Positions 1 through 64,000 of a stretch of DNA of 64,000 bases are shown one piece after another. Under the pieces are notes generated by a model, which worked only from the letters and a program-made list of their open reading frames with translations, was not told where the DNA came from and did not search any database. The translations under genes were made by a program, and so were the position numbers. This stretch comes from a virus. The stretch is taken from IMG/VR virus record IMGVR_UViG_3300033565_000026, positions 1-64,000 of that record. One strand, 5' to 3'. Numbering within the stretch: position 1 is the first letter of the stretch; every line of letters starts with the position of its first letter.

Positions 1-28
1 TCCATTGTAGTATATACAGCAAGATAAA
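1..28 (+). promoter_or_regulatory. Repeated promoter-proximal element, copy 1 (TCCATTGTAGTATATACAGCAAGATAAA)
   Basis: The 28-nt string is identical to 5126-5153 and matches 5942-5958 at 16 of 17 positions. Each copy lies 15-60 nt upstream of the first ATG of a + strand gene run. Confidence 0.5.
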
Positions 29-42
29 AGAGGTTGAAAACA

Positions 43-192
43 ATGATAAACTCAAAACTGATTGAAGCTCTAAACAAAATGATAATACACCCTATAATAA
101 GAGATGCCATCGCTCAAGAAGTCAAAAATGGGAATATCACTACTGAAGACCAGCTTAAACAGAAAGTAGAAGAGTATGAAGATGAACTCTGA
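43..192 (+). CDS. Small hypothetical protein (49 aa)
   Basis: ATG at 43 and TGA at 190-192, directly downstream of repeat copy 1. It is below the ORF-track size cut-off and has no recognisable motif. Confidence 0.4.
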   Translation: MINSKLIEALNKMIIHPIIRDAIAQEVKNGNITTEDQLKQKVEEYEDEL

Positions 193-207
193 GAAATTGG
201 TGAAAAG

Positions 208-1524
208 ATGAGTGGGAAAAAGGTATATCTCGATAAAAAAGTAGATCAAGCGTTAGAAGAACGTCTTCATTTAATCTTTGAAGATTTTGATAATATTAGC
301 GTTTCTTTTTCAGGCGGGAAAGATAGTGGTGTCCTCCTTAATGCAGTTCTTGATTACAAAAGAACACATGGATACCCTCAGAAAATAGCAGTGTTCCATA
401 AGGACTACGAAGCACAATACACTAAAACAACAGAATATGTAACTCGGATGTTCGAGAACAATATTGATGATATAGAACCATATTGGTTCTGTGTCCCCAT
501 GACTGTAAACTGTTCGGTTTCAATGCATCAGTTAACCTGGACTCCCTGGAATCCTGTTGAAAAAGATCTATGGGTAAGACCAATGCCAGATATTCCTTAT
601 GTGATTTCATTAGAACATAACAACATTCCGCCATTTTACAAAATGGCAATGAATGACGAAGCTCTTTACGAAGCATATGGTAAATGGTATGCAAAGACGC
701 ACCCAGGTAAATCAATCGTACTGCTCGGACTTAGAGCCGATGAATCACTTAATAGATATTCAGCCATCACTAACGAGTACAAAGTATTATATAAAAACCA
801 ACACTGGACACGAACAGCAGGTAAGGATTACTATGTAGGGAGTCCGATTTATGATTTTGACGTTCAAGATGTTTGGGTAATGAATGGAAAAAGGAATTAC
901 GATTATAATAAATTATATGATTTATATGCAAAAGCAGGTTTAACTCTAGCTCAAATGAGGGTCGCTAGTCCGTATCATATAAGCGGAAGAGCTACACTTA
1001 ATTTATACAGAATAATTGATCCTGAAATATGGGCTAGACTTGTAGGAAGAGCGCAGGGAGTTAACTTTTCGGCTATCTATGGAGGGACTAAAGCATTAGG
1101 ATTCAGAGAAACAAAGCTTCCTAAAGGGCATACGTGGGAAAGCTACACGAAAATGCTATTATCCACACTTCCAGAGGATACAAGAAATCATTATATTAGA
1201 ATTTTTAAAGTTTCGATAAAAGTATGGACTGAGAAAGGAGCAGTAGTAGACGATGAAGCAATCAAAGAACTGGAATCTTTGAAATATCCAATTGAAGTAG
1301 TCGGAACTTCTACAAGATCAAAACTGAAAAAGAATGATGTAAAGTTCGGAAATATACCGGATGACACTGACAACATTAAAAGTACAATAGATATCCCATC
1401 ATGGAAAAGAATGGCATTTACTATAATAAAAAATGATCATGTTTGTAAAAGTATGGGATTTGCACCTACCAAAGAACAGAGTGAAAGGGCAAAGATGATT
1501 ATTGAAAAATACAGAGGGATCTAA
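208..1524 (+). CDS. PAPS-reductase / PP-loop family protein, IbrA-like (paralog 1)
   Basis: 438 aa with the PP-loop motif SFSGGKDSGV near the N-terminus. The C-terminal block HTWESY..PSWKRM..IKNDHVCKSMGF is shared with the paralog at 2873-4123. A ParB-like gene follows immediately, as in IbrA/IbrB pairs. Confidence 0.8.
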   Translation: MSGKKVYLDKKVDQALEERLHLIFEDFDNISVSFSGGKDSGVLLNAVLDYKRTHGYPQKIAVFHKDYEAQYTKTTEYVTRMFENNIDDIEPYWFCVPMTVNCSVSMHQLTWTPWNPVEKDLWVRPMPDIPYVISLEHNNIPPFYKMAMNDEALYEAYGKWYAKTHPGKSIVLLGLRADESLNRYSAITNEYKVLYKNQHWTRTAGKDYYVGSPIYDFDVQDVWVMNGKRNYDYNKLYDLYAKAGLTLAQMRVASPYHISGRATLNLYRIIDPEIWARLVGRAQGVNFSAIYGGTKALGFRETKLPKGHTWESYTKMLLSTLPEDTRNHYIRIFKVSIKVWTEKGAVVDDEAIKELESLKYPIEVVGTSTRSKLKKNDVKFGNIPDDTDNIKSTIDIPSWKRMAFTIIKNDHVCKSMGFAPTKEQSERAKMIIEKYRGI

Positions 1525-2499
1525 ATGGAACTAATAGAGAAAATGATGGATTTGGTTTTAGAAGTCGAAAAACTTGATTTATATGACCGTGTTGAATTCA
1601 TAAACGAAGCTAAGAGACTACTACACAAAATAAGCCCTCTAAAGAACGAACCTGTTGATGTGGTTCAATGGGTAAAAAGTTATGATGTCGTAGCTAATGA
1701 TTATAATCCTAATCGTGTTGCACCCCCCGAAATGAAGTTACTTGAACTCTCTATAAAAGAAGATGGATACACTCAGCCGATTGTAACATACTATGATGAA
1801 GCAAAAGGGAGATACATAATTGTAGATGGATTCCACAGGTCAAGAGTGGGGCAGGAAGTTTCGGAGATCAATAAACGTGTAGACGGGTATCTCCCTATTG
1901 TAGTGATTGATAAGCCCATCGGCGATAGAATTGCATCTACGATAAGGCACAATCGTGCAAGAGGCACACATGACATTGATTTAATGAGTGATCTTGTAGC
2001 AGAACTTCACAGACTTGGAAAAACCGATCACTGGATAGCTAAAAATCTCGGAATGGATGCGGATGAAGTAATGAGACTAAAACAGATAGGAGGGCTTGCT
2101 GACCTATTTAGAGATAAGGATTTTAGTAGATCTTGGGATGTAGAAGAGTGTGTGGATATAAAAGACGAAATCGAAGAATTAAAAATGGACATCCTGATAA
2201 AAGATGGAAAGGCAAAAATTACAGAATCACAACTTGAAGACATTGTAAGAGCGTGGGATCCAGAAAAAGATTCAGTCGGTGAACTTAGAGATGCATTTGA
2301 AGCATGGGGGAGTTTTAAGAACGCTTTTGAAATACCAAGTTTGGAAGAAGCTATAGTACATCTGCCAATTTCTAATGAATTTGAAGAATTTATCGAGAAC
2401 ATGTCAGTTAAAAAGAGGAAATCCATAGTTACCTGTGATAATGACGGGTTCTGTTTAATGGAAGAAGGAACTGAGATAAAACATATTTCAGAGATTTAA
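1525..2499 (+). CDS. ParB/sulfiredoxin-like nuclease-domain protein, IbrB-like
   Basis: 324 aa with the ParB-type motifs IVDGFHRSRV and TIRHNRARG. The ATG abuts the upstream stop (TAAATG). Confidence 0.7.
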   Translation: MELIEKMMDLVLEVEKLDLYDRVEFINEAKRLLHKISPLKNEPVDVVQWVKSYDVVANDYNPNRVAPPEMKLLELSIKEDGYTQPIVTYYDEAKGRYIIVDGFHRSRVGQEVSEINKRVDGYLPIVVIDKPIGDRIASTIRHNRARGTHDIDLMSDLVAELHRLGKTDHWIAKNLGMDADEVMRLKQIGGLADLFRDKDFSRSWDVEECVDIKDEIEELKMDILIKDGKAKITESQLEDIVRAWDPEKDSVGELRDAFEAWGSFKNAFEIPSLEEAIVHLPISNEFEEFIENMSVKKRKSIVTCDNDGFCLMEEGTEIKHISEI

Positions 2500-2511
2500 G
2501 ATGGAGGGTAA

Positions 2512-2937
2512 ATGAAAAGAATTTACCACCCTTATACTTTATGGGAAGAATATGGAGCTGGAATGTGGAGATCAGTTTCGAAGGAAGATGAAGAAAGTTA
2601 TATACAAAAGGCTATAGAATTTACTGGAAATTATGAATTATATGGAAAATGGATGTTAAAAGTTATAGAGACGTGGAAATATTCATGTGAACATAATCTT
2701 ACAGATACAAGCATTAATAGACAGGCGTGGGTAGGTCACGCAGCATGTTGTTTAGCGATTGGATGCCCTGAACACATCACAAGAAGGGCGTGGCACTTTC
2801 TCACACAAGAACAGCAAGATAAAGCAAATAAAAAAGCTGATGAAGCTATATTAAGATGGGAGAACAAACAAAATGAAAAAATACCTCAAGGAAAATGTAT
2901 TAGAAGCAGCACAAAACAGGGTATCCTGGGCATTTGA
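2512..2937 (+). CDS. Hypothetical protein, Trp/Cys-rich
   Basis: 141 aa, preceded by GGAGGG, and containing HAACCLAIGCPEH. It sits between the ParB-like gene and the second PAPS reductase and overlaps the next gene by 65 nt. Confidence 0.55.
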   Translation: MKRIYHPYTLWEEYGAGMWRSVSKEDEESYIQKAIEFTGNYELYGKWMLKVIETWKYSCEHNLTDTSINRQAWVGHAACCLAIGCPEHITRRAWHFLTQEQQDKANKKADEAILRWENKQNEKIPQGKCIRSSTKQGILGI

Positions 2938-4123
2938 TTCATTTGAAAGGATTTATGTTTCGTTTTCAGGTGGAAAGGACAGCACCGTATTAACTCATCT
3001 TGTAATGGAAGAAGCAATAAAAAGGAACCGGAAAGTGGGATTAATGTTTATTGATTGGGAATGTCAATATAATCTCACTATCCAGCATGTATCAGATATC
3101 TTCGAGCTATATAAAGATATCATTGTCCCATATTGGATATCAATCCCTCTTAGAACTGTTAATGGATGTTCACAATTTGAACCTGAGTGGACATGTTGGG
3201 ATGAAAATAAAAAAGAGTTATGGATAAGGAATAAACCTAAAAATTCAATAAAAAAAGGATCAATCTTTCCATTTTTTTATGAGGGAATAACTTTTGAAGA
3301 GTTCACTCCCAAATTTACAGAGTGGTACTCGGAAGGAAAAACATGTTGTAATTTTATAGGTATCCGTGCGCAAGAGTCGTATAATAGATTTAGAGCAGTT
3401 ACAAAAAATAAAGAATTTGGATATACCCATATAACCAAAATAACTGATAACTGTTATAGTGCGTACCCTCTTTATGATTGGGAAACAGAAGATATCTGGA
3501 CTTATTACGCAAAAACGGATAAGATTTACAATAAAGTGTATGACAGGATGTATAAGGCAGGTTTAACTATTCATCAGATGCGGATAGATGAACCTTTTGG
3601 ATGCACTCAGAGAAAAGGGCTGTGGTTATATCAAGTTATTGAGCCGAATACGTGGCGCAAGATGGTTTTAAGAGTAGCCGGAGCAAACACCGGAGCATTA
3701 TATTCAAAGGAACACGGCAACATCTTAGGAAATTATAAAGTTACGTTACCAAAAAATCATACGTGGAAAAGTTTTGCTAGTCTATTATTGGATACAATGC
3801 CAGATAAAACGAGTGAACATTATAAAAATAAAATATCTACATATTGTATTTCCTGGCAGAAAAGAGGTTATCCTGAAGGAATTCCAGAAGAAGCAGATTT
3901 AAAATTTGAATCTATGGGAAAAGCACCGAGTTGGAGGCAAATAGTAAAAACATTGCTAAAAAACGATTATTGGTGTATTGGGTTAGGGTTCTCACCCTCA
4001 CGAACAAGAGAATATAGAAAATGTATGAATCATTTGGATAATGTATCTCCTTACATGAGGTATAATCATGAAACAAACGCAAATACAAACATTTCACAGT
4101 TCTGCGAAACCCCCGCTTCCTAA
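2873..4123 (+). CDS. PAPS-reductase / PP-loop family protein, IbrA-like (paralog 2)
   Basis: 416 aa with SFSGGKDSTVL at the same offset as paralog 1. It shares the HTWKSF..PSWRQI..LKNDYWCIGLGF C-terminal block. Confidence 0.8.
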   Translation: MKKYLKENVLEAAQNRVSWAFDSFERIYVSFSGGKDSTVLTHLVMEEAIKRNRKVGLMFIDWECQYNLTIQHVSDIFELYKDIIVPYWISIPLRTVNGCSQFEPEWTCWDENKKELWIRNKPKNSIKKGSIFPFFYEGITFEEFTPKFTEWYSEGKTCCNFIGIRAQESYNRFRAVTKNKEFGYTHITKITDNCYSAYPLYDWETEDIWTYYAKTDKIYNKVYDRMYKAGLTIHQMRIDEPFGCTQRKGLWLYQVIEPNTWRKMVLRVAGANTGALYSKEHGNILGNYKVTLPKNHTWKSFASLLLDTMPDKTSEHYKNKISTYCISWQKRGYPEGIPEEADLKFESMGKAPSWRQIVKTLLKNDYWCIGLGFSPSRTREYRKCMNHLDNVSPYMRYNHETNANTNISQFCETPAS

Positions 4124-4751
4124 AGGGTATTCTCTATCTCATATACTCACATATCGTAAATGTGAGTATAAATTCTTACTTTCTTTTATTTATAAAGTTA
4201 AAGTTGAGACTAAATATAAACCATTGTTGGAAGGCTCAAATGTCCATGAACTTATCTCAAAAAGAGAATTTATATCAGAGAATAAAGATACACAAAAACT
4301 ATTAGATGTTGCCTATAATTTCTTACAGAATATGCCGGAAAATCCAGTTTTTGAAACAGATTATACTGATAAGAATAACCCTGGAACTTTTAAAGGAAAG
4401 GTGTTTGATGTGCCGTTCTTAGCAACATTTGATGTTCATTGGACAGAAGGAATCGGAGTAGATTGGAAAACGAGTGAACAGAAAGAGAAGTATCACGGAG
4501 AGTATGAGATCCAGGCGTATCTCCTGAATGAATTATTCAAACAGAAATACGGATATCAACTGAAAAAATTCTATTTTGTATTTTTGAAAGATGGATCAAC
4601 ATATCAAGCTCAGTCAATCTATAAGAATGCAGTAAGAACAAGAACCGAAACTAAAATTAAGAATGTATTAGACGGAATAAAACGCCTAGAATTCAAAAAG
4701 AAAATGTCTTTTGCTTGTGAATGGTGCGATTATCAAGGGATGTGTATATAA
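4068..4751 (+). CDS. Cas4/RecB-like PD-(D/E)XK nuclease with a 4-Cys cluster
   Basis: 227 aa. It has an N-terminal Cys (YRKCEYKF), FDVHW..VDWKT (D..DxK), QAYLL, and a C-terminal CEWCDYQGMC (Cx2Cx5C). Confidence 0.7.
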   Translation: MKQTQIQTFHSSAKPPLPKGYSLSHILTYRKCEYKFLLSFIYKVKVETKYKPLLEGSNVHELISKREFISENKDTQKLLDVAYNFLQNMPENPVFETDYTDKNNPGTFKGKVFDVPFLATFDVHWTEGIGVDWKTSEQKEKYHGEYEIQAYLLNELFKQKYGYQLKKFYFVFLKDGSTYQAQSIYKNAVRTRTETKIKNVLDGIKRLEFKKKMSFACEWCDYQGMCI

Positions 4752-4870
4752 TGGAACCTAATCTAAAAACATGCTGGAAATGTGGGGAAGAAACTACATT
4801 TCATATTTATAGAACCAGAACTGGAGAATTCAGAACGTGTGAAAAATGCGAGGAGGAATTAAATAGATGA
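4751..4870 (+). CDS. Small zinc-ribbon protein (39 aa)
   Basis: CWKC..CEKC. The ATG overlaps the upstream TAA (ATAATG) and the stop overlaps the next start (ATGA). Confidence 0.5.
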   Translation: MEPNLKTCWKCGEETTFHIYRTRTGEFRTCEKCEEELNR

Positions 4871-5076
4871 AACCGCCAGCCGAAAAATCACAGTCTGGAA
4901 GATGGGATCAGGAACCTAAAGAAAAATGTCCAGTTTGTGGGCTATACATGTATAAACAATCTTCTCGAAAAATGATTGATGGGAAGAATGGATGGATACC
5001 TACCTCCTGGTTATGCAGGAAATGTGGTCACATGGAGATATATAAAGATGGGTTTGAGGCTGTGAGAATTGATTAA
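4867..5076 (+). CDS. Zinc-ribbon protein
   Basis: 69 aa with CPVCG..CRKCGH. The start is ATGA-coupled to the upstream ORF. Confidence 0.6.
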   Translation: MKPPAEKSQSGRWDQEPKEKCPVCGLYMYKQSSRKMIDGKNGWIPTSWLCRKCGHMEIYKDGFEAVRID

Positions 5077-5083
5077 TTTACTA

Positions 5084-5090
5084 TTTTTTT
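5084..5090 (+). terminator. Oligo-T tract after the first gene run
   Basis: A T7 run follows the TAA of 4867-5076. The same TTTTTTTGCTG string recurs at 5901-5911. Archaeal terminators are typically oligo-T tracts. Confidence 0.4.
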
Positions 5091-5125
5091 GCTGTTGACA
5101 AGCGATAACTATAAATATTATAAGT

Positions 5126-5153
5126 TCCATTGTAGTATATACAGCAAGATAAA
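5126..5153 (+). promoter_or_regulatory. Repeated promoter-proximal element, copy 2
   Basis: Identical to 1-28 and preceded by the TATA-like CTATAAATATTATAA. Relative to copy 1 there is a 16-nt internal duplication (TAAGGACTAAGATAAA) before the AGAGGCTGAAAATAATG start region. Confidence 0.5.
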
Positions 5154-5183
5154 TAAGGACTAAGATAAAAGAGGCTGAAAATA

Positions 5184-5594
5184 ATGGTGTCAATAAACGG
5201 AATACAGCTTAAAAATGTCAAAACTCAGAAAGACGGTGGATTCAGTTCTTCAATATACATGGATGGAAAGAGAATTGGGGAAACCGCAGAAGGAACTGGA
5301 ATAAACTTTGAAATTAAACCACAGTTCAAACCAGAATTTGAGAAGAGAATCCAGAATGTAGAAAGTTTTGTCAAGCAGTATTTTGATTTAATTATGATTG
5401 AGAAAAAATATACTGAAGCTGCAAAAAAATATTCAAAACAGCAGATTATAATGGTAGCTGCATACAAAAAAGAAGATTATGCTGGAAGGATTTACACGGC
5501 ACTTGAAAAATTTATACCAGAAATAATCAAAACTGAAAAATCAAACAAGTGTCAAGTTAAAATATTCAGAAATCTTTCAGATTTTAACTTTTAA
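5184..5594 (+). CDS. Hypothetical protein
   Basis: 136 aa ORF downstream of repeat copy 2, with no motif recognised. Confidence 0.6.
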   Translation: MVSINGIQLKNVKTQKDGGFSSSIYMDGKRIGETAEGTGINFEIKPQFKPEFEKRIQNVESFVKQYFDLIMIEKKYTEAAKKYSKQQIIMVAAYKKEDYAGRIYTALEKFIPEIIKTEKSNKCQVKIFRNLSDFNF

Positions 5595-5609
5595 ATTTTT
5601 GGTGATAAA

Positions 5610-5897
5610 ATGAACTCCGATCAACTTATATCCATAATCAAAAACTGGAACGCAGAAAATCAATCCGTATACATCCTGAAAGAAGCATTTGAAGCATACG
5701 GGAAATCATCTGAAGAACTCTGTGAAGATGACGAAATATGGGTTCCAATCTGTGAAATAGACTGGGCTGGAAAGTATGCAGAAATCTCCTTCGATACTCC
5801 ATTCATGGAGAGAAATAACATTATGACTATTGATTTTGAAGGTAATTGTTTTTGTTATGATTTCTCAATTAAAAATATTTCAACTCTTTTAAAATAA
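5610..5897 (+). CDS. Hypothetical acidic protein
   Basis: 95 aa, preceded by GGTGAT at SD distance. Confidence 0.6.
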   Translation: MNSDQLISIIKNWNAENQSVYILKEAFEAYGKSSEELCEDDEIWVPICEIDWAGKYAEISFDTPFMERNNIMTIDFEGNCFCYDFSIKNISTLLK

Positions 5898-5941
5898 TAC
5901 TTTTTTTGCTGATTACTACAGTTAATTATTTATATGATTAG

Positions 5942-5958
5942 TTCTATTGTAGTATATA
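5942..5958 (+). promoter_or_regulatory. Repeated promoter-proximal element, copy 3 (partial)
   Basis: TTCTATTGTAGTATATA matches copies 1 and 2 at 16 of 17 positions. It is preceded by TTTTTTTGCTG and the TATA-like TTATTTATATGA, as for copy 2. Confidence 0.45.
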
Positions 5959-5971
5959 GGAGCTAATCACA

Positions 5972-6142
5972 ATGGTAAGCGCAAAGAAAGAATACAGATT
6001 ATGGGCATGTCTCAATAACATCACATCTATAATTGAAGTATCTGAATGCTGTAAAGCTTTTGGATTAAGCCAGGATGAAGAAGACAGGGCAATGAGTCTT
6101 TGGGATCACAAGAGAACAATGAGAAGAGTCAGGAGAGCTTAA
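5972..6142 (+). CDS. Small hypothetical protein (56 aa)
   Basis: The ATG lies 9 nt after the GGAG of TAGGAGCTAATCACA. TAA is at 6140-6142 and the next gene starts at 6144. Below the ORF-track cut-off. Confidence 0.5.
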   Translation: MVSAKKEYRLWACLNNITSIIEVSECCKAFGLSQDEEDRAMSLWDHKRTMRRVRRA

Positions 6143-6143
6143 A

Positions 6144-6440
6144 ATGGTTCTTGACTTCACCTTTTTTAATGATTTAAGGAATGCTGAAAAATCAGAATAT
6201 CTCGAAGTTGCAAATAAACACAAACTTTCCCCTCATGATCGTGTTAAAGTTGCAGGTATCTTGAAAGAAGGGAAATTAGAAGAGGAATGGTTTAATCAGC
6301 TTTATGTAATGTGTAAGGGGTGCGGACTTCTTAGGAGCAATGTTATCCTTGAAAAATATCAGATTAAAGAAGACGGAATTGAGGGAAGAATTTTTAAGAG
6401 ATGGGAGGAAGAGGGGAATAGAGGGGAGGGGAATAATTGA
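6144..6440 (+). CDS. Hypothetical protein
   Basis: 98 aa with a Gly/Glu/Arg-rich tail and no motif. Confidence 0.55.
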   Translation: MVLDFTFFNDLRNAEKSEYLEVANKHKLSPHDRVKVAGILKEGKLEEEWFNQLYVMCKGCGLLRSNVILEKYQIKEDGIEGRIFKRWEEEGNRGEGNN

Positions 6441-6645
6441 AGAGGTGCTTAAATTGATTAAAAACTGTAAAAACTGTATCTTCTGGGATCAATTAACCCG
6501 AAATGTAATTTATGGAGAATGTAAATTATATAATAATTTAACTAAAAATGAAGTTAAATATCAAGGAGATTGCTGTTCTGGATGGATTGAAAAAGGTAGT
6601 CTTCCTCCTATTTGTGAAATTGAACTTATAGATAATTTGTGGTGA
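6340..6645 (+). CDS. Small Cys-rich protein (CxxCxFW type); start uncertain
   Basis: The track ORF overlaps 6144-6440 by 100 nt. A GTG at 6445, preceded by GAGGGGAGGGG, would give about 66 aa. CKNCIFW..GECK..CCSGW resembles CTSCKFW..GICV..TCGDY of 15436-15606. Confidence 0.5.
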   Translation: MLSLKNIRLKKTELREEFLRDGRKRGIEGRGIIEEVLKLIKNCKNCIFWDQLTRNVIYGECKLYNNLTKNEVKYQGDCCSGWIEKGSLPPICEIELIDNLW

Positions 6646-6749
6646 ATTATTATTCTTTTTAATTTTATATAATTTTTAAGGGAGTAGTAAGTTATATATA
6701 CTATTAGTTACTTATTACGTAGTAATACGTATTGTATTGAGGTAACTTT

Positions 6750-7520
6750 ATGACAGGTGAGAAAAATAGATACAAAACACATGAACAGTTATGGAAGTTA
6801 GAGGATGGAGATTTAAGCACCCCGCAGCATGATGAGTTAGTTTTGCAACTGCTAAATCATAAAAATTGTTTTAAATTACTAAGTTTTGTTTCTCATATAA
6901 GTGAGTGGGAAATATCAGAGGAGTATCCCAATATTATCTCAAAAGAATTAGTAGAAGCCGTTAAGTATAATGAAACAAATGACGAAATTTTACTTAAAGA
7001 GATGATTTATAACGAATTTAATATGAATACGTTCCCTATTATAAAAAGTGAAGTTCCTGTTACAACAGGAAATAATAAATTTATAATTGGATATATAGAT
7101 GTACAATTTGTAATACCAATAGAAGCTATATGGGAAGTGGATTCCGGAATTAAAAATAGTAATATTTTCGGAGAATACAAAATATTCAAAAAAATAATAG
7201 CACACAACAACCCTTTAAAAATACAATATACTTTAAAATATGATTCTTATTCTTCTGGATATATCTCATATGTAGATAGATCATTAACAGAATTTGGAGA
7301 GAAAAAAGACATAAAATGGACAAAACAGATATTGATAAATATTGAAGTAAAACCCAAAATTAAAAGTTTTGGTGAAACATTAAGACAAATTAATACATAC
7401 AGGGAATGCAATCCAAATGCGTTATATATTTTGTATTCACCAGATGCTAGATTTAAAGACGCTTTTGAAACCCAAGGAGTCAAACTAATCACTCCAAACG
7501 ATATAGGGATTAATATATAA
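6750..7520 (+). CDS. Hypothetical protein, possible PD-(D/E)XK-like fold
   Basis: 256 aa, preceded by GAGGTAAC. GYIDVQF followed much later by INIEVKPK gives a weak D..ExK pattern. The functional call is speculative. Confidence 0.35.
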   Translation: MTGEKNRYKTHEQLWKLEDGDLSTPQHDELVLQLLNHKNCFKLLSFVSHISEWEISEEYPNIISKELVEAVKYNETNDEILLKEMIYNEFNMNTFPIIKSEVPVTTGNNKFIIGYIDVQFVIPIEAIWEVDSGIKNSNIFGEYKIFKKIIAHNNPLKIQYTLKYDSYSSGYISYVDRSLTEFGEKKDIKWTKQILINIEVKPKIKSFGETLRQINTYRECNPNALYILYSPDARFKDAFETQGVKLITPNDIGINI

Positions 7521-7601
7521 TCCCTTTTTTACATGTAAGTAAGTTTTAAATACTTATTCGTTTAATTACGTATTAATACTAATTTAGAGAGAGTGTGATA
7601 A

Positions 7602-7754
7602 ATGCCACCAAAAGGATGGAAAGATATTCCATTAAGAGAAGAAGATTTTCAAGTTATAGAGAAGTTCGCTCAAGACAATGATCTTAAAAATGGTGCGGCA
7701 GTAAAAAGAGCGTTTAAAATTGCCTTTGGGCTAGATTTCCCTAAACATTGCTAA
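7602..7754 (+). CDS. Small ribbon-helix-helix-like protein (50 aa)
   Basis: ATG after GAGAGAGTG. The pattern KDIPLREEDFQVIEKFAQ..AAVKRAFKIAFG fits a strand-helix-helix layout. Below the track cut-off. Confidence 0.4.
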   Translation: MPPKGWKDIPLREEDFQVIEKFAQDNDLKNGAAVKRAFKIAFGLDFPKHC

Positions 7755-7810
7755 AGCATAACTCTAAATAAAATAAACTATATAAAATTGATAATTCGGA
7801 GCTAACATCA

Positions 7811-7885
7811 GTGTATACTTTTTCTTTAAATATCAAACCCTCTACCGGAGGGAGGCAATGTACGAAGAAGAGGCGGGAAAGATGA
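7811..7885 (+). CDS. Possible 24-codon leader ORF
   Basis: A GTG lies 9 nt after the GGAG of TCGGAGCTAA (7796-7805). Its TGA (7883-7885) overlaps, as ATGA, an in-frame Met (7882) of the 7858-8463 ORF. Confidence 0.3.
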   Translation: MYTFSLNIKPSTGGRQCTKKRRER

Positions 7886-8463
7886 TACCTATGATTAAAC
7901 CCGCTAATCCTAAAGTACAGGAGTTCTTGGCGTTATTACAAGATCCTGAAGTCTACGGAGTTTTTAAAGGGTTAGTCATACAATGTTTAACTGATCCAGA
8001 TTGTCTTGTTTTAAAGAGAATTCACAACATAGAATGTCATTTGGGAGTGGATGACGATTATTGTTTATGGGAGGACTCCCTTCAAGAAGACAAAGAAGTA
8101 ATGATGACTATTCCACAGCAGTTTTCTCTTTTATCTGATCGTATTAATGATACGTCAATCCCTGTTCTTCGGGAGTCAATTCTAATTACTGCAAATGAAA
8201 CGGAAGTCAGGGCAAGACTTCTACGTGACAAGCTCGCAACAATCCCTTATCAAAACGGTAAAAAGTTTATGTTAGGAACGGATGTTCAAAAGTTCCTCCT
8301 ACATGAGATTATAGAAGAACATAGAGCCAAAGAGAAGGGGGTAAGACAGATTGCAGCAGATGTAATGAAAAAGACAGTTGAACAATTTCCTAATGAAGTT
8401 AAGATGAGAAAAAACGAGAAAAAAAGAAACGTTATAGAATATATAGAAAGGTTTTACGATTAA
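7858..8463 (+). CDS. Hypothetical protein
   Basis: 201 aa. GGAGGGAGG precedes ATG 7858. An alternative coupled start is at 7882. Confidence 0.65.
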   Translation: MYEEEAGKMIPMIKPANPKVQEFLALLQDPEVYGVFKGLVIQCLTDPDCLVLKRIHNIECHLGVDDDYCLWEDSLQEDKEVMMTIPQQFSLLSDRINDTSIPVLRESILITANETEVRARLLRDKLATIPYQNGKKFMLGTDVQKFLLHEIIEEHRAKEKGVRQIAADVMKKTVEQFPNEVKMRKNEKKRNVIEYIERFYD

Positions 8464-8478
8464 AGGTGTAAGTTGCAG

Positions 8479-8763
8479 CTTACAAGATTGTAAGTTTGTG
8501 TAAGGACTTACTTACAAGATGACGAGTTTCAAAGGGAGAAAAAAGAATGACTTGAGGTAAAATGTAAAGGAAATAGAAAGACTTAAAAAATAAAGAAGAA
8601 AACTTGACTAAAAATATCGTTTAACTTCTTTAAATTATATAGATAAAATAACACGAATAGAGATAAGTATAACACAATTTCATGTTTTAGATTAGTAAGG
8701 TTAAAGTAATCCGCTTACAGAAATTCTAATTCTTGTAAGTAAGAACTTACAAGAACTTACAAG
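8479..8763. repeat. Two clusters of CTTACAAG/CTTGTAAG repeats flanking an AT-rich spacer
   Basis: Copies lie at 8479-8486, 8488-8494 (inverted, 7-nt TTGTAAG), 8511-8518, 8713-8720 (variant), 8732-8739 (inverted), 8746-8753 and 8756-8763. The last two form the tandem AAGAACTTAC AAGAACTTAC. A spacer of about 190 bp is very AT-rich. Confidence 0.7.
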
Positions 8764-8781
8764 AAAAAGGGGTGAAAATCT

Positions 8782-9087
8782 GTGAAATTGTTAAGTATTG
8801 ATACGAACAAATATGATTTATTGCCTGAGCAATTTAAAGTAAAGAGAAGCAAATTATTTTTAAAGTTAGTTATGGTTCTTGAAAATGAAATATTTCATAA
8901 TCCTGATAAAATCAGAGAATTCTTAGACATTCATATGATAGAGGAAGATTTTGAGTATATGTCAATTGAAGAATTAATTCTATTAAGATGTCAAGGGTTC
9001 CTTGATAACTCTAAAATATATGATTTATTCCCTGAAGAGTTTGATTATCTTGAAGGAATACCTGTTTTAATGTGGGATCAGTTATAA
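8782..9087 (+). CDS. Hypothetical protein
   Basis: 101 aa, with a GTG start after GGGGTGAAAATC. No motif. Confidence 0.5.
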   Translation: MKLLSIDTNKYDLLPEQFKVKRSKLFLKLVMVLENEIFHNPDKIREFLDIHMIEEDFEYMSIEELILLRCQGFLDNSKIYDLFPEEFDYLEGIPVLMWDQL

Positions 9088-9104
9088 TTATCGGAGCTAA
9101 AACA

Positions 9105-9341
9105 ATGTCTTTACAGAACACAACAAAAGAAGAGTACATAGAATTAGGAAAAAAACTTAAAGAATTAAAGAGACTTAATGAAGAGGTTAAAATCAAACTC
9201 TCAAAAGTTTGCGGAAGAAACTATCCTGAAAGAGTATTACCCTGCAAACTTGACTTTGATGAGATTGCCCTGACTCTCGAAGGTAAAATGAACAGGGACT
9301 ATCCTGATTCAAAAGCCGAATCAATGAAAATCTTTTTTTGA
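9105..9341 (+). CDS. Hypothetical coiled-coil protein
   Basis: The ATG lies 8 nt after the GGAG of TCGGAGCTAA (9091-9100). The track ORF (9072) extends upstream through the motif. Confidence 0.6.
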   Translation: MSLQNTTKEEYIELGKKLKELKRLNEEVKIKLSKVCGRNYPERVLPCKLDFDEIALTLEGKMNRDYPDSKAESMKIFF

Positions 9342-9350
9342 GGCGTCAAT

Positions 9351-9716
9351 ATGTTACTCTCTGATAGCGTAGCGTGTCTTTTACAAGTGCCTCCTGTCCC
9401 TACTCTCAAATCTATTCAAGAAAAGATTGATCCTGATTATTTCCTTGAATTAAAAGAACATTTGCAGTTGAACATTGAATATAGAAAAGAGAGAAAAGAG
9501 TTCTATAAGCTTCATCCTTCTTGGTGCATATACAGAGCTAGAGATGAATTTGCACGTCAATATATCGAAACATTCCACCGAGATATAGAATTCTTTGTTA
9601 AAGCTCATCCTGATCTTTCTATTGAAGAGAGTACAAGAGCATTCTGTCAAAAATGGAGAGGTTACGCTAATTTGTATGGTGAAGAATTTGTCAGGAGAGC
9701 GATAACACGACTTTAA
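9351..9716 (+). CDS. Hypothetical protein
   Basis: 121 aa ORF with no motif. Confidence 0.6.
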   Translation: MLLSDSVACLLQVPPVPTLKSIQEKIDPDYFLELKEHLQLNIEYRKERKEFYKLHPSWCIYRARDEFARQYIETFHRDIEFFVKAHPDLSIEESTRAFCQKWRGYANLYGEEFVRRAITRL

Positions 9717-10024
9717 AAAACTCACCTCAACATTCTAATTTATTATTCAAAATTAAGTATCCTGGCAAAGAAGCATACACATTTCCCACAGGAATAACGC
9801 ATAATTCCCCATGTATGGATCTCTCTCTCAGAAAACAACCTCTCAGAATGGGAACAAAAAGAGAAGAAATAGATAGAGATGAGAAAATAGACGAGGAATT
9901 AATCTAAGGGGTTTTAAGCGATTTAAAATTAAGTTAATACAAATACATTACCCATAAGAAAATAACTTAACTATACGCTTTAAACAGCGTACACAACTAT
10001 TCTAAAAAGATCGGAGCTAACAAT

Positions 10025-10258
10025 ATGATAGAAAACATCTCAGATTCACAAGAAAAAATATTCAAACTAAATATAAAAGAAGCAATGGGACTTTCAAAAG
10101 TTCAAAACGTAAATAGAAAATGTAAATCATGTAATAAACCATTCGCGCTTATGGGCATTCTCCCAGGTCAGAAGGTAATCTGTCCTGAATGTGGTGCGTC
10201 TTATCTTGTGAAGTATGAAATCTCATTTAAGGCCGTGCTGGAAGGGCTGGAAGCATGA
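10025..10258 (+). CDS. Zinc-ribbon protein
   Basis: 77 aa with CKSCNKPF..CPECGASY. The ATG lies 8 nt after the GGAG of TCGGAGCTAA (10011-10020). Confidence 0.65.
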   Translation: MIENISDSQEKIFKLNIKEAMGLSKVQNVNRKCKSCNKPFALMGILPGQKVICPECGASYLVKYEISFKAVLEGLEA

Positions 10259-10668
10259 AAACATGTAACCATTGCCATCAAGAATTAGACGAATCCCAAT
10301 TCAACAAATGGAAAAATAATCCGGATGGCTCAGGACTCGCAAAACGTTGCCGTGAGTGTTCCCATGAATTGAATAAGAAATACCATCTTAAACATTTTAC
10401 TGAAATACAGGAAAAGAGGAAGGAATATTTTAAGGAACGCTACACTCAGAAAGTGCGAAAGCCTCATGTAAAGCACAAGCCACATAAGAAAACTCCTTTT
10501 GTGCCACCTGCTAATTCATCTCTAGTACGTTGTAAATGTTGGCATCCAATCTATATTCTACCAGGGCAAAGGTCTGTATTATGTGAAAAATGCAGGAATA
10601 CACTAAAAATATTAAATGTACCCAAGAGTAACAGGCACAGATCAGGGATTATCTTGAGGGTGATATGA
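10255..10668 (+). CDS. Basic zinc-ribbon protein
   Basis: 137 aa. The N-terminal CNHCHQELDESQF..DGSG..KRCRECS resembles the N-terminus of 12836-13624. A second Cys pair reads CKCW..CEKC. The start overlaps the upstream stop. Confidence 0.6.
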   Translation: MKTCNHCHQELDESQFNKWKNNPDGSGLAKRCRECSHELNKKYHLKHFTEIQEKRKEYFKERYTQKVRKPHVKHKPHKKTPFVPPANSSLVRCKCWHPIYILPGQRSVLCEKCRNTLKILNVPKSNRHRSGIILRVI

Positions 10669-10862
10669 TGTATGAAACTCCTTCTCTCATTTACTCTTTT
10701 TTAGAGTCACATCCTAAGATATACAAAGCGAAGATAGCTAAGAAATTAAGGTTGAGTAAACCAACTGTATATAAAGCTTTGAAGATATTGGAAGGAGAAG
10801 GTAAGATTGATTATTTGAGAGACGAGAATAGGATTTATGTAAGATTGAGACAAAAAAATTAA
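10665..10862 (+). CDS. Winged-helix DNA-binding protein
   Basis: 65 aa. KIAKKLRLSKPTVYKALKILEGEGKI is a typical HTH recognition segment. Confidence 0.6.
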   Translation: MMYETPSLIYSFLESHPKIYKAKIAKKLRLSKPTVYKALKILEGEGKIDYLRDENRIYVRLRQKN

Positions 10863-10917
10863 ATATAGTTAACTCTATATTATTTTTATATACTATTTTT
10901 CTAAAAAAGGTTATCTT

Positions 10918-11343
10918 ATGGCAGTCCAGAAAAAAAAGAAGCAACAAAAAAAGGTCATAAACTATCAAGTATGGAACTGGACTCCAAAACGCAAACAAGC
11001 TGCAATAATGATGTCCACAGGCTTAAAATCACAAACAGAAATAGCCGCTGAGTTGAGTATTGCAGAAGAAACCGTGTCCAGGTGGAAACAGTATCCAGAT
11101 TTTATGAGAGAAGTTGAACGCCTCACATTCCAACAAGAAAACGCAACGAGAGCAGGAATTGTACGTCAAGCTCTTAAAGCTATGAATGTTAAAAAGAATC
11201 ATGTCGCTGAAGACAGAAGCACTTTTTTAGATTATTTAGAATTTATTGTCAAAATTATTCCTCCTGATATTAAAGAGGACAATGATAAACTGAAATCATT
11301 GACGGATGCCATTATGAGTAGTGCAAAAATGATAGGAAAATAA
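10918..11343 (+). CDS. terS: Terminase small subunit (HTH type)
   Basis: 141 aa with a basic N-terminus and the HTH segment TEIAAELSIAEETVSRWK. It lies immediately upstream of the large terminase (TAAATG junction). Confidence 0.6.
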   Translation: MAVQKKKKQQKKVINYQVWNWTPKRKQAAIMMSTGLKSQTEIAAELSIAEETVSRWKQYPDFMREVERLTFQQENATRAGIVRQALKAMNVKKNHVAEDRSTFLDYLEFIVKIIPPDIKEDNDKLKSLTDAIMSSAKMIGK

Positions 11344-12621
11344 ATGGTCTTCACTCCTGGCATTTTCTCCGAAAAACAAATTGACGTAATGGCTAACTGC
11401 ACAGCCACAATAAACTTTTTAGAAGGTGCTGTCCGATCAGGTAAAACCATTGCTTCTATTATTGCATTTGTTAATCTCGTTTTGAATGGTCCCTCTGGTA
11501 ATGTCCTCCTAATTGGAAAAACAGATACCACCCTTTATAGGAATATCCTGCAACCCATTGAGGAAATATATGGATCTACTAATTTTAAGTTTAGCAGGGG
11601 TTCCCGGGAAGGTATGATTTTTGGGAGAAAGTTTTACACTGCTGGAGCCAATGACGAGAGAGCATATACAAAAATTCAAGGGTTAACTCTCGCACTTGCT
11701 TATGGCGATGAAGTTGCAGCATGGCCTGAATCCTTCTTCCAGATGTTAATATCTCGATTATCTGAGCCAGGAGCACGCTTTATAGGGTCCTTGAATCCTG
11801 AAGGTCCTTATCATTGGCTTAAAACTAAATTCCTAGATAGAGAAAACGAACTATCTTTGAAATCCTGGCATTTTACTCTTGAAGATAACCAGAATTTAGA
11901 GCCGGCTTACGTTGAGAATTTGAAGAAATTTTACACGGGATTATTTTATCGAAGGTACATTTTAGGGGAATGGTGTTTAGCAGAGGGGACTGTATATGAT
12001 ATGTTCGATGAATCTCTACATGTAAAAGAGGTAACTAATGATATATGGAGAAATATAATAATCAAACATATATCTGTGGACTACGGGACCTCAAATCCAA
12101 CAGTTTTCCAACTGTGGGGCAACGATGGAAGAACACGTTACCTAAAAAAAGAATATTACTATGATTCAAGGGCAAAAGGAAGACAAAAAACTGATGCTGA
12201 GTACGCACAAGATTTAATTAATTTCATTGGTTCAGAAGATATTCAATCGGTAATTGTAGATCCATCGGCAGCCTCTTTTAAATTGGAATTATCTAAACGT
12301 GGGTTATATGTGATTGATGCTGATAATAACGTGTTAGACGGGATTAGAGATGTATCCAATGAACTCTCTCAGGGTAAGATATGGATTGACCCCTCTTGCA
12401 TCAATTTAATTCAAGAAATGGGCGCTTACATATGGGATACACGGGCAGGAGAAAGAGGGGAAGATAAACCAATGAAACAGTATGACCATTCAGAAGATGC
12501 CGCCCGTTATTATATACGTACAATTCCGGTGTACTATTACGAATCAGATTTCAATGAAAAAACAGATAATTATAATTCTCCTTTGGATTATCGGGGAGTT
12601 TATGAAAGCAGTTACTATTGA
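11344..12621 (+). CDS. terL: Terminase large subunit
   Basis: 425 aa with Walker A GAVRSGKT and Walker B-like LAYGDEVA. Nuclease-half acidic motifs are SVDYG and DHSEDAARYY. Size and layout match PBSX-type terminases. Confidence 0.85.
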   Translation: MVFTPGIFSEKQIDVMANCTATINFLEGAVRSGKTIASIIAFVNLVLNGPSGNVLLIGKTDTTLYRNILQPIEEIYGSTNFKFSRGSREGMIFGRKFYTAGANDERAYTKIQGLTLALAYGDEVAAWPESFFQMLISRLSEPGARFIGSLNPEGPYHWLKTKFLDRENELSLKSWHFTLEDNQNLEPAYVENLKKFYTGLFYRRYILGEWCLAEGTVYDMFDESLHVKEVTNDIWRNIIIKHISVDYGTSNPTVFQLWGNDGRTRYLKKEYYYDSRAKGRQKTDAEYAQDLINFIGSEDIQSVIVDPSAASFKLELSKRGLYVIDADNNVLDGIRDVSNELSQGKIWIDPSCINLIQEMGAYIWDTRAGERGEDKPMKQYDHSEDAARYYIRTIPVYYYESDFNEKTDNYNSPLDYRGVYESSYY

Positions 12622-12674
12622 CTCTTTTTAACTCACAGTTAAGTATATGTATGATATGCTCTATATACATATAC

Positions 12675-12824
12675 ATGGTAAAAATACAACAGAATAATCA
12701 AACATTAGCTCTTTTTGTACAGATTCCTAAAGCAATTGCTACAGCTAAAAGCTTGAAGAAAGGACAAGAAGTTGACTTTTTGATTGATGAAAAAGGAAGA
12801 ATCGTTCTTGATATCAAAAAATGA
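12675..12824 (+). CDS. AbrB/SpoVT-like small DNA-binding protein
   Basis: The internal ATG at 12675 gives 49 aa. ALFVQIPKAIA..LKKGQEVDFLIDEKGRIVLDI fits the swapped-hairpin pattern. Confidence 0.45.
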   Translation: MVKIQQNNQTLALFVQIPKAIATAKSLKKGQEVDFLIDEKGRIVLDIKK

Positions 12825-12835
12825 AGGTGTCGTAA

Positions 12836-13624
12836 ATGGCACAAAAAACATTAGAGGATTTCGTTGATTTGTCAGAAAATCAAAAAAAATGCTCAATCTG
12901 TAATGAATTTAAGCCACTAGATAAATTTTGTAAGGATAAACACAGACCAGACGGAAAAGCTACAAAATGCAAAGACTGTGTTAAAATTTATAATGAAATG
13001 ACTCGTGAAAGAAGGCACAGATTAAGAAGAGAAAATCCTGAAAAATATAGAAACAACGAACGAAATTATTATACATCTCATATCGAATCGTGTAAAGCTT
13101 CAAGAAAGAGATATTATGAGTTGAACAGAGAAAGCGCAATAGAATATAAAAAGAAATATTATCAAGATAACAGGGATAAATTCATAAATATACAGAGAAG
13201 GTATTACAACACACATCGAAAAGAGTGTATCTTAAAATCTAAAATATATACACAAGAAAACATAGAGAAGGTAAAACAGAGAAGAAACGATTGGGCAAAA
13301 TCTTCAAGTGGGAAAGTTATAACACGTCTTCATAGGCTCCGCCATATCCTCAAATCTAGAAATCCAATAAATGAATACTTCTTAGATTCCCATTATCATC
13401 ATATAATGTGCTATTCAAACAGGACAATAGAAAACGACATCGGGATATACATACCATCTAACATCCACAAATCTATATGGCATAACAGTAAAACAGGACA
13501 AAACATGGACAAAATAAATAAACTAGCAATCGAATGGTATATTTCAACATGTGAAAATCCAGAAGAAGGATTAAAAAAGATAGGATTTAATTCAATAAGT
13601 GAATTTAAGGATAGATATCCTTAA
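12836..13624 (+). CDS. Putative HNH endonuclease with N-terminal zinc ribbon and basic RxYY repeats
   Basis: 262 aa. The N-terminus reads CSICNEFKPLDKF..DGKATKCKDC. The centre has tandem R-x-YY/KKYY repeats. The C-terminal HYHHI..N..SNIHKSIWHN is HNH-like. An HNH gene next to terminase is a common phage arrangement. Confidence 0.5.
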   Translation: MAQKTLEDFVDLSENQKKCSICNEFKPLDKFCKDKHRPDGKATKCKDCVKIYNEMTRERRHRLRRENPEKYRNNERNYYTSHIESCKASRKRYYELNRESAIEYKKKYYQDNRDKFINIQRRYYNTHRKECILKSKIYTQENIEKVKQRRNDWAKSSSGKVITRLHRLRHILKSRNPINEYFLDSHYHHIMCYSNRTIENDIGIYIPSNIHKSIWHNSKTGQNMDKINKLAIEWYISTCENPEEGLKKIGFNSISEFKDRYP

Positions 13625-13625
13625 C

Positions 13626-13634
13626 TTTTTTTTT
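13626..13634 (+). terminator. Oligo-T tract
   Basis: A T9 run lies immediately after the TAA of 12836-13624. Confidence 0.4.
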
Positions 13635-13640
13635 AAATTA

Positions 13641-13691
13641 GAAAACTACTCCTCTCTCGATTACAGAGGAGTTTATGAAGGAAATTATTAA
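13641..13691 (+). pseudogene. Relic 3' end of a second, diverged large-terminase allele
   Basis: It translates to ENYSSLDYRGVYEGNY-stop, against DNYNSPLDYRGVYESSYY-stop at the end of terL (12565-12621). Differences include synonymous codons (L ttg/ctc, R cgg/aga, Y tat/tac). There is no upstream ORF. Confidence 0.6.
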
Positions 13692-13826
13692 TATAATAAC
13701 ACTATTTTACACATATCTGATTGTGATCTATGGGTTTACCCTCCCCCATCTATTTTTTATATTATTATTTTCTATCTACATCCTGAGCCCAATTAAACAC
13801 CGCCGGAACACAAGAGAGGTAATACT

Positions 13827-14231
13827 ATGATAACTGCATATGATGTTTCTGCCGATCTTCTAATAAAAAACGTATCGCAACACTTGAAAATCGAAATTGA
13901 ACCGCCCACATGGGCATTTCATGTTAAAACAGGTCAACACAAAGAATTACAACCCGTTCAGCCGGATTGGTGGTATATTCGTTGTGCGTCAATCCTGAGA
14001 AAAATATATTTTCACGGTCCAATCGGAACGGAGAGGCTAAGATCTGCTTATGGTGGAAAAATAGATAACGGTGTAAAACCTGCACATCATGTTAAGGGCA
14101 GTGGGTCTATTGCTCGCAAGGCAGTCCAACAGCTTGAATCTGTTGGGTATCTTGAAAAATGTAGAGATGGTAGAAGAATTAGTGTGAAGGGTAGGAGTTT
14201 TTTAGATAGAATTGCTTTTGAGGCTGTTTAA
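13827..14231 (+). CDS. rps19e: Ribosomal protein eS19 (S19e)
   Basis: 134 aa. As I recall archaeal S19e, it is colinear with that family over the whole length: [55 protein letters not shown]. It has an SD (GAGAGGTAAT) and its own hairpin plus T-run. None of the usual ribosomal-operon neighbours are present. Confidence 0.85.
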
Positions 14232-14245
14232 GCCTCATCTTTTTT
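14220..14245 (+). terminator. Hairpin plus T-run after rps19e
   Basis: GAGGCT-GTTTA-AGCCTC overlaps the stop codon and is followed by TCTTTTTT. Confidence 0.45.
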
Positions 14246-14253
14246 CAACATCT

Positions 14254-14520
14254 TCATAAAATCAATCTCACATTAACCTTTTCATACAACCCGTCCCACA
14301 TTGACCCTATATACTCAATCCCATCATAAACAGGATAAATAGTATCGTGGATATAGTACCAAGGGGATTTAAAATCTGATACAATCGAATCGTTTGATAC
14401 TGCAATTTCTCCGGTGTAACTATTAAACATGTATTTAAATTGTTTTTTGCGTGCAATTTTTACTATTCTATTAGGATTACCTATATTTATTGTTTGTATT
14501 TCTAGTCCTATGTTTTCCAT
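14254..14520 (-). CDS. Hypothetical protein
   Basis: 88 aa, preceded by AAGGAGTG. The N-terminus MENIG resembles that of the neighbouring 14528-14674 ORF (MENIR). Confidence 0.55.
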   Translation of the reverse strand: MENIGLEIQTINIGNPNRIVKIARKKQFKYMFNSYTGEIAVSNDSIVSDFKSPWYYIHDTIYPVYDGIEYIGSMWDGLYEKVNVRLIL

Positions 14521-14527
14521 GTGTTAT

Positions 14528-14674
14528 TCACTCCTTCTTTCCTTCTCTATAAAAACAATCCCCTGATTTTGGGGGTTCTATATCCTTTAATTGGGAATTA
14601 GGCGTATATCCAGCACTTAATCCTAGTTTTTGGATCAGAATGTTTTGAGTGTTATCTACTCTAATGTTTTCCAT
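14528..14674 (-). CDS. Small hypothetical protein (48 aa)
   Basis: ATG at 14674 and TGA at 14528-14530. Below the track cut-off. Confidence 0.35.
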   Translation of the reverse strand: MENIRVDNTQNILIQKLGLSAGYTPNSQLKDIEPPKSGDCFYREGKKE

Positions 14675-14692
14675 GCTTTATTCCTCATTCAA

Positions 14693-14902
14693 TCATCTAT
14701 ATTCTTCAGGTAGTGAACTTTTCAAAATCTCAATCATATACTCTTTAGCTTCCTTACCCATATTCTGAATCACGTTTTTAAACTCTTCACTGTTATCAAT
14801 ATAAATTCCCTGCATTGCAGAAAGTGCGCCTTCGTTGTTTATTCTCATTGCTTCGCAAATTAGTTTCTGATCTTCTTGTGTGAATTCGGTAAATTGTTTC
14901 AT
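14693..14902 (-). CDS. Hypothetical protein
   Basis: The internal ATG at 14902 is preceded by AGGAGAACTAAAACA, a variant of the leader motif. This start also removes the overlap with 14907-15098. Confidence 0.55.
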   Translation of the reverse strand: MKQFTEFTQEDQKLICEAMRINNEGALSAMQGIYIDNSEEFKNVIQNMGKEAKEYMIEILKSSLPEEYR

Positions 14903-14906
14903 TGTT

Positions 14907-15098
14907 TTAGTTCTCCTGTGCATTATTTTCATATTTTTCTAATTTCAATTTTAATTTCTCGTTCTCTTCTGTTAATTTGTCATTTTCTGCCATAATTAGC
15001 CTTATTATAGTATCGTCTGTAGGATTTCCATACTTCGTTCCTCTGTTTCGTAAGTCCTTTACGGTAAATTCATTTATCCTAATCTGTTTTAGTGACAC
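14907..15098 (-). CDS. Small DNA-binding-like protein with a leucine-zipper tail
   Basis: 63 aa with a GTG start. The ..DDTIIRLIMAENDKLTEENEKLKLKLEK tail is similar to that of 39811-40050. It is divergent from repeat A. Confidence 0.45.
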   Translation of the reverse strand: MSLKQIRINEFTVKDLRNRGTKYGNPTDDTIIRLIMAENDKLTEENEKLKLKLEKYENNAQEN

Positions 15099-15163
15099 AG
15101 ACAGTAATTAGTTTCATTATATTTAAATGTTACTACTCGTAACTCACAGAGTTACTAATGGTA

Positions 15164-15244
15164 ACAAGTTATTTATACTACTTCTTACATATAGAATAGT
15201 ACACAAGGGCGAAATGCCCTGATATATAAAGGAGATAATAAATT
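15164..15244 (+). promoter_or_regulatory. Duplicated promoter/5'UTR module, copy A
   Basis: About 80 nt that align with 29241-29324 at roughly 85-90 percent identity. It has a TATA-like ATTTATACTAC, a conserved hairpin GGGC-GAAAT-GCCC, then GGAGA and the ATG. Confidence 0.6.
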
Positions 15245-15412
15245 ATGACCGATTGGGATCTTGAGAACGAAATCATAGACAATGATGAAATGGATTATAT
15301 TGATTTTTGTGCAGAATGCGATGAGCTTTCAGATTGGCAGAAAGACAAACTTCAGGGGATTGAAGAAATGAAACTTTCCGGTAAAATGGATAAAACCGGA
15401 AAGTTCAATTAA
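15245..15412 (+). CDS. Small acidic protein (55 aa)
   Basis: ATG after AAGGAGATAATAAATT, and TAA at 15410-15412. Below the track cut-off. Confidence 0.45.
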   Translation: MTDWDLENEIIDNDEMDYIDFCAECDELSDWQKDKLQGIEEMKLSGKMDKTGKFN

Positions 15413-15435
15413 TTTTTTTAAAAAGGTGAATAAAC

Positions 15436-15606
15436 ATGGCTCCCTGGAATACATATTTTAGAACTTGTACAAGTTGTAAATTCTGGAAGAGAAATCTTGC
15501 TAACAGAAACGGTATCTGTGTTATAGGGGTGTTTCCTGCTCCGATGATGGAGTATGAAACATGTGGTGATTATACACCAGTTAAAAAATATGGAAGTATT
15601 GAATAA
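15436..15606 (+). CDS. Small Cys-rich protein (CxxCxFW type, 56 aa)
   Basis: ATG after AAAGGTGAATAAAC. CTSCKFW..GICV..TCGDY is paralogous in pattern to the 6445-6645 ORF. Confidence 0.5.
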   Translation: MAPWNTYFRTCTSCKFWKRNLANRNGICVIGVFPAPMMEYETCGDYTPVKKYGSIE

Positions 15607-15623
15607 ACAGTTAAAAAAATAAG

Positions 15624-15824
15624 ATGTTTATGAAACTAATAACAAGAACACTAACAACCTCAACTATCTTAATCCTCTTCTATTACATAAACAAAGAAGA
15701 GGCACTTTTAAAAGGAGTTGAGGTTAACAGTTTCTTTTTAGGCGTTTTTATGGCTGTTATTGTTTTTGCAGGAATTGATTATCTTTATGTTTTTGAAGAG
15801 AAAGATAAGAGGAGGATTGATTAA
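15624..15824 (+). CDS. Small membrane protein
   Basis: 66 aa with two hydrophobic segments. Confidence 0.5.
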   Translation: MFMKLITRTLTTSTILILFYYINKEEALLKGVEVNSFFLGVFMAVIVFAGIDYLYVFEEKDKRRID

Positions 15825-15953
15825 ATGCAAGAATCTAAACAATGTATATTATGCCATGAAAACAGCGTAGAGTATGACAGATTTCGAGATCCAGAAAGCA
15901 AAAGAATAGTTATAATCTGTAAAAAGTGTCAAAATGTTTTAAACGAGGACTGA
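15825..15953 (+). CDS. Small zinc-ribbon protein (42 aa)
   Basis: CILC..CKKC, preceded by GGAGGATTGATTAA. Confidence 0.4.
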   Translation: MQESKQCILCHENSVEYDRFRDPESKRIVIICKKCQNVLNED

Positions 15954-16044
15954 TTAAAATGATCTTCGATCTATGTTTAATCATCTTCTCCCTTGTCTGT
16001 TTTTATATTGCCCTGGTAATGGGGTATCCAAAGGAGTTGAGGAA

Positions 16045-16332
16045 ATGAACGAAACTGAGATAGATACTTATCCTACTGAAAAACAGATGAAAGCAATTCA
16101 AAAACTTGAAGCTGCCTTAAAAGAGTGTAAAAAAGAGAATGTTGTTTTTCATGTGGTTTTGGAAACTGTACACACATTCAATGGAAATTATGTGTCGTCA
16201 ATTGATGATGAAAAAAGAGACGATGGTGTTTATATACCCCATGTGAGGAATTATACATTTAGTGCGCCAAGGGATATGCAATCGTGGGCTGATGATGCTC
16301 ATTATGTTCATTTTAAGAAGGTAAAAAAATGA
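16045..16332 (+). CDS. Hypothetical protein
   Basis: The internal ATG at 16045 is preceded by AAGGAGTTGAGGAA. The longer track start (15973) encodes only hydrophobic residues. Confidence 0.55.
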   Translation: MNETEIDTYPTEKQMKAIQKLEAALKECKKENVVFHVVLETVHTFNGNYVSSIDDEKRDDGVYIPHVRNYTFSAPRDMQSWADDAHYVHFKKVKK

Positions 16333-16608
16333 CAGATAAAATATTCCTCTTTATAGCTCTCGTCTGTGTTGTGAAAATATGTGAGATGGTCTTATGACTC
16401 CCTTACAGGCTCAAGGTTCAATTATCTGTGTCGTTGTGGCTCTTATTGTTACAATCATTGTGACGGTGATTTGTGAAAGGTTAGGGATAGGATGTAGACG
16501 GTTTTAAGTTGGATTTCTTTTTTTGAAAAACGCTTTTTTTTACTTAATTGTAATTGACTGTTTTTATAAATGTTAATCTTTTGATACACGGTATAGTATT
16601 CTATGTTA

Positions 16609-16714
16609 TATTGAATTGCCAATGTAACTTTATTTTTTACATGATGTTTAAACATCTGTTCTTACATTGGCAATCAAAACCGGTAGTTATATATACGTTC
16701 ATTGGCAATTAATG
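16609..16714. repeat. ORB-like repeats upstream of orc1/cdc6 (3 copies)
   Basis: 16609-16628 is inverted; 16661-16678 and 16697-16714 are direct. All share the core ACATTGGCAAT of the consensus GTTACATTGGCAATTGAATA. Confidence 0.65.
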
Positions 16715-16740
16715 TATAATTAATAATTGCAGGTGAAAAC

Positions 16741-17970
16741 GTGGAATTATCAAGGAAAATAAGCCAATTCTATTCTAAACCCTCGGTGTTCAGAGACAAA
16801 GACGTATTAAAAAAAGGGCATCATCCACAGTCATTAGATGAAGTCCTTCACAGAGATGAAGTAATTAATAAATATGTAACTGTTTTACAGGAAGCTATCA
16901 AAGGGAAAGTTCCAGATAACCTGTTTATATATGGAACATTTGGAACTGGAAAAACGATGTTAGCGAGATTGATTACGTCTGAGATAGCTATGGCCGCAGA
17001 ACAGTTAGGAAATAGTGTAATTCCAATTTATATCTATTGCGAAACTGTGAGTGCTCCAAGCCCTCTAATGCAGTTTATTAATCAATCTATCATAGAAAAA
17101 CTACATGGAGTTAATAAACTTGTAGGAATATCGAAAGCCAAAAACTTTGATTATTTTTATGAATTGGTAGAAGAGGCAAAAGTGCCAATTATACTTATTT
17201 TTGATGAAATTGACAAACTCAAAGAACCTGACATTATAAATCAAATTTCGAGAATAAAGGAGTGTGGATTTACAAAACGCAATGTTTGTATTATCGGAAT
17301 AACCAACGACACTAATTTTTATAATAATCTTAATGGAAGGACAAAAAGCATAATAGGACAGAATGAATTATTTGTGCCTCCTTATGATGCGGATGAGCTT
17401 ATAGATATCTTGAATTTACGAGCTAAACAGGCATTTATAAACGACTCATTAGATGAAGTTGTAATTCCCCTATGTGCTGCTTTTGGTGCTCAAGAGAATG
17501 GGGATGCTAGGACAGCAATAGATCTACTCAGGACAGCCGGTGACCTCGCAGATCAAAGAGATAGTAGGATAGTAGAAGAATGTGACGTGAGAGCCGCAAA
17601 AGGCGGGATGGAATTAAACAGACAGCTTGAAGTTGTAAAAGGCTTGCCCACTCAAACAAAAAGCGTTCTTTTGGCATGTCTCTTAAAATATAAGAAAACT
17701 GGAAATGCATTAGAGACTAATGAGGTATATCCAATATACTCAAAAATATGCGAGATAACTTCATTAGATCCCGTTAAAACGAGGAGATTTAATGATTACA
17801 TAGGGGAATTAAACACACTAGGAATTATGTCCGTAAACAAGATCTCAAGAGGGAGGAAGAAAGGAGTTTACAACGCAATCAGACTGCTTGTAGAAACAGA
17901 TTCATTAGAAGAGATTATATTGCAGGATGATAGGTTTGAAGGATTTAGAAGAGGGAAAGATGAACTCTGA
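16741..17970 (+). CDS. cdc6: Orc1/Cdc6 replication initiator
   Basis: 409 aa with a GTG start after AGGTGAAAAC. It has Walker A GTFGTGKT, Walker B ILIFDEID and sensor-like GITND. The GDARTAIDLLR motif and a C-terminal winged-helix segment are typical of archaeal Orc1/Cdc6. Confidence 0.9.
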   Translation: MELSRKISQFYSKPSVFRDKDVLKKGHHPQSLDEVLHRDEVINKYVTVLQEAIKGKVPDNLFIYGTFGTGKTMLARLITSEIAMAAEQLGNSVIPIYIYCETVSAPSPLMQFINQSIIEKLHGVNKLVGISKAKNFDYFYELVEEAKVPIILIFDEIDKLKEPDIINQISRIKECGFTKRNVCIIGITNDTNFYNNLNGRTKSIIGQNELFVPPYDADELIDILNLRAKQAFINDSLDEVVIPLCAAFGAQENGDARTAIDLLRTAGDLADQRDSRIVEECDVRAAKGGMELNRQLEVVKGLPTQTKSVLLACLLKYKKTGNALETNEVYPIYSKICEITSLDPVKTRRFNDYIGELNTLGIMSVNKISRGRKKGVYNAIRLLVETDSLEEIILQDDRFEGFRRGKDEL

Positions 17971-17982
17971 GGGATATACATA

Positions 17983-18217
17983 TATTCAATTGCCAATGTA
18001 ACCAAGAAACTACTTGAGTGCTCTAAAAATAAAAAGCATTTAGCTTAATAATAAAAAAGCATTGTGACTTAATATGAAAGTTATACTATATATACTTAAC
18101 TATTACAAAATAAAATGTGTATTTCCAATAAATAAAATTTAATGTTACATTGGCAATTGAATAACTAAATAACTAGGGTTAATATGTTTATGGCTGTTAC
18201 ATTGGCAATTGAATAAC
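17983..18217. repeat. ORB-like repeats and AT-rich putative unwinding region downstream of orc1/cdc6
   Basis: An inverted copy lies at 17983-18002. Two identical direct copies, GTTACATTGGCAATTGAATAAC, lie at 18144-18165 and 18196-18217. About 140 bp of very AT-rich DNA separates the inverted and direct copies. Confidence 0.65.
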
Positions 18218-18232
18218 TATAAAGGTGAATCT

Positions 18233-18421
18233 ATGGAAGAGGGAAACCGGATTGAAATAATAAAAAGTGCATTATATGAGTTATCTAAAACGCATACGAG
18301 AATCACTTTACAGCAGGTAAAAGAGAAGTCTGGTATAGATAATCCTGAAAGTGAAATTGAAGTTCTCAGGAAGAAAGGAGTTATCTTACAGATGAAGTCT
18401 GGAGACTTTAGATGGGTTTAA
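18233..18421 (+). CDS. Small winged-helix-like protein
   Basis: ATG after AAAGGTGAATCT. The track start (18209) lies inside an ORB copy. RITLQQVKEKSGI..VLRKKGVI is HTH-like. Confidence 0.5.
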   Translation: MEEGNRIEIIKSALYELSKTHTRITLQQVKEKSGIDNPESEIEVLRKKGVILQMKSGDFRWV

Positions 18422-18527
18422 ACCCGTCATGTTCTCTCATTTTCATATTAATAAATTCGAATTAAATAATATGAAATTCTCTTGTTATTGTTTTTAAAAA
18501 GAGTAAATAAAAAAAGAGAAAAACGGA

Positions 18528-18914
18528 TTAATTAAAAACAGCTTTCTTTTCTTCCATTATTGCAATCTTCTGAGATAAATCAGATGATCCCTTATACTCT
18601 GCGATTACTACCTTATTGCAGGCTTCCAGATAAGCCTCAAAAGCTTCCTTCTGTTCTCCATAATTCCTGTTTGACCAATTCCCTTGAAGTCTGAGTTGAT
18701 AATTAATATCTTCGGCAGCTTCCTTTGATGGGTTCTCTATCAGATCCTGCATCATTGCATTAACTTCTGATACTCTAATATTAATTTCCTGAGTATAAGG
18801 ATCTATGGGCTCGTTGTGTATCTCAGAAACCGTATATCCTCCAGTTGCTCCAATTAGCATGAGTGCAACAACTGTATAAATCTCCCTCTGGAATCTCTCA
18901 AATATATAATTCAT
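18528..18914 (-). CDS. Membrane-anchored protein (last gene of the VirB4 cluster)
   Basis: 128 aa, preceded by GAGGAGTG, with a single N-terminal hydrophobic helix (VVALMLIGATGGY). Confidence 0.55.
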   Translation of the reverse strand: MNYIFERFQREIYTVVALMLIGATGGYTVSEIHNEPIDPYTQEINIRVSEVNAMMQDLIENPSKEAAEDINYQLRLQGNWSNRNYGEQKEAFEAYLEACNKVVIAEYKGSSDLSQKIAIMEEKKAVFN

Positions 18915-18917
18915 AAT

Positions 18918-19139
18918 TCACTCCTCAATAAAAACCCTTATCTGTTTCCCTTCTGTTCCAACTGGAAACCTAATTGATACATACCTTGATTCTGGAATTA
19001 TTATTGGTTCCCCTTCTCTTTCTCCCTGGGTTCTTGTGTACTCCCTCCATTTTGAGCGAAAAAGGAGATAAGCCTCACCAAGTCCCTGAATAATATTTAA
19101 TTCTTTTTTATTCTCAGATGATAAATTTTTATAAGACAT
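18918..19139 (-). CDS. Hypothetical protein
   Basis: 73 aa ORF lying 3 nt upstream of the next gene. Confidence 0.5.
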   Translation of the reverse strand: MSYKNLSSENKKELNIIQGLGEAYLLFRSKWREYTRTQGEREGEPIIIPESRYVSIRFPVGTEGKQIRVFIEE

Positions 19140-19276
19140 GAAACCTCAACAATATTTTATAAAGTGTACTTTCTATTTATACTTTGTTTCCACGAAACTA
19201 TGTGTACGTTGTCGAATTTGGTGGTTTCAACCTACCACATTTGACAGGTACATGTAGTAACCAGAAAAACGGAGGA

Positions 19277-21880
19277 TTAATAAACCTCCATTTGATCTGC
19301 AACCGTTTCAAACCGATCTGAATTTACGGTTTCACGGTTTTGTAATTCATCTCTAATGAGTTCTAATTTACGAAGGAGTTTACCCCCCTGTGGAACCACA
19401 TAACAAGCAGCCCTAGACTTTAACATCTCGGTACATGTTGCACCTGCTCCGGTGAAAATAATATTCTTATAACCGGCATCCTCTGCACGGTCTTTCTTTT
19501 CATCGAAGTCTAATGTTCCATGTGTGTCTTGCCCTTCAAATTCCAGGCATCCAGAGTTATCAGGATCAATTAAGTTTCCATTCAGGCCTACTTCTCCCCA
19601 TGTAATATCGGCTAAATCATTGTGGTGGATCTGGAGGTTAGGGAAACAGCCCCACTGTTTCATTTTTCCGTATATAGCACATACAGCGCAGTAATGTTTC
19701 CAGCCCTCAACGCCTATTAAGTCCTGCTTTTTCTTCCCGTTCTTCGTTGTTCCCTCTACTTTCTTCACCTTCGAGGACTTCACCCATGCACTAATAGAAC
19801 CCGAACCGAAAGGATCAGTCGGATTATAATTTGCATATGCAGAAAGGTCTGCTTTACTAAAGTTTTCTACCCAGTAATCTATAAAGAATTCCTCGGTTTC
19901 TACGAAATCACGGAGAGTTTCTTCAATGATTAAACCGCTTTGAGTTGACGCTTTTTTAACGGTCATTTTGTTCTTTCCTAAGAGGGCATCTTCTACCATA
20001 TCCTCTAAAACTACATCCATATTTATTGCATAAGGATGTTTTAAGAAAAGACATATGCCCCGCCCTTCCTCCAGCAGCCTCTCCCTATGTTCTTCCTTGA
20101 GGCTGAACACTTTATTAAACATATCAATTACAGAGTCCTTTAAGTTGCAGAGCAGGAATATGTTTGAACAGTTTGCTTTGATGAAATTAAGAGTATCAAT
20201 TCCGATCCCTTCGGGATCCTGTGTTGCAAAGATTGTAGTAATGAACGCACTCCTTGATTCTCGGAACATCTTTTCAATAAAAGGCTTTAGATTGTCTATT
20301 TTAAGGAGTTTAGCGCCTTCATCGAAAAATACATCTGTCCTTCTCTGTTCTACGTCCTCGGAGGAAAAGAACCGAGTGTTAATTATGCCCATCATAAGCA
20401 CGCTAAAGGCGTTCTGGAGGTTCAAAGATAGAGCAGATATATCTAATATAAGAAGGTCGTTATCAAGCTCTGGCGCGTTGTGGTTGTCTATCCAGTTAAG
20501 AGCGCATCCCTCAGTAGCTTCTATTGTGTCATATAAGAGAGCATTTAATGTAGGGTTAAATTTTGCAGTATTCAGGCCATCAATATAAGAATACCATTCT
20601 CCGAAGGAAGGCCATTCATCAGGATCAGCCCACTTATCAAGGTTTATTGCTCTTCCTTTCTTATCAACAAGTTCATGTTTTCGGTAAAGGTCCGCGAGAG
20701 TTTTTATAAACATTCCTTTTTTACGGCCTTTGAATGAGAGTCCAATCCATCCAGCCATAAAGCCTTTCAGGGTTTCATAGTGGTCTAATAGAGCTTTATC
20801 GTATGAATCCTGAGACGTACCCATCGTTTTAGGGTCATAAAATACCTGAAATGGATTAAAAGCATATTCAGGCATTCTAAGATGTTTCCCTTCAAACACA
20901 TTACAGAAGTTCTTATAATCAGTCCCTCCGCTTTTTTCATCTTTTGGCTGGAGGATAATAACCCTATGTCCTTTTGCCAAAGCTCTTGCCGCCCAAGTAC
21001 ATTCAAAAACCGTTTTACCGCTTCCGGTTTTCCCCATTATAAAGCTATGTCCCGCATCCTCTAAATTAAAATCCACTTTTACGGGTTTTCCAGTATCATC
21101 AATTCCAAGAATTATTCCGTCTTCAGGATATTGAGGATTAATAGCTCTGAGGGGCATCATTTTTGAAACTGTTTTCCCTGCAGTTGGTTGCAGTACATCA
21201 GGATCTATAAAGTTCGTTGGAAGGATGGATTTTATAACTCTTAATTGTCCATGCCTGGGGATTTCATATCTTATACCGCACTCTTCAAGAGTTCCTATGA
21301 TAGTATCAATAAGGGAATCAACATCTTTTTGAGTTTTCCCAAAAACCGCAGCGCATAACCCATAATTATAATAGTGATCTCTTCCATGAAATACGTTAGC
21401 TGTTGCCTTCTGTAATTCCTGGCCGTTCAGGCTGTTATACTGAGAGTTGATAGTCTGCTGTTCCCCGTTCTTCTGTTGCTCTTTTGACTGTTCAGTCTTT
21501 TCAATGGACTTCCCTAACATCTCAGCTTCTACGAGTGGATTGAGAGGAACCATTATATGCCCATAAATTATAGCAGCGTTTTCAGTTGCCGATATTTTAA
21601 TTAATTCGTCAACTGCTTTATCTGAAAAATCTTCATCATACCCCTTTCTTATATCCTGTCTCTTCGTTGTTTTCCCTATAATGAGAGCTTGCCCCCACAT
21701 CTTATTTACTTTTACATACCATCCATCCTTCGTGGCTTCGATGTCAGCAGGACACGCTAAAAATGAAAGGGTTTGAGTTCTCGCGGTCTTCCGGTCTAAC
21801 TGCTCTTTCTCCATCTGTTTTATTTCTCTCTCAACCTTCCAGCATTTCAATTTGTAATAGTTATTTAAAAAGAAATTCAC
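19277..21880 (-). CDS. VirB4/TrbE-like secretion ATPase with a C-terminal nuclease-like extension
   Basis: 867 aa. An N-terminal domain of about 270 aa precedes Walker A FIMGKTGSGKT, followed by VFFDEGAKLL and TTIFATQDP. The C-terminal 200 aa or so (EGWKHY..DLADITW..CLEFEGQ) shows a weak E..D..ExE/Q PD-(D/E)XK-like pattern. Membrane-protein genes are co-oriented upstream. Confidence 0.6.
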   Translation of the reverse strand: MNFFLNNYYKLKCWKVEREIKQMEKEQLDRKTARTQTLSFLACPADIEATKDGWYVKVNKMWGQALIIGKTTKRQDIRKGYDEDFSDKAVDELIKISATENAAIIYGHIMVPLNPLVEAEMLGKSIEKTEQSKEQQKNGEQQTINSQYNSLNGQELQKATANVFHGRDHYYNYGLCAAVFGKTQKDVDSLIDTIIGTLEECGIRYEIPRHGQLRVIKSILPTNFIDPDVLQPTAGKTVSKMMPLRAINPQYPEDGIILGIDDTGKPVKVDFNLEDAGHSFIMGKTGSGKTVFECTWAARALAKGHRVIILQPKDEKSGGTDYKNFCNVFEGKHLRMPEYAFNPFQVFYDPKTMGTSQDSYDKALLDHYETLKGFMAGWIGLSFKGRKKGMFIKTLADLYRKHELVDKKGRAINLDKWADPDEWPSFGEWYSYIDGLNTAKFNPTLNALLYDTIEATEGCALNWIDNHNAPELDNDLLILDISALSLNLQNAFSVLMMGIINTRFFSSEDVEQRRTDVFFDEGAKLLKIDNLKPFIEKMFRESRSAFITTIFATQDPEGIGIDTLNFIKANCSNIFLLCNLKDSVIDMFNKVFSLKEEHRERLLEEGRGICLFLKHPYAINMDVVLEDMVEDALLGKNKMTVKKASTQSGLIIEETLRDFVETEEFFIDYWVENFSKADLSAYANYNPTDPFGSGSISAWVKSSKVKKVEGTTKNGKKKQDLIGVEGWKHYCAVCAIYGKMKQWGCFPNLQIHHNDLADITWGEVGLNGNLIDPDNSGCLEFEGQDTHGTLDFDEKKDRAEDAGYKNIIFTGAGATCTEMLKSRAACYVVPQGGKLLRKLELIRDELQNRETVNSDRFETVADQMEVY

Positions 21881-22750
21881 TTAAACCACCCCATATATTT
21901 TTTTACCTGTTAACATACCCTGATAAATATCAATCATATCCTGATGCTCTTTTACTATAACGGTTTTAACTCCTCTTTTGCCTAATAACTTAAAATATCT
22001 GTTAACTACTCTATCCATTTCCTTCTGAGCTTTCCCCTTAAAAGCAGTATAAGGAAGCCCGATATAAATTAAAGTGGTTCTGTCTACCATTCCGGTTTTT
22101 TGGGAAAACTTCTTTTTCATACTGAGGAGTTCCGCCTTTCTTACAGGTGTTAATTTTGGCTGTTTTAGAAGCTCGTCAATGTCATTAAGAATGAATCTTG
22201 GGTCAATCCCTGTCATCATAATTGTTTTTTGATAACAGCCTTTAGGTAAAGCCCGAAATGCCCTTCTGAAGTTCTCGTTCATTGTATCCCTATCTATTTC
22301 AGGGGGGGATACTGCAATAGCTGTAAATCCAAAGTTTCCGTAGTATTCTCTTGTATTAGGACACGCAAACTCACTTAATCCGGTTGCTTCGTCAATTTCT
22401 TTCCAGGGGATATGATCTAATACCTGTTTATCGGTTGCTTTTTCACTGAATTTACTAAGGGTTTCATATCCTCGCTTCTCTCTTCTGTGAAACCTGAACT
22501 TTCTAAGGTTATGAGCAAGGGTTTCTTCATCCCTTGCAAATATCCCGTATGTTGCAACCGTCCCACATAATACTAAGGTGCTCGGTATCCATAACGGGTG
22601 AGGATATGAAAACAAAGAGAACGAGGCGGAGCCAACCCCTAGAATAATCGCTCCACCTATAGCGGTTATGCGTTCCCATGAATAGCCATTGGTAAATGGA
22701 TCTTTGACTGGCGATATAATTTGAGCTTGAAGCGAAACGTCTTTTGTCAT
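21881..22750 (-). CDS. Two-TM membrane protein with a cytoplasmic domain (VirB3-like position)
   Basis: 289 aa with an N-terminal hydrophobic hairpin (AIGGAIILGVGSASFSLF / STLVLCGTVATYGIFA). Its stop abuts the VirB4-like start. Confidence 0.45.
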   Translation of the reverse strand: MTKDVSLQAQIISPVKDPFTNGYSWERITAIGGAIILGVGSASFSLFSYPHPLWIPSTLVLCGTVATYGIFARDEETLAHNLRKFRFHRREKRGYETLSKFSEKATDKQVLDHIPWKEIDEATGLSEFACPNTREYYGNFGFTAIAVSPPEIDRDTMNENFRRAFRALPKGCYQKTIMMTGIDPRFILNDIDELLKQPKLTPVRKAELLSMKKKFSQKTGMVDRTTLIYIGLPYTAFKGKAQKEMDRVVNRYFKLLGKRGVKTVIVKEHQDMIDIYQGMLTGKKIYGVV

Positions 22751-22754
22751 CTTA

Positions 22755-23843
22755 TTACCTCGAAATTTTTATTACAATTCTATTTATCAATATTTTAGGG
22801 ACTTTATATGCAATAATAAGAATAAGAAAATCTGCTGCAACTGCTGCTATTATTCCAGGCAACACATAAGCCCAATTATCTTTTGAATTCCCTAACTGAA
22901 CACCAAACGATACAAAATAAAGTGTTATTATATCCATAAATACGAGTAAAATAAAGTAAAAATTAACAAATCCCCATGTTTTAATTGCCAATTTAAGTGA
23001 TATAAAAATAGCTTGCAATGCAAGAATCCCGCATAATATAAATGTCAACGATACAATAAAATAAATTCCATATTCCCCAATCAGTTTTTGAAAATTGTTA
23101 AAATACCACGCAATTCTTGTAATTACATAAGTGGGCATAGAATCAGAAGATGTGTTGATAGAGTCTACCATCGCAGTAGTCATCCCTAGAACCAACACAT
23201 TTCTGATTTTTACAATTCCTTTAATAAAATAATATTGAACAGCGGGACCGGCTAATATGCCAACCCATATTGTATACAATGCCTTAAAATCAAAATAAGA
23301 TTCTTCTCCCGAAAACGCATCTTGAATCTTCCCGATTAACTGAGGTGTAGTGTGTTGCCCTACAAAAACCCAATAAGCTAAACATATAAGAATTACAGCA
23401 CAAAGATAATATGTTCTACCCGTTTTAGCAAGACAGTCTCTTATGAAAGGTGGCTCAAACACATCTAGTTCTTTAGAATATAAAGAATATTGTAATTGCC
23501 TAGAACCCGTTATAGTTTCTTCCACACCAGCAGAAGCAAGCTTAAAACCTCCTTCCTGAAATTCATCAGCTATTGAATAGGGAAGCTCCATTAATGCATT
23601 AAGAATCATGGCTTCCCCTGCTTTTGTGTTTGAATCATCTTCCTTTTTTGGCGTTTCTTTTGGTTCTTCTTTGTCCTGGCTCTTATCCGATGAATCAATA
23701 TCATCCGGTATGTGAGCCTGTTTTTCTTTTGGGATCACATTACCGCTTTTGTCTTTGATTACAGGACTATGAGTTTCTAATGCATCCGCACTAAAAGGAA
23801 GAAGAAGGAGGATGAATATTACTAACAGGTTCGTAAACTTCAT
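22755..23843 (-). CDS. Polytopic membrane protein with a signal peptide (VirB6-like position)
   Basis: 362 aa. It has an N-terminal signal-like helix, an acidic/Lys-rich spacer, and then at least 5 hydrophobic helices. Confidence 0.45.
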   Translation of the reverse strand: MKFTNLLVIFILLLLPFSADALETHSPVIKDKSGNVIPKEKQAHIPDDIDSSDKSQDKEEPKETPKKEDDSNTKAGEAMILNALMELPYSIADEFQEGGFKLASAGVEETITGSRQLQYSLYSKELDVFEPPFIRDCLAKTGRTYYLCAVILICLAYWVFVGQHTTPQLIGKIQDAFSGEESYFDFKALYTIWVGILAGPAVQYYFIKGIVKIRNVLVLGMTTAMVDSINTSSDSMPTYVITRIAWYFNNFQKLIGEYGIYFIVSLTFILCGILALQAIFISLKLAIKTWGFVNFYFILLVFMDIITLYFVSFGVQLGNSKDNWAYVLPGIIAAVAADFLILIIAYKVPKILINRIVIKISR

Positions 23844-23852
23844 GTTTCCCCC

Positions 23853-24347
23853 TTAAAATACGCTAGTTGTTCCTAAATATTTCATAAGAGCTAATGCTAG
23901 AAGGAACCCACAGAATCCAAGAAATACAAAGCCCATCCAGTTTCTACCCTTCAACATGGTTTCCCATTTGCCCCAAATACTCCCCCACCCTATTCTCCCG
24001 TTGTTTACTGCGAATGATATCAGAGTAATTATTACAGATATCCCGATAGCACAGCCAACAACCAACAGAATTGATTTCTCGGCAGGTGGAATACTCATAA
24101 GGTAGTTTACGCCAGTAACCGGAGCCATTAGCAGTTTATTGAATCCGTTTGAATCTGTATTTAATTCATTAGTTTCTACCTCTTCATCAATATTTTTTGA
24201 AGATCCTGTTATTTCAGAATCCCTGCTTTCAACTACATTTCCATCCTTATCAAGAATTACAGGTTTGTTGTCTCCGTCTGCTGCCAGTGAAGGCACAACC
24301 ATTGAGCAAATCAGTATTAACCCGATTAAAATTGGTATTGTTTTCAT
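23853..24347 (-). CDS. Small secreted/membrane protein with two C-terminal helices (pilin-like layout)
   Basis: 164 aa. A signal peptide is followed by two hydrophobic helices separated by a short loop, the layout of VirB2/TrbC pilins. This is similarity of layout only. Confidence 0.3.
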   Translation of the reverse strand: MKTIPILIGLILICSMVVPSLAADGDNKPVILDKDGNVVESRDSEITGSSKNIDEEVETNELNTDSNGFNKLLMAPVTGVNYLMSIPPAEKSILLVVGCAIGISVIITLISFAVNNGRIGWGSIWGKWETMLKGRNWMGFVFLGFCGFLLALALMKYLGTTSVF

Positions 24348-24441
24348 ATATACACCTTGTAAAAATATACTTTCTATATATACAAAGTGTACTTACTATT
24401 AAAATTTATTGGTCAATTTTGAAAGTACAAAAAAAAGAGAA

Positions 24442-26256
24442 TTAGAAAGTAAATCTCAAAACATACAAACAGTATATAAAACAGATAAGTAAAATAACGG
24501 CAGCGTATTTGATTATTGGCTTAAATAACCCCTTATGTGGTTCAATTACTTTAATATCCATCGTAGGTTTAAAGCTGCCTTCGGGAGTGTTGCAGGTTAT
24601 TTTTATTTCATCAGGATCTACAAGGCCATCTAAATGAAAAGAATCTCCTGAGTGATATATTTCCCCTTCCCACAATGAACAGTTTGTATATATTACCGAT
24701 CTTCCCTGTTTTTCTCCAATCATAAGAGTGTGGAGTCCATTTTCCCCCTCAACTGATACTTCAACGCTTGTAAGCCCGTTAGAAGGTATATTGATAAGCG
24801 TATAAGGGTTACTATAATTATATTGTTCAATCGTTCCGGTGGCCTCCAACTGGCTTGCATCAACTCCAGAAGGTAAGATTATAGTATCATTCTCCTCTGC
24901 CTGCTCTACGAAATCCATTTTAAAAATATCAAAGATATTATCAAATTCTGTTGCTGATTGATCGGCCTCTTCTATCTCCTTATCTGAGAGAGGTTCAAAC
25001 CCGCCTGGAACATCCATTTCTGACGGCACAACTTCAGGACAACTCCACTCTTTACCGTTCCATGACCAACCCGAAGGGGTGCTCTGCTCTTTTGGATTTA
25101 TAAATATATCAGAATCAGAGAGCTTGCAGCCGTAAACGTTCCCCCCTACGTTATTATAATAACAGTTTTGAGAGCTTTCAACCTCTTGTTTTGAGATTGT
25201 ATTCTCAACTCCGAACCCTCCCTTTCCGGTTAGTTGGCTCGGTTTCGCGTTAGTGAATATATTAGCTGTTAGTTCTGCATCTGCGTATGTAGCCCATCCA
25301 GAATTAACAGCAAAAAAAACAACTGAGCCTCGGTAACATGAATCAAAAACGTTATTTTCAATTTTTGTATTATCATAACCGGAAGCAATTATTCCCCCTA
25401 CCCATGAAATACGATTATCCCCGCAATTCATAAAGAGATTATGATGCAACCATAACTCTTCATTACCTGAAGCTTTTCCAACCAACCAAAGCCCAGGACA
25501 GCAGGAAGATAATATAACATTTCCACAGACTTCTATATCTTCCATTGTACCTGTGTCATGCTGTATCTGGATAGCTGGACCTGCATCTCTCGGACCTTCC
25601 CACGAAATGATATTATTATAGATTCTTGCATGATTAACGTCTAAGAGTCTACACGCTGAATTAACAAGAGTCTTGATATTGTTGTGATGTACTTTAATAC
25701 CTGAAGATCTGAGAGCGAAGAAAACGTCATGTCCTCCCATTTCTCCGGTATTATACGAGAATTCTATGTTTTTGCAGCCGGATAGTCTCAGCCCATCCCC
25801 TAAATTATCATTAAAAGCGCATTTCGTAACCTTAATATTCTCACAATTTATTAAATATATAAAAGTCCCTATCTGGTTTCCATACGCTTTTTTGCCGCTC
25901 TGCTCAGGATGATTCGGGTTTGAATATCGAAGTGCGTACTTCTGATGATCCTGATTCCCCTCAAATCTAATCCCTGATATATTAATATTCTTTTGAGTTT
26001 TACCTGAGATCATAGGGATATTTTGAGGGATGCCGCATTCATCAGCGAACTTAAAAATAGTGCCTTTCTGCCCGCGTAATTCAATATTAGAAGGAAGTTC
26101 AAAAGAATTACTTATAGAGTATGTTTTAGCTTCCAATTCTATTATTTTATTACCATCTCCGCATAAACGAACAATTTCTTTTTCATCTCCTGCAAGAGCA
26201 TGACCCGATAACAAACATAATACTAATATTATAATAAAAGATCTTCTTAAATGCAT
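24442..26256 (-). CDS. Secreted right-handed beta-helix protein with a C-terminal membrane anchor
   Basis: 604 aa with a signal peptide and a C-terminal hydrophobic helix (AAVILLICFIYCLYVL). It has repeated N-x-I/V..N/G beta-helix turns and GDGLRLSG..MGGHDVFF. It is clearly paralogous to 31943-33298. Confidence 0.65.
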   Translation of the reverse strand: MHLRRSFIIILVLCLLSGHALAGDEKEIVRLCGDGNKIIELEAKTYSISNSFELPSNIELRGQKGTIFKFADECGIPQNIPMISGKTQKNINISGIRFEGNQDHQKYALRYSNPNHPEQSGKKAYGNQIGTFIYLINCENIKVTKCAFNDNLGDGLRLSGCKNIEFSYNTGEMGGHDVFFALRSSGIKVHHNNIKTLVNSACRLLDVNHARIYNNIISWEGPRDAGPAIQIQHDTGTMEDIEVCGNVILSSCCPGLWLVGKASGNEELWLHHNLFMNCGDNRISWVGGIIASGYDNTKIENNVFDSCYRGSVVFFAVNSGWATYADAELTANIFTNAKPSQLTGKGGFGVENTISKQEVESSQNCYYNNVGGNVYGCKLSDSDIFINPKEQSTPSGWSWNGKEWSCPEVVPSEMDVPGGFEPLSDKEIEEADQSATEFDNIFDIFKMDFVEQAEENDTIILPSGVDASQLEATGTIEQYNYSNPYTLINIPSNGLTSVEVSVEGENGLHTLMIGEKQGRSVIYTNCSLWEGEIYHSGDSFHLDGLVDPDEIKITCNTPEGSFKPTMDIKVIEPHKGLFKPIIKYAAVILLICFIYCLYVLRFTF

Positions 26257-26329
26257 AAAATTAATATAGATGTTATGAGTAATAAAGTTTACTTATTATT
26301 TAAAGTAAGTAAACTTTTATGAGGTAATT

Positions 26330-26929
26330 ATGAAAAGTATAACAACCGGACTTATCCTTATCTGCCTCCTCACAGGAATGGCAGGGATGGCAACAGCAGA
26401 AACAGAAAACAAAGACCTCCTCACAGAAGGACAACTTGACGCTTTTATCGCTTCCCTCCCACATGAAGCAGGATTCGTTAATACTGCCTCTGAGAAATCA
26501 GTAAGCACAAATCCACAAGAAAAATACGACATTTGGAAAGATTCAGATGGGCAGAAGTATATAAGTTTCTATTTTTCCTCTGATTCTGCAAGAGGATATG
26601 GAAGTAAGTATTACAGTGATTCTGGAAGCTATCTAGGATCGGTTTGTAACCTGAAACTTGATTTTGTTGAGGGATACAAAGGAGAAGAAATAAAAGAAGA
26701 AGTTAAAGAGGATATCAAAGAAGAAACAGTAAAGGAAGATGTTAAAGAAGAAGTAGAAGAGAAGGAAGAGAAAGAAGAGGAAAACGAAGAGGATTATAAA
26801 GTAATCACTAAAGAATCAAAAAAATATAAAATTGAAATTAGACTTACCGAAGACGAAATTGAAGAATTGACCATGAAGGATAAGCTGAGAATCATAAATG
26901 AATTATTTTCAGCATTGAAGATGGGATAA
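26330..26929 (+). CDS. Secreted protein with an acidic E/K low-complexity tract
   Basis: 199 aa with a signal-like N-terminus and EEVKEDIKEETVKEDVKEEVEEKEEKEEENEED. Confidence 0.6.
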   Translation: MKSITTGLILICLLTGMAGMATAETENKDLLTEGQLDAFIASLPHEAGFVNTASEKSVSTNPQEKYDIWKDSDGQKYISFYFSSDSARGYGSKYYSDSGSYLGSVCNLKLDFVEGYKGEEIKEEVKEDIKEETVKEDVKEEVEEKEEKEEENEEDYKVITKESKKYKIEIRLTEDEIEELTMKDKLRIINELFSALKMG

Positions 26930-26955
26930 TCCCATCTTGTTTTTAAGGTGATTAT

Positions 26956-27459
26956 ATGAACATAAAACTTTTAACAGTCATTTTCCTGCTATGTTTTTGT
27001 ATCTGTCCAGTAAATGCAGAGACATATAAACCCGAAATCAATGGAGAACAAATAGAAATTAACGATTTTGGGGGCAAATTAACCTTAGAAAATAATCCAG
27101 GTGCAACAGATCCAACATACGAAGAACTTATGAATTTTATAAAGGAGGATAAAACAAACGAATATCTAGTAATTAATTGTGTTCGTGCATGTGGATGGTA
27201 CTCTCAGACTGCCCATAATAACGCAGAAAAAGAGGGAATCTGTGCAGGTGTTGTCTTGTTAATGCCTGAAGATGGAAGTATTGGGCATGGGTTTTTGATG
27301 ACTCACACACAGGATAAGGGGTTAGTGTATTTCGATTGTATGTATGATGATATGATTGTTGATTTGGGTGAGGGATATAGAGCCACGTCTATCTATAATT
27401 CTGAAGATGTGAGATCGCTTGATAGTATTGAGGACTGCCGGAGTTATTATTTTTGGTGA
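26956..27459 (+). CDS. Secreted protein, possible papain/transglutaminase-like Cys peptidase fold
   Basis: 167 aa with a signal peptide. It carries an ordered C..H..D (CGWYSQTAH, IGHGFLMTH, LVYFD). The functional call is speculative. Confidence 0.35.
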   Translation: MNIKLLTVIFLLCFCICPVNAETYKPEINGEQIEINDFGGKLTLENNPGATDPTYEELMNFIKEDKTNEYLVINCVRACGWYSQTAHNNAEKEGICAGVVLLMPEDGSIGHGFLMTHTQDKGLVYFDCMYDDMIVDLGEGYRATSIYNSEDVRSLDSIEDCRSYYFW

Positions 27460-27809
27460 GTGATTATGAGACACGGTTTCAAAATGAAATGGATGTTTTA
27501 CAGAACATTTTTTAAATTTGCTGTCCTGCTATCGGTTTATTTTGCAGGATATTACCACGTTGTAAGTATATGAGGAACTAAAAATGGGTTAGAAAGTCAG
27601 TTAGTGAGGGATTGAAATGACAAACATCTTTACAGAGTTCGATTTTTTATTATATTCTATTAGTGTAGGAAACCAAAAATTACAGAATGACAAATTAACT
27701 GTAAAAATAAAGTATGATGGGTTAAGGGGTATGGGATTATGAGTATAGAACAATTAAAAGAATTACAGGCGTTGGCTATTTTAAAAAAATAAAAAAGTGT
27801 GGTGTAGAT

Positions 27810-28031
27810 ATGAAAATCCTTGTTTGGGAATGTCAGTGTTGCAGTAATAGAGCGTGTATATTGCCATTTACAGGTACTAAAAATTCTTGTGGATTTGAAC
27901 GACCTGATTTTTGTATTCAGGATTGTACTTGTGGGACATATCCCTGGAAACTAATTAAAATTGATGAACAACGTATTTTGGACTATTATATAAATGCAAA
28001 TCATAAATGGATAAAGGAGAAAAATAAATGA
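27810..28031 (+). CDS. Cys-rich small protein
   Basis: 73 aa with 9 Cys in the first 45 residues (CQCCSNRAC..C..CIQDCTC). Confidence 0.5.
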   Translation: MKILVWECQCCSNRACILPFTGTKNSCGFERPDFCIQDCTCGTYPWKLIKIDEQRILDYYINANHKWIKEKNK

Positions 28032-28142
28032 TTTCTATATCAAGATGTCCTTTTTGCCTGCTAAAATGGGACTGCGTGCCGTATAAAAAAGGGTATTTCA
28101 AACATGAGGATAGAGATAAAGCTGCATGTATGAGGTGAAATT

Positions 28143-28319
28143 TTGAATAAAGAGTTACTTAAAAAAATTGGGTTTGAAAATGAAGTCAACTTGGCTGAGA
28201 GTGGTAAATGTCCACTGTGTAAAAAAGAAGTTGGAAAATTTAGAGACTCGGCATCGAAGATGGAGTATCGCATTTCTGGTATGTGTCAAGTCTGTCAAGA
28301 TAAAATTTTTGGGAGATGA
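28143..28319 (+). CDS. Small zinc-binding protein (58 aa)
   Basis: TTG start 5 nt after AGGTGA. It has CPLC..CQVC and TGA at 28317-28319. It explains the region better than the antisense track ORF 28061-28273. Confidence 0.4.
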   Translation: MNKELLKKIGFENEVNLAESGKCPLCKKEVGKFRDSASKMEYRISGMCQVCQDKIFGR

Positions 28320-28425
28320 ATGTGCAATCTCCCTATAACCCCCGAATAAGAGAGATTGCAGTTTATTATGATATGGAAAAACGTTCTTTTTTATATTTGA
28401 ATTATTAAGAAATTGAGGTTATTTT

Positions 28426-28617
28426 ATGTTTTATTACTATGCTGCAGTATATGGGAGAGATAATAAATATCTACCCTTTGGTCATATAGATATGACAGGG
28501 TTTGCGCCTTCAAAAATAGACGCGATTAAAAATTTGAGTATAACTAAGAGGTATATAATACTAAATTTGATAGAGTTAACTGAAGCTGAATATAATGAAT
28601 ATAGGAGGGAGGAATGA
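28426..28617 (+). CDS. Hypothetical protein
   Basis: 63 aa, preceded by TGAGGTTATTTT. Confidence 0.45.
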   Translation: MFYYYAAVYGRDNKYLPFGHIDMTGFAPSKIDAIKNLSITKRYIILNLIELTEAEYNEYRREE

Positions 28618-28647
28618 ATTATCAACAACATGTAGGAAAGCTTCCCT

Positions 28648-28938
28648 TCACTTCTCTTTTAATTCCTTTAATTTATCCTGCCCTGCTTCCGTAATTACCC
28701 AATAATAAGCAGGATCAAGCTCTTTTTCAATCCTGCATACAAATCCTTCTTTCTCAAGTTTCTGCAATGATTCATTGAACCATTTCAGAGTCGGGATACA
28801 ATATAATGTATTAATTTTACAGAGTTCTTTTTTGATTACGGATGTTTTCTTCTCCCTTGTTTTCAAGAGGACTAAGAGGATTTTATAGGGATCGTAATCC
28901 CTTCTGAATCCTCTGTATCCTTTTTCGCCTGATTTCAT
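28648..28938 (-). CDS. Winged-helix transcription regulator
   Basis: 96 aa. YKILLVLLK..SVIKKEL...LQKLEKEGFV fits a wHTH with a wing. The start is ATGA-coupled to the upstream gene. Confidence 0.55.
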   Translation of the reverse strand: MKSGEKGYRGFRRDYDPYKILLVLLKTREKKTSVIKKELCKINTLYCIPTLKWFNESLQKLEKEGFVCRIEKELDPAYYWVITEAGQDKLKELKEK

Positions 28939-29168
28939 TGATTTAACCTCTTATACTCCTCTCTTAATGCTGAGTATTTGTCAACATGCCCGCAAGGGTT
29001 ATTCCATCCATCAACTATCATCCATCGTGACCCATCATAAGATCTAATTCTAAACGGCTCTCCTCTTCTTTCTCCACACACAGGACATATCCAGGGGAGT
29101 TCTACGGTCATTTTGCAAATACCATCATGTTCTTCTTTTGAAGGAATAATTACAATCTTTGTTTCCAT
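28935..29168 (-). CDS. Zinc-ribbon protein
   Basis: 77 aa with CPVCG..CGH. It is divergent from repeat B. Confidence 0.55.
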   Translation of the reverse strand: METKIVIIPSKEEHDGICKMTVELPWICPVCGERRGEPFRIRSYDGSRWMIVDGWNNPCGHVDKYSALREEYKRLNQ

Positions 29169-29240
29169 CTTAATTACCTCATTGCTTTGTACTACTCTTT
29201 ATACATCTCATTACTTAAATAGTTTGTGTTAGTTGCAACC

Positions 29241-29324
29241 AATACAAGTGTTTAAATACTACTTCTTCCATATAGAGTAGTACACGCGGGTGAAATGCCC
29301 TGAGATATAAGGAGAGATATAAAG
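29241..29324 (+). promoter_or_regulatory. Duplicated promoter/5'UTR module, copy B
   Basis: It aligns with 15164-15244. It has TTTAAATACTAC, the hairpin GGGT-GAAAT-GCCC (the C-G pair of copy A is replaced by a U-G wobble), and GGAGAG before the ATG. Confidence 0.6.
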
Positions 29325-29522
29325 ATGACAACTGAATGCGAAGTAAAATCAATAGCAAAAAACTATAATAATGTAAAAATAATGAGAGAATGTAATCAAA
29401 TATATGTATGTATTGGGGATTTCCCTAAAGAAGATGGTTCATCCAGGATTAACATTAAAACCATGTTTCCCAATGAAATAAGAGAGTGGATTGAACGCGA
29501 ATTGTATGTTAAAAAGAGGTAA
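29325..29522 (+). CDS. Hypothetical protein
   Basis: 65 aa ORF downstream of repeat B. It is not homologous to the gene after repeat A. Confidence 0.5.
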   Translation: MTTECEVKSIAKNYNNVKIMRECNQIYVCIGDFPKEDGSSRINIKTMFPNEIREWIERELYVKKR

Positions 29523-29633
29523 GTATGAGAATATCAAGGCGACTTATATATAAACACTGGAATCCTGTAACATACTGGAAAAACAGAGGATGTATATATA
29601 CATCTGATGAAACCGGATGTAGTTGCGAGAGAA

Positions 29634-30470
29634 TTAAGTCTTAATCACATTATTTTTTAAAATAGCTCCCTGGACACTTATTCCTGGAGACTTACACTTT
29701 TCAATTATATTCTCTTTTATGAGAACATTACTCATTTTTGTATTTAATCCAATTATTCCAGGATAAGGTAAGCCTCTAATCTTATTTCCTTCTATTGTAA
29801 TATCTTTTAAACTCCCTTGTAATTGTAATCCTGTATAACCTCCTCCTGAAGTTACACAAGAATTATAAGAGAACTCTCCTTTATCAACATTATAAAATCT
29901 ACATGAAGAGTTTGTTCTATTTATAAATACAGAATTATATACTGAGATATTAGAGCAATCATAACAATAAATACCGTCATGTCCACACTTATTTACTGTG
30001 ATTCCATCTATGAGAACATTAGAACAGTCATGGAGTAAAACAGCATCATTGCAGCCATTTTTAAAAGTGCAGTCCTCAATAGTTAATCCTGAAACACCTA
30101 TAAAATTACACATATTAAATTGAGATGTGCCTAATTTTACATCTGGATAATAATCTGCTTGACTTCCATCAATGGTAATCCCACTTAGCTTAATATCCTT
30201 TACAGATGCGTTTCTACTCATTAACATTGCTTTTTCTTCTAAGATTGAACATTTAGGATATCCCCATTTAGAAAGCCCTTTAACGAGCTTTAAAATAGCT
30301 CCACCTTGTAAAATAGTATGTGAAGGGAATAATAGAGAATCTTTAATAGAATATATCTGATTTTCTTCTAGCTCAACGACTCCGGCATGACTTAAAGCCT
30401 GGTTCAACTCCTTTGACGTAATGCCTTTGTATGTACGTTTTTTGCCATCATTACCGTGAGCTATTATCAT
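29634..30470 (-). CDS. Beta-helix protein without a signal peptide
   Basis: 278 aa with repeated turns (CNDAVLLHDCSNVLIDGITVNKCGHDGIYCYDCSNISVYNSVF) and no N-terminal hydrophobic segment. Confidence 0.6.
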   Translation of the reverse strand: MIIAHGNDGKKRTYKGITSKELNQALSHAGVVELEENQIYSIKDSLLFPSHTILQGGAILKLVKGLSKWGYPKCSILEEKAMLMSRNASVKDIKLSGITIDGSQADYYPDVKLGTSQFNMCNFIGVSGLTIEDCTFKNGCNDAVLLHDCSNVLIDGITVNKCGHDGIYCYDCSNISVYNSVFINRTNSSCRFYNVDKGEFSYNSCVTSGGGYTGLQLQGSLKDITIEGNKIRGLPYPGIIGLNTKMSNVLIKENIIEKCKSPGISVQGAILKNNVIKT

Positions 30471-30832
30471 TTTTTAATCTCCGTTTTTTCAATATCCTTT
30501 ATATACGGAATTTCCTTTATCATGTGATTATTCAGGTTGATGTACTCCCCTAAAATCATCATAGCTTTATCATAATCTATTGAACCATCTTCTGAAGGAG
30601 CAATACACCTGAGAATATTAATCAAATTATCTGGCTGATTCAGTTTATCGAGTGCGTTCCCGTTCTGCTTTTGAATCGCTTTAGCTTCTTCATAAGTAAC
30701 GCCCATAAGCTTCGTTTTCCATATTTTTATGTATCCTGCTCTTTTTAAATAAGTATATATAGATATTATAATTGTACTTCCCACTCCGATGCAGGTTCCA
30801 ATACTCTCCCCGATTGCGATAATATCATACAA
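30467..30832 (-). CDS. Small membrane protein (holin-like position)
   Basis: 121 aa with an N-terminal helix IGTCIGVGSTIIISIYTYL, preceded by GGTGAGG. Confidence 0.45.
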   Translation of the reverse strand: MYDIIAIGESIGTCIGVGSTIIISIYTYLKRAGYIKIWKTKLMGVTYEEAKAIQKQNGNALDKLNQPDNLINILRCIAPSEDGSIDYDKAMMILGEYINLNNHMIKEIPYIKDIEKTEIKK

Positions 30833-30906
30833 TTTGCCTCACCGCAGAGATTCCCTTATACTGTGCATTAACTCAGCCCATAACGTTTTTAAGTACCGAA
30901 GCATAA

Positions 30907-31194
30907 TTACACCTTATATTTATTCATCAAATATTTGATTTCTGGATCGTTTACAATTCCGATGATTTCATTGATAATTGCTTTCTGTTCTTCCTGTGAA
31001 ATTACACCATCCGAAGAGGCTTTATTAACATTCTGTCCTAATGTTCTTATCTGATTAAGAGCGTTAAGAGCAATTCCAAGACTGTTTAAGGCTCCTTCGA
31101 GCTGTGGTTTATATTTCACTACCAAAAAGCCTAAACTCATTGATCCAACGCCAAGCAATCCGTTTAATCCATAAGAGAATAGTTCTGCATCCAT
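30907..31194 (-). CDS. Small membrane protein (holin-like position)
   Basis: Start set at ATG 31194, which lies 9 nt after the GGAG of TTCGGAGCTAA (31201-31210 on +). The hydrophobic segment is LLGVGSMSLGFLVV. Confidence 0.45.
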   Translation of the reverse strand: MDAELFSYGLNGLLGVGSMSLGFLVVKYKPQLEGALNSLGIALNALNQIRTLGQNVNKASSDGVISQEEQKAIINEIIGIVNDPEIKYLMNKYKV

Positions 31195-31401
31195 GTTTTT
31201 TAGCTCCGAATTTTCCATTTATCACATACGTGATTCTTTCCCACTGACAAACCTGTTACCTCACATAATCCAAACACAAAAAAATCAGAATCTTCTGTAA
31301 ATTCCTTACAATTATAACATTTCTTTTGATTTTTCAAAGAATCAATTCTGGCTATTTCGTCATGCTGTCTATTAATTTCGTATAGGGTGGTTAATAATGT
31401 A

Positions 31402-31941
31402 TTACACGTCTTTCATCAACTCCTTATAGATAGTGACATCATCAGTAGTTAACGTTTTTAGAGAGGTTATTAGTTCATCAGCTTTTGATTCAGATGAACA
31501 TGTAACAACAATAAGAGCGGGAACGTCTGCTTCTGGAAGTTCTTCTTTCGGTTCTTCAATTACTTCTGGCGCTCCTCCAAGATAATTATAGGTAACTTTC
31601 AAATCTTTGAACTTCGCAAAATAAGCAGCGTTAGCCGTTTTTAGATAAGCTCTAATGATAACTCCCTGTCCATTGGAAGAAACATAAGGTATTTTATTAT
31701 AAAATTTTGATACATATTTAGCATCTGAAAACATCCAGGACGCAACCTTTGTTTCTTTCCCTTCAGATTCACAGGAAACCGTCACTGTTGTATAGACTCC
31801 CGCTTTCTGATTGCACAGGTTGACTGAAAAATCAGTTATAGATATTTGGGTATCAGGCTTTCCTTCAAGTGTTATTGTTTTTTTCAGATCGTCACTTAAT
31901 TTTTTTGTTGTGTACTCGGTTGAGTCTGATTCAGTTGTCAT
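31402..31941 (-). CDS. Hypothetical protein
   Basis: 179 aa ORF lying 1 nt downstream of the beta-helix gene. Confidence 0.6.
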   Translation of the reverse strand: MTTESDSTEYTTKKLSDDLKKTITLEGKPDTQISITDFSVNLCNQKAGVYTTVTVSCESEGKETKVASWMFSDAKYVSKFYNKIPYVSSNGQGVIIRAYLKTANAAYFAKFKDLKVTYNYLGGAPEVIEEPKEELPEADVPALIVVTCSSESKADELITSLKTLTTDDVTIYKELMKDV

Positions 31942-31942
31942 A

Positions 31943-33298
31943 TTACCTCCTGTAAATCTTATAATCGGTAGTTAGTGCCTTTGTTAGTTCTGGAAGATGT
32001 CTTTCGAAACAGGAAATTAATACTTTAGTTTCATTATCCATGGTATCAGTAAAACAGCCTAATCCATGGTATCTACATGGACTGTTATCTTGCAGGTGGT
32101 AATCTCCGTTTCCTTTGTACCATGGATCAATATTATATTCGCTCTGAACAGTCACAGCATAATTATTGTTAGTATTACCATGGTAACAATTTTCAGAGCA
32201 TACCACAGTATTTCTATTGCCTGTTAGATTGGCGATTGCTGAACCTGAAGCAGTTCCTTTATAGTTACTTTCTTTCGTGTTAGTTACTATATTTCTTGTT
32301 ACCGTGGATTTTAAGCCTACCAATATACTTGATGTCTGCCAACCAGAAAACACAATTCCATAGCCCATACACTTATCAAAAGTATTATTTTCAATGTTAG
32401 CGTCAAATCCGTCAATACAGATTCCCCCCACATCATCAGTCTTGATGGCAGCAGGCTCAAGCCCACAATTCACGGAAAGGTTATTGTGAATGTTGATATT
32501 GTTCTGCCCCGCCGTACCTATAACCCACATTGCAGGACCAAACGAATCAGAAAGAGAATTCTCAAATACTTCAATATCCTGGCAATTCCAATTTTCAGCA
32601 GTATTTTGCACCTGAATAAGTGGGCCTGTATTTCCTTTCGTGCCTCTTAATTTACAGTTATGGATTCTTCCATTTATAACAGAACGAAAACGGACAGCCG
32701 CATTAACTTCAGTATCAATATCAAGCTCCGAGACATCTACATTTCTCGCACCTGCAACACATACAACGTCATGCCCTCCTCTACTTCCTGTTATTCGCTT
32801 GATAGTGATATCCTGCCCGCCCTCAATGCGGATTCCATCGCCTAGATTATTTCTAAAATCAATATTTTCAAAAGAGCATTTAGAAGAATTTGTATATTTT
32901 ACACTGCCTAACGAACCTAACATAAAAAAATTATGATAGCCTTGCCCCCATTGCTTGGATGCTTCTTTTCCTGAATGTCCGTTCCAGCCAGGTACGAACT
33001 TCTGATAGTCTCTATTCCCTTCAAATTTGAGATTTTTAAATGTTAACTTTTCAGCAGAAGAGGGATTCTTAGGAGCAATAAGAGGGATTTGCAGCCCAAA
33101 GGGTTTTAGAGGTGCATTCTCCATTAGGGTAAACTTACAGCCTTGCCCATCCCATTCAGTATTATTATAAACTCTAATAAGTGAATTGATCTCAATGTCT
33201 GGAGTGTCAAAAATGTATTTAGCTGGAGTATTTCCAATAGAATTTATTAATTTTTGTAGTTTTTGAGAATCATCTATAGTAACGGTTACCGTTTTCAT
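31943..33298 (-). CDS. Beta-helix protein without a signal peptide (paralog of 24442-26256)
   Basis: Start set at ATG 33298, which lies 6 nt after the GGAG of TCGGAGCTATAT. GDGIRIEG..RGGHDVVC..GPLIQVQ..IHNNL aligns with GDGLRLSG..MGGHDVFF..GPAIQIQ..LHHNL. Confidence 0.65.
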   Translation of the reverse strand: MKTVTVTIDDSQKLQKLINSIGNTPAKYIFDTPDIEINSLIRVYNNTEWDGQGCKFTLMENAPLKPFGLQIPLIAPKNPSSAEKLTFKNLKFEGNRDYQKFVPGWNGHSGKEASKQWGQGYHNFFMLGSLGSVKYTNSSKCSFENIDFRNNLGDGIRIEGGQDITIKRITGSRGGHDVVCVAGARNVDVSELDIDTEVNAAVRFRSVINGRIHNCKLRGTKGNTGPLIQVQNTAENWNCQDIEVFENSLSDSFGPAMWVIGTAGQNNINIHNNLSVNCGLEPAAIKTDDVGGICIDGFDANIENNTFDKCMGYGIVFSGWQTSSILVGLKSTVTRNIVTNTKESNYKGTASGSAIANLTGNRNTVVCSENCYHGNTNNNYAVTVQSEYNIDPWYKGNGDYHLQDNSPCRYHGLGCFTDTMDNETKVLISCFERHLPELTKALTTDYKIYRR

Positions 33299-33430
33299 AT
33301 ATAGCTCCGATTTGGGCAACCTTGCCGATAAAGAAAAAGTTGAATATAAAATATAAAGATAAAGATATATTTAGATATATCTAATTAAAAAAGTGAATAA
33401 GTTTTTATAAAAAAGAAGAATTTTAAAAGT

Positions 33431-33604
33431 TTAATCGTCTGTTAAATCTCTATCTTCATTTAAAAAGTCTAAGAAATTCTCCCCAACATTCAATACTTTA
33501 AATGTTTCCTCCTTCAATACATCCAAATCGTACAAAAGAAGGATAATTTCTTTTAAGGCTTGCTCGTTCTCGCAAGGAATAAGGAGGGAAGGAAGGGAAT
33601 TCAT
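33431..33604 (-). CDS. Small acidic protein (57 aa)
   Basis: ATG 33604 overlaps the TGA of the upstream gene (ATGA). TAA is at 33431-33433. Below the track cut-off. Confidence 0.45.
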   Translation of the reverse strand: MNSLPSLLIPCENEQALKEIILLLYDLDVLKEETFKVLNVGENFLDFLNEDRDLTDD

Positions 33605-33969
33605 AATCCTCCAATCGCTAAAACAGCTTTCTCGATCTTCTTAATTTTCTCCATCCGCTCAGCAGACACATACTCGCCTTTATCTTCTCCAAGTACGTCA
33701 GCAACGGATTTAATTTGATAATTCCTAACCATTTCTTCACTAAAGAGCATACGAGGTATTTTCATTCCTTCATCTATTACAGGAAACGCAGGATTTTCAA
33801 GCAGGAATAAAAACTCATTAGTTTCAAAATCAAAATGAACAGTATGTGATATTGTGCCTTCGGGTAGTCTAATTTTATTTATCTTATTCATTTCGCCAAA
33901 CTCTTGAAACAGATTTAAGATTGCTTCTTGAGGGATTGGAAGGATCTTATAGCGGTTGGTTCGTTTCAT
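33601..33969 (-). CDS. Hypothetical protein
   Basis: 122 aa ORF. Confidence 0.6.
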   Translation of the reverse strand: MKRTNRYKILPIPQEAILNLFQEFGEMNKINKIRLPEGTISHTVHFDFETNEFLFLLENPAFPVIDEGMKIPRMLFSEEMVRNYQIKSVADVLGEDKGEYVSAERMEKIKKIEKAVLAIGGL

Positions 33970-33971
33970 TC

Positions 33972-34370
33972 TTACACCTTCCCCACCAAATACTTAACAA
34001 CTCCCTCGCTTATATGATTCCTCTTCCCCACTTCTCCGCATATCTCCCAATCTGAACTTCCTGCATCTCTCATTTCCTTAACTCTCTCAAGAGCAGAATC
34101 ATCAATTAAAAAATACTCGCTCAAATCCTTTCTATGCCCCCATACATCCCCTTCTACAACCTGAATCTTTTGCATAGAAAGGAACAATTGAATAGATTTT
34201 GACATAGATCTTTTGTAAGATTTCGGTATCTGGATTACCTCTAATTTCGGGCATTGCTCTACTATATTAAAAATATCTTTTGAAGATGGTCTATACGCAA
34301 CGTGGATAAGACGTTCAGATGGCAGCACATCGAAAATTTCATTTCGTTTTGAGATTACTCTTATTTTCAT
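33972..34370 (-). CDS. Hypothetical protein
   Basis: 132 aa. The ATG lies 7 nt after the GGAG of TCGGAGCTATACT. Confidence 0.6.
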   Translation of the reverse strand: MKIRVISKRNEIFDVLPSERLIHVAYRPSSKDIFNIVEQCPKLEVIQIPKSYKRSMSKSIQLFLSMQKIQVVEGDVWGHRKDLSEYFLIDDSALERVKEMRDAGSSDWEICGEVGKRNHISEGVVKYLVGKV

Positions 34371-34476
34371 AGTATAGCTCCGATTGTTAAAAATTAACGG
34401 AGTTATATTTTGACTTATTGTATATATTTATTACTGAAAAAAGGAGGGAAGTATAAAAGTTAGGAGATAAAAAAAG

Positions 34477-34620
34477 TTACTTTAAATGTAAAATTTCCCC
34501 GCAATAAGGACAATAAACTCTACCATCTTCTTTTATTTCTACCTTGAAACCTTTGCAGAAATGAGAACCGAAATATTGTTTAGGGCGTTTTTGTGGTTGG
34601 AAATGAGATGTTTGAATCAT
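34477..34620 (-). CDS. Small zinc-ribbon-like protein (47 aa)
   Basis: The ATG lies 8 nt after the GGAG of GCGGAGCTAAAACA. It has C..CPYC. Below the track cut-off. Confidence 0.45.
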   Translation of the reverse strand: MIQTSHFQPQKRPKQYFGSHFCKGFKVEIKEDGRVYCPYCGEILHLK

Positions 34621-34831
34621 TGTTTTAGCTCCGCATTTTTGATATCTGTTAATTATGTATTATTAAATTCAAATTAAATATTAAATAATTCAAATCTCTT
34701 AAATCTCTATTATATTATATCTAAACGAATTTCGTAATTTATTATTTAATTTATTAAATTCGTTTTAGTATAGTATAGTATAGAGTATTATTTTTGAATT
34801 TGATATTAATAAAATGCAAATTAAATATTTA

Positions 34832-35335
34832 TTAATTCAACTTTAAGAAAGATGTTACAGTATCCTTATCCAATCCTTCACTTATCCAGAAGTCTCTTGC
34901 ATACATTTTAGCTTCTTCATATGTCGCAAATTTCAAACCGTCTTTAAGATGCTGTAACCATAACACAGAACACGTCTGCTTTCTCTTCACATTAATTTTA
35001 TATTCTAACAAATGATTCCTTCTTTTTTCTTCAAGCTCACTTACTACTTTATTTACCTCTTCTTCCATTGTCTTATTTTCTTCATATTCTTTTATCATTT
35101 TGCCTAATTGCGAAATCTCTATTTCCATATCTCTTTTTTCTTGTTCCTTCTCTTCTTTCTGTCTTTTAAGTTTCTCTATGGGAGTTTCTTCGCTCTGCAT
35201 CAACACATCTATTGTATCGCGTACCAATTTTGATAAGTCAATATTTTTCTTTAAAATAAAGTCAAAATGTTTACTTTCTATACTAACAGAAGTCGTTTTA
35301 CGATCTTTCAATACTGGTGGTCTGCCTCTTCCCAT
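34832..35335 (-). CDS. Ribbon-helix-helix protein with a coiled-coil tail
   Basis: 167 aa. RGRPPVLKDRKTTSVSIESKHFDFI..LVRDTIDVL fits the RHH pattern, followed by a long E/K-rich helix. Confidence 0.5.
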   Translation of the reverse strand: MGRGRPPVLKDRKTTSVSIESKHFDFILKKNIDLSKLVRDTIDVLMQSEETPIEKLKRQKEEKEQEKRDMEIEISQLGKMIKEYEENKTMEEEVNKVVSELEEKRRNHLLEYKINVKRKQTCSVLWLQHLKDGLKFATYEEAKMYARDFWISEGLDKDTVTSFLKLN

Positions 35336-35469
35336 AGTTACACCTGCTATGAGAACGATAACCTATAAATGCAAAAAAAGACATATTCTAAATTGCAAAC
35401 AAAATATGCTTTTTAAGCTGTTTGGCTTCGGGGATGTTCTCAGCATCCTCGTTGCTTATCGTTCTCGTT

Positions 35470-35658
35470 TTATGCTGTTACGAATTTTCGAAAGTATTTA
35501 GGATATTTCTCTTTAAGCAAATCCTCTAAAACCTCATATTCGAACTTCTCTTCATCAGCTACTATTCTATTTAGTATCTTTTTAGTATCCTTCCTGATAT
35601 TTGCTTTTGTAAATTCATTCTTACTCTTCACGATTTTACCCCTTTTAAAATTGTACAA
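35470..35658 (-). CDS. Small RHH-like protein
   Basis: 62 aa with KANIRKDTKKILNRIV..VLEDLLKEKY. Confidence 0.45.
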   Translation of the reverse strand: MYNFKRGKIVKSKNEFTKANIRKDTKKILNRIVADEEKFEYEVLEDLLKEKYPKYFRKFVTA

Positions 35659-35944
35659 TAGTATAAACGTACTTAATGTATTTAATACTATTTAAATATT
35701 AAAAATTAATATAATAATATGTATGCTTTAGTTTCTTTTGTTGGAGATGGTGTGTCTGTGTATATCTGTTCTTTAGTTGAGTAAAAAACAGTATCAAGAG
35801 ACAACATGTCATTTGTTGGAAAAAAGAAAAATAATGTTTTATTGTTTTCAGTGGTGTCTATCCAGAAACAATGTATTTGTTTTAATGTTTGCTCCTAGTC
35901 TCCATCTCAACACATTTCATGTTTACAGCTTCCTGTATTAATGT

Positions 35945-36598
35945 TTATTCTTCCTCAAACTCATAAATAGTATAATAACAATGACAATGAACATGAGTAG
36001 GAACAGCAGGATAACCATCCATTAAATAGATATTCCCATCCATCTTAATACATGCTCCACAGTTATCATACGCAGGATCTAGATGCCTCTGAACGCTCTT
36101 AACTCCTCCATGTTTCCATGTTCTCATTTTGGCAAAATGTTCATGTATCTTCGTTTCACTCTCAGCAGCAGAAGCAGATCTCAGTTTCTTTGCGGAATCT
36201 TCAAGTTTTAAAAGTTCGGTTTTTAGTTGTTCAGGAGGTAAGCTGAGAATAGTTAACAACTTCTCTTTCGTATCTTCTTTCATGTTATCTATCCAGGGCA
36301 GGAACTCCAAAACTTCTTCATGCTCCTTAATAACAACAACATAAGAACCGCCTTTTTCCCCTAATAACTTCTTATATTTTTCGACCTCTCCTAATGCCTC
36401 AGATTTGATTTTCTCAGCAGGTATGAATACATCATTTAGACCTACTAATTTGCGAGCCTCATTTAGCTCTATAAGAGCTTCATAAGAAGACGATAGCTGA
36501 GTTTTTAGAGCTGCTTTATACAAGATTTCAATGTATGACGCAATGAGTATATCGAGGTTTTCATCAATTTGGTTTTCTTGTTCTTCCTCAGGAGGCAT
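35945..36598 (-). CDS. Minor head (Mu F / SPP1 gp7-like) protein
   Basis: 217 aa. The C-terminal CGACIKMDG..PAVPTHVHCHCYY resembles the conserved end of Mu-F-like head morphogenesis proteins. It lies directly downstream of the portal gene, as in SPP1. Confidence 0.6.
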   Translation of the reverse strand: MPPEEEQENQIDENLDILIASYIEILYKAALKTQLSSSYEALIELNEARKLVGLNDVFIPAEKIKSEALGEVEKYKKLLGEKGGSYVVVIKEHEEVLEFLPWIDNMKEDTKEKLLTILSLPPEQLKTELLKLEDSAKKLRSASAAESETKIHEHFAKMRTWKHGGVKSVQRHLDPAYDNCGACIKMDGNIYLMDGYPAVPTHVHCHCYYTIYEFEEE

Positions 36599-36682
36599 AT
36601 TCTAAAACCTCCATCATGGCAATGAGAAATATAAAAACCAAACCAATTTTTATAAAAACTGATTTTTCGAGATTTGCCATAC

Positions 36683-38101
36683 TCAAACCTCTAATTTTTC
36701 AATAGCTGCAAAACACTTACTCCAAGCGTCATCTAGTTGTTTCTTTGTATCAGCTTCTATTTCTTCTCTTGTGGGCGTAGCACCTTGATTTTGTTTTATG
36801 TCTTCCTGTATTTCTTCATTATCCATTGATTCATCTTTCTGCTGGGAGTTCTCCTGCTGGGAATCATCAAAACCCCATTCTTCCTCACATTTCTTTAAAA
36901 ACACTTCGTCTGCATCCTCAAGCCCAAGCAATTCTCTATATTCATTAACACTCCCCTTCTTGCTTGTCCTGATTTCTACGGCTTTCTTAATATTGATTTC
37001 TTCGTTGTCCTCTTTGATCTGAGGGAGAATAATCTGGACCTTAAAACCGGAATATCCATTCCATTCAAGAACCTGCTGGAAATCATCAATCCAATACTTT
37101 GTAATATGTGAATGCAACGATTGAACGAATGATTTAACAAGTGTCGTTTCCCCTGCCGTAGAGCCTCCGAGCCGGTTAGACTCACCTAATGAAAGGAAAT
37201 CAGAAGGACTATACACTCTAATAATAAGTTTTGTAATCAAATCTATTGTATCAATAGATATCTTAGAAGAGGTAGACTTTGGCTCTACTACAGTTGCACC
37301 CGAAGGCAGGATGAAATGTATAATCCTAGAAAACGACTGAATAGTTTTTGTTAAATAACTCCACGTACTTGTTTTTTGATCGGGCATGATTAAAGGCGTT
37401 TTCTCGCCCATCTGAATAAAAATAGAATTCTCTTTATTATTCGCAAGCATAAGCCCTTCCATGCCGAAATTTAACTTAGGAAGTAACTTATAGAGAGGAT
37501 TTAAAAGGGGGATTCCATCAAGATAATAAGAAGATTTCGAGGATTTTATATGTTCACAGTTCTTTATTTCTTCTGTGAATCCTGTATCCTGTCGAGTTTG
37601 CCAGTAATGTATTGAACCATCCTCATAACGTACTATTCCCTTGAATATGCGACCATATACAGCAGTTCCTGTATAATACTGTCCTGCATTCACGAAGGTA
37701 GTAGGAGGAAGGCAGCGAACTTCTGTTAAAATCTTTTTATTACCAATTTCTTCAACACCTTTCGATTTGAAGAAGCTCCCATAAATAGCCTCATCATCAA
37801 ACTGAATCTGCATTTTTTCATAATAATCTAAAGATTCAGCCATTTGACGAAGCCAGACAGCGATATCTTCTCTGGAGTTGCCTTTTTCATCGAGAACGTT
37901 AAGAATAGGCTCTCCTTGAAAAACAAGATTTTTAATGTTCTCTCTGATTTTGTCAGACATCCAATGATCTTTAAAGCGTTCTATATCTTCTATTTGGATG
38001 TCTTTTACGTCCCAGGGTTTATCGAAATCGAAGTTGGATAATATATATTCTTGCCCTTCGGCTTGAATAGTTGTTTGATTAGCTCCTTTTTTTAATTTCA
38101 T
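36683..38101 (-). CDS. Portal protein
   Basis: 472 aa with an acidic C-terminal tail. Its size and its position immediately upstream of the Mu-F-like gene fit a portal. No sequence motif could be verified by eye. Confidence 0.55.
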   Translation of the reverse strand: MKLKKGANQTTIQAEGQEYILSNFDFDKPWDVKDIQIEDIERFKDHWMSDKIRENIKNLVFQGEPILNVLDEKGNSREDIAVWLRQMAESLDYYEKMQIQFDDEAIYGSFFKSKGVEEIGNKKILTEVRCLPPTTFVNAGQYYTGTAVYGRIFKGIVRYEDGSIHYWQTRQDTGFTEEIKNCEHIKSSKSSYYLDGIPLLNPLYKLLPKLNFGMEGLMLANNKENSIFIQMGEKTPLIMPDQKTSTWSYLTKTIQSFSRIIHFILPSGATVVEPKSTSSKISIDTIDLITKLIIRVYSPSDFLSLGESNRLGGSTAGETTLVKSFVQSLHSHITKYWIDDFQQVLEWNGYSGFKVQIILPQIKEDNEEINIKKAVEIRTSKKGSVNEYRELLGLEDADEVFLKKCEEEWGFDDSQQENSQQKDESMDNEEIQEDIKQNQGATPTREEIEADTKKQLDDAWSKCFAAIEKLEV

Positions 38102-38145
38102 ATGTTAAATTATAGAAGAACATATATAAAAAGTTTTAAAAAAGA

Positions 38146-38316
38146 TTAATTAATTGGAATTATGATAAATTCTTTGCCTTCGTTTTCTAGTTTCATGTTT
38201 AGGATTCCTCTTTTTCCTGCTTTTCCGGTGTAGTAAATTAGGGGTTTATTTGAATTTGCAGAAAAGGAGAGTTCTCCTAGTTTAAGTTCGTGTTTTTCTA
38301 TATTTGGTTGAGTCAT
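38146..38316 (-). CDS. Small hypothetical protein (56 aa)
   Basis: ATG at 38316 and TAA at 38146-38148. Below the track cut-off. Confidence 0.35.
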   Translation of the reverse strand: MTQPNIEKHELKLGELSFSANSNKPLIYYTGKAGKRGILNMKLENEGKEFIIIPIN

Positions 38317-38322
38317 ATAAAA

Positions 38323-38577
38323 TCACAATCCTATTTTTACCCCGTCTTGAATGTCAAAATCAATATTATGTTTTTTAGACGGCACGAACCTGATATTTTC
38401 AGGATACAAAACAGTAACGCGCGCTATTTCTCTTTTCTGAGAGTTATATAAGTGCAGAGTTCCGCTGACGGGGTTAAATGTTGCCCCCCGTACATATCTT
38501 ATAGTCCCTGCACAAATCTCATTAGAATTAATCCTTACCTCTTTCACATTATCAAATATTACTACACTTACTGACAT
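38323..38577 (-). CDS. Hypothetical protein
   Basis: 84 aa, preceded by GAGAGGAGAAC. Confidence 0.55.
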   Translation of the reverse strand: MSVSVVIFDNVKEVRINSNEICAGTIRYVRGATFNPVSGTLHLYNSQKREIARVTVLYPENIRFVPSKKHNIDFDIQDGVKIGL

Positions 38578-38604
38578 AATATGTTCTCCTCTCTAAAAAT
38601 ATTA

Positions 38605-38850
38605 TTATAGAATATCTCTGACTACATACCAAGATATACAAACGTTTAATTTTTCCCGCGCGTGTCTTCCGATGTGTGCAAACATCTGTTTATATCCGAG
38701 TGGAGTTTTAAAATAAAACGTTTTGCCAGTGGATCTACATTTTACATATCCCATGCAGTCTCCGGTTTCAACATATTCAAATAGATTTTTAAATTCGTTC
38801 ATACATTCGTTGTTGTAATCATCCACATCCATTTTAAACACCACTATCAA
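38605..38850 (-). CDS. Hypothetical protein
   Basis: 81 aa ORF. An alternative start is the Met of MDVDDY. Confidence 0.5.
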   Translation of the reverse strand: MIVVFKMDVDDYNNECMNEFKNLFEYVETGDCMGYVKCRSTGKTFYFKTPLGYKQMFAHIGRHAREKLNVCISWYVVRDIL

Positions 38851-38853
38851 AAA

Positions 38854-39066
38854 TTATTTCAGTATATCCACTATCTCTTTTTTATGACCGATTAGCCTAT
38901 GTTCACTCCCTCTATATTTAATATAAGAAGGTATTGTTTCTTCTATAGTGTGTCTTATCACGTCTACGAGTGTGATATTTATCTGTTTCTCCAGCTCGTA
39001 TTTTTCAACAGCATTAAGTTTGTCCCCATTATATTTTTCGAGATGAATATCTAGTTTTATACTCAT
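38854..39066 (-). CDS. Hypothetical protein
   Basis: 70 aa, preceded by GGAGGTAAAATT. Confidence 0.55.
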   Translation of the reverse strand: MSIKLDIHLEKYNGDKLNAVEKYELEKQINITLVDVIRHTIEETIPSYIKYRGSEHRLIGHKKEIVDILK

Positions 39067-39087
39067 AATTTTACCTCCATAAAAAAA

Positions 39088-39330
39088 TTATTTCATTTGA
39101 AAGGTTTGAAGCCTCTCAAAACATTTTTCTGCTGCGTTTTTCTGCACAAAGGATTTAAAAAACTCTTTCGGTTCGACATCTCCAACAATTCTATAATACC
39201 CGAATACTTCATAAACAATTTTTTCTCTAGCTTCGGAGTATCTTTTTGTTAATTGTTTTATTCCTACTTCGATCTGTTTTGTTTCAGGGATCAGATAAAA
39301 ACTTTCTTGTTTCAGGGTTTCAAATTCCAT
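39088..39330 (-). CDS. Hypothetical protein
   Basis: 80 aa, preceded by GGAGCGTAAGACAA. Confidence 0.55.
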   Translation of the reverse strand: MEFETLKQESFYLIPETKQIEVGIKQLTKRYSEAREKIVYEVFGYYRIVGDVEPKEFFKSFVQKNAAEKCFERLQTFQMK

Positions 39331-39571
39331 TTGTCTTACGCTCCTATTTGCTTATTGCATACTATAATACGCACATGTTATATTTATACTTTACTGTGGT
39401 ACTATAAATACAACGACAGAGTGAATATAGATACAGTAATTTTCGCAGAAACAAACATTAAAAAAATAGAGGTTGAACAGGCAGGAGAGAAAGATGATAA
39501 AAGAACCTGCCTGCTGGATGTGAGTCTTGAGATCCAATTAAAACAATGTTAAATTAGTATAAAAAGTTAAT

Positions 39572-39650
39572 CTCTCAGTCACGAATTGAACGTGATCATA
39601 CCCCCTGCCATCTCGGACAGGTGGCCAGTCTGCCATTAGCTTACTGAGAG
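39572..39650 (-). ncRNA. tRNA-like element (non-canonical)
   Basis: On the minus strand there is a perfect 7-bp acceptor-like stem (CTCTCAG/CTGAGAG). A T-arm-like TCACG-TTCAATT-CGTGA directly abuts the 3' acceptor strand. A D-loop-like AATGGCA is present. However, the element is 79 nt, starts with C, the anticodon stem has a mismatch, and loop position 33 is G (UGUCCGA). Confidence 0.25.
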
Positions 39651-39810
39651 TAAAAGTGTGCCTGATTACTCACAGACACCACTGAGTTTGATCCAGTAAC
39701 GGATGACAATAACGAATACTTCTTTAAATTATAAAAATATTTTTAATTTGTTACGGCAAATATTAGTGATATAACAGTGGACTTTATTTATATATCAAAA
39801 GTATTTAATC

Positions 39811-40050
39811 TTATCTCATTTCAGGAGTTTCAACTCTTAACCTACTCTCCAATTCCTCAACCCTTGCCTTATTCTTCTGATTCTCCGCACACTCTTTTAG
39901 GATAAATTTCATTATAGTATCCTGCGTAATTCTCCCATCGGGAAGCTCATCTTCAGGAATCTTAAAACGCCATGACATAAATGTAGTATGCAATTTTTTA
40001 TCTCGTAAAAAAATATGTTTTCCTCTTTTTTGTATAATAGTTTCACTCAT
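39811..40050 (-). CDS. Small DNA-binding-like protein with a coiled-coil tail
   Basis: 79 aa. The ATG lies 8 nt after the GGAG of TTGGAGCTAATCTG. The tail is similar to that of 14907-15098. Confidence 0.55.
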   Translation of the reverse strand: MSETIIQKRGKHIFLRDKKLHTTFMSWRFKIPEDELPDGRITQDTIMKFILKECAENQKNKARVEELESRLRVETPEMR

Positions 40051-40196
40051 CAGATTAGCTCCAATCTTCTATAAGTTTTTGAACATATTTATATATTTGC
40101 ACAAAAACAACAAAAAGAACAAAAAACACAAGCGGAAGAAACTGTTTAAAGAAAAACATTTAAATATATAAACAGCTTTTATTTTTATACGGAGCT

Positions 40197-41219
40197 ATGA
40201 CACCTTTTTTGAGTCAACACGAAGCAATAATCAGCCGTCTCGAATACTTACAAAATAAAGACGGAAAGTTGCATTATTACCCTACTGATGTTTTTCAGAA
40301 ACGGCTTCCTTCATTCAATGATTTAAAAATCATTTATGCGAAGAAACACCCTCCAAAAGGGCTTTACGGCAAACCTCTTGATGAAGTCCTTCAGGAGATT
40401 GAAGGAAAAGTTGTTGGCGAAACGTCAAATTCTTTGATAAATAACACAGGAAGCGACTTTTTAAAGACCGTTTTTAACATCACCGATCCAGACACAGATA
40501 TAAAAATCAAAAACAGAGAGCTTAACCTTTCTTTAGGATTCCGTTACAATGCTCCTGATGTTGGTTCTTTGCTTGATGTGTTTGGCGATCATGTTTTACT
40601 TTATGATAAAGCGTTAGGAATTCCACAAGGAGATCCAGGCGCATTAATTCTAAATCAGGGTTCTCCTGATAGCGAACTTTTAGGCTATTTAGCCGGAAAA
40701 TTCGGAGCTAGTAATATGGTAGATGAACAAAAAAATGAACTCTCGGAAATACTAGGACTCCTGAAAGCAAATCAGGATGAATCTAGTTCTAAAATCATCG
40801 AGAAAGAAACGATGATTCTCAAACTCAATCAAGACGTTGAGAATGGGAAAAATGCTATCCTGAAACTCAATCAGGATCTTGAATCGAAAGATAAGATTAT
40901 TTCTGATTTGCAGGGTGAAATCAACAATCTCAAACAGAAAGCAGTCGATGAAAAGCTCTCTCGCATAAAAGCTAATCAGGAAAACTTCTGGAATGGATTG
41001 CCTGAAGGCATTAAAGAAAAGTTTGCAGGTAGAAAAGCAGAGCTTGAAGACTCTGAACTGTCTTTCAAACTGAATCAGGATATTACAGCCGCCATTCTTG
41101 CAATTCCAAAGCCTGAATTTATGAAAGCGGAAGGCGATACCGCAGTAAAAAACAATCAGGAAACTGATGAAGAAAAAGCAGCAGAAACAGCCTGGAAAGC
41201 TGCAAATGTGAGGCTATAA
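40197..41219 (+). CDS. Scaffolding protein, possibly a prohead protease-scaffold fusion
   Basis: 340 aa. The N-terminal 170 aa or so contain KKHPPKG and NLSLGFRY, resembling the His and Ser-x-Gly-Phe motifs of HK97-type prohead proteases. The C-terminal half is a coiled coil with six K-x-N-Q-D/E repeats. It lies upstream of the decoration-like and capsid genes, as with lambda C/Nu3-D-E. Confidence 0.55.
   Translation: MTPFLSQHEAIISRLEYLQNKDGKLHYYPTDVFQKRLPSFNDLKIIYAKKHPPKGLYGKPLDEVLQEIEGKVVGETSNSLINNTGSDFLKTVFNITDPDTDIKIKNRELNLSLGFRYNAPDVGSLLDVFGDHVLLYDKALGIPQGDPGALILNQGSPDSELLGYLAGKFGASNMVDEQKNELSEILGLLKANQDESSSKIIEKETMILKLNQDVENGKNAILKLNQDLESKDKIISDLQGEINNLKQKAVDEKLSRIKANQENFWNGLPEGIKEKFAGRKAELEDSELSFKLNQDITAAILAIPKPEFMKAEGDTAVKNNQETDEEKAAETAWKAANVRL
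40716..41219 (+). CDS. Nested in-frame scaffold product (internal start)
   Basis: An in-frame ATG at 40716 lies 8 nt after the GGAG of an internal TTCGGAGCTA (40701-40710). This is the same spacing as at other gene starts, and it would express only the coiled-coil half. Confidence 0.45.
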   Translation: MVDEQKNELSEILGLLKANQDESSSKIIEKETMILKLNQDVENGKNAILKLNQDLESKDKIISDLQGEINNLKQKAVDEKLSRIKANQENFWNGLPEGIKEKFAGRKAELEDSELSFKLNQDITAAILAIPKPEFMKAEGDTAVKNNQETDEEKAAETAWKAANVRL

Positions 41220-41220
41220 A

Positions 41221-41841
41221 ATGACTTACAATGCAGGCGATTATACCAACGGAGGCGTAAAACGCACATGTTGGCTTGATGAAGGAGCTATAACCGTTTC
41301 TAGTGCAAGAGGATTGGGGGGAGGCACCGTTCCAACAGTATCAGGTGCCACAGAAATCTCTCTTGGAATGGTAGTTGCACTTTCTACTGATACAGGAAAC
41401 ACATGGGCTAATACCGGCGGTTCTCCCGTTGTTACCAGAATCACAAACGGGACTGACCTGGTGATAGGAGTTATAATCTCTGAACCGGAAGAAATGGAAA
41501 GAAAACCGGCTACTCAGACGATAGCAACGGCAGCCAATAGCATAGCTCTTAGACTTGCTGGAAAATATCTTAGATCTGCTACAGTTTGGTTCCCAAATGT
41601 CACAGCAATGACACAGGCAAAACTCGTATGCGCTAACGCTGGAAACGTCACTCCTGGCACTAAGGAAATCCTCAAACTAGATGTTTCTGAATGTGTTGCA
41701 GGTGGTGGAATTACTGTGAACGATGTAGCAAATAGCGGATCTCCAAATATTGTTTCTATGCATTATCAGGCACAGTCTAGCAGCGCAACACCGTATATCA
41801 TGCTTGCTTTCCTCGGTGGAACTATCATGGGGGCGACTTAA
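41221..41841 (+). CDS. Head structural protein (decoration-like position)
   Basis: 206 aa and Gly/Thr/Ala/Val-rich. It sits between the scaffold and major capsid genes, with a TAAAATG junction. Confidence 0.4.
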   Translation: MTYNAGDYTNGGVKRTCWLDEGAITVSSARGLGGGTVPTVSGATEISLGMVVALSTDTGNTWANTGGSPVVTRITNGTDLVIGVIISEPEEMERKPATQTIATAANSIALRLAGKYLRSATVWFPNVTAMTQAKLVCANAGNVTPGTKEILKLDVSECVAGGGITVNDVANSGSPNIVSMHYQAQSSSATPYIMLAFLGGTIMGAT

Positions 41842-42807
41842 ATGAGCGACTTAAACGATCACCTTACGGGTCCTAATGCCCATTTCCTTAGGAAAAAATT
41901 CTTTGTTCAGAAGATTTTCGAACAGATGGAACCCAACCTTGTATTTACAGGGCTGTTCAACGCTGTTCCTATAGATTCTCGTTCTGTTATCATTACAAAG
42001 GAATCTACAAACAAGGCATCTGATACTAAAAAGGTATGGCCTGCTAAACTCAACGAATCTGCTGATTGGCCTGGAATCTCGATATCTTCAATGACTCAAG
42101 ATTCTGCTATGCTACAGAAGTACGGGTTTGAATTGAGAATAGGAGAAGACTACCTCAAACTCTCAGAAGGAGCAGGAATCATCACCAGGGCAATGGATAG
42201 AGTAGCTTTCTGGATGGCTCAGTTCAGAGAGGCTAAAATCGCAGCAAACTTGATAGCAGACGGAACAGCATTAAGCACAAATTGGGCGCCATCAGCAGTA
42301 TGGAGCGATTCTTCAAATTCCACGCCTCTTCAGGATCTCATTAAATTTAAGAGATCTATGAGAAAGGTTAACAAAGCATTTGCATGTACTGATATATTTG
42401 TCAATACAGCAGATTACAACGATTTGGAATTATGGCTCATTGATACTAACGCAGATCTCGCAAAACGTCAGCTTATCGGGCAAACCACAGTTGGGGAAAA
42501 TTCTGTTTACATCCCTGCACTGAAAGCAACTGTTCATAGGATGGATGAAGGAGTAGATGAAGGTGTAATTCTTGGTATTGATGGAGTTCACCCATTTGCA
42601 ACTTATTATTATTATAATGATGGTAAGTATGGATCACCTTCAGTTGCGTATAACACCAGAGAAGGACAGAAAACAGTACCGGGTCTTGGACTGAATGTTC
42701 ATCAGTATTTCGATGATAACAAAATGGAAATCGTAAATAAACTCTGGTTCGATTTCGTTTTTGCGGTTGAAGATGCAGAAGGAACAATCAACGATTCTGG
42801 AATTTAA
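41842..42807 (+). CDS. Major capsid protein
   Basis: 321 aa. Its position after scaffold and decoration-like genes and its size are typical of HK97-fold/gpE-like capsid proteins. The N-terminal FLRKKFF..P..F segment is reminiscent of gpE-type proteins. Confidence 0.6.
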   Translation: MSDLNDHLTGPNAHFLRKKFFVQKIFEQMEPNLVFTGLFNAVPIDSRSVIITKESTNKASDTKKVWPAKLNESADWPGISISSMTQDSAMLQKYGFELRIGEDYLKLSEGAGIITRAMDRVAFWMAQFREAKIAANLIADGTALSTNWAPSAVWSDSSNSTPLQDLIKFKRSMRKVNKAFACTDIFVNTADYNDLELWLIDTNADLAKRQLIGQTTVGENSVYIPALKATVHRMDEGVDEGVILGIDGVHPFATYYYYNDGKYGSPSVAYNTREGQKTVPGLGLNVHQYFDDNKMEIVNKLWFDFVFAVEDAEGTINDSGI

Positions 42808-42817
42808 GGAGGGGAGC

Positions 42818-43333
42818 ATGACTTATACTTCCCCTTCTCCTAATTTTTTGAAAAATTCGTTAGGTACTGACTCTAGTGTTCTTGCTGGACAGTTTGCACA
42901 GATCGATACAGCCATTGATTCTGCCAAAATACAAATCGTGGATCTCACCGCCTCAATGAATTCAAGTACTTCCTTAGCGGCTAACGGCGTAGATCTGGCA
43001 AGTGGTACAAATCATACATATTATGCCGTGTTTCTGGCTCCCGTAGCCTGTACAATAGTATCAATGGATTCGTATCTCACAGAAGCATATGTGAAGGAAA
43101 CCACAGATGCAAAAATTGAGTTAATTGATAATGCAGGAAGCCCTGTAACCCGCGTAACTTATACACTACCAACAGCAGGTCGAACCGTTAAAAGCATGGT
43201 TTCTACATCTCCTGTTAGCGGAGCTACCGCATCACTAGCAGCAGGTGACATGTTAAACCTAGCAATAACTGAATCTGCTTCTTCAAGTGGAACAGGACAC
43301 GCTAAAGTATTTTTGAGATATACAGTGGATTAA
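42818..43333 (+). CDS. Structural protein of unknown role
   Basis: ATG 42818 follows GGAGGGGAGC. The longer track start overlaps the capsid gene. Confidence 0.5.
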   Translation: MTYTSPSPNFLKNSLGTDSSVLAGQFAQIDTAIDSAKIQIVDLTASMNSSTSLAANGVDLASGTNHTYYAVFLAPVACTIVSMDSYLTEAYVKETTDAKIELIDNAGSPVTRVTYTLPTAGRTVKSMVSTSPVSGATASLAAGDMLNLAITESASSSGTGHAKVFLRYTVD

Positions 43334-43345
43334 TTTTTAGAAAGG

Positions 43346-45793
43346 GTGGGTGGAATGGGCTTTAGAAAAATATTATTTATTTTATTTTTATTATTGTTAT
43401 GTGTTGGTGGTGCTGGAGCATATCAACTTTCTATCCTTAATCCAAATTTCGCAACTCAACCAAACGGGACAGATTGGAGCGAAGTTGGATCAAGCGGTAG
43501 AACCTGGAATCAAACAGACGGATCTAGCGATACATATTCATACGAACTAACCAGAACGTCAACAGATGTAGATTTTTATTCGGGTTATATCCCTGTAAAT
43601 CCATCCACAAACTATTCTCTATCTTATTACTCAAAAAAATATTCTGGGGCTGGATACGACCGGGTATATATACTACAATTTAATGGCACTAATCAGGTCA
43701 CTATGGGGTATAATCAGACCGCAGGATTACATGCATGGGCGCAAAAACATGTAAATTTTACGACTAGCTCAAACGTAAATCAGATAAAAATAAGAGGAGT
43801 ACACGCTACCGATAACGGTATATCACTATTTGATAATTTTGTACTTACAACTCCATCAGATACTACACAATGGGATATATATGACGCTCAGACATTAACT
43901 GGACAAACAAGATATTATAATGCTAATATTACAGTTTATCCAGGCGGTTCATTAACTCTTGTGAATTCAAGTCTTATATTTGATAATACTGTTAGCGGGG
44001 AACACGGTATAAAAGTTCTTAAGGGGAATACAACATCTACAACGGCTGGAAAACTTGTAGTTTCAAATTCAACTATCACAGGCAATTCTAATTATCACAC
44101 TTATATTTGGTCTGAATATTATGAACCTATAGGCTCAAAAACTCCTATAATCCAGGCAGACGATTCTATTTTTGAGTATATGGGAGTTGAAATAACATCC
44201 CCAACGTGGACTGTTGCAAATAACCAATCATGGAGAACAGGAATAGAGATCCATAGCTCAAATCCTTCTACATATTTTGATAACTGCTCAATCAAACACT
44301 GTTACAATGGACTGTGGTTTTCAACGGGTGGGAGTCCTGCAAATGTAACAAATTGTACTATAGACGATATTGAGTCTGCCGCGATAAAAACAAATTCAGT
44401 TGGGCTAAACATCCTAAACAACAATATAAATAATTCAAGATTTTGTGTTTATGCTCAATATACAAATGGTATGAATATAATTAATAATACATTCAGTGCA
44501 GGTTCTAGGGCATCTGGTTCTTATTGTATAGATATTTTAGGCAATCCTAATTTATATGCCGAAATGGATAGATATTTTAATATTTCTAATAATATAATTA
44601 CAGGTGTTCAACGTTCTATAGTCCTCAATGTAGGTACAAGGGACGGACTTGTAAAAAATAACACCATTTCAAACGCCACTGGCGTAGGCGTTGGGATGGG
44701 TGACAAGGCTTATAATATCACAGTCGATGGAAACAGATTTACAGATGTACAGGACGCGGTATTAGCAACATATGAAAATATAACTGTAACTAATAATATT
44801 GTAACAAACCCCTGGATTCCTACAGGCTACACGGCGGCCTTTAGATGCGAAGAGCTACGCAATAGTACATTTTACAATAATACAGTAACTAACGTAGATC
44901 AAACAACTACAAAAGGAATTTATATTTATGATTCTATAAATGTAACTTTTGATAAATGTTCGTTTTCGTCTATGCCTACAGCAATTGATTTACATGCAAA
45001 TAACACTAATATATTTTTCAGAGATACTGTTATTACAGAATCTACCACAGACGTGAATATGGCTGGAACTGAAGAAAACGTTAAATTTTTAAATCCGTCA
45101 TATAATATATCAAAAGTTTCAGTATCAGATACAGGCACGTTCAAATCATATTACTATGCCAACATCTTTGTAAAAAATTTGCTAGATCAACCTGTAAAAA
45201 ATGCGGTAATCGCGTCTAACGAATCCTCGATAGATCAAAACGGTAATACTATAGAATCTGAATTATCAACAGTCGATGGAGATACAACAAATCTTTTTGC
45301 AGTTCTATCAGATGAAAAAACGAGTTCCGCGACTACATCACATACCCCGTTATTGACAGCTACAAAAAACGGAATAAATGACACTGAAACGGCAACACCT
45401 TCTGTTTCTTGGTACTCTTCAGACACAAACTCACTTTCTGGATCTCAGATACCATTGGTACTTGATACATGGGGAGCAGTCCCACCAGTTTCAGCATTTT
45501 CTGCAACTCCTAGAAGCGGTCAAGCATCAACAATTATTTCGTTTACAGATAGTTCATCTGGCGCGGATTCATGGGCATGGGACTTTGAAAATGATGGTTC
45601 GATAGACTCGGTAGAACAAAACCCAACACACGCTTATACTTCAGCAGGAACTAATACAGTCAATTTGACCGTATCAAACGAGTTCGGCAGCGATTCCGAA
45701 GTTAAATCAGAGTATATTACAATTTCAGCCAACTCCGGCACAGATCCTTTAATGTGGCTCGTATGGTGGTTTAAATCTCATAGGTTGTGGTAA
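43346..45793 (+). CDS. Secreted CBM-like / beta-helix / PKD-domain protein, very rich in N-x-S/T sequons
   Basis: 815 aa with an N-terminal hydrophobic signal. It has a jelly-roll-like N-domain and long beta-helix repeats. The C-terminal PKD-like segment reads FSATPRSG..ISFTDSS..WAWDFENDGS..NPTHAYTSAGTNTVNLTVSN. The extreme C-terminus is hydrophobic. Confidence 0.7.
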   Translation: MGGMGFRKILFILFLLLLCVGGAGAYQLSILNPNFATQPNGTDWSEVGSSGRTWNQTDGSSDTYSYELTRTSTDVDFYSGYIPVNPSTNYSLSYYSKKYSGAGYDRVYILQFNGTNQVTMGYNQTAGLHAWAQKHVNFTTSSNVNQIKIRGVHATDNGISLFDNFVLTTPSDTTQWDIYDAQTLTGQTRYYNANITVYPGGSLTLVNSSLIFDNTVSGEHGIKVLKGNTTSTTAGKLVVSNSTITGNSNYHTYIWSEYYEPIGSKTPIIQADDSIFEYMGVEITSPTWTVANNQSWRTGIEIHSSNPSTYFDNCSIKHCYNGLWFSTGGSPANVTNCTIDDIESAAIKTNSVGLNILNNNINNSRFCVYAQYTNGMNIINNTFSAGSRASGSYCIDILGNPNLYAEMDRYFNISNNIITGVQRSIVLNVGTRDGLVKNNTISNATGVGVGMGDKAYNITVDGNRFTDVQDAVLATYENITVTNNIVTNPWIPTGYTAAFRCEELRNSTFYNNTVTNVDQTTTKGIYIYDSINVTFDKCSFSSMPTAIDLHANNTNIFFRDTVITESTTDVNMAGTEENVKFLNPSYNISKVSVSDTGTFKSYYYANIFVKNLLDQPVKNAVIASNESSIDQNGNTIESELSTVDGDTTNLFAVLSDEKTSSATTSHTPLLTATKNGINDTETATPSVSWYSSDTNSLSGSQIPLVLDTWGAVPPVSAFSATPRSGQASTIISFTDSSSGADSWAWDFENDGSIDSVEQNPTHAYTSAGTNTVNLTVSNEFGSDSEVKSEYITISANSGTDPLMWLVWWFKSHRLW

Positions 45794-46401
45794 TCTTGAT
45801 CTTAGGCGAAGTATTCCCGGGTGAAAATGCAGAAATCCTAGTTGAAGCGATAAAAACAGACTACTCAGGAGAAGACATAGACGGCATCACTAATCCAGTT
45901 GTCTATGTAAAACAGTATAAACAGACTGAAGAACTAGCAACCGGAGCTACAGCCGTGTATAACTCGAATATGGGGCAGTATCTTGTAACTATTCCGGCTG
46001 CCTATATTCCCTCTTCTGGAATTTTTGATTTCGTTCTCAAGGGGGATGATATAGCCGATGTCCTCGGAAGGATTCAGGTAAATACGGCATCGGCTCAATT
46101 AACTTCTTTACTCTCAGGGGGTGCAATCGCGGAAAAAGTAATTCCAGCCACAAATTACACATTTGACGCATCAGAAAAAACAATAACACTAACAGGAGAC
46201 TATGCAACAACAACACTAGAACAAATTATAGAAATAAGAAATATCACAAAAGGGAAACTTATAATCTACGATTGTACAAAATCGAGCTCAGAAATAACAA
46301 TAGCAGCCGGTGTAATTTCATATACTGAAGATTTTGCTTATCAAGGAACAGCATTTGAAGATACTGATACACTTCAGATCACAATTAACAAGGTGGAATG
46401 A
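45787..46401 (+). CDS. Structural protein of unknown role
   Basis: 204 aa. The GTG start overlaps the upstream stop. It lies between the capsid and connector genes. Confidence 0.5.
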   Translation: MVILILGEVFPGENAEILVEAIKTDYSGEDIDGITNPVVYVKQYKQTEELATGATAVYNSNMGQYLVTIPAAYIPSSGIFDFVLKGDDIADVLGRIQVNTASAQLTSLLSGGAIAEKVIPATNYTFDASEKTITLTGDYATTTLEQIIEIRNITKGKLIIYDCTKSSSEITIAAGVISYTEDFAYQGTAFEDTDTLQITINKVE

Positions 46402-46844
46402 TGACTCTAGCTGATATCATCGAGTTATATTCAGATATTCGAGTAGGAAGCGCAGCAACGGATGATATCACAGATACACAACTAGCAACGCTCAAAACAA
46501 ATGCGGAAGCACGTTTAAATATTATATTATCAGGGCGAACATTTACAACCTCCGCATATGAAGAATTAACAGCTTATATGGTTCTTCACATCCTGAAATT
46601 AAGACCAGGGAAAGGTGTAATTGTATCTGAAAGTGTAACTGATTCCTCCTGGAAATCTTCAATTAGTACGTCTTCCGCGTGGATGGATGAAATATATTCA
46701 AGAATTGCTGAATATGATTCTAATGTAGGAACAGTTACTGATCTGTCAGAAGAAGCAGATATTGACGGTGTACTGAGAGATGACCATTATATTCCAGGAT
46801 TGAGTGAAGGACATCCAGTTAGATTGCCTCACAGGAGGTACTGA
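46398..46844 (+). CDS. Head-tail connector (gp6-like) protein
   Basis: 148 aa. The call rests on size, position and the N-terminal helix pattern (DITDTQLATLKTNAEARLNIIL). The start overlaps the upstream stop (ATGA). Confidence 0.45.
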   Translation: MMTLADIIELYSDIRVGSAATDDITDTQLATLKTNAEARLNIILSGRTFTTSAYEELTAYMVLHILKLRPGKGVIVSESVTDSSWKSSISTSSAWMDEIYSRIAEYDSNVGTVTDLSEEADIDGVLRDDHYIPGLSEGHPVRLPHRRY

Positions 46845-47174
46845 ATGGACTTTCCTGATACCGTTCAAATCTCTAAATTCTCAAGTGAAGACGTATACGG
46901 AAAACGAACATACCAAACGGCAACCACATCAAAAGCGAATGTTCGCAGTTTCATAAAGAATTTAAAGGATTTTAGAGGAAATGAACTTTTATCTTCCGCT
47001 TGGGTTGCGTTACCGAGAGGGTCTTCGATTGCCTATAATGATAAAATCACTCTTGCAGACGGTTCAACCCCTTACATAGGTTCAATCGCAGAAAGGAAGA
47101 GTCCCGTATCACATCGAATAGAATATATAGAAGTTTATGTTGGAAGGGCTGCACCCGGGGAAGGTTCGTTATGA
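46845..47174 (+). CDS. Head-closure / head-tail adaptor protein
   Basis: 109 aa. TVQISKF..EDVYGKRTY...ANVR and a late ..I..I.. pattern are typical of SPP1 gp16-like proteins. Confidence 0.5.
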   Translation: MDFPDTVQISKFSSEDVYGKRTYQTATTSKANVRSFIKNLKDFRGNELLSSAWVALPRGSSIAYNDKITLADGSTPYIGSIAERKSPVSHRIEYIEVYVGRAAPGEGSL

Positions 47175-47545
47175 CGGCTGCTGAGTGTATTACTAATACT
47201 GCAATAATCTCAAAATTAATGTGGGAAGCAGGAAAAAAAGCAGTCGATGAAACAACACACGAAATATTCCTTATCTCAACTGAGAATTTCTGTCCTGTAG
47301 ACACTGGAGCTTTAAAAGCATCCGCAAAAGAAACAGTAAAAGAAGACTCAGGAGAAGCATACACAAAAGAAATCTCATATGGAAATTCAGAAGTAAACTA
47401 TTCCTGGTGGGTTCACGAACTCCCATATAGACATTATAACCCTCCAAATGCTCAAAACAAGTATCTCGAAGTCCCTCTTAACCTTTACTCTGATAAACTA
47501 CAAAAAAACGTATCAATCGAGGTGAGTGGAGTAATTGACAATTGA
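47171..47545 (+). CDS. HK97 gp10-like neck/tail-completion protein
   Basis: 124 aa. The PVDTGALKAS motif is characteristic of the HK97 gp10 family. Confidence 0.55.
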   Translation: MTAAECITNTAIISKLMWEAGKKAVDETTHEIFLISTENFCPVDTGALKASAKETVKEDSGEAYTKEISYGNSEVNYSWWVHELPYRHYNPPNAQNKYLEVPLNLYSDKLQKNVSIEVSGVIDN

Positions 47546-47918
47546 AACATATCTTACTGATTTATCGACATTCCTACAAACAAATGGAGTGAGTGGTATT
47601 TCAATTGCAGGTTATCACGATTCATCAGGAAATGCCGTGTTTATCACTCCGTACGGAGGGAAAGAGTATGATAAGATAGTATCTGGTGAAATTAACCCGT
47701 ATATGATAGATGTTCAAGTTATCACTAGAAATTCTAGTAATGAAACAGCATACGCTTTATCAATTTCAATTTATAAACTGTTAAGAAATATTTCAAATAG
47801 AATAATTGGAACTACAGAATTTAAATCAATAAAAGCGAAAGCTTCCCCTGCTTTCATTATGAAAACAAATAGCGGGTATTATCAGTATTCAGTTAATTTT
47901 TCAATGTTAATTCAATAA
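47535..47918 (+). CDS. Tail terminator-like protein
   Basis: 127 aa with a TTG start after GAGGTGAGTGGAG. It lies just before the major tail protein gene. Confidence 0.35.
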   Translation: MTIETYLTDLSTFLQTNGVSGISIAGYHDSSGNAVFITPYGGKEYDKIVSGEINPYMIDVQVITRNSSNETAYALSISIYKLLRNISNRIIGTTEFKSIKAKASPAFIMKTNSGYYQYSVNFSMLIQ

Positions 47919-47933
47919 TTCGGAGCTAAAAAC

Positions 47934-48650
47934 ATGACTTATGTGAATTCTCAAGCAACTGTAGCTAGAGGTGTAACTGTAAGTATTACTCCTTCGGGTG
48001 GAGTACTTTCACTAATTGCAGAAATTACAGACGATGGCGTTCCAATGCCTCAAACTTCGGTGGACGATATCGAAGTTACCAATCAAGATTCTGGTGATTG
48101 GAAGGAATACAAAGCCGGAAGAAAAGACGGAGGAGAAACCGAAATCAAAGGAAATGCTGTAGATGGTGATGTTGGTCAAGCAGCTTTGGCAGCAGCAGCC
48201 GCATCAGGGACGACCTGCCTATTCATTACAACGTTCCCGTCTGGATCGTCACAGTCTTTCTATGGAGTTGTAAAAACTTTCGATCATGTAGTAGATGGGC
48301 AAATTCTCAAATTTAGTGCGAAAGTGAAAGTTACAGGTGCTCCTACGTTCTCAACTACAAAGAGTGCGCTTACTGCTCTTTCTGTTACAGGCCAATCTAT
48401 ATTCCCTGTGTTTGCAGGAACCACGTACAAGTATGTCTGTAATGTAGTAGCAGCAACAGAAACAGCAGTAGCTGTTCCCACATGTTCAGGTGCAACAATT
48501 ACCGTCAATGGTACAACTGTCGCAAGTGCTGGAAATGGTTCCGTAACTCTTGGAGCAGCAGGAACACTTACTGAAATTAGCATAGTTGTTAAAGAAACAA
48601 GCAAAGCAGCCGTAGTATACACTATTCAGGTCGCTAGGGCTGCATCATAA
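47934..48650 (+). CDS. Major tail protein with a C-terminal Ig-like domain
   Basis: 238 aa. The ATG lies 8 nt after the GGAG of TCGGAGCTAA. EVTNQDSGDWKEYKAGRKDGGETEIKGN resembles TP901-1-type tail tube proteins. The C-terminal 90 aa or so are a beta-rich Thr/Val/Ala domain. Confidence 0.6.
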   Translation: MTYVNSQATVARGVTVSITPSGGVLSLIAEITDDGVPMPQTSVDDIEVTNQDSGDWKEYKAGRKDGGETEIKGNAVDGDVGQAALAAAAASGTTCLFITTFPSGSSQSFYGVVKTFDHVVDGQILKFSAKVKVTGAPTFSTTKSALTALSVTGQSIFPVFAGTTYKYVCNVVAATETAVAVPTCSGATITVNGTTVASAGNGSVTLGAAGTLTEISIVVKETSKAAVVYTIQVARAAS

Positions 48651-48661
48651 GGGGTGTTAGA

Positions 48662-48991
48662 ATGACTCTAAAAGAAATTCCCCTTATTGGAGAATATGCA
48701 CTCCGCTATGATTGGGCTGGATTTGAAGCAATGATGGAAGCTTTAGAAGCTCCATCTTTTTCAGATTTTGATAAAGGTTTCTCAAAACTTGGTCCTCGAT
48801 CTGTTAGAATGATGGTGTGGGCTGGACTCCTGCACAAATTCCCTCTCTTAAAAAAGGAAGAAGTTGCCGGAATCATAACTTCCTATCTTGAGAATAATTC
48901 TCTTGAATCGCTTACGGCTGTACTAAATAAAGCATTATTAGAAGGAAACATTCTCACAAGTTCAGCAGGTGAAAAAACAGAGGGAAACTAA
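48662..48991 (+). CDS. Tail assembly chaperone (gpG-like)
   Basis: 109 aa and acidic. It lies between the major tail and tape measure genes and carries an A6 slippery run 12 nt before its stop. Confidence 0.6.
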   Translation: MTLKEIPLIGEYALRYDWAGFEAMMEALEAPSFSDFDKGFSKLGPRSVRMMVWAGLLHKFPLLKKEEVAGIITSYLENNSLESLTAVLNKALLEGNILTSSAGEKTEGN

Positions 48992-49335
48992 CTGTTACAG
49001 AACTTATAGAAGACGTTCAAAAAGCATTCTATAAGTTCTGTAAGGTTGACCCTATTTCTTTTTGGAAATATACGCCTGCTGAAACCTCATTAATGATTGA
49101 TGTAGCAATCGAAACGCAAAACGAAGAAACAGATCTTACTTTACATCTTGAAGCTCGCCTTTGTGCTGTCATAATGAATGCCAACGGAGCAAAAACCGAA
49201 AACAGAGAACGTTTTGAAATGAAACACTTTTTACCAGACGAAAGAAGATCAACTCAAAAAATGACTCCTGAACAATATGAATACGCATTGAGGATGAAAA
49301 CGATTTCAGCCGGTGGAACTGTAATTTATCAATAA
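48973..49335 (+). CDS. -1 frame extension of the chaperone (gpT-like part of a G-T fusion)
   Basis: The -1 frame is open from 48973, just after the GAAAAAAC run, through to 49335. Its first ATG is 40 codons in (49093). Confidence 0.5.
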   Translation, partial: KNRGKLTVTELIEDVQKAFYKFCKVDPISFWKYTPAETSLMIDVAIETQNEETDLTLHLEARLCAVIMNANGAKTENRERFEMKHFLPDERRSTQKMTPEQYEYALRMKTISAGGTVIYQ

Positions 49336-49347
49336 CGGTGTTAAAAA

Positions 49348-52017
49348 ATGGCTCAAGAAGTCGGTGGAATATACGCTACAGTCGGCTTAAAAAGTACAAT
49401 CTCTGCCGACCTCTCTAAAATTTCAGCAGGGTTTTCAGCAACACAATCAAAAATATCAGGTATTGCTAGTGGGTTGTCTGGAAGTCTGCAAAAAGGATTC
49501 TCTGGGATTGCCAACGTTACGGGCATAACCACATCGTTAAAATCATTAGAATCAACTTCTAAAAATCTACAATCAAAATTAGGTTTTGCAGGAACGGCAG
49601 CACTAGCCGGAATATCAGCCGGACTTGTAAAAATTGGCTCTGATGCTTCTCAGACATACATGAAATTCGATGACAGCATGAGAAAGGTTTCTGCTGTCAC
49701 TTCTGCAACAGATGAGGAATTTACAGCACTTACAAAAACTGCAAAAACGTTAGGTGCTACTACATCTTTCACGGCTCAGGAATCAGCCGAGGCTATGATA
49801 TTTTTAGGACAGGCCGGATTTAACGCAGGTCAAATCATGGCAGCAATGCCAGCTACTCTGGATCTTGCCAGAGGATCAATGACAGGACTTGCAACAACAG
49901 CAGATATAATGTCTAATATAATGAATGGATTTCAAATCCCTGCCCAAAATACAGCATATGCGGCTGATATCCTGGCAGCAGCAGCCAATAAAACGAATAC
50001 AGACGTAACCGGACTAGGCGAAGCAATGAAATATGCGGCTCCACTGGCTCATCAGATGAAATGGAGCTTAGAAGAGACAGCCGCAGCAGCAGGATTGCTT
50101 TCAAACGCCGGTATTAAATCCAGTATGGCTGGAACTGTAATTAGAAACTCTATTACTCGTCTTATATCCCCCACCAACAAAGTCGTTGGAATCCTGAAAG
50201 GATACGGGTTAACTATCGACATGGTAAACCCCAAAACAAAGAACCTTGCAGATATTCTTGACACATTAACAGCAGCAGGTGTAACGTCTGCTGATATGAT
50301 GGAAATATTCGGGATGCGTGCTGGTCCTGGTATCATGGCTCTATTAAATCAGGGAACTCCTGCTTTGAGAGCAATGACCGCAGAACTGCAAAACAGCGAA
50401 GGGTACGCAAAACAAGCAGCCGAAGAAATGGATAAAGGATTTGGTGGAGCAGTCCGGGAAGCACAAAACGCAATCGAAGCATTACAACTTTCATTAGGTC
50501 AGGCGATTTCTACGGTAGCAACTCCTTTTTTAAGAGCCTTTGCTCTCATCGGGAAAGTTATAGCTGCAATTCCTCAGTCAATTCTAGTTGCAGTCGCGGC
50601 TATGGGTTCATTAGTTGCTGTTGGATTAGCTGTTACAGTTGCATTAGCCGGAGCAGAAATTATAATAGGTGCTCTTACAACAGCAGCAGGACTTTTAGGG
50701 TTAACAATAGGTGCAGCTTCGGGAATAGTTCTTGGTATTGGTGCTCTTGTAGCTGTTCTTTACGAATTGGAAGAAAGGACAGGAGTAATAAGTTATTCTT
50801 GGAGACTCTTAAAAGATTTATTCACAATCACAGCAGACGGTATCAAAAAAGCTGCAATAATACTATGGGATGTTATTGTTAAAGTTGCATCCGGTATTAA
50901 ACAGGCTATAATAGATATGTTTCCTCCTGGCTTTCTTGAAGGTGTTGGAAAAGCAATAGATAAAATTAGTGCTCAATTTTCAAGTATGGGAGACAACATT
51001 CACGAACAAGCGGAAGGGATACGAGACGATAACGAAAAAGCCAAACAGTCAGTAGATGCACTCTCAAACATAGATGCAACCGGAACTAAATCTGAACTAT
51101 CCTCAATGGATACTCTTGTCGGTAGCTTAGGGGGAACAACACAGAGCACGACAGAGGACATGTCAACCCTCCTTAATATGCAAGATGAATCAACAGGGGA
51201 AAGCTTAGATTCAATAAGTTCGGGGCTTACCGATATTTCAGCAACTGGAACAGATGCAAACAGTGTGTTATCTGATACCGGAACCGTTGATTACTCCGCA
51301 ACAATAGACGGAATAAAAAATACAGATAGTACAATGCAGACTGCAAAAAGCACAGCTTCGGATCTTTTTTATATCATTTCTGATGCTGGAAATGTGAGAA
51401 TGGGTGAAACAAACGCTCAACTTGTAAGCATTGATGAAAGCGGGAAACAAACAAATCTAACACTTTCAGAATTGAAGGAAATCGCGTCTGATGCTGGTAA
51501 TACTAGCATGGCAGGAACAATAGGACAGATTGCTCTTGTTGACGCTCAAGGAAAAGCCTCTAATCTCACAACTCAGCAGGCAGTTACTCTTTTACAAAAC
51601 GCAGGAAATCAGCCGATGTCAGGGACTGTAACAGGCTGGACTAATGTATCAACCGCAATAAAAACGGCAGTTGGTGACGTAGGCAAATTTATTACCGTCA
51701 ATGATAGCGTTGTTGAGTCGATAAGCAAGATAGGAGCCGCATATAAAACAACCGCTGCGATGGTTGGAAATGTTTCAGGTTTAGCGGGTAAATGGAATTT
51801 AGACGCAAAATTAGGCACAACTAAAAGTAGTGGAAGTAGTTCTGGAACTGGTACTGTGAAAGTAATTTCGAACCCAAATATGTATACTCAAGGGGAATTG
51901 GACTCAAGAACTCATAATAAAGCACCTTCTACTACTGTAAATGTGGGAACTGTGAACAATTATGGAAACGCTGTAAATCAAACGAAAACTAAACTATCTG
52001 TACTCTCTGGAGGCTAA
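49348..52017 (+). CDS. Tail tape measure protein
   Basis: 889 aa. It has a TP901-type core (TSFTAQESAEAMIFLGQAGF..TTADIMSNIMNGF..LGEAMKYAAP..AAAAGLLSNAGIKSSMAGT), a central hydrophobic Ala/Gly/Val tract, and a Ser/Thr-rich tail. Confidence 0.9.
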   Translation: MAQEVGGIYATVGLKSTISADLSKISAGFSATQSKISGIASGLSGSLQKGFSGIANVTGITTSLKSLESTSKNLQSKLGFAGTAALAGISAGLVKIGSDASQTYMKFDDSMRKVSAVTSATDEEFTALTKTAKTLGATTSFTAQESAEAMIFLGQAGFNAGQIMAAMPATLDLARGSMTGLATTADIMSNIMNGFQIPAQNTAYAADILAAAANKTNTDVTGLGEAMKYAAPLAHQMKWSLEETAAAAGLLSNAGIKSSMAGTVIRNSITRLISPTNKVVGILKGYGLTIDMVNPKTKNLADILDTLTAAGVTSADMMEIFGMRAGPGIMALLNQGTPALRAMTAELQNSEGYAKQAAEEMDKGFGGAVREAQNAIEALQLSLGQAISTVATPFLRAFALIGKVIAAIPQSILVAVAAMGSLVAVGLAVTVALAGAEIIIGALTTAAGLLGLTIGAASGIVLGIGALVAVLYELEERTGVISYSWRLLKDLFTITADGIKKAAIILWDVIVKVASGIKQAIIDMFPPGFLEGVGKAIDKISAQFSSMGDNIHEQAEGIRDDNEKAKQSVDALSNIDATGTKSELSSMDTLVGSLGGTTQSTTEDMSTLLNMQDESTGESLDSISSGLTDISATGTDANSVLSDTGTVDYSATIDGIKNTDSTMQTAKSTASDLFYIISDAGNVRMGETNAQLVSIDESGKQTNLTLSELKEIASDAGNTSMAGTIGQIALVDAQGKASNLTTQQAVTLLQNAGNQPMSGTVTGWTNVSTAIKTAVGDVGKFITVNDSVVESISKIGAAYKTTAAMVGNVSGLAGKWNLDAKLGTTKSSGSSSGTGTVKVISNPNMYTQGELDSRTHNKAPSTTVNVGTVNNYGNAVNQTKTKLSVLSGG

Positions 52018-52020
52018 AAA

Positions 52021-55000
52021 ATGACAGTTCAAACGATTTATGTAACGTATTCCGGGGGGTCAATGGATGGCACTCATTATACGGCAGATGGCACTAATGA
52101 CCAAGACGCTATTAATAGTGCTTTGAATCTTGCAAGTGCCAACCCGGGGTCTACTGTAATAATGCGAGGGCCCCACACATATAATATTAGAGATCAAATC
52201 AAAGTTGGATCATCAACTACATGGACTGCTGAATCAGGAGTAATACTAAAAGTTCCAGATTATGCTTGTGGAGGGAGCGTGACTTATGGAACATCTGGGG
52301 CTTGGTGTGCTTTTCCAGATGGGTCTGGAGTTATTACAAAATTAACTACTACTGTAACGGGCATTGAAATATATGGTTTCGAGATTGACGGAAATTGTCA
52401 GCACCAATATACGAAACTGGGGCTGGCACACGGAACGCCTTCTTCTGCTGGTTCAGGAGTAGAGAGGCTTATTCAATTTCAAGGGAGTTCTGGATATGAG
52501 TGTCAGGATATTAATATCCATGACATGAATATCCATGACGCTTTCGGGGAAGCGTTACAGGTTACATTTTGTAAAAATGTTAGATTTCACGATAATATAT
52601 GCAGTAACCACCAACATGAAGGAGTTTATTATAAAGCAATAACCGGAAGCGGAAACGCAATTTATAACAATTCCATAGCCGGAATAACTAGCGGTTGTAT
52701 TCGTTGTGATTCATGCCAGAATGTCAATATTTATGATAATGACTGTACTTCTTATGATGGACCCAATAATAACGGAGCACCTAAATTTGGTCATTCTGGA
52801 ATGCAGATCGCAAATAACGCTTCTTATTCAATCCTTACAAATAATATTAATGTTTATAATAATACCATTTCAGGTCCGAATGTCGCGGGCATCTGGATGA
52901 ATGATGTCAAGAAGACAGCCGGGACAAATGCACAGACTGTCAATATATATAATAATACAATTAATAATGGATGTGGTTGGGCTTCTTGGGCTTATTGGAG
53001 TGCAGGAATTGGCATTCAGTGGGGTAATGGTCTTACTATAGAATACAATGATTTTGATGGCTGTTACTGTCATACAATATTGATTTATGGAAATATCACG
53101 TCCTCGGCAACTTCTATAAAAATTAATAATAATAATATAAAAAACACTCGTGCTAATAGGGATGGAACTACACCCACTGACGGGAGTACACCTAAATATA
53201 CAACCCCTGTTGGGTATGGGATTTGTAATGTAAAATCCACAACAGTCACGGCTGCCATATCATATACTTATTTTTCCGGAAATCTAAAAGGTCCAATTTA
53301 TCCTACAAATTTAATTCATACTAACGATGTTACTACCCTAAACGGATTAAAACCTGGAACTTCTACAGGTGGAAGTACAGGGGGAGGGAGTACAGGAGGT
53401 GGGACAACTGGAGATGTACTTCCAGAAATTCCCGTCAGGTACATCCCCCAAAATAGAGCAGTTAGAGAATCTTTAGCGGAATATTTCTTAAGAGATTATA
53501 CAGTCTATGACGAAAATAATAGAGAGATTACAGCCTATATAAATCAGTATCCTTTAAGAATTGTAGGATTCTCCAAAAAGACTACTAAAGTGATAGCTTC
53601 AAACAAGCCTCCTGGTATTGATGGCGTAAATTTGGGAGACTTCGGTTTTGAAGGTGGATCTTTTACTGTTACATGTAGGGTAAGCTCCTTAGACGATGCG
53701 TGGCAGCAAATTTCAGCTTGGAAGCGGAGAAGTCCGGCTATTCTTGAGCCTGGTGGAGTTTATTCAGGTTGGTTCCTCTCAGGAATAATGACTACTCCTG
53801 AATCTGATATCAGGTTTAATTCTGAAGAAGTACCCGAAAGAGGGTTTACATATACAGTTCAGTTTGAAACTGATACACCATTTTTTAGAAGTACTACCGA
53901 AAGAATAAGAAGTCGAAAAATAACAAATAGTTTGCAATGGTCTGCTGATGACATATATACAGGAAATCAGTTATCAAATCCTTCTTTAGAATCGTGGCTC
54001 GCGGGAATGGAAGACGTAGCGCCGGATAGATGGAATTATGAAACTGCTGGAATGCAGATGTCAGGAGAAACCGCACATGATGGAGCCAACAGCGTACTAA
54101 TTACAGGAAACGGGACTGATGCAGATAGAGGAAGCTTTTCTCAGCCTGTCAAATTAGAAGCAGGCTTTAGTTATCTTCTATCTGCATATGGTGCGGTTTC
54201 AGGACTCACACAAGGGCAATTAGTTGTTGAGCTTGAAGCAGGCGGAGGGGTTGTATCTCAATTAGTTTGGGATGACGTGATGGATTGGTATCAGCAACAG
54301 ATTATAATCACGCCTTCCCTAAATATGTATGATGCAGTCGTAAGAGTACACCTGATAGGAACCGCTAACGCTGAAGCTCTTGTTTATTGTGACGATATGT
54401 ACTTTGGGAGAATGGCAGATATTGAAATTGCTGCATTAGGGAACAGTATTCAGACACTCGGATATGAAGACGCGATTCCTGATTTTGAAGTGAGTGCGGT
54501 CCAGATGTCGAACGTAACTTCCTCAACTGAAACGGCAGGAGTCCAGGCAACAAATGTAAATAATGGAGCAAGTACGGCAAATTCGTATAGTACAACTTAT
54601 ACAACTTGGAGACTTGTTTTGACTACATCACTTCCTCAACTATCGGGAGGAGGAAAATACAGAATAGATCAAGTTTCGTGTACCCTCGCGGCTTATGTGG
54701 ATACGACTTACAAAGCATATTTAGAGCCTAGGTTATATGCTCCTTCTCTGAATGGAGGAGTAGAGCAGGCATTGGCTACCGGATGGGAAACCACTTCATT
54801 AACAGCCGTTGCTTTTTCTGAGGATATTACAGGCAAGACCTCAGCAAATGAAGCCATTGAAATAAGATGGTATGCAAAAGTTGAAAATAATTCAAATGGA
54901 CATAAAGCAGTCCCTAAATTATTAACCGTCAAATATACACCCCTCACAACATCAACAGCATATAGTTATGTCGCGGGAACTCAAGTAGTGACCACAAGAG

Positions 55001-56052
55001 ATGACGAAGACGCGACAAATGCTACATCTTTCACAGCATTATATACTCAAACTATTCCAGCACTCTCAAATAATGCTACGTGTAGGCTGGATGGATTATC
55101 TGCACAATTAGCTGTTAGTGTTAGCGGGAACACGGCAACTATGCAAGTAACGGCTCAGGCTACGGGCTGGCAGGGAGGGGCTGAAACTGTAATTGTAGGT
55201 CCCTGGGCTGCAACTTCTGTAGATCCGAGTTTTACAACGAAATCATCAGTTAGCAGCCAAACTAATTTTGGGAACGGCCCGGTTACAATAAAATGGTATC
55301 TCAAAAGCACTACTGGGACTGATGCGTCTTGCAGAAATATGACTATTAAATACACCCCGATGATTCCACAGAGCGCACCTGATCTAGATGCCGGAAGCGC
55401 AACTATTTCAATCTATAATGTGGATGATCCAACAGTCGTTCTTGATATGTGTAATACTTTATTACCTAAATGTAAATTCGCAATCAATAGCGATTATTCA
55501 GGCTCTTTTGAAATGTCAGAGGATTTTTCTGATAATCTATACAGTTCTATAATTACAGATAATGGGTCCACAACTCCGGTTTATTCAGCAGCGAATAGAA
55601 CTTTAGAACTTCCAGCAGGATCATATTTAACATATCTTTTTGACACTAAATATTCAGTTACCGGAAAGCCATTTATTCAAGTTTTTGTGGTGTCAGGTAT
55701 CCCTCAGATGTGGATTGCAGACTATGACCCAATAACAAAGGGACCTGTTGAATGGTATGCAGCAGACAGCAACACGGCAACAGCATTAGAGGACACGGCA
55801 ATTTATAGAGAGCTTGATAACGCTGCCAATCTTTCCCTCGCTGGAAAATCAAAATATTTCGTCTGTATAAAACCACCCACGAGTGGAACTTGCACAATCG
55901 GCTCTATTTATCATTATGCTGATCTAGTTACTATGGATGCTCCGAGACCTAAAATTTTCGCAAATGGTGGTGTAAATACTTTTGCAGCGATCTTAAACGG
56001 GAATCCTTGTATCGTCACAATTAGGTATCGGGATACTAACATGGTGATCTAA
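52021..56052 (+). CDS. Giant distal-tail (Dit-like) fusion protein
   Basis: 1343 aa in four parts: an N-terminal beta-helix domain, a GGSTGGGSTGGGTTG linker (53355-53412), a Dit-like segment (YPLRIVGFSKK..LGDFGFEGGSFTVTC) with a CBM-like insertion, and two tandem domains of about 140 aa each. The tandem domains end in IRWYAK..LTVKYTPL and IKWYLK..MTIKYTPM. Confidence 0.6.
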   Translation: MTVQTIYVTYSGGSMDGTHYTADGTNDQDAINSALNLASANPGSTVIMRGPHTYNIRDQIKVGSSTTWTAESGVILKVPDYACGGSVTYGTSGAWCAFPDGSGVITKLTTTVTGIEIYGFEIDGNCQHQYTKLGLAHGTPSSAGSGVERLIQFQGSSGYECQDINIHDMNIHDAFGEALQVTFCKNVRFHDNICSNHQHEGVYYKAITGSGNAIYNNSIAGITSGCIRCDSCQNVNIYDNDCTSYDGPNNNGAPKFGHSGMQIANNASYSILTNNINVYNNTISGPNVAGIWMNDVKKTAGTNAQTVNIYNNTINNGCGWASWAYWSAGIGIQWGNGLTIEYNDFDGCYCHTILIYGNITSSATSIKINNNNIKNTRANRDGTTPTDGSTPKYTTPVGYGICNVKSTTVTAAISYTYFSGNLKGPIYPTNLIHTNDVTTLNGLKPGTSTGGSTGGGSTGGGTTGDVLPEIPVRYIPQNRAVRESLAEYFLRDYTVYDENNREITAYINQYPLRIVGFSKKTTKVIASNKPPGIDGVNLGDFGFEGGSFTVTCRVSSLDDAWQQISAWKRRSPAILEPGGVYSGWFLSGIMTTPESDIRFNSEEVPERGFTYTVQFETDTPFFRSTTERIRSRKITNSLQWSADDIYTGNQLSNPSLESWLAGMEDVAPDRWNYETAGMQMSGETAHDGANSVLITGNGTDADRGSFSQPVKLEAGFSYLLSAYGAVSGLTQGQLVVELEAGGGVVSQLVWDDVMDWYQQQIIITPSLNMYDAVVRVHLIGTANAEALVYCDDMYFGRMADIEIAALGNSIQTLGYEDAIPDFEVSAVQMSNVTSSTETAGVQATNVNNGASTANSYSTTYTTWRLVLTTSLPQLSGGGKYRIDQVSCTLAAYVDTTYKAYLEPRLYAPSLNGGVEQALATGWETTSLTAVAFSEDITGKTSANEAIEIRWYAKVENNSNGHKAVPKLLTVKYTPLTTSTAYSYVAGTQVVTTRDDEDATNATSFTALYTQTIPALSNNATCRLDGLSAQLAVSVSGNTATMQVTAQATGWQGGAETVIVGPWAATSVDPSFTTKSSVSSQTNFGNGPVTIKWYLKSTTGTDASCRNMTIKYTPMIPQSAPDLDAGSATISIYNVDDPTVVLDMCNTLLPKCKFAINSDYSGSFEMSEDFSDNLYSSIITDNGSTTPVYSAANRTLELPAGSYLTYLFDTKYSVTGKPFIQVFVVSGIPQMWIADYDPITKGPVEWYAADSNTATALEDTAIYRELDNAANLSLAGKSKYFVCIKPPTSGTCTIGSIYHYADLVTMDAPRPKIFANGGVNTFAAILNGNPCIVTIRYRDTNMVI

Positions 56053-57185
56053 TGATTTACGAGTTTAACGCCAGGCTCGTAGTTCAGAAAGAGCTTACAG
56101 GGAGCAAATATATCCTGCAAGTAATTTCAGCCAGCACAGAACAAAACTCAACCATACCCACCGCAGAGGTTGAGGTTGTGGCGAATAATGGCTCTATAGA
56201 TTACCTTTCGGATATTGAATTTTTTGATATTGTATGGTTAGAAACCTCAATCCGGTTCTCTCAAAGTGAGAAAATCGTCTGGAAAAAGCTTTTTGAAGGA
56301 AGAATAATATCAAGACGGGAACAATGGGGAACGGGTACAACGGCAACACTGGCATGTATAGGACATGCTTATGAGCCGTCTGTCAGGATAATCCCGGAAG
56401 CTTCCAGCTTTGCAAGTACAACAGACTCAAAAACTATTCTTAATGTTGTTAGGACATACCTTACTAAGTCCGAAATTACCGTTCCTTATGCGGCCACTTT
56501 CAATACAACTTATTCAATTAAAGCATACCAAAAATATATAAAAGACGTAATGGAAGACATGATAGCCATCTCAGGAAATACATATTATTTTGATACAGTT
56601 GTTTATTATAGTGCTGCCAAATTGGTAACAGGTGGAGAAATCCAATATAAGCCAGTTCCTGCATCAGCCACTACTCAATATTCCATCAGAAGCGGTACTC
56701 CTCGCCTTCTTGAAGCACATTTCGAAAGTGACGGAGGAAACGTATGGAATTATATAATACAGTTGGGACAAAAACCCGATGAAAATTCACAATATCAAGC
56801 AATTTCAAGCGATTCAGCATCTATTCTTAGGTATGGATCGAGAGAGCTTGTTAATATTGATACAAGTTTAACTTCCTTTACTATGTGCCAGGGGTTAGCA
56901 GATGGAATTAAACCCATATTAAAAGATCCTGTTGTAACTGGTTCAGCCACATTGTTCTTGACACCTGGAGCTAAGTACAAAGATCTCGTTTCAATTAATA
57001 TAGATAGGATTCAAGTTTCAAACGTGCCTCTTAATGTCGTTTTGAGAGTTGAAAGAGTGAGTCATTCAATTTCAAAAAATTCGTGTACTACTTCCTTAGA
57101 ATTTGGAGTAAGGAAAACACAAGATGACTATACAGCAGAATTTAAGCGCAAAAATAGGATTACTATGAGTCAATTTGTGGAGTGA
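56052..57185 (+). CDS. Tail hub / Tal-like protein
   Basis: 377 aa in the third position after the tape measure (TMP-Dit-Tal order). The start overlaps the upstream stop (TAATG). Confidence 0.35.
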   Translation: MIYEFNARLVVQKELTGSKYILQVISASTEQNSTIPTAEVEVVANNGSIDYLSDIEFFDIVWLETSIRFSQSEKIVWKKLFEGRIISRREQWGTGTTATLACIGHAYEPSVRIIPEASSFASTTDSKTILNVVRTYLTKSEITVPYAATFNTTYSIKAYQKYIKDVMEDMIAISGNTYYFDTVVYYSAAKLVTGGEIQYKPVPASATTQYSIRSGTPRLLEAHFESDGGNVWNYIIQLGQKPDENSQYQAISSDSASILRYGSRELVNIDTSLTSFTMCQGLADGIKPILKDPVVTGSATLFLTPGAKYKDLVSINIDRIQVSNVPLNVVLRVERVSHSISKNSCTTSLEFGVRKTQDDYTAEFKRKNRITMSQFVE

Positions 57186-57189
57186 TAAA

Positions 57190-57690
57190 ATGGGACTAGA
57201 ACAGTATGATTTTTTATATACTCAAGCTCAGACAATGTTAACGAACCTTAATTCTTTACTTGAAGCATTAACGCTTCTTGAGAACAGCAGTACTGGAATA
57301 TCAGAAAGTCTCAGTACATTATCAACCTCTCTTGATTCAGTTGTTGCTCTAATCGGCTCTAATGATCTCGAAGGAGCTAATACCGCAATCGGAGCAATCA
57401 AATTATCAATGAGTACCGTTTCTGTGCCTTCTGAACCGATTACAACAGCAAAAGAAGGAGTAGGGGCTGCAATAGTTCAGGTTAATGAACTTGTGCCTTT
57501 GATTACAGCAGAGGTTGAAAAGTATGTGGATGGAAAAACAACATATAAATATAAATGTTTAGTATGTTCTGCTAACTGTGATCTATCTTTAAAATTTGTA
57601 CCTCTTGATAAATCAATATTAACTACTTGTTTATTAGATAAGAAAAATAGTGCTGATTTTAAGCAGATTAGTGTGGAAGTTACCAATTAA
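57190..57690 (+). CDS. Tail-tip associated protein, unknown function
   Basis: ATG at 57190. It has a helical N-half and a C-terminal Cys pair (CLVCSANC). Confidence 0.45.
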   Translation: MGLEQYDFLYTQAQTMLTNLNSLLEALTLLENSSTGISESLSTLSTSLDSVVALIGSNDLEGANTAIGAIKLSMSTVSVPSEPITTAKEGVGAAIVQVNELVPLITAEVEKYVDGKTTYKYKCLVCSANCDLSLKFVPLDKSILTTCLLDKKNSADFKQISVEVTN

Positions 57691-57728
57691 GATACTTTTA
57701 AATCTTAAACTTCCTTTTTTATCTCCAT

Positions 57729-58400
57729 ATGAAAAAAATAATCCCTCTCTTAATACTCTTTATATTTCTGATAAGCTCGGCATCAGCCGCAACTCTAACA
57801 GTAGGCTCAACGGCTAAATACAAGACTATTCAATCTGCTGTTAATGCAGCCGCTAACGGTGATACAATTTACGTTAACGCCGGAACTTACAACGAACTTG
57901 TAAACGTCAATACAAAAATGCTGACATTTCAAGGGCAAAAAATAGGAACTGTTTACAAGTATCCAAAAGTTAACGGTTTTTCCTTTGGTGTTGGATCTAA
58001 ACCAGGAGAAGCGGGCGCAGGAAATATAAACGGATTCAACGTCACAAAATACGGAATAGATTATCAGCTAATTGGTGGGAATACTGTAAGAAATAATTAT
58101 ATCTATACAAAGGGAGTGTATTGCAGAGGCGCAACCTGCTCAAATAATACAATCATAAATAATAAATTTTATAATTGTGGCATTTCGCTATATGAATCTA
58201 GTCTGAATTCAATAACAGGAAATACAATTTCTAAAGCTTCCGTAGGATTGGGAATGTATGAAGGTTCTTCCTGCACGACAATTACAGGGAATACCTTTTC
58301 GTGTTGTAGTGTTGGGGTTGCATGTTGGGATATTCCATCAATTTTAGTAGGGAATGTGTATAAAGGTAATACTGTAAATATCAAAACTGGAGTTTATTAA
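57729..58400 (+). CDS. Secreted small beta-helix protein
   Basis: 223 aa with the signal peptide MKKIIPLLILFIFLISSASA. It has GDTIYVNAGTY and repeated N-N-x-I/F turns. Confidence 0.6.
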   Translation: MKKIIPLLILFIFLISSASAATLTVGSTAKYKTIQSAVNAAANGDTIYVNAGTYNELVNVNTKMLTFQGQKIGTVYKYPKVNGFSFGVGSKPGEAGAGNINGFNVTKYGIDYQLIGGNTVRNNYIYTKGVYCRGATCSNNTIINNKFYNCGISLYESSLNSITGNTISKASVGLGMYEGSSCTTITGNTFSCCSVGVACWDIPSILVGNVYKGNTVNIKTGVY

Positions 58401-58459
58401 CTCCTTTAATCTTTTTTACATTCGGAATATTTACATATCTGATTCTCCAATCCTTATCT

Positions 58460-58795
58460 ATGCCCTCAAAAAAGATCTCAGTAATCCTAGATTCAGAAAT
58501 AATCAGACAAATAGAAGATACCAATCTAACTCAAACTAAAGCAGTAACAGAAGCATTACAATACTACTTCTCAGAAGATCGAGAGAAGATAACAGAATAC
58601 AAAAATCTGATTTTATCGCAGGAAAAGATGATTATTAGACTAGAGGCTCAGCTATCAGAAATGGGAACACTAAAACAAGAATTAGAGAGGGTGCATGAGG
58701 CACATAATAAACACGTCGTGCAGGTTCAAACGTTGATTAATGATAGGATCTTAAGATTGGAAGATAAAAAGAAGAAATGGTATCGTTTTTGGTGA
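58460..58795 (+). CDS. RHH-like protein with a coiled-coil tail
   Basis: 111 aa. KKISVILDSEIIRQIE..TKAVTEALQYYF is followed by a heptad-rich helix. Confidence 0.45.
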   Translation: MPSKKISVILDSEIIRQIEDTNLTQTKAVTEALQYYFSEDREKITEYKNLILSQEKMIIRLEAQLSEMGTLKQELERVHEAHNKHVVQVQTLINDRILRLEDKKKKWYRFW

Positions 58796-58953
58796 TTAGA
58801 ATAGTATTCTCACAGAGTATATAAGAATATATGCTCCTATAACGAGTGCGAAGATACATTTAATTCCTTCTATTATTTGATTTGTTGTCAGAAATTCACC
58901 CTCTTGTAAGAAGGAGAAAGTTATTTAAAAAGTTAATTGTTTTTCACTCCTCT

Positions 58954-59148
58954 TTATTCTCTATATTCTAATCTCTTACTTCCAGCTATATAAGAATCAA
59001 TAGCCACATACAAAAAAGCTTCACATTCTTCATTATCAATTATTTTTATTTCAGTGTCATCTGATCCTTCGATCGTAGAAATTACATTGTTAATCATATT
59101 TTCAATCGTTTCGATTTGTTCTTTTGATAGTTTAAATAGTTCAGACAT
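58954..59148 (-). CDS. Hypothetical acidic protein
   Basis: 64 aa, preceded by GGAGAGTGAAAAATA. Confidence 0.5.
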   Translation of the reverse strand: MSELFKLSKEQIETIENMINNVISTIEGSDDTEIKIIDNEECEAFLYVAIDSYIAGSKRLEYRE

Positions 59149-59154
59149 TATTTT

Positions 59155-59727
59155 TCACTCTCCTTTTAATATTCCCCATTCCATTAACCGCTTCTCAATA
59201 TCCCGATGCTCGTAATCAGTGAAAGACAAGCTCTGATAGTGCCGGAGGCTTGTAATCGGATCATGTCCCTGGCGAGAATATATCTTAATCTCAGGAATCC
59301 CACTTTCCAGCATCCAGCTTTCAATAGTTTTCCTCGGTGTTTTCGGTCCAATCTTAGGCTCTATACAAGCCTTTCGTGACCATCTTGATAAGTTCCTATT
59401 CCACGAGGTTCTATCAGGCGGTCTTGATCCTTCGGTGAAAGCCTTAAAAAGATACTGAAATGTAGAGGGCAACTTATCAATCGTCCTCTTTACAAGCTTC
59501 TGTTTTACCTTCTGCTGTGCATCAGGTGGGAGGATAATTTGATTTCTTGATTTCGAGTACCATTCAGGATGGTCATGGAGCCTTTGAAGTTCTATATACC
59601 TCATTCCTGTTATTGTGTTCACTTCAAAAATTACTTTCTTTTTTTCAGGGATTGATTGAATAAATTTGTCGTATTCTTCAACCGTTAGAACTTTAGTGCC
59701 GTCTGAGGTTACTAAGCCGTTATCCAT
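59155..59727 (-). CDS. Short tyrosine recombinase (catalytic domain only)
   Basis: 190 aa with ordered R (TGMRYIE), K/R (KTPRKTIESWM), H..R (QGHDPITSLRHY) and Y. There is no N-terminal core-binding domain. It is preceded by AGGAGTTACTAA. Confidence 0.65.
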   Translation of the reverse strand: MDNGLVTSDGTKVLTVEEYDKFIQSIPEKKKVIFEVNTITGMRYIELQRLHDHPEWYSKSRNQIILPPDAQQKVKQKLVKRTIDKLPSTFQYLFKAFTEGSRPPDRTSWNRNLSRWSRKACIEPKIGPKTPRKTIESWMLESGIPEIKIYSRQGHDPITSLRHYQSLSFTDYEHRDIEKRLMEWGILKGE

Positions 59728-60180
59728 TTAGTAACTCCTATTAACTATACTTAATACAATTCCACACCCTAACCCAGAAATAAACTTATAATCTCCATAC
59801 GTCATCCACTCAATAATACTGCTTCTAAAAATGGACTGCATCACAAGCATTATTATGACACATAATATCACACCAAACGTAATTCTTCCAATTCCTTCAA
59901 ATACTCCGATTTTATCACCTCTAAACTTCTATACATACTAAACAGCAACATAATATAAAAAGGTTGCTATTTTTAATTATAAAAATTTTAATATTTTTAC
60001 ATTCAAACATCGGTATATAAACTCTAAATGTGGGAATGTGAAAACAGCATCATTTTATCTTAAAATGTTGCTATCATGTTTTGAAGCTGTTAGTATAGAG
60101 TATGCAGAAATGGTAAATAACTTTAAATAACATTAATTACTATTAACTAACAATAAATAAGATTAGTTAAAGGTGAGTAA

Positions 60181-60516
60181 ATGAGAAACCTAAAATTTAG
60201 AGCATGGGATGAAAAAAATCAGAGAATGATTACTGAGATAGGATTATTTGATTTATCTGACGCAGATGAAAAGTTATCTATTCAAGCGCTTGAAGAATGC
60301 CCGATTATGCAATATACTGGGCTTAAAGATAAGAATGGTGTAGAAATATATGAAGATGATATTCTTTGTGTTCAGTATAATAATATAGGGAATATTAAGG
60401 TGAATTTTGAAAATGGTATGTTTAACTGTCGTAAATTCAAGCTTGCAGAATGTGTTGTTATGGGAAACATCCATGAGAATAAATCGCTTAGTTATAAAGA
60501 ATATAATTGTTATTGA
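60181..60516 (+). CDS. YopX-like phage protein
   Basis: 111 aa. KFRAWD..QRMI, MQYTGLKDKNGVEIYEDDI and GNIHEN are the hallmark segments of YopX-family proteins. Confidence 0.7.
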   Translation: MRNLKFRAWDEKNQRMITEIGLFDLSDADEKLSIQALEECPIMQYTGLKDKNGVEIYEDDILCVQYNNIGNIKVNFENGMFNCRKFKLAECVVMGNIHENKSLSYKEYNCY

Positions 60517-60525
60517 GGTGAAAGA

Positions 60526-60672
60526 ATGCCTATAAAATCATACTCAATCCCTCAAAGCATAATAGACCGCCACGAGGAATATAAAAAGAATACACCTGAG
60601 TATAAACAGTTTAATGCTTCTGCTGTAGTTGCAGAGGCACTTGATAAGAAATTAAATGAGGAAGGATATTAA
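60526..60672 (+). CDS. Small RHH-like protein (48 aa)
   Basis: ATG after GAGGTGAAAGA. It has KSYSIPQSIIDRHEEY..AVVAEALDKKL. Below the track cut-off. Confidence 0.4.
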   Translation: MPIKSYSIPQSIIDRHEEYKKNTPEYKQFNASAVVAEALDKKLNEEGY

Positions 60673-60864
60673 ATGTATGAAGTTTTTGAATGTCTTCGAT
60701 GTTGTAATGTATTTAGTATGACAGATGAAGAACGAATTGCATTTTGCAAATCAGGAAGATCAACGATAACGTGTCCTAAATGTGGGTGTTATGGAATTGA
60801 GATATTGACTTGTATCGAGACTAGCAAAATAATAAAAAACGTTAGAAGTATTAATCCTCAATAA
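60673..60864 (+). CDS. Zinc-ribbon protein
   Basis: 63 aa with CLRCC..CPKCGC. Confidence 0.55.
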   Translation: MYEVFECLRCCNVFSMTDEERIAFCKSGRSTITCPKCGCYGIEILTCIETSKIIKNVRSINPQ

Positions 60865-61333
60865 TAAAACATCCTTCCTGCAAAGCATACTTCTCCCCCA
60901 CAAAAACATATCCATTTTTGTTAACTATCCCGGGAACACAAACTTTCTTTTTTGTGACTGCATTAGAAGCTTTCAAGTGCGTTTCTATTGGCTCTTGAAT
61001 AACTTCCTCTTTGATAGTAGTGTCGATTTGTTCAGAAGGCTCTATAATAACCTCTTCTTCCTGCTCAATAATTTCTTCTTGTGATTCTTCTATATCTTCT
61101 TCTGGCTCACTTTTTAACGTTTGATTCTCAAGAGCTTGAGTATAGCCATTATCCTCTTCAATGGGAACCTATTCTATAGTCTCTTCTGTTGTATTATTTG
61201 TTTCATTCGGAGTAGTTACGGTCTCATTAATTACAGTTGAATTATTAATTTCTGGAGTAGTAGCCATTGAAATGATGGCACATACTAAAAAACAAGCAGC
61301 ACCAACAATAAAAAAGTAAGTTAGCTTTTCCAT
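60851..61333 (-). CDS. Signal-peptide protein with an in-frame TAG (codon 55)
   Basis: ATG 61333 follows AAGGTG. The hydrophobic N-terminus is followed by an N-x-T-rich stretch and a TAG at 61169-61171. A further 105 in-frame codons, with no ATG and only late GTG/TTG codons, run to TAA at 60851-60853. I checked this codon by codon. Confidence 0.5.
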
Positions 61334-61356
61334 AAAAACACCTTAAAAAAAGAAAA

Positions 61357-61773
61357 TTAGTTGGTTCTTGTTGAAACCAACTTACCTTGAGAATTATAAA
61401 TTTTTGCTGTTTCACCTTTGCAGGATAAAATTGCTCCGTTTGTACCGAGCGAATAAGCACCTGGGACTTTTCCTGTATAGATCCATATACTCTTGCAGGA
61501 TTTGAGAGTTACAGCAGGAAGATTATAACGAACTTCCTTAGAACACCCTGCGCACTTCAGGCCAACTTTCCATCCCTTTAAATTAACAGGAGAATAAAGT
61601 CCATTAGTGATCTTGATATATTCCTTTCCTGAACATTGCATGTAAGAAACGCATACAGTTTTTGAACACGTTGAACATGATTTACAACTCGATCCTGAAC
61701 ATGCTGCCATAGAAGGAGATACGAAGGACAGCATTAGCATAGCTCCGATTAATAAAATTAGATATTTTTTCAT
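61357..61773 (-). CDS. Secreted Cys-rich protein with a lamin-tail-domain-like segment
   Basis: 138 aa with a signal peptide and CSGSSCKSCSTCSKTVC. EYIKITN..VNLKGWKV..LKSCKSIWIYTG..GETAKIYNSQGKLV fits the LTD pattern. Confidence 0.5.
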   Translation of the reverse strand: MKKYLILLIGAMLMLSFVSPSMAACSGSSCKSCSTCSKTVCVSYMQCSGKEYIKITNGLYSPVNLKGWKVGLKCAGCSKEVRYNLPAVTLKSCKSIWIYTGKVPGAYSLGTNGAILSCKGETAKIYNSQGKLVSTRTN

Positions 61774-61938
61774 ATATCATTACCTCAAAAATAGATATGT
61801 TGTTATATATTAAAATATTTTCGATATTATAATATATACTTATATTATATGTAAAAAGAGTATTTTTAAAAAAAGTAGAAATTTAGGTTTAAGAGTGTAG
61901 CCTTAATGAATCAAAAAGAGTAAGAAACATATAGGCAC

Positions 61939-62172
61939 TTAAAATTTGAATCCATACTCTTCAAGAGGATGCTTTTCTTTTTTAAGTTCCAAGCCTTTAA
62001 TCACTTTCTTAGCTACTCTGAATTCTTTCCTCACTCCCAAATGATAAAAATTTACAGCATTTTGCATGTCTTCAAGAATTAGGACATCTCCGGCGGGTAT
62101 GCCTAAAGAATCGGGTATCTCGAATATTGGCAATTCGTAAATATCGTTAAGTGTGGGTATATTTAGTTTCAT
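61939..62172 (-). CDS. Hypothetical protein
   Basis: 77 aa. The ATG lies 8 nt after the GGAG of TTCGGAGCTAACAAA. Confidence 0.55.
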   Translation of the reverse strand: MKLNIPTLNDIYELPIFEIPDSLGIPAGDVLILEDMQNAVNFYHLGVRKEFRVAKKVIKGLELKKEKHPLEEYGFKF

Positions 62173-62198
62173 TTTGTTAGCTCCGAATTATTTTAAAA

Positions 62199-62540
62199 TT
62201 ATAGTTTAATTATATCTTTAATCTGTTTTAACTTTTCAGTAGACAAGCTATTAAATTTAATTTTAGATATATAATTAAGTAATTCTAATCTTATCCCCGC
62301 TTCTAAAACCTCATCTGTAATCTTAACTAGACAATCACTAATACCCATACTCATTCTTGAATCCCCTCTCGGGAGTCTGCCATCTCTAAACTTCTCAAGA
62401 TATCCAGATACTTTAATTTGGCGAGTAGGAGTTATCTTCTCAATAGTTACTATAGTATATGATTTAGTGCCGTAATAGTTATGTTCTACTGCAACTTTAT
62501 CACCATCTTTTAAAGAGGAGAGCCATTCATTATCTGTCAT
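62199..62540 (-). CDS. Hypothetical protein
   Basis: 113 aa. The start overlaps the upstream stop (TAATG). Confidence 0.55.
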   Translation of the reverse strand: MTDNEWLSSLKDGDKVAVEHNYYGTKSYTIVTIEKITPTRQIKVSGYLEKFRDGRLPRGDSRMSMGISDCLVKITDEVLEAGIRLELLNYISKIKFNSLSTEKLKQIKDIIKL

Positions 62541-62716
62541 TATTCATCCGCCTTCTTTATAAAAAGATATACCTCTCTTCCTGCGTACTCTTCCCCTACT
62601 GCCGGAATTCTCCCTTGAGAATCAACTTTTCCGATAAATCCTTTTGAGAAGGATTCAGGGCGTATGGTAATATCAGGGATTAGAGGGAGATCATTAAGGT
62701 TTTTTCGGCGGGGCAT
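62540..62716 (-). CDS. AbrB/SpoVT-like small protein (58 aa)
   Basis: GKVDSQGRIPAVGEEYAGREVYLFIKK fits the swapped-hairpin pattern. The ATG lies directly after the upstream TAA. Below the track cut-off. Confidence 0.45.
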   Translation of the reverse strand: MPRRKNLNDLPLIPDITIRPESFSKGFIGKVDSQGRIPAVGEEYAGREVYLFIKKADE

Positions 62717-62941
62717 TTAGACCCCCCTTTTCCCATAAGTCGATAATTTAAATTCGATTACAGTATTTTTGAATGCCCTAACTTCATTTTCCATGTTTAC
62801 AATTTGTTCAAGCAGAGAATTATAGCTATTTTTATCATCATCCTCTGGAATTTCATTAATCAAATTTCTAATTTCATCAAGTGAGTTCCTAAGTGAGATT
62901 ACGTCATCTTGTAACAAATCTTTTGAATTTATATCAAACAT
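62717..62941 (-). CDS. Hypothetical helical protein
   Basis: 74 aa, preceded by GAGGTTTAGAA. Confidence 0.5.
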   Translation of the reverse strand: MFDINSKDLLQDDVISLRNSLDEIRNLINEIPEDDDKNSYNSLLEQIVNMENEVRAFKNTVIEFKLSTYGKRGV

Positions 62942-63057
62942 TTCTAAACCTCTTATAACTCAGTATATAGTAATAGATCACATATTATTTAAAGTTTATG
63001 ATCTATTTTGAGTTTAGCCTATTTTAACAATTTAAACAACTCACAAAAAAAAGAAAA

Positions 63058-63468
63058 TCATTCCTTATACTCAACATTCTTACTAATCCAATCCAAATAC
63101 CCAGATTCAAAAGGTTTTCCAGTATATCTATAATATACAATATTAGGATTGACCTTACTGTCCTTTTTCAATAGATACCCTTTTGTGACAAGAGCCTCAA
63201 GAGTCACGGCAATAACTCTTTTAAGCTCACAAACTGGAAACCATCTTCCGTGGTATACTGTATCCAATTCTAATATTTGATTTAATGCCCCCTTCTGTGC
63301 AGCCGTTAATCTCGTTTTACAGTCCTCCTCTACATGGAGGTATGTTTCTTCCTTATCAGTCATATATTTATTTTCCTGCGGTTCTTGATATTCAGAATCC
63401 TTGCATTCTTGACATTGTGTATAGTATGTTAATGTAAAATCGTGATATATATCAAGAATAAAAGTCAA
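63058..63468 (-). CDS. Winged-helix-like protein; start uncertain
   Basis: The track ORF starts at a TTG (63468). ATG 63363 would give 101 aa. ..LNQILELD..CELKRVIAVTLEALVTKGYL is wHTH-like. Confidence 0.45.
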   Translation of the reverse strand: MTFILDIYHDFTLTYYTQCQECKDSEYQEPQENKYMTDKEETYLHVEEDCKTRLTAAQKGALNQILELDTVYHGRWFPVCELKRVIAVTLEALVTKGYLLKKDSKVNPNIVYYRYTGKPFESGYLDWISKNVEYKE

Positions 63469-63633
63469 CCTAAAAAAATATTCTTATTTACATTTTCAGA
63501 AAAATTAATATATCCCTTGAACATTGTAGATTATGGACTTCTAAAGTTTTCAAAAAACAGGCATTTTAAAGACATTATTCTAAAAAACAGTATTCTTCTA
63601 TCAGACACACCCCTTAATTCCAGGTGGCGAGTA

Positions 63634-63724
63634 CAGGAGTGAGAAACCGGCTCGGAGCTAATCGAGTTTGACCGGTCACTCCTGATTACAAGCTCCGAAT
63701 TCTGGTAAACTATGAGCTTGTAAT
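63634..63724. other. Two adjacent long hairpins, each carrying a GGAGCT motif copy
   Basis: Hairpin 1 pairs CAGGAGTGA (63634-63642) with TCACTCCTG (63676-63684), plus inner CCGG/CCGG and CTCG/CGAG pairs around GAGCTAAT. Hairpin 2 pairs ATTACAAGCTC (63685-63695) with GAGCTTGTAAT (63714-63724). A T-rich tract follows. Confidence 0.5.
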
Positions 63725-63899
63725 TCTTATTTTAGTCTTTTCTAATATATATTTTTTTCCTGTTCTAACTTTCTATAAATAGAACATAATTACGAAAGTA
63801 AGATAATTATAAAATTCATTGGTTAACGTTTTTTAAAATAGAAATGGTTGAATGTTTTTAGAGGGGCGAATAAAAAAAGTAAAAAAGAAGGAATTGCAA

Positions 63900-64000
63900 T
63901 CAAGCCATTTCTTCTGCGCTGACTTCTCCTGCTGCAATCATATCTGAGATTGCTCTATTTTTAGCCCTAGTGTGTGCAGTAGTATAGGTATCATGTAAAA
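63900..64000 (-). CDS. 3' end of a gene running off the window
   Basis: The open minus-strand frame ends ..TAHTRAKNRAISDMIAAGEVSAEEMA with TGA at 63900-63902. Function not recognisable. Confidence 0.4.
   Translation of the reverse strand, partial: LHDTYTTAHTRAKNRAISDMIAAGEVSAEEMA

Follow-up and report, generated by a model that had tools for sequence, protein, structure and literature searches.

Near-absence of TAG stop codons in a head-tailed virus lineage, probably reflecting pyrrolysine decoding in a Methanosarcina host

In archaea that decode UAG as pyrrolysine (Pyl), including Methanosarcina spp. and Methanomassiliicoccales, few or no genes end in TAG, and termination falls to TAA and TGA (PMC4153887, PMC12626013, 10.1101/2024.09.30.615893). 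Expression of the Pyl cassette is constitutive in Methanosarcina spp., in which TAG accounts for ~4-5% of stops (PMC4153887), while the median share of TAG stops is 4.9% in Pyl-plus Methanosarcinaceae versus 22% in Pyl-minus archaea, and in M. acetivorans UAG serves as both stop and Pyl (PMC12626013). A 2024 preprint argues that some genomes in eight genera, including Methanosarcina, read every TAG as Pyl, an arrangement termed 'Genetic Code 34' (10.1101/2024.09.30.615893). The TAG-minimised archaea carry pylT, pylS and pylBCD as well as rare in-frame TAGs in conserved genes ('Category 1'), among them methyltransferases; they have no 'Category 4' TAG, which would leave a large out-of-frame overlap on read-through, and require no cis element.

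Viruses can also depart from the standard three stops. In recoded phages from human and animal guts, which use code 15 (TAG to Gln) or code 4 (TGA to Trp), recoded stops are numerous in frame, chiefly within late genes, and the alternative code raises coding density by >5-10%; such phages frequently encode suppressor tRNAs, and their code often differs from that of the host. Mycoplasma and Spiroplasma phages use TGA as Trp, sharing the non-standard code of their host, and avoid the reassigned codon as a terminator while using it abundantly in frame. Programmed viral read-through, as in Q-beta A1 (UGA) and MuLV Gag-Pol (UAG), relies on near-cognate tRNAs and RNA context. We found no report in the literature of Pyl-type TAG depletion in viruses, and the searchable papers on this depletion do not mention them.

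Here, we analysed a 64,000-bp stretch of viral DNA (hereafter the window) for which an earlier note had claimed that none of roughly 100 accepted ORFs terminates with TAG. Proteins identical to its S19e and DUF1699 products are encoded on a 72,696-bp JGI contig, giving a genome size of roughly 73 kb; the remaining 8.7 kb of the source contig lies outside all of our counts. Gene order is circularly permuted relative to that of a 75,260-bp relative, Ga0209318_1000150, and no cellular flanking genes were seen. The window has a GC content of 35.7% and no close match in the GenBank phage collection. Its principal features are as follows.

11344..12621, + strand: large terminase subunit (TerL; Pfam Terminase_6N and Terminase_3)
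16741..17970, + strand: Cdc6/Orc1 replication initiator, first gene of a conserved module (Pfam Cdc6_lid and Cdc6_C)
24442..26256, - strand: beta-helix protein with a 'Disaggregatase related' domain (Pfam Disaggr_assoc, E 1e-27, and Beta_helix), a putative host-envelope depolymerase
31943..33319, - strand: second beta-helix protein with a disaggregatase-related domain (Pfam Disaggr_assoc, E 1e-19)
33972..34370, - strand: DUF1699 gene (Pfam E 2.5e-47)
41842..42807, + strand: major capsid protein with an HK97-like fold (PHROG 1650, 'major head protein')
47535..52017, + strand: siphovirus-type tail module of tail terminator, tail tube, chaperone region and tape measure (Pfam Phage_tail_terminator_6, Phage_TTP_12, PhageMin_Tail)
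52021..56052, + strand: tail fibre or spike of 1343 aa with beta-helix and disaggregatase-related domains (Pfam), directly 3' of the tape measure gene
60851..61333, - strand: small secreted or membrane protein gene of 160 codons with an in-frame TAG at codon 55 (codon usage and homologue P0361)

The major capsid protein is 69% identical to that of relative L011 and has a distant tblastn match to an annotated major head protein of a Methanobacteriales virus. The spherical virus MetSV and Methanosarcina spindle-shaped virus 1, which infect the genus that we propose as host, bear no sequence relationship to this 73-kb head-tailed virus with its HK97-type capsid protein, terminase and siphovirus-type tail, although MetSV is also poor in TAG stops (1/22).

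The earlier note had suggested a host of the Methanosarcinales type, and several gene families agree with this and narrow the supported host to Methanosarcina. The viral DUF1699 protein has 385 homologues, of which the named ones are nearly all from Methanosarcina, the exceptions being four from MAGs labelled Alphaproteobacteria or Syntrophothermus; in Methanosarcina chromosomes it forms a multi-copy family amid housekeeping genes. Close relatives of the virus likewise carry DUF1699 (L011, L002 and L030) and disaggregatase-type proteins, of which the window has three, all virion or surface proteins with the 'Disaggregatase related' Pfam domain. The viral Cdc6 is 73% identical to P0245, which is encoded in syntenic viral contigs sharing the module order Cdc6, 872-aa ATPase, 302-aa protein, 370-aa protein and beta-helix protein, and contigs with P0245 were binned into the Methanosarcina MAGs GCA_036836265.1 and GCA_028693135.1. 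The host link thus draws on genes and on MAG binning of viral contigs, itself weak evidence; no CRISPR spacer or integration site was found to link virus and host. S19e, cited earlier as a pointer to Methanosarcinales, turned out not to be diagnostic, its best matches (57-65% identity) being scattered across Odinarchaeota, Methanocorpusculum, Bathyarchaeota and Methanosarcinaceae. We assume the Pyl status of the host from its genus, in which rare Pyl-minus MAGs exist (PMC12626013).

An independent gene call, using a crude caller that scores ORFs of at least 40 aa by codon-usage log-odds and accepts them greedily without overlap, yielded 98-99 ORFs (coding density 0.86), with 65-66 TAA stops, 33 TGA stops and no TAG. 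Among mechanical ORFs of at least 100 aa there were 42 TAA, 22 TGA and a single TAG; the latter (35100-35501, + strand) is a shadow ORF with a negative score that overlies minus-strand genes. All TAG-ending ORFs of at least 50 aa overlap a better-scoring gene, except 61333-61169 on the minus strand. The triplet itself is common (773 on the plus and 791 on the minus strand, ~20% of all stop triplets): 675 copies lie out of frame in the sense strand of genes, 654 are antisense, 232 are intergenic and none is in frame in a called gene. The original claim therefore stands in that TAG is never a terminator, but it had overlooked one in-frame TAG, at 61171-61169.

[quoted passage not shown] A Methanosarcina host would supply the Pyl machinery (pylT, pylS and pylBCD) and would translate UAG as pyrrolysine, whether always ('Genetic Code 34') or with release factor competing for the codon ('ambiguous' amber). 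If so, translation of any viral gene terminated by TAG would continue into the 3' flank, producing C-terminally extended proteins and disturbing tightly packed downstream genes, and selection would strip TAG terminators to leave only TAA and TGA, which here stand at two thirds and one third of stops. The earlier suggestion that TAG is at least partly sense in the host appears the best reading, given the literature on Methanosarcina and the one in-frame TAG.

That TAG (61169..61171, - strand) is the only one in a coding frame within the window and is a candidate pyrrolysine or read-through codon. Formally it ends a 54-codon ORF (61333-61169, - strand), which homology identifies as the N-terminal part of the 160-codon gene. 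The frame stays open for 105 codons past the TAG, the first ATG, GTG or TTG comes only 64 codons beyond it, and the whole ORF has a codon-usage score of 38.9 compared with 10.5 and 10.4 for its pieces. [quoted passage not shown] With identity >30% on both sides and an extension of 105 aa, the site matches the preprint's 'Category 1', although it lies in a viral accessory protein and not in a methyltransferase. The predicted product has an N-terminal hydrophobic segment, an acidic linker and a Cys-containing C-terminal domain; the TAG would sit in the tolerant linker of this conserved small secreted or membrane protein, and the most economical interpretation is full or partial translation of the codon as pyrrolysine by the host, which would produce the full-length protein. 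Were decoding only partial, the gene would have two products, one short and one long, as in Q-beta A1 and MuLV, except that here a dedicated host tRNA-Pyl would decode the codon and no downstream structure is predicted.

That the TAG is not translated, and instead reflects an assembly error, a variant within the population or a recent nonsense mutation in an accessory gene under decay, is a substantial possibility at somewhat below an even chance. The case stands alone and just one homologue could be detected; the protein is small and accessory, the region is of low complexity and rich in GAA and GAG, so that open frames persist easily, and no PYLIS-like fold was found downstream (z = +0.78). 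Against this, the 105 downstream codons contain no further stop or frameshift despite 36% GC, the conserved C-terminal motif is intact, and none of the 98 other genes is interrupted in like manner by TAA or TGA. As GAA far outnumbers GAG here, a random nonsense mutation would produce TAG only about 1 time in 4-5 (a rough estimate, not computed), and neutral Pyl codons are reported at such tolerant positions in host genomes (10.1101/2024.09.30.615893). The homology across this single TAG lends direct but thin support to TAG being at least partly sense in the host.

Could composition, mutation bias, inherited codon preference or chance account for the absence of TAG stops with no role for Pyl? 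An AT-rich genome favours TAA, and TAG is the rarest stop in most prokaryotes. However, G-ending synonymous codons are common: the A3/G3 ratio of Lys, Glu and Gln codons (NAG/(NAA+NAG) = 0.295) predicts 19.5 TAG stops (P(0) = 1e-10), TGA makes up one third of stops, and TAG abounds out of frame. The count is likewise improbable against the Pyl-minus archaeal median (P = 2e-11), and chance is excluded against every non-Pyl baseline. Compared with the Pyl-plus Methanosarcinaceae median, P(0 of 99) is 0.007, and zero of 98 is only moderately unusual at a host baseline of 4-5% (P 0.007-0.02).

Tabulating stops in relatives, as the earlier note had proposed, revealed that TAG is depleted there too. 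Using TerL as the marker (63-78% identity in relatives, <=54% in outgroups), we counted 4 TAG among 251 stops, from 3 distinct ORFs, at 20 non-redundant loci whose TerL reaches 63% identity or more; these counts are partly dependent, as the loci overlap around TerL. Syntenic Cdc6-module contigs had 0/74 TAG stops in the database's own gene calls, and contig L075 had 0/9. The rare TAG stops in relatives have read-through extensions of 0, 6 and 21 codons, and none has a large out-of-frame overlap on read-through or falls in 'Category 4', as in the Pyl archaea; given these few TAG-ending ORFs, TAG may still terminate. Outgroup viruses that share only a distant TerL had 40 TAG among 212 stops under the same caller (19%; Fisher P = 3e-14), and those at <=40% GC had 9/59 (15%; Fisher P = 1e-4), so neither the caller nor GC explains the depletion, which is a property of the lineage, at ~1% in relatives. 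If the lineage's own TAG frequency is taken as ~1-2%, zero of 98 is unremarkable (P 0.2-0.4), but that lineage-wide frequency of ~1% itself needs explaining, and we regard compositional or chance explanations as improbable. At 0/98 here and ~1% across the lineage, TAG stops seem scarcer in these viruses than in Methanosarcina chromosomes, for which 4-5% is reported and a small sample of loci gave 3 TAG among 58 stops.

We judge similarly unlikely a host-imposed cause other than Pyl, such as a release factor weak at UAG or avoidance of a TAG-containing restriction or nuclease site. CTAG is mildly depleted (O/E 0.69) and GGCC more so (0.33), with GATC at 0.70, which suggests some restriction avoidance. 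Avoidance of a site would, however, affect all frames, and TAG is frequent both out of frame and between genes; ATAG, TTAG and GTAG are at expectation. Documented UAG decoding in the proposed host genus is moreover a sufficient cause (PMC4153887, PMC12626013).

That the element itself reassigned TAG, in the manner of code-15 phages with their suppressor tRNAs and TAG-bearing late genes, was an alternative in the earlier note and would fit zero TAG terminators and one in-frame TAG in a conserved gene, but it is scarcely credible: reading TAG as sense moves coding density only from 0.863 to 0.865 and genes from 98 to 96, only one in-frame TAG in the 64 kb is credible, close relatives have none over 154 kb, and none of 3,708 archaeal virus genomes surveyed needed an alternative code (PMC13465236). 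Two in-frame candidates in the relatives proved to be junk upstream extensions. ARAGORN identified no CUA-anticodon tRNA in the window or any fetched locus, no pylT-like sequence was found, and no window protein matched an aminoacyl-tRNA synthetase or pylBCD-type family. Recoded phages thus differ from this virus in their many in-frame recoded stops, their gain in density, their suppressor tRNAs and their frequent mismatch with the host code.

Adaptation to host decoding of UAG remains the reading that we favour. Lacking UAG-decoding parts of its own, unlike the Pyl archaea, the virus would live under the code of its host, which would impose the signature. Like the Mycoplasma and Spiroplasma phages, it would conform to host translation rules by avoiding the affected codon as a terminator, but whereas their reassigned codon is abundant in frame, TAG here hardly ever serves as either stop or sense codon, in keeping with a codon that is possibly ambiguous and specifies a rare, costly amino acid. 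The depletion of TAG stops that accompanies pyrrolysine decoding, known as a signature of host genomes, is thus seen here in a virus.

Not one of the 98-99 ORFs called in the window, which cover 86% of it, ends with TAG. The stops comprise 65-66 TAA and 33 TGA, placing the TAG-stop frequency (0/98-99) under a 95% upper bound of 3%. Genes were called from codon-usage log-odds trained on long ORFs, with a greedy, non-overlapping pick of ORFs of at least 40 aa; TAG-ending ORFs of at least 50 aa are all shadows of better genes, except for one on the minus strand (61333-). The triplet itself is common out of frame: TAG accounts for 20% of all stop triplets in the window, with 675 occurrences out of frame in the gene sense strand, 654 antisense and 232 intergenic. 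Codons for Lys, Glu and Gln end in G in 29.5% of cases, and at that ratio ~19.5 TAG would be expected among the 66 TAR stops, the probability of finding none being ~1e-10. The earlier note's claim that no accepted ORF ends with TAG is thereby borne out, and the absence of TAG stops is not a matter of composition. The motif GGCC is also strongly under-represented in the window (22 observed versus 66 expected, O/E 0.33), and GATC (0.70) and CTAG (0.69) mildly so, a sequence signature that suggests avoidance of host restriction sites. Such avoidance was rejected as the cause of the missing TAG stops, as TAG is normal out of frame.

The window is densely coding at 35.7% GC, and profile searches found in it the hallmarks of the Caudoviricetes, namely a large terminase, an HK97-fold major capsid protein and tail genes. 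Its features are listed here:

208-4123, plus strand: two PAPS-reductase/DUF3440 paralogues (438 and 416 aa) flanking a ParB-N-domain gene
11344-12621: large terminase (profile search)
13827-14231, plus strand: full-length archaeal/eukaryotic-type ribosomal protein S19e, 134 aa (Pfam E 3e-51)
16741-17970: Cdc6/Orc1 initiator (profile search)
19277-21880, minus strand: TraG/HerA-like ATPase (profile search)
39571-39650, minus strand: 80-nt tRNA-Gly(TCC) call by ARAGORN, the sole tRNA call, between two divergent gene blocks
41842-42807: HK97-type major capsid protein (PHROG 1650 and a distant match to an annotated head protein)
47535-52017: tail terminator, tail tube protein and tape measure (profile searches)
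61333-60851, minus strand: ORF with an in-frame TAG, made up of 54 codons, TAG at 61171-61169, 105 codons and TAA at 60853-60851
within the window: an integrase-like gene and a YopX gene (profile search)
within the window: several right-handed beta-helix proteins, three with the Pfam 'Disaggregatase related' domain (profile search)

No portal was identified by profile search of the window, and with the exception of the lone S19e gene among viral genes, no cellular housekeeping block is found in it. The exact S19e and DUF1699 proteins both occur on a single 72,696-bp JGI contig. In the relative Ga0209318_1000150 (75,260 bp), the capsid gene lies ~43.5 kb before the terminase gene, whereas the window has the terminase first, 30.5 kb ahead of the capsid gene, an opposite order that is expected of a circularly permuted genome of ~73-75 kb. 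Given the viral gene set, the lack of a housekeeping block and this permuted layout, the whole window is therefore viral and represents a head-tailed archaeal virus (Caudoviricetes). Queries with the tail fibre, the LTD protein and the gene with the in-frame TAG had no match in IMG/VR, and the disaggregatase-type protein had none among GenBank phages.

The S19e gene is located two genes downstream of the terminase, and its product shares at most ~65% identity with any cellular S19e. The gene is missing from the corresponding region of the relatives, has no PHROG family, and goes unmentioned in a 2019 survey of 14 virus-encoded ribosomal proteins (PMC6375957); it may represent a new kind of virus-borne ribosomal protein. 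The first two genes of the 208-4123 module are 70-76% conserved in one relative (L012), and the PAPS-reductase/DUF3440 and ParB-N genes look like a DNA-modification or anti-defence module. Near the end of the window, a long, nearly perfect, GC-rich hairpin of ~85 nt (63620-63705; MFE -35.7 kcal/mol, z = -2.7 on the plus strand) lies inside an AT-rich, ORF-free stretch at 63469-64000. It has no Rfam match; candidate roles for it are those of a small RNA, of an origin or packaging signal, and of a terminator.

Relatives were collected by terminase-based scans of IMG/VR and JGI metagenomes, and cluster into two groups by terminase (TerL) identity. The close group consists of 20 non-redundant loci (154 kb; TerL 63-78% identical) that also have capsid, tail, DUF1699 and disaggregatase-type genes at ~30-70% identity to those of the window. 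The distant group comprises 25 loci (193 kb; TerL at most 54% identical) with nothing else in common with the window. When both groups were analyzed with one caller and pooled training, TAG ended 4/251 ORFs (1.6%) in the close group, from three distinct ORFs and with counts that are partly non-independent, versus 40/212 (19%) in the distant group; at 40% GC or less, the distant loci still gave 9/59. Relatives reached through Cdc6 had 0/74 TAG stops in the database's own gene calls, and a contig fragment (L075) had 0/9. The depletion is therefore lineage-wide, independent of the caller and unexplained by GC. Read-through of the three distinct TAG-ending ORFs in the relatives would add 0, 6 and 21 codons before the next stop. 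An identical 82-aa ORF in two relatives (L023 2610-2858 and L024 4671-4919, both minus strand) ends in TAG followed directly by a second in-frame stop, the arrangement to be expected of a fail-safe against UAG read-through.

Does the virus itself reassign TAG? The earlier note had proposed that the host or the element reads TAG at least partly as sense, and for the element gene calling gives no sign of reassignment: with TAG taken as sense, coding density moves from 0.863 to 0.865 and the gene count from 98 to 96, while taking TGA or TAA as sense degrades the calls. A code-15-type genome would gain more than 5-10% in coding density and carry many in-frame TAGs, typically in late or structural genes, whereas the window has a single in-frame TAG in a small accessory gene, and the standard code leaves its structural genes of 1343, 889 and 815 aa intact. 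Decoding machinery is likewise lacking. Neither the window nor any of the fetched loci yielded a tRNA(CUA) with ARAGORN, and the fetched relatives had no tRNA of any kind. The tRNA-Gly(TCC) call in the window has a poor D arm and anticodon stem, falls below the threshold of the Rfam tRNA model, and may be a degenerate tRNA, an att-like remnant or a false positive. No virus-encoded suppressor tRNA or release-factor gene is present in the window; blastn with M. mazei pylT as the query had no match there, and none of the window's ORFs matched Pfam families of the PylS/PylBCD type (tRNA synthetase, radical-SAM, ATP-grasp). Each defining feature of code-15-type recoded phages that was tested, namely density gain, many in-frame TAGs, and a suppressor tRNA or release factor, is absent here: the virus lacks a UAG-decoding apparatus, and it is not a genome recoded in that manner.

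Several lines of sequence evidence point, indirectly but with good support, to Methanosarcina as the probable host. First, the viral DUF1699 protein has 385 homologues, and those with an organism name are nearly all from Methanosarcina; the four exceptions come from MAGs labelled Alphaproteobacteria or Syntrophothermus. In Methanosarcina chromosomes DUF1699 is multi-copy and found among housekeeping genes, with three copies within 10 kb of one chromosome (loci L080-L082). Viral copies, 41-46% identical to one another, have been acquired by the window virus (33972-34370, minus strand) and by at least three relatives. Second, the disaggregatase-related domain is characteristic of Methanosarcina, where it degrades the methanochondroitin matrix, and the three viral proteins that contain it would likely be depolymerases for entry. 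Third, the Cdc6 protein is 73% identical to a protein in syntenic viral contigs, and two contigs with this module were binned into Methanosarcina MAGs. The module (window 16741-26256; loci L065-L074) recurs in many contigs in a conserved order of Cdc6, small ORFs, a TraG/HerA-like ATPase of ~870 aa, proteins of 302 and 370 aa, and a beta-helix protein of ~610 aa. The contigs that carry it differ in their head and tail genes (Linocin_M18-type capsid, HK97-gp10), and it may be a mobile replication/DNA-transfer cassette common to Methanosarcina viruses. The Methanosarcinales-type host of the earlier note is in this way narrowed to Methanosarcina, although S19e, on which the note had drawn, fails to discriminate between archaeal groups: its best matches (57-65% identity) are spread over several archaeal phyla. 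TerL matches in genome contigs were also set aside as uninformative, being distant (40-46%) and in MAGs labelled Iainarchaeum, Armatimonadetes and Oscillospiraceae.

The one TAG-ending ORF that is not a shadow of a better gene continues in frame. The product of 61333-60851 has a hydrophobic N-terminus and a Thr/Asn/Glu-rich linker up to the TAG, past which an acidic linker goes on to a conserved C-terminal motif; no ATG, GTG or TTG occurs within 64 codons after the TAG. When the post-TAG part was searched with HMMER against 1.84 billion representative proteins, one clear homologue was found, a protein of 173 aa that is a metagenomic prediction and not a UniProt entry (P0361). Its alignment covers the full 160 codons of the ORF across the TAG (44% identity, E 2e-39), with about 48% identity before the TAG, as counted from the alignment, and 53% after it. 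The neighbouring gene is conserved on the homologue's contig too, at 80% identity. At the TAG position P0361 has Asp, with ATA GAA GAT GGT CCC in place of ATA GAA TAG GTT CCC in the window. The gene thus provides one case with over 30% identity before and after the TAG and an extension of 105 aa, well beyond the 15 aa that with this identity defines Category 1 of the TAG classes in a preprint proposing that every TAG is read as pyrrolysine (Pyl; "Genetic Code 34"; 10.1101/2024.09.30.615893). Across the 98 other genes of the window, every long in-frame continuation past TAA or TGA is an ordinary next gene whose start codon lies within five codons of that stop. Downstream of the TAG at 61171-61169 there is no PYLIS-like fold (z = +0.78). 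Other in-frame TAG candidates were rejected: in L012 6350-7567 and L035 7783-8247, both from relatives, the sequence upstream is non-coding junk or lies antisense to other genes, and at 4846, 5906 and 35446 reading through TAG gives merely trivial N-terminal extensions, with at most 27 codons upstream of the TAG.

This single in-frame TAG lies in a position that should tolerate any residue. It may be translated, or it may reflect a nonsense mutation of recent date or an error; depending on the prior, we rate read-through anywhere from doubtful to somewhat better than even. The fuller reading, that 61333-60851 is translated through UAG with the host's pyrrolysyl-tRNA and that the lineage in effect follows the expanded code of its host (Code 34, or amber as an ambiguous codon), is possible but belongs at the tentative end of that range.

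What is known of Methanosarcina fits with translation under such a code. Methanosarcina spp. express the Pyl cassette constitutively and have ~4-5% TAG stops (PMC4153887), and the median TAG-stop frequency is 4.9% in Pyl-plus Methanosarcinaceae versus 22% in Pyl-minus archaea (PMC12626013); that of the window is below 5%, a long way under the Pyl-minus level. UAG in M. acetivorans yields terminated as well as Pyl-containing products (PMC12626013), while the Code 34 preprint holds that every TAG is read as Pyl in some genomes of eight genera, one of which is Methanosarcina (10.1101/2024.09.30.615893). The signs by which it recognizes them are internal TAGs with two-sided homology and the lack of any TAG whose read-through makes a large overlap; the window has no such Category 4 TAG, for which read-through would create an out-of-frame overlap of more than 60 nt. 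The TAG pattern of the window and its relatives is exactly this pattern of Code 34-type genomes, and the virus is most likely translated under its host's expanded code. UAG decoding in viral genes would be supplied by host machinery, TAG terminators would leak into C-terminal extensions and be purged, and a TAG inside a tolerant linker would be harmless when read as Pyl. The phenomenon is the known TAG-minimisation of Pyl-decoding genomes, but here in a virus without the machinery. Decoding machinery must come from the host, and the element behaves like a TAG-minimised genome of the Code 34 Group C pattern, not an autonomous member of that class.

At 0/98 in the window and ~1% in the lineage, the viral TAG-stop frequency seems to fall below the 4-5% of the host (P = 0.007 when the window is taken alone); a small Methanosarcina host sample gave 3/58. 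Read-through might be selected against more strongly in viral genes, as these are compact and highly expressed. On the tentative reading above, this stronger depletion in the viruses would count as independent evolutionary evidence for poor termination at UAG in Methanosarcina.

A targeted literature search found no report of TAG avoidance or Pyl codons in archaeal viruses, and viruses go unmentioned in the Code 34 preprint, which does refer to transposases and a casposon (10.1101/2024.09.30.615893). In a 2026 survey, no alternative code was reported for any of 3,708 genomes of archaeal viruses (PMC13465236); the coding-density criterion used there could not detect the pattern of the window. 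Because TAG is almost unused as either stop or sense codon, such viruses would slip through coding-density screens for alternative codes, and standard annotation will split or truncate genes like 61333-60851. If the UAG of that gene is read as Pyl, its product would be, to our knowledge, the first predicted pyrrolysine-containing protein of a virus, with the yield of full-length protein set by how much Pyl the host supplies. Should the observation prove isolated, it would be no more than a predictable echo of host biology.

Missing TAG stops could also help to assign uncultivated archaeal viruses to Pyl-using hosts. Whether UAG in Pyl-using methanogens is an ambiguous codon (PMC12626013) or fully reassigned (10.1101/2024.09.30.615893) is disputed. 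As viruses are fast-evolving genomes that need correct host translation, their choice of stop codons reports independently on UAG termination. Collectively, a lineage purged of TAG terminators beyond its host, together with a TAG tolerated within a gene, suggests that UAG termination is unreliable in Methanosarcina, and raises the possibility of using viruses as an independent gauge of how UAG terminates in methanogens.

Follow-up and report, generated by a model that had tools for sequence, protein, structure and literature searches.

Three related viruses each possess a new element, a syntenic non-coding hairpin whose loop is exactly complementary to the short sequence box preceding many start codons of the same virus. 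The box may well be a weak Shine-Dalgarno (SD) site targeted by a virus-encoded antisense small RNA (sRNA) that masks the ribosome-binding site, a reading that we hold with middling confidence. We infer that the hairpin strand is transcribed, that the RNA acts in trans and in which direction it affects its targets. The window, i.e., the whole stretch of DNA that was analysed (64 kb), is the first part of the 72,696 bp genome of the studied virus (G0). Related virus genomes used for comparison are labelled G2, G3, G10, G11, G12, G13, and G14. Because the proteins of G0 include S19e, Orc1/Cdc6, a disaggregatase-related domain and DUF1699, the virus is an archaeal tailed virus (siphovirus), with Methanosarcina as its probable host.

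The original prediction had described a recurrent 10-nt motif ahead of start codons, and this motif is real. With one mismatch allowed, the box is found at 15 sites of the window, against 2.7 ± 1.8 in shuffled versions, whose maximum was 7 (0/100 shuffles reached 15). The comparison with shuffled sequence that had been proposed as a check thus reveals enrichment in the window. The core CGGAGCTA is present in 20 copies in the complete genome, compared with 0.72 expected under a Markov-1 model, and 15 of these copies are followed by an ATG after 3-6 nt (offset of 5 nt in 10 sites, 6 in three, 4 in one and 3 in one). Since an ATG lies 2-8 nt downstream of a random position with a chance of 0.12, the binomial p value for 15 of 20 copies is 1.4e-10. 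Measured from the last G of GGAG, the distance to the ATG is 8 nt in most box sites, which falls in the range that defines an SD motif (about 5-10 nt ahead of the start codon). In total, about 17 genes of the virus start with the 10-base box. A hit at 1688 (TCGTAGCTAA) is a chance match.

The predicted positions were reproduced to within 1-2 nt, and one minus-strand site was added (61739..61748), which serves ATG 61734 of a 125-aa protein with a lamin-tail domain. On the plus strand, boxes serve ATG 9105 (9091..9100; 78 aa), ATG 10025 (10011..10020; 77 aa, with weak zinc-ribbon matches below Pfam's cut-offs), ATG 47934 of the major tail protein (47920..47929) and the internal ATG 40716 of a nested 167-aa product in ORF 40197-41219 (40702..40711). 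On the minus strand, they serve ATG 31194 (31200..31209; 95 aa), ATG 33298 (33301..33310; a 451-aa beta-helix protein with a disaggregatase-related domain), ATG 34370 (34374..34383; a 132-aa DUF1699 protein), ATG 34620 (34625..34634, GCGGAGCTAA; 47 aa) and ATG 62172 (62177..62186; 77 aa). The box of ATG 31194 lies inside the longest ORF from 31218; as had been suspected, ORFs 31218 and 33319 are over-extended, their starts reading through the box. Variants TAGGAGCTAA(TC) and TTGGAGCTAA(TC) serve ATG 5972 (5957..5966, plus strand; 56 aa) and ATG 40050 (40055..40064, minus strand; 79 aa), respectively. Five more start-associated copies are located past the window, at 64651(-), 65036(-), 66018(-), 66303(+), and 67360(+). 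No start is served by the copies at 43219 and 45942, which are inside genes, or by those at 63652(+) and 63690(-), which are in a non-coding region. A full box at 7796..7805 (plus strand), within the leader of gene 7858-8463, has only a 24-codon GTG frame after it and no proper start; it has a roughly 40-nt upstream cassette in common with the box at 62177-62186. At 40190..40197 (plus strand), the core CGGAGCTA overlaps ATG 40197 with zero spacing and therefore cannot be its SD. The box gene set is composed of structural genes and small, presumably early, genes, so that no single temporal logic is evident.

Pairing with the 16S rRNA was compared using the candidate hosts (one Methanosarcina and one Methanolobus genome), in which the 16S rRNA ends in GGAUCACCUCCU. 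Consequently, the C on either side of GGAG is mismatched, and in the TC flank the T falls past the rRNA end. Only GGAG (to CUCC), plus an isolated U and A, pairs with this tail. Hence, the original view that GGAG alone matches an SD core, with flanks conserved beyond what rRNA pairing explains, holds against this canonical end. Most other genes of G0 have ordinary SD sites in many registers of AGGAGGTGATCC, which indicates a canonical anti-SD; one rigid box at about 17 starts is therefore not selected by rRNA pairing alone. Such pairing would be expected to produce variable registers and lengths, whereas the box-led genes have one rigid 10-mer and uniform energies (-6.0 ± 0.6 kcal/mol with the 16S tail, vs -7.6 ± 2.9 for other leaders). 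With this weaker and more uniform pairing, a translation enhancer, one of three roles put forward for the motif, is not supported. Among these roles, which also included an RNA-processing site, that of a regulator binding site fits best, though the candidate regulator is an RNA and not a protein. Overall, the box resembles an SD motif by its GGAG placed 8 nt before the ATG and by the ordinary SD variants found at the orthologous position in relatives, but it differs by 10-12 nt that are invariant within a genome and distinct between related viruses.

The available genomes support the box being virus-specific. In five Methanosarcinaceae genomes (2-4.3 Mb), the box followed by ATG is found 0-5 times per genome, equal to a control pattern and at chance level. 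This system recurs in two related viruses, G3 and G12, whose box variants are GAACGGAGCTA and GAACGGAGCA. Among the genomes scanned de novo for 8-mers, a rigid box was confined to G0, G3, and G12, whereas G2 had a weak one and G10, G11, G13, and G14 had none; other relatives, including two complete genomes, have ordinary SD sites only. At the start of the major tail protein gene, an SD is present at the orthologous position in all 13 relatives, with lineage-specific flanks. The DUF1699 orthologues of G3 and G2 each keep their own box variant, and the host DUF1699 paralogues have a leader that differs from the viral box. In G2, GGAGCT is also present at the orthologue of the 451-aa beta-helix gene, and it is kept at the same place as the 40702 box in the orthologue of the nested-start gene. 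Moreover, paralogous boxes within a genome resemble each other more than do orthologous boxes across genomes. Apart from the 7796/62177 pair, similarity among sites ends at about 12 nt in the information-content profile, and no information above background is found upstream of -5 from the box (24 aligned sites in G0, 15 in G3). An archaeal promoter element was rejected as a class for the box, no TATA/BRE being seen at a fixed distance in these sites.

In the non-coding gap of G0, the hairpin was found by seeking box copies without a start codon. The complementarity of loop and box is therefore the same fact as the box copy on the opposite strand, and the antisense reading is favoured only by the orientation, the T-runs, the TATA-like element and the register shifts described below. 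G-U pairs do not tell the folding strand, because all stems are pure Watson-Crick. The putative transcription unit (63580..63760, minus strand, presumed ends) occupies the 430-nt gap between the minus-strand genes 63900-64637 and 63058-63468. Along this strand are found, in order, an A/T-rich TATA-like element (~63745-63755), hairpin 1 (63687..63724; z -5.6), hairpin 2 (63634..63684; MFE -22.5 kcal/mol, z -4.1) and a T6 run (~63582-63587). The 8-nt apical loop of hairpin 2 and the first bases of its 3' arm (63652-63661) perfectly complement the 10-nt box. In a predicted 150-nt RNA, seven loop bases of this anti-box are unpaired with a probability of at least 0.98, and its final three bases are paired within the inner stem. 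The 3' arm of hairpin 1 contains a G2-type box-like copy (…GGAGCTTGTAA) paired to its own complement in the 5' arm. Rfam covariance models run over 63400-63950 returned one chance-level match, outside the hairpins (E = 0.33, 18 bits vs gathering 47). In all three box viruses, a single stable hairpin with an apical loop of 7-8 nt (z -4.1, -4.6, and -4.5) occupies the syntenic non-coding site, on the same strand as the flanking genes. It is preceded, at a distance of 70-100 nt, by a TATA-like AATA(A/T)ATATA and followed by a T-run. No hairpin or non-coding gap of this kind is present in the box-less relatives examined.

In each case, the hairpin apex complements the box of its own virus, namely TC…CTAA in G0, GAAC…CTAA in G3 and GAAC…CAAA in G12. 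Seed and targets thus co-vary across these genomes; with only three viruses of common descent, this amounts to about two independent co-variation events. Start-associated sites complementary to the apex number 17 in G0, 13 in G3 and 10 in G12. At start-associated GGAGC sites, 9-14 consecutive nt are complementary to the apex by Watson-Crick pairing (means 8.9-10.2), against means of 5.6-5.9 for other GGAGC sites. There is no overlap in apex duplex energy between box-led and other leaders (U = 0, p = 4e-11), and the predicted pairing of the sRNA apex with the box reaches about -17.6 kcal/mol, vs about -6 for the 16S tail. Deviant boxes appear to compensate, at n = 2-3 sites per genome: the G0 boxes at 5959 and 40062 are without TC and gain ATC, so that the match to the hairpin is extended on the 3' side (10 nt in total for the former), and the G3 box at 47877 is without TA and gains AGTT on the 5' side.

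From these predicted structures and pairings, the following mechanism can be proposed. The (A/T)TCGGAGCTA(A/T) box would be a minimal 4-bp SD (GGAG, 8 nt before the ATG) embedded within a 9-12-nt sRNA target. The candidate sRNA would be made from the minus strand of the non-coding gap (about 63,580-63,730) and would fold as two hairpins, the second apical loop presenting the exact box complement. By pairing, this RNA would cover the SD on roughly 17 viral mRNAs, among them those for the major tail, nested scaffold-like, disaggregatase-like beta-helix and DUF1699 proteins and many small proteins. The box genes would be switched as one set, most simply repressed through masking of the ribosome-binding site, and the flanks would be conserved because they are paired with the sRNA and not with the ribosome.

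The box could instead be the binding or cleavage site of a viral protein, either a T4 RegA-type translational repressor or activator or a RegB-type endoribonuclease, the hairpin being an extra copy with the role of an operator or decoy. Rigid sequence and spacing, genome-specific variants and absence from host genomes would agree with such a site, and a box copy at a hairpin apex could be of high affinity. There is also a precedent in T4, where the 11-nt SD-containing RegB/S1 site GGAGRAYARAA is common to many phage mRNAs and almost never has C at position 5 (PMC1702504). As in T4, an extended SD-containing motif on many viral mRNAs would be read by a viral factor beyond the ribosome. However, RegB sites need no upstream flank, S1 is bacterial, and the C avoided at position 5 is invariant here. 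No RegB- or RegA-like gene, nor any other candidate RNA-binding protein or nuclease, was detected with Pfam/PHROGs among the scanned G0 proteins (about 50/128 provisional ORFs), and among non-structural proteins, only a thymidylate-synthase-like enzyme is confined to the three box viruses. In addition, the box copy of the hairpin is antisense to local transcription, and the deviant sites shift register while keeping total complementarity, as predicted by base pairing and not by a fixed protein site. A protein site is thus unlikely. Membership of the T4 RegB/S1 class itself was rejected, C being rare at positions 5-6 of its consensus and present at position 5 of all box copies.

It is also rather improbable that the box is an ordinary SD with passenger flanks, belonging to a promoter/RBS cassette spread by recombination, with the hairpin as an unrelated terminator including a copy. 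The plain SD variants of the relatives' major tail protein genes do indicate that SD function is the conserved part, the spacing is that of a normal SD, and the 7796 and 62177 sites share their upstream 40 nt. Nevertheless, the greater likeness of paralogous boxes requires concerted selection and not just descent, similarity past about 12 nt is restricted to that pair, and an invariant mismatched C on each side of GGAG is unlike selection for ribosome binding. Moreover, a matching copy is found at the syntenic hairpin apex in 3/3 box viruses, whereas the box-less relatives have none. Finally, with leaderless or very short-leadered transcripts, the box might be a DNA promoter-proximal element or operator between TATA and a transcription start near the ATG, read by a viral transcription factor. 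Intergenic gaps of 100-300 nt precede about half of the box genes, and a TATA-like octamer stands at 7796 and 62177 where it would be needed for transcription to begin near the initiation codon. This is very improbable, as the lack of information upstream of -5 leaves no fixed-distance TATA, at least seven boxes are located inside the upstream gene or within 5-30 nt of it, and one precedes an internal start nested in a coding sequence, conserved in G2.

The masking of the box by an antisense sRNA would have parallels in known systems. In M. mazei, which belongs to the likely host genus of G0, sRNA162 masks a ribosome-binding site through a complementary single-stranded region (PMC3510493). Whereas sRNA162 comes from the host and has few targets, with partial complementarity, the candidate described here is viral and predicted, with a perfect 9-14 nt match and about 17 targets carrying one dedicated box. 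In the halovirus phiH, the antisense RNA Tant brings about the loss of a ribosome-binding site from an early transcript (PMC4284463); Tant is, however, cis-encoded opposite a single target, and the present candidate would act in trans on many. The C4 antisense RNA of phages P1 and P7 is likewise a phage small RNA that pairs with phage mRNA, controlling Ant synthesis (Citron and Schuster 1990, cited in PMC8201110). C4 concerns one operon of a bacterial phage, whereas the targets considered here are dispersed genome-wide in an archaeal virus. P1 and P7 reportedly differ by matched changes in C4 RNA and its target, which would parallel the TC, GAAC, and CAAA variants.

To our knowledge, archaeal viruses have hardly been explored for post-transcriptional control, and searches of the literature on archaeal-virus small RNAs and start-site motifs yielded no trans-acting sRNA that an archaeal virus encodes and for which a regulon is defined. 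If the proposal is true, one 10-nt seed controls, in a methanogen virus, the genes for tail, scaffold and cell-envelope degradation along with many small ones. Methanosarcina is genetically tractable, and the system would also provide a compact, orthogonal translational switch for methanogens. A broader view, which we regard as doubtful, is that these Methanosarcina-type viruses use private box-and-seed translation switches on about 15-20 viral mRNAs, the pairs diversifying like immunity specificities. Hairpin 1 of G0 could hold the seed for the box type of G2, allowing cross-interference between co-infecting viruses. As regards annotation, the box corrects the start codons at 31194, 33298, 9105, and 61734 and marks the nested internal start at 40716.

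The 10-nt motif around GGAG, referred to here as the box, that the original prediction had noticed ahead of start codons is indeed a recurrent element. With at most one mismatch, TCGGAGCTAA occurs at 15 sites in the window, as compared with 2.7 ± 1.8 in shuffled sequences, and 0 of 100 shuffles reach 15. Over the whole viral genome (G0), the core CGGAGCTA is present in 20 copies for 0.72 expected; an ATG lies 3-6 nt 3' of the core in 15 of them, and exactly 5 nt away in 10, against a background of 12% (p = 1.4e-10). Every start-associated copy has the same orientation as the gene that it precedes. The consensus can be written (A)(A/T)TCGGAGCTA(A/T), and further upstream no position of the aligned box sites carries information, so that no promoter element stands at a fixed distance. 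Two box sites, 7755-7805 (+) and 62186-62230 (-), have some 40 nt upstream in common (TAAACTATA…ATAATT ahead of the box), including a TATA-like octamer; this pair looks like a duplicated promoter-plus-box cassette. In the nested genes at 40197-41219 (+), an internal box-led ATG at 40716 would start a product of 167 aa, read in frame with a 340-aa ORF. This arrangement, which is kept in the related contig G2, is reminiscent of the nested protease and scaffold genes of HK97-like phages.

The record measures 72,696 bp, the first 64 kb of which make up the window; its G+C content is about 35%, and there are genes for a large terminase, a major tail protein, a tape-measure protein and a major-head-like protein. 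A megablast search of GenBank phages with the 9-kb structural stretch at 47000-56000 gave no match. The genome carries an intact gene for the archaeal ribosomal protein S19e (13827-14231, +; Pfam 7.7e-53), whose top cellular matches, in a set of 185,579 species genomes, come from Methanosarcina/Methanosarcinales (60-63% identity), and an Orc1/Cdc6 initiator, also an archaeal marker. Among the box-led products are a beta-helix protein (31943-33298, -) with a disaggregatase-related domain and a DUF1699 protein (33972-34370, -), belonging to a family that counts 9-21 copies per genome, with up to 57% identity, in three Methanosarcina-type genomes. The disaggregatase-related domain and DUF1699 both indicate a Methanosarcina host. 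Taken together, S19e, Orc1/Cdc6, the disaggregatase-related domain and the DUF1699 family lead us to infer that the host is Methanosarcina or a close relative. In the whole genome, 82 ORFs are 80 aa or longer; 50 of them stop at TAA, 32 at TGA and none at TAG, while TAG trinucleotides are common (1781, both strands together). This is compatible with a pyrrolysine-using Methanosarcinales host, or with TAG being read as sense. The provisional gene map treats TAG as a stop; read-through in the host would shift some ORF ends and leave the box statistics unchanged.

According to this map, most genes of the virus have ordinary Shine-Dalgarno (SD) sites in many registers of AGGAGGTGATCC (e.g., GAGGT, AGGTGA, GGTGAT, AGGAGGT), and about 17 have the rigid box instead. 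The variable class by itself argues for a canonical host anti-SD, and the 16S genes of one Methanosarcina and one Methanolobus genome end in GGAUCACCUCCU. Against this tail, GGAG of the box pairs, followed by a C-C mismatch, one U-A pair, a mismatch and one A-U pair; on the 5' side, the C faces the terminal U of the rRNA and the T before it lies past the rRNA end. The earlier claim that the flanks are conserved beyond what rRNA pairing explains is therefore correct, since only GGAG and these isolated U-A and A-U pairs are formed. Box-led leaders are predicted to pair weakly, and with little variation, with the 16S tail (-6.0 ± 0.6 kcal/mol, versus -7.6 ± 2.9 for the rest), and the suggestion of a translation enhancer finds no support. 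Pairing elsewhere in 16S rRNA was also considered and rejected, since the two candidate-host 16S genes contain neither AGCTCC nor any longer stretch complementary to the box. Likewise, the box can be ruled out as a general type of host ribosome binding site because, in five Methanosarcinaceae genomes, a box followed by ATG occurs only 0-5 times per 2-4.3 Mb, not above the control pattern. The host DUF1699 paralogues share a different leader, …AGTGGGGGAAAA…, unlike the box; hence the viral DUF1699 copy was fitted with the viral box. At loci L351-L362 of Methanosarcina-type genomes, this host leader, …c/aAGTGGGGGAAAA(t)…, stands about 2-4 nt 5' of the ATG and makes up a start-site box specific to that family.

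Relatives of the virus were retrieved from IMG/VR by a TerL search. In G3, a 75-kb contig with a TerL 63% identical to that of G0, the core CGGAGCTA is found in 15 copies for 1.0 expected, 12 of them before an ATG, and the flank reads GAAC where G0 has (A/T)TC. Orthologues with 41-55% protein identity (the major tail protein, the DUF1699 protein, the beta-helix protein and the nested internal start) keep the box, the flank in each case being the one characteristic of that genome. At the start of the major tail protein gene, 13 relatives all have an SD at the same spacing, with a sequence that varies by lineage: GAAGGAG, CGAGGT, ACAGGAGCT, GAACGGAGCA, GAACGGAGCT or TTCGGAGCT. An unbiased 8-mer scan 5' of ORFs detected a rigid box in G0, G3 and G12 only (in G12, GAACGGAGCA, sometimes …GCT) and a looser GGAGCTTG in G2; G13 and G14, as well as G10 and G11 (both rated complete), gave no box. 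The more distant TerL relatives L004-L007 do not have the box. Among the matches listed in IMG/VR scans for TTCGGAGCTAA…ATG and GAACGGAGCTA…ATG, nearly all are single chance matches. Within one genome, then, paralogous boxes resemble each other more closely than orthologous boxes of different genomes do, which calls for a genome-specific trans-acting reader.

A candidate for this reader emerged from listing the box copies that lack a start codon. Each of the three box viruses has one such copy in a non-coding gap, antisense to the flanking genes. In G0, the gap covers 430 nt between two minus-strand genes (63058-63468 and 63900-64637), and the region folds into two hairpins on the minus strand (131 nt, z = -4.4). 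Hairpin 2 (63634-63684, -; -22.5 kcal/mol, z -4.1) is built from a lower stem of 9+4 bp and an inner stem of 4 bp, closed by a loop of 8 nt. Together with the first bases of the 3' arm, this loop forms the apex, UUAGCUCCGA, which is perfectly complementary to UCGGAGCUAA. In hairpin 1 (63687-63724, -), a box of the G2 type (GGAGCTTGTAA) pairs with a sequence exactly complementary to it; this type of box is not used by any gene of G0. The G3 hairpin is syntenic, flanked on one side by box-led minus-strand genes (45-47 kb) and on the other by the homologue of G0 63058-63363, with the apex UUAGCUCCGUUC directly followed by U5. That of G12 (apex UUUGCUCCGUUC) lies just 3' of the homologue of a 245-aa gene of G0. 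Judged one by one, the G3 and G12 hairpins have z scores of -4.6 and -4.5, and lower-stem sequences differ wholly among the three viruses while the architecture is the same. The stems contain no G-U pairs that could reveal the folding strand. All three regions follow the order upstream gene, T-run, A/T-rich stretch holding a conserved AATA(A/T)ATATA-like element, hairpin 1, hairpin 2 and T-run. To judge from sequence, this layout would be that of a small archaeal transcription unit. The hairpin region matches no Rfam family. Among the matches listed for a 15-mer from the G3/G12 non-coding region searched against IMG/VR, the relevant ones are G3 and G12 only. Relatives without the box have neither a homologous non-coding region nor a box hairpin; in G13, L464 and L465, coding sequence comes directly after the homologue of the 245-aa gene.

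The boxes fit the apex of their own genome closely. In a seed-and-extend duplex scan, contiguous complementarity at start-associated GGAGC sites reaches 9-11 nt in G0, 8-13 nt in G3 and 9-14 nt in G12, versus a mean of 5.6-5.9, that is, the core only, at other GGAGC sites. The two G0 start sites without the TC flank, 5959 and 40062, have a match extended by ATC on the 3' side (2/2, versus 0/8 sites with the flank). The G3 site at 47877, without the 3' TA, has a 5'-side match of 8 nt that ends exactly at the lower stem. The mean energy predicted for the duplex with the apex is -17.6 kcal/mol in box-led leaders and -7.7 in the others, without overlap between the two groups, and seven anti-box bases have a predicted unpaired probability of at least 0.98.

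The simplest account of these results, to which we give about an even chance, takes the box for a weak SD targeted by a candidate viral antisense RNA. This RNA would bind the box more strongly than the ribosome does, and the flanks would be conserved because they pair with it. The original prediction of a regulator binding site is thereby supported in an unexpected form, the proposed regulator being a candidate RNA of the same genome, encoded 0.4-58 kb away. Masking of a ribosome binding site by an sRNA is documented for M. mazei sRNA162 (PMC3510493), and antisense RNAs occur in an archaeal virus (Tant of halovirus phiH; PMC4284463) and in a bacterial one (C4 of phage P1, as cited in PMC8201110). 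The caveats on the antisense-RNA reading are serious. Complementarity of the loop to the box and presence of a box copy on the opposite strand are one and the same fact, and the system is known from three viruses only, all related.

Alternatively, a protein may read the box, with the hairpin acting as a decoy; T4 RegA and RegB offer a comparison (PMC1702504). However, the phyletic profile of the relatives gave no RNA-binding protein candidate, the sole protein with the right distribution being a thymidylate-synthase-like enzyme, and we regard a protein reader as unlikely. That the box flanks are passengers of a copied cassette seems quite improbable, and a role of the box as a promoter-proximal operator very improbable.

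Apart from the antisense-RNA reading, some minor observations can be recorded. Of the relatives compared, none but the three box viruses has the thymidylate-synthase-like gene (67582-68295, +, of the record; 7582-8295 of L350; Pfam 6e-11), which may be a sign of modified DNA bases in these viruses. An 80-nt tRNA-Gly(UCC) gene (39571-39650, -) adjoins a divergent region with two box-led genes. Finally, at about 13,690-13,910 of G3 (L008), at the edge of the portal/scaffold region, three box-like copies on both strands lie within 220 nt without a proper start, the one at 13,906 being followed by no more than a TTG; the stretch might represent a second site with a regulatory role or a structure.

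What the first reader, a model, noticed from the sequence alone, without database searches (positions are those of the whole stretch)
13692..35944. A 22 kb plasmid-like accessory island inserted between terminase and portal
Seen: terS-terL (10.9-12.6 kb, + strand) are separated from the portal and Mu-F-like genes (35.9-38.1 kb, - strand) by about 22 kb. That interval carries an Orc1/Cdc6 gene with flanking ORB-like repeats, a VirB4-centred membrane cluster, an eS19 gene, secreted proteins and beta-helix cassettes.
Established: tailed viruses normally keep terminase, portal and head genes contiguous and co-oriented.
Inference: this is either a virus-plasmid (phage-plasmid or ICE-like) chimera or a second element nested in a provirus. 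The terminase relic at 13641-13691 marks the left junction as a recombination scar.
Basis: partly seen in the sequence, partly recalled or inferred. Interest (0 to 1): 0.8.

Follow-up and report, generated by a model that had tools for sequence, protein, structure and literature searches.

The report
Archaeal tailed virus with VirB4 module
The 22 kb between terminase and portal is not a recently inserted island: it is a conserved part of a lineage of about 70-75 kb archaeal tailed viruses that carries the virus's own Orc1 replication origin and a conjugation-like (VirB4-centred) membrane gene cassette, a combination I found no description of in viruses.

Summary
The portal was only recognisable by predicted fold.

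The "inserted island" reading fails. Three related metagenomic viruses keep the same gene set between terS-terL and a divergently oriented MuF-portal pair. One of them is a complete, circularly closing 75.3 kb genome, and portal identity to the window is only 36-41%. The interval has no integrase and no att-like repeats. Its composition matches the left arm (tetranucleotide r = 0.98).

The terL "relic" is real. It is better explained as the footprint of a 1.07 kb HNH homing-endonuclease cassette at the 3' end of terL.

What stands out is a seven-gene cassette (18.5-26.3 kb) that is conserved in all these viruses:
- a membrane-anchored beta-helix protein
- a pilin-like protein (signal peptide plus 2 TM)
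- a VirB6-like polytopic protein
- a VirB3/8-like protein
- a full-length VirB4 ATPase
- two small proteins

The same cassette also occurs next to a plasmid-type primase. It is shared at 82% nucleotide identity with a contig whose flanks differ.

Best reading: an ancient virus-plasmid hybrid architecture with a minimal type-IV-secretion-like apparatus. DNA transfer by that apparatus is inferred, not shown.

The parts
10918..11343 (+). terminase small subunit (terS)
   Evidence: PHROG terS families, best 2.7e-7. An HTH domain is found. It is conserved upstream of terL in L014, L015 and L016.
11344..12621 (+). terminase large subunit (terL)
   Evidence: Pfam Terminase_6N 3.1e-10; phrog_2 7.3e-45. 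46% identity to Bacillus phage Flasso TerL. 63-76% identity to terL in three related viral contigs.
12618..13624 (+). inserted cassette: 68-aa ORF plus 262-aa Zn-ribbon / endonuclease VII-HNH-like protein (probable free-standing homing endonuclease)
   Evidence: PHROG endonuclease VII 1.8e-9 and endonuclease 1e-8. It is absent after terL in L014-L016. Homologues sit elsewhere in L010, L012 and L022.
13641..13691 (+). relic copy of the terL 3' end
   Evidence: 13654-13690 is 76% identical to 12581-12617 (D13). It translates to NYSSLDYRGVYEGNY*, against terL NYNSPLDYRGVYESSYY*.
13827..14231 (+). virus-borne ribosomal protein eS19 (divergent)
   Evidence: PF01090 7.7e-53. The best of 1.84 billion representatives is only 56% identical. 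It is not found after terL in relatives.
14907..15098 (-). small conserved ORF (63 aa) at a divergent promoter; candidate regulator
   Evidence: 68% identical homologue at the equivalent position after terL in L016. The adjacent hairpin is also conserved.
15175..15229 (+). 55-nt promoter/leader-like repeat, copy 1 (copy 2 at 29256-29310)
   Evidence: 89% identical pair. Each copy ends 15 nt upstream of a small + strand ORF, and the flanks are unrelated (D5, 31, 32).
16609..16712 (.). ORB-like repeats upstream of orc1 (16609-16628 inverted; degenerate copies around 16661 and 16697)
16741..17970 (+). Orc1/Cdc6 replication initiator
   Evidence: Cdc6_lid 7.3e-25; Cdc6_C 2.6e-21; TIGR02928 2.5e-97. 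Homologues (35% identity) are found in the 75 kb relative and in L022.
17983..18215 (.). probable replication origin: inverted ORB pair 17983-18002 / 18144-18163 around an AT-rich stretch, plus a third copy at 18196-18215
   Evidence: Exact 20-mers, 0.04 expected by chance. The sequence was read. The relative has an analogous repeat layout around its own orc1, with a different repeat sequence.
18528..19139 (-). two small conserved cassette genes (128 aa and 73 aa) downstream of VirB4
   Evidence: Conserved after VirB4 in L005, L007, L010, L011, L014, L021 and L022.
19277..21880 (-). full-length VirB4-family ATPase (867 aa) with an uncharacterised ~230-aa C-terminal extension
   Evidence: The A3 profile against PDB 4ag5 (VirB4) gives 2e-20. 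NCBIfam: VirB4_plasma 6.9e-25 (residues 113-617), CD1110 VirB4-like 1.2e-17, TraC 5.8e-14, VirB4_CagE 3e-11, CedB 8.8e-7. The C-terminal part has no Pfam hit.
21881..22750 (-). 289-aa protein with an N-terminal TM hairpin (VirB3/VirB8-like position)
   Evidence: Topology. It is conserved directly upstream of VirB4 in all module loci. No PDB or Pfam hit.
22755..23843 (-). 362-aa polytopic membrane protein (VirB6-like position and topology)
   Evidence: Signal peptide plus 4-6 TM. In the Foldseek search of the AF2 model, the first hit that is not a designed protein is TrwI/VirB6 (7o3v_F), but it is not significant (E 0.58, TM 0.30/0.36).
23853..24347 (-). 164-aa protein with signal peptide plus two TM helices (VirB2/TedC-like pilin layout)
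   Evidence: Topology. The same layout is found in 8 loci, with an invariant Pro before the A-A cleavage site and a basic loop between the TMs.
24442..26256 (-). first cassette gene: signal peptide, beta-helix/disaggregatase-related ectodomain, conserved C-terminal ~190 aa with TM anchor
   Evidence: Disaggr_assoc 9.9e-28; Beta_helix 4.6e-10. TM segments. The C-terminal domain is conserved (43-45%) while the N-terminal beta-helix is swapped between loci.
26330..27459 (+). two proteins with a signal-peptide-like N-terminus (199 and 167 aa)
   Evidence: N-terminal hydrophobic segments. No family hits. A homologue of the 167-aa protein lies next to MuF in L002.
29634..30470 (-). beta-helix protein (278 aa)
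   Evidence: Beta_helix 5.2e-23.
31943..33319 (-). beta-helix / disaggregatase-related protein (458 aa)
   Evidence: Disaggr_assoc 9.9e-20. Its homologue lies next to DUF1699 in L003 and L015.
33972..34370 (-). DUF1699 protein
   Evidence: PF08004 2.5e-49. Syntenic in L003 (next to MuF) and L015 (next to terL).
35945..36598 (-). MuF-like head morphogenesis protein
   Evidence: No direct hit. 2 of 4 family members hit PF04233, best 1.2e-5. It always follows the portal gene.
36683..38101 (-). portal protein
   Evidence: AF2 model with pLDDT 60.6. All 50 listed Foldseek PDB hits are portal proteins, best 1.5e-7.
40197..42807 (+). head module: 340-aa scaffold-like protein, 206-aa protein, major capsid protein 41842-42807
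   Evidence: phrog_1650 major head protein 1.2e-5. The L001 homologue carries PF25209 Phage_capsid_4. The module is divergent from the portal in all relatives.
52021..56052 (+). 1343-aa tail-fibre-like protein whose N-terminal beta-helix is shared with cassette anchor proteins of other loci
   Evidence: Residues about 11-316 match the N-terminal parts of L007, L010, L022, L024 and L015 cassette proteins at 31-35% identity. The tail-fibre role is inferred from position only.
59155..59727 (-). short tyrosine recombinase (190 aa), lying outside the interval
   Evidence: PF00589 3.3e-8; XerA-like 4.9e-5.

Best explanation
The 13.7-35.9 kb interval is the conserved non-structural middle block of a lineage of about 70-75 kb archaeal tailed viruses. 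It is not a foreign island.

Shown:
- In this genome and in three independently assembled relatives, terS-terL is separated from a divergently oriented MuF-portal pair by about 16-25 kb holding the same kinds of genes (orc1 was found in the window and in the 75 kb relative).
- The shared genes are an Orc1/Cdc6 initiator flanked by its own ORB-like repeats, DUF1699, beta-helix/disaggregatase-related proteins, and a cassette built around a full-length VirB4 ATPase.
- That cassette has a fixed gene order: membrane-anchored beta-helix protein, a small signal-peptide plus 2-TM protein, a ~350-aa polytopic protein, a ~290-aa N-terminally anchored protein, VirB4, then two small proteins.

Inferred:
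- Orc1 fires the adjacent inverted-ORB origin, so the genome can replicate as an episome, in the manner of a phage-plasmid.
- The VirB4 cassette assembles a minimal type-IV-secretion-like conduit of the monoderm or Ced/Ted type. The pilin-like subunit, the VirB6-like channel, a VirB3/8-like adaptor and the VirB4 motor would make up the apparatus. The beta-helix protein would bind or locally digest the cell-wall polysaccharide.
- The most likely job is moving DNA between neighbouring cells. This would give the element a contact-dependent route in addition to virions.

Cassette mobility: the cassette itself is exchangeable between elements. It is 82% nucleotide-identical to a contig with different flanks, and it also occurs beside a plasmid-type primase.

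The relic: the 50-nt terL relic is the footprint of a 1.07 kb HNH homing-endonuclease cassette that landed at the 3' end of terL.
For: Architecture:
- 31.3 kb contig (L015 plus L004): the order is terS-terL, DUF1699, beta-helix, VirB4 module, then MuF/portal on the minus strand, then head genes on the plus strand.
- 20.5 kb contig (L014): terS-terL, then the VirB4 module on the opposite strand about 3-4 kb downstream, as in the window.
- 75.26 kb contig (L016, L031, L032, L003): a 126-bp exact end/start overlap shows it closes as a circle. terL lies at 59.1-60.3 kb, the VirB4 module at 65.4-70.1 kb, orc1 at 2.9-4.0 kb, beta-helix/DUF1699/MuF/portal at 8.1-13.7 kb, and head genes from 13.9 kb.
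- Its orc1 is flanked by its own repeats, including an inverted pair 158 nt apart.
- L022 (from a 103 kb contig): the module and a convergent orc1 lie together.

No island signature:
- No integrase or transposase among the island ORFs scanned.
- Tetranucleotide r = 0.98 against the left arm; GC 0.349 against 0.338.

VirB4 identity: PDB 4ag5 2e-20. NCBIfam VirB4 families cover residues 41-617, that is both the N-terminal and the ATPase domains.

Module partners: topologies are conserved across 8 loci even where sequence similarity is lost.

Anchor protein: a conserved C-terminal domain with a swappable beta-helix that is shared with the tail-fibre-like protein.

Cassette exchange: 18603-26356 aligns to L005 at 81.8% over 7795 nt with unrelated flanks. 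The module lies next to a 1211-aa DnaG/Toprim primase in L007 and L008.

Relic and endonuclease.

Virus hallmarks: terL, portal fold, MCP.
Against: - Only VirB4 is identified by sequence. The VirB6-, VirB2- and VirB3/8-like assignments rest on gene order and membrane topology.
- Profile searches found nothing for these partners. The Foldseek hit to TrwI/VirB6 is not significant (E 0.58).
- No coupling protein (VirD4) and no relaxase were found, so a DNA-processing step is missing. None of the ORFs left unannotated after the family scans is longer than 377 aa, which is too small for either.
- The ATPase core also matches mad8 of the MADS defence system (1.8e-16).
- Episomal replication and any DNA transfer are untested.
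- The host is unresolved. The genome scan returned only MAG contigs labelled as bacteria and one weak Halobacillus hit.
- The eS19 gene gives no host signal.
- The remaining 8.7 kb of the source contig could not be retrieved, so an integrated state cannot be excluded.
Confidence: 0.6

Rival explanations
1. One reading: a plasmid or ICE-like element, or a second nested element, recently inserted between terminase and portal of a provirus, with the terL relic as the left recombination scar.
For: - The content is plasmid-like: Orc1 with ORB repeats and a VirB4 cassette.
- A terL 3' duplicate lies at 13641-13691.
- The terL outgroup L017 has the canonical terL-portal order.
- A 55-nt direct repeat pair brackets 15.2-29.3 kb (D5).
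Against: - The same block lies between terL and MuF-portal in three other assemblies, including a circularly closing genome, at only 36-41% portal identity.
- There is no integrase inside the interval.
- Composition equals the left arm.
- The 55-nt repeats are 89% identical promoter/leader elements with unrelated flanks, and their hairpin is conserved at the same locus in a relative.
- The relic directly follows a mobile endonuclease gene that relatives lack at that site.
Confidence: 0.05
2. Only the 7.8 kb VirB4 cassette (18.6-26.4 kb) is the mobile unit. It is a self-contained module traded horizontally among viruses and plasmid-like elements of the same host clade, and it is not a stable core function of the virus. 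This is compatible with the best explanation as regards origin.
For: - 81.8% nucleotide identity over 7795 nt to L005, with sharp loss of similarity at both ends.
- VirB4 is 95% identical there, whereas terL of the closest relatives is 63-76% identical.
- The same module lies next to a DnaG/Toprim primase in L007 and L008.
- Orientation and position inside the block differ between viruses.
- GC is slightly higher (0.376) than the rest of the interval.
Against: - All four virus genomes with terL context carry the module, even where the VirB4 proteins are only 23-32% identical. This argues for long-term retention rather than sporadic gain.
- No recombinase or terminal repeats bound the cassette.
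Confidence: 0.4
3. The VirB4 cassette is a membrane-associated defence or superinfection-exclusion system carried by the virus. It does not transfer DNA.
For: - The ATPase core matches mad8 of the MADS defence system at 1.8e-16.
- There is no relaxase or coupling protein.
- From general knowledge, temperate viruses commonly carry exclusion genes.
Against: - The VirB4-specific models match better and over more of the protein, including the N-terminal domain.
- None of the other six cassette proteins hits PADLOC.
- No other MADS components are present.
- The pilin-like, polytopic and wall-acting partners fit a trans-envelope apparatus.
Confidence: 0.12
4. The cassette builds a surface appendage or envelope-remodelling machine, used for host aggregation or adhesion (lysogenic conversion) or for virion entry or egress through a thick polysaccharide wall, without DNA translocation.
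For: - The first cassette gene is a surface-anchored beta-helix/disaggregatase-related protein. Its ectodomain is interchangeable with that of the tail-fibre-like protein.
- Further beta-helix proteins and proteins with signal-peptide-like N-termini lie nearby.
Against: - From knowledge of the family, VirB4 ATPases are known only from type IV secretion, conjugation and Ced/Ted-type DNA-transfer machines.
- The cassette also occurs in a non-viral, primase-bearing context, where an egress role makes little sense.
Confidence: 0.18
5. Assembly chimera: two unrelated replicons were joined by the assembler at 13.6-13.9 kb or 35.6-36.0 kb.
For: The source is a metagenome assembly, and reads are not available.
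Against: The same linkage (terL ... VirB4 module ... MuF-portal) was recovered in four assemblies from different samples. Composition is uniform across both junctions.
Confidence: 0.02

Closest known systems
Phage-plasmids (P1, N15, SSU5-type bacterial elements)
   Same: A tailed-virus structural and packaging gene set sits together with a plasmid-type replication module in one replicon. Such families are reported to be ancient rather than recent fusions (PMC12282955, read).
   Different: - The host here is archaeal, and the initiator is Orc1/Cdc6 with ORB repeats.
- Episomal maintenance is untested, and a tyrosine recombinase is also present.
- The element also carries a VirB4 mating-pair-formation-like cassette. 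My searches found no description of this for a tailed virus.
Ced and Ted DNA-import systems of Sulfolobales and Thermoproteales (PMC9905601)
   Same: A minimal set of a VirB4-like ATPase, a polytopic VirB6-like protein and a small two-TM VirB2-like pilin, with no relaxase and no coupling protein. The CedB model gives a weak hit, 8.8e-7.
   Different: - Ced and Ted are chromosomal, domesticated systems, whereas this cassette is on viruses and plasmid-like elements.
- There is no detectable sequence similarity for the membrane parts.
- This cassette adds a beta-helix anchor protein and a VirB3/8-like gene.
- The host is probably a euryarchaeal-type methanogen.
Monoderm-type conjugative T4SS (MPF FA/FATA; for example the prgH-prgI-prgJ-prgK region of pCF10 and the Tn916/CD1110-type ICEs; the examples are from my own knowledge)
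   Same: - The best VirB4 model hits are to monoderm ICE families: VirB4_plasma 6.9e-25 and CD1110 1.2e-17.
- The gene order is VirB6-like, then VirB3-like, then VirB4.
- A wall-degrading or wall-binding enzyme is encoded in the operon.
- FA and FATA types are the ones reported in Archaea (PMC12282955).
   Different: - No VirD4 coupling protein, relaxase or oriT could be found.
- All scores are far below the equivalog cut-offs.
- The wall enzyme is a beta-helix/disaggregatase-related protein rather than a peptidoglycan hydrolase.
pT26-2 plasmid family of Thermococcales/Methanococcales (PMC6972569)
   Same: A conserved core of many TM proteins, a VirB4/HerA-like ATPase and carbohydrate-binding proteins on archaeal mobile elements, proposed to form an unknown DNA secretion or transfer system.
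   Different: - pT26-2 elements have no capsid, portal or terminase genes.
- No sequence relationship was tested here.
- Those elements use SSV-type integrases.
Archaeal tailed viruses encoding Orc1/Cdc6 (haloarchaeal arTV; PMC8651126, seen only in the result list; the presence of Orc1 there is from my own knowledge)
   Same: Caudoviricetes-type morphogenesis genes together with a cellular-type Orc1/Cdc6 initiator.
   Different: - No VirB4 cassette is reported there. The word VirB4 co-occurs with Caudoviricetes and archaea in only one, unrelated paper.
- Here terL and portal are split and the portal is inverted.
Free-standing HNH homing endonucleases beside phage terminase genes (from my own knowledge)
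   Same: A small endonuclease gene lies immediately 3' of terL with a duplicated target end. It is absent at that site in relatives, and paralogues occur elsewhere.
   Different: No HNH catalytic motif was verified by a curated model; there are only PHROG endonuclease VII/endonuclease families. Homing is not demonstrated.

Membership tests
Tailed dsDNA virus (Caudoviricetes) | Large terminase subunit | tested here: met
   Terminase_6N 3.1e-10; phrog_2 7.3e-45; 46% identity to phage TerL proteins.
Tailed dsDNA virus (Caudoviricetes) | Portal protein fold | tested here: met
   All 50 listed Foldseek matches of the AF2 model are portal proteins (best 1.5e-7, prob 1.00). The model is of only moderate quality (pLDDT 60.6).
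Tailed dsDNA virus (Caudoviricetes) | HK97-fold major capsid protein | tested here: inconclusive
   phrog_1650 major head protein at 1.2e-5. The 37%-identical homologue in L001 carries PF25209 Phage_capsid_4. No structure was predicted.
Recently inserted genomic island / nested integrative element | Own integrase or transposase inside the segment | tested here: not met
   Pfam scans of 23 ORFs of 62 aa or more in 13.7-35.9 kb show none. The only recombinase is at 59155-59727.
Recently inserted genomic island / nested integrative element | Flanking att-like direct repeats at the boundaries | tested here: not met
   No repeat pair lies at 13.7 and 35.9 kb. The 55-nt pair at 15.2 and 29.3 kb is a promoter/leader element.
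Recently inserted genomic island / nested integrative element | Absent from related genomes (empty site) | tested here: not met
   The block is present between terL and MuF-portal in three related viral contigs.
Recently inserted genomic island / nested integrative element | Deviant composition | tested here: not met
   Tetranucleotide r = 0.98 and GC 0.349 against 0.338 for the left arm.
Type IV secretion / conjugative mating-pair-formation system | VirB4-family ATPase | tested here: met
   PDB 4ag5 VirB4 2e-20 over 373 profile positions. VirB4_plasma, CD1110, TraC and VirB4_CagE models give 7e-25 to 3e-11. All are below the equivalog cut-offs, so this is a family-level assignment only.
Type IV secretion / conjugative mating-pair-formation system | VirB6-like polytopic channel protein | tested here: inconclusive
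   A ~350-aa protein with 4-6 TM is conserved two genes upstream of VirB4. No profile hit. The Foldseek hit to TrwI/VirB6 has E 0.58 and TM 0.30/0.36.
Type IV secretion / conjugative mating-pair-formation system | VirB2-like pilin (signal peptide plus two hydrophobic helices) | tested here: inconclusive
   The layout is conserved in 8 loci. No homology or structure test was possible.
Type IV secretion / conjugative mating-pair-formation system | Coupling protein (VirD4/TraG) and relaxase with oriT | tested here: not met
   There is no second large ATPase and no relaxase-like ORF in the window. The TrwB/TraD hits fall on the P-loop of the VirB4 protein itself.
Ced/Ted archaeal DNA-import systems | CedB/TedB ATPase with CedA-like and CedA1/TedC-like partners, chromosomally encoded | tested here: inconclusive
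   CedB model 8.8e-7, with a score of 28 against a cut-off of 700. The partners match by topology only. The cassette is on mobile elements, not a chromosome.
Phage-plasmid | Phage structural genes plus an autonomous replication module | tested here: met
   terL, portal and MCP as above. Orc1/Cdc6 with flanking ORB-like repeats and an inverted pair around an AT-rich stretch.
Phage-plasmid | Extrachromosomal maintenance in lysogeny | not testable with these tools
   This needs culture or Hi-C/long-read data. A ParB_N-like gene (4.5e-4, below cut-off) and a short tyrosine recombinase are present.
Archaeal Orc1-dependent replication origin | orc1 adjacent to inverted origin-recognition-box repeats flanking an AT-rich unwinding element | tested here: met
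   There are 4 copies of a 20-mer, against 0.04 expected. The inverted pair is 141 nt apart over AT-rich sequence. The relative has the same layout. Origin firing itself is untested.
MADS defence system | mad8-like ATPase together with the other mad genes (methyltransferase and so on) | tested here: not met
   The mad8 hit of 1.8e-16 is on the ATPase only. The six other cassette proteins give no PADLOC hit.
Homing endonuclease insertion | Endonuclease gene at a site that is empty in relatives, with a duplicated target end | tested here: met
   Endonuclease PHROGs 1.8e-9. The terL 3' end is duplicated 1073 nt downstream. Relatives lack the gene after terL. Paralogues lie elsewhere in L010, L012 and L022. 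Catalytic activity is untested.

The most novel reading that the evidence does not exclude
This is a lineage of archaeal tailed viruses that are true dual-mode mobile elements. They replicate as Orc1-driven episomes and spread in two ways: as virions, and through a virus-encoded, relaxase-independent VirB4/VirB6/VirB2-type conduit that passes the genome directly between neighbouring cells. Its reach would be set by a swappable wall-binding or wall-degrading beta-helix protein shared with the tail fibre. That would make it the first 'conjugative virus', and the first type-IV-secretion-like transfer system tied to a probable methanogen host (a host inferred only from the Pfam families present, not resolved here).
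Probability: 0.2. Interest if true: 0.92.

Novelty: new variant of a known kind. Interest (0 to 1): 0.7.

Why it matters
If the reading holds, viruses and conjugative elements are not cleanly separate classes in Archaea. A whole viral lineage would have kept a type-IV-secretion-like cassette and a cellular-type replicon for a long time, since portal identity across the lineage is down to 36%.

This gives a concrete, testable candidate for contact-dependent DNA transfer in a group of archaea where none is known to me.

It also offers a possible way for a virus to spread inside dense, polysaccharide-embedded aggregates where virions diffuse poorly. That last point is speculation.

Practically, the case shows two things:
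- A terminase-portal gap is not by itself evidence of an insertion.
- Short gene relics next to terminase can come from homing endonucleases.

Tried and rejected
- **Exact look-ups.** Look-ups of window proteins (terL, portal, P0001) found no contig record. A 49-mer from the window start is not in IMG/VR. The missing 8.7 kb of the 72.7 kb source contig, and therefore its ends, could not be seen.
- **Portal.** Pfam, PHROGs, NCBIfam and a 14-sequence profile against PDB sequences all gave nothing. Only the fold search worked.
- **VirB6-like, VirB3/8-like and VirB2-like partners.** Profiles A4 and A5 against PDB and per-member Pfam scans of A7 gave only noise. The AF2 model of the 362-aa protein was weak (pLDDT 56.8), and Foldseek was not significant.
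- **VirB4 C-terminal extension.** No Pfam hit in five divergent homologues.
- **Host assignment.** The portal scan found nothing. The VirB4 scan found two MAG contigs labelled as bacteria, probably mis-binned, plus one weak Halobacillus hit. eS19 has no close cellular relative: 56% at best, to Nitrososphaeria/Aigarchaeota and Methanofastidiosum.
- **The 55-nt repeat pair as att sites of a nested 14 kb Orc1 plus VirB4 element.** Considered and rejected. The pair is 89% identical with unrelated flanks, each copy ends 15 nt upstream of an ORF, and the hairpin is conserved at the same locus in a relative.
- **tRNA-Gly at 39571-39650 as an integration target.** Considered and rejected. Rfam does not support it as a tRNA, and it is absent in relatives.
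- **Literature.** Nine full-text searches and several in-paper searches found no description of VirB4 in archaeal tailed viruses. The methanogen-virus compendium (Nat Microbiol 2023) is not held, so prior description there cannot be excluded.

Full report
**Layout of the window**

The window has about 30-42% G+C and carries archaeal-type genes. Reading from left to right:
- 208-13624, plus strand. This arm holds two PAPS-reductase/DUF3440 (IbrA-like) genes, a ParB_N-like gene and a Cas4-like PD-(D/E)XK nuclease. It also holds many small ORFs, terS (10918-11343) and terL (11344-12621).
- 13.7-35.9 kb, the interval under review.
- 35945-38101, minus strand: a MuF-like gene and the portal.
- 40.2-58.8 kb, plus strand: a long head-tail module, with the capsid protein at 41842-42807.
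- 59155-59727: a short tyrosine recombinase.

A 100% identical portal protein in the protein collection comes from a 72,696-bp JGI contig. The window is therefore most of that contig. The contig itself could not be retrieved.

**Checking the observation**

- eS19: PF01090 7.7e-53.
- Orc1/Cdc6: Cdc6_lid 7e-25, Cdc6_C 3e-21 and TIGR02928 2.5e-97.
- ORB-like repeats: the 20-mer GTTACATTGGCAATTGAATA occurs four times around orc1, against 0.04 expected. Two degenerate copies lie upstream. An inverted pair at 17983-18002 and 18144-18163 brackets 141 nt of AT-rich DNA. This is the classical archaeal origin layout.
- The 867-aa ATPase is a VirB4. A profile of 18 homologues hits the VirB4 structure 4ag5 at 2e-20. 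NCBIfam VirB4 models match residues 41-617, which covers the N-terminal domain as well as the P-loop domain.
- Three beta-helix proteins are present, and two of them also carry the disaggregatase-related domain.
- Two proteins have signal-peptide-like N-termini.
- The portal gave no sequence-level hit anywhere. An AlphaFold model built on 14 homologues (pLDDT 60.6) returns only portal proteins among the 50 listed Foldseek matches, including G20c, lambda, HK97 and Haloferax HFTV1.
- The MuF assignment holds through homologues: 2 of 4 hit PF04233, best 1.2e-5.

**Is it an inserted island?**

Related sequences say no.

*Portal homologues.* Portal homologues led to three viral contigs. In all of them the head genes are divergent from a portal-MuF pair, exactly as here. 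In the 75 kb relative, portal-MuF is followed by DUF1699, a beta-helix/disaggregatase-related gene and, further on, orc1 on the opposite strand. This is the same order and orientation as window 38.1 to 16.7 kb.

*terL homologues.* These retrieved the terminase regions of the same and further contigs:
- In a 20.5 kb contig, terS-terL is followed about 3-4 kb later by a VirB4 module on the opposite strand, as in the window.
- In the 31.3 kb contig the order is terS-terL, DUF1699, beta-helix, further genes, VirB4 module, then MuF/portal (minus strand), then head genes (plus strand). The block lies between terminase and portal there too, but is inverted as a whole.
- The 75,260-bp contig closes on itself with a 126-bp exact overlap, so it is a complete genome. 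terL lies at 59.1-60.3 kb, the VirB4 module at 65.4-70.1 kb, orc1 at 2.9-4.0 kb, beta-helix/DUF1699/MuF/portal at 8.1-13.7 kb, and the head genes from 13.9 kb. About 25 kb therefore separates terL from MuF, and it carries the same kinds of genes.
- Its orc1 is flanked by its own, different, repeats, including an inverted pair 158 nt apart.

*Signatures of an island.* These viruses share only 36-41% portal and 63-76% terL identity with the window. Inside the interval no integrase or transposase was found, and no repeats mark its borders. Its tetranucleotide profile correlates at 0.98 with the left arm. The head-tail module is the compositional outlier.

*The outgroup.* A more distant terL relative (54% identity, L017) has the canonical terS-terL-portal order. 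The split is therefore a derived but old trait of this lineage.

**The terL relic**

13654-13690 is 76% identical to the terL 3' end. It encodes NYSSLDYRGVYEGNY*, against terL NYNSPLDYRGVYESSYY*. The 1073 nt between the two copies hold a 68-aa ORF and a 262-aa Zn-ribbon protein that hits phage endonuclease VII and endonuclease families. Relatives have nothing like it after terL. Homologues sit at other places in other contigs. This is the pattern of a free-standing homing-endonuclease cassette that brought a replacement terL end with it. It is not the edge of a 22 kb element.

**The 55-nt repeat**

The pair at 15175-15229 and 29256-29310 is 89% identical. I considered it as att sites for a nested Orc1 plus VirB4 element. 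Each copy ends 15 nt before a small ORF, and the flanks are unrelated. Its GGGCG(A/T)AATGCCC hairpin recurs at the equivalent divergent promoter in the 75 kb relative. I read it as a regulatory element.

**The VirB4 cassette**

Seven genes on the minus strand (26256 down to 18528) form a unit:
- a 604-aa protein with a signal peptide, a beta-helix/disaggregatase-related ectodomain and a C-terminal TM anchor
- a 164-aa protein with a signal peptide and two TM helices
- a 362-aa polytopic protein
- a 289-aa protein with an N-terminal TM hairpin
- the VirB4 ATPase
- two small proteins

*Conservation.* The same order and topologies recur in every locus that carries the ATPase. They recur even in loci where VirB4 identity is only 23-32% and similarity of the small signal-peptide plus 2-TM protein, and in the most distant locus of all the membrane partners, is no longer detectable.

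*The first gene is modular.* Its C-terminal ~190 residues are conserved at 43-45%. The N-terminal beta-helix is swapped between two types. One is a disaggregatase-related type. The other is the type found at the N-terminus of the window's 1343-aa tail-fibre-like protein.

*The cassette is exchangeable.* 18603-26356 aligns at 81.8% over 7795 nt to an ENA contig whose flanks are unrelated. In three other contigs the cassette sits next to a 1211-aa DnaG-Zn-ribbon/Toprim primase, which is a plasmid-like context.

*Resemblances and gaps.* The layout is small SP plus 2 TM, polytopic, bitopic, VirB4, plus a wall-acting enzyme. It resembles minimal monoderm-type type IV secretion systems and the archaeal Ced/Ted systems. 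In Ced/Ted, VirB2-, VirB6- and VirB4-like proteins act without a relaxase (PMC9905601). It also recalls the TM-protein plus VirB4/HerA-like core of pT26-2 plasmids (PMC6972569).

Beyond VirB4, homology is unproven. Profile searches found nothing. A weak model of the 362-aa protein gives TrwI/VirB6 as its first hit that is not a designed protein, at a non-significant E of 0.58. No coupling protein or relaxase is present. The ATPase core also matches mad8 of the MADS defence system (1.8e-16), but none of the other cassette proteins hits PADLOC.

**Mechanism I commit to**

*Shown:* the interval is an old, integral part of this viral lineage. It contains a replication module and a VirB4 cassette.

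*Inferred:*
- Orc1 fires the adjacent origin, so that the genome can persist and replicate as an episome.
- The cassette builds a minimal type-IV-secretion-like trans-envelope conduit whose anchor protein binds or opens the wall polysaccharide.
- Its most likely function is contact-dependent DNA movement between neighbouring cells.

I put about 0.9 on the architecture, about 0.6 on a type-IV-secretion-like apparatus, and about 0.3-0.35 on DNA transfer as its role. Defence or exclusion and surface remodelling or egress are the live alternatives.

**Host**

The Pfam families Disaggr_assoc and DUF1699 point, from my memory of their taxonomic range, to Methanosarcina-like archaea. All related contigs have about 36-37% G+C. 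No isolate or reliably binned genome carries the portal or the VirB4. The eS19 gene is no closer than 56% to anything. The host remains unresolved.

**Novelty**

Nine literature searches and several in-paper searches found no report of VirB4 or a type-IV-secretion-like cassette in archaeal tailed viruses. One key compendium is not held. I rate this a new variant of known kinds, namely phage-plasmid-like viruses and minimal type IV secretion systems, with interest of about 0.7. The interest does not come from an "island". It comes from the conserved presence of a conjugation-type cassette in a viral lineage.

Noticed in passing
window 13827-14231 (+): A virus-borne ribosomal protein eS19 (PF01090 7.7e-53) that is divergent. 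The best of 1.84 billion representatives is 56% identical, and the named relatives are Nitrososphaeria/Aigarchaeota and Methanofastidiosum. Related viruses lack it after terL.
   Followed up: partly
window 39571-39650 (-): ARAGORN calls an 80-nt tRNA-Gly(tcc) between the portal-side genes and the head module. Rfam's tRNA model does not detect it even at E <= 1, and relatives have no tRNA there. It is doubtful as a tRNA.
   Followed up: partly
window 1-33, 5084-5158, 5901-5958: Repeated promoter-like blocks in the left arm (TCCATTGTAGTATATACAGCAAGATAAA is exact at 1 and 5126; a 58-nt pair is 79% identical). They suggest co-regulated early transcription units.
   Followed up: no
window 208-4751 (+): Two IbrA-like PAPS-reductase/DUF3440 genes (weak DndC-like hits) lie with a ParB_N-like gene and a Cas4-like PD-(D/E)XK nuclease. 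This may be a DNA-modification or anti-defence early module.
   Followed up: no
window 24442-26256 (-) and 52021-56052 (+); L007, L010, L015, L022, L024: The cassette's membrane-anchored protein keeps a conserved C-terminal ~190 aa but swaps its N-terminal beta-helix. One type is disaggregatase-related. The other is the type found at the N-terminus of the tail-fibre-like protein.
   Followed up: partly
window 19277-19990 (-), VirB4 residues ~640-867: A conserved ~230-aa C-terminal extension of VirB4 with conserved His/Cys/Asp/Glu/Lys positions (H729, C734, H753, D758, E780, E782, K795). There is no Pfam hit in five divergent homologues. A nuclease-like or metal-binding role is only a guess.
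   Followed up: partly
L007 11282-14917; L008 9143-12778: The same VirB4 cassette lies about 1.3 kb upstream of a 1211-aa DnaG-Zn-ribbon/Toprim/MTBMA_p00010-type primase, with no viral hallmark gene noted in the called-gene table or by similarity to window ORFs (these ORFs were not scanned against PHROGs). This is a plasmid-like carrier of the cassette.
   Followed up: no
L003 11407-12948: The 75 kb relative has an extra 513-aa ORF inserted between portal and MuF that the window lacks.
   Followed up: no
window 14907-15098 (-) and 15175-15229; L016 12478-12720 and 12830-12852: A 63-aa ORF (68% identical in the relative) and an adjacent GGGCG(A/T)AATGCCC hairpin form a conserved divergent promoter region after terL. 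A second copy of the 55-nt element lies at 29256-29310. This may be a shared operator for a small regulator.
   Followed up: partly
window 11344-12621 (+); L017: terL is 46-54% identical to terminases of bacterial phages (Bacillus phage Flasso, Streptomyces phages). L017 has the canonical terL-portal order, whereas the window's portal/MuF/head genes belong to a family with no recognisable sequence relatives. This looks like a mosaic origin of the packaging and head modules.
   Followed up: partly
P0010, P0013, L011, L012: Portal and VirB4 homologues occur on MAG contigs labelled Prevotella, Bacteroidales and Leptospirales. These are probably mis-binned contigs of this virus group.
   Followed up: no
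window 59155-59727 (-): The only recombinase is a 190-aa protein covering just the catalytic domain of tyrosine recombinases (PF00589 3.3e-8). It could be truncated, split, or a resolvase rather than an integrase.
   Followed up: no
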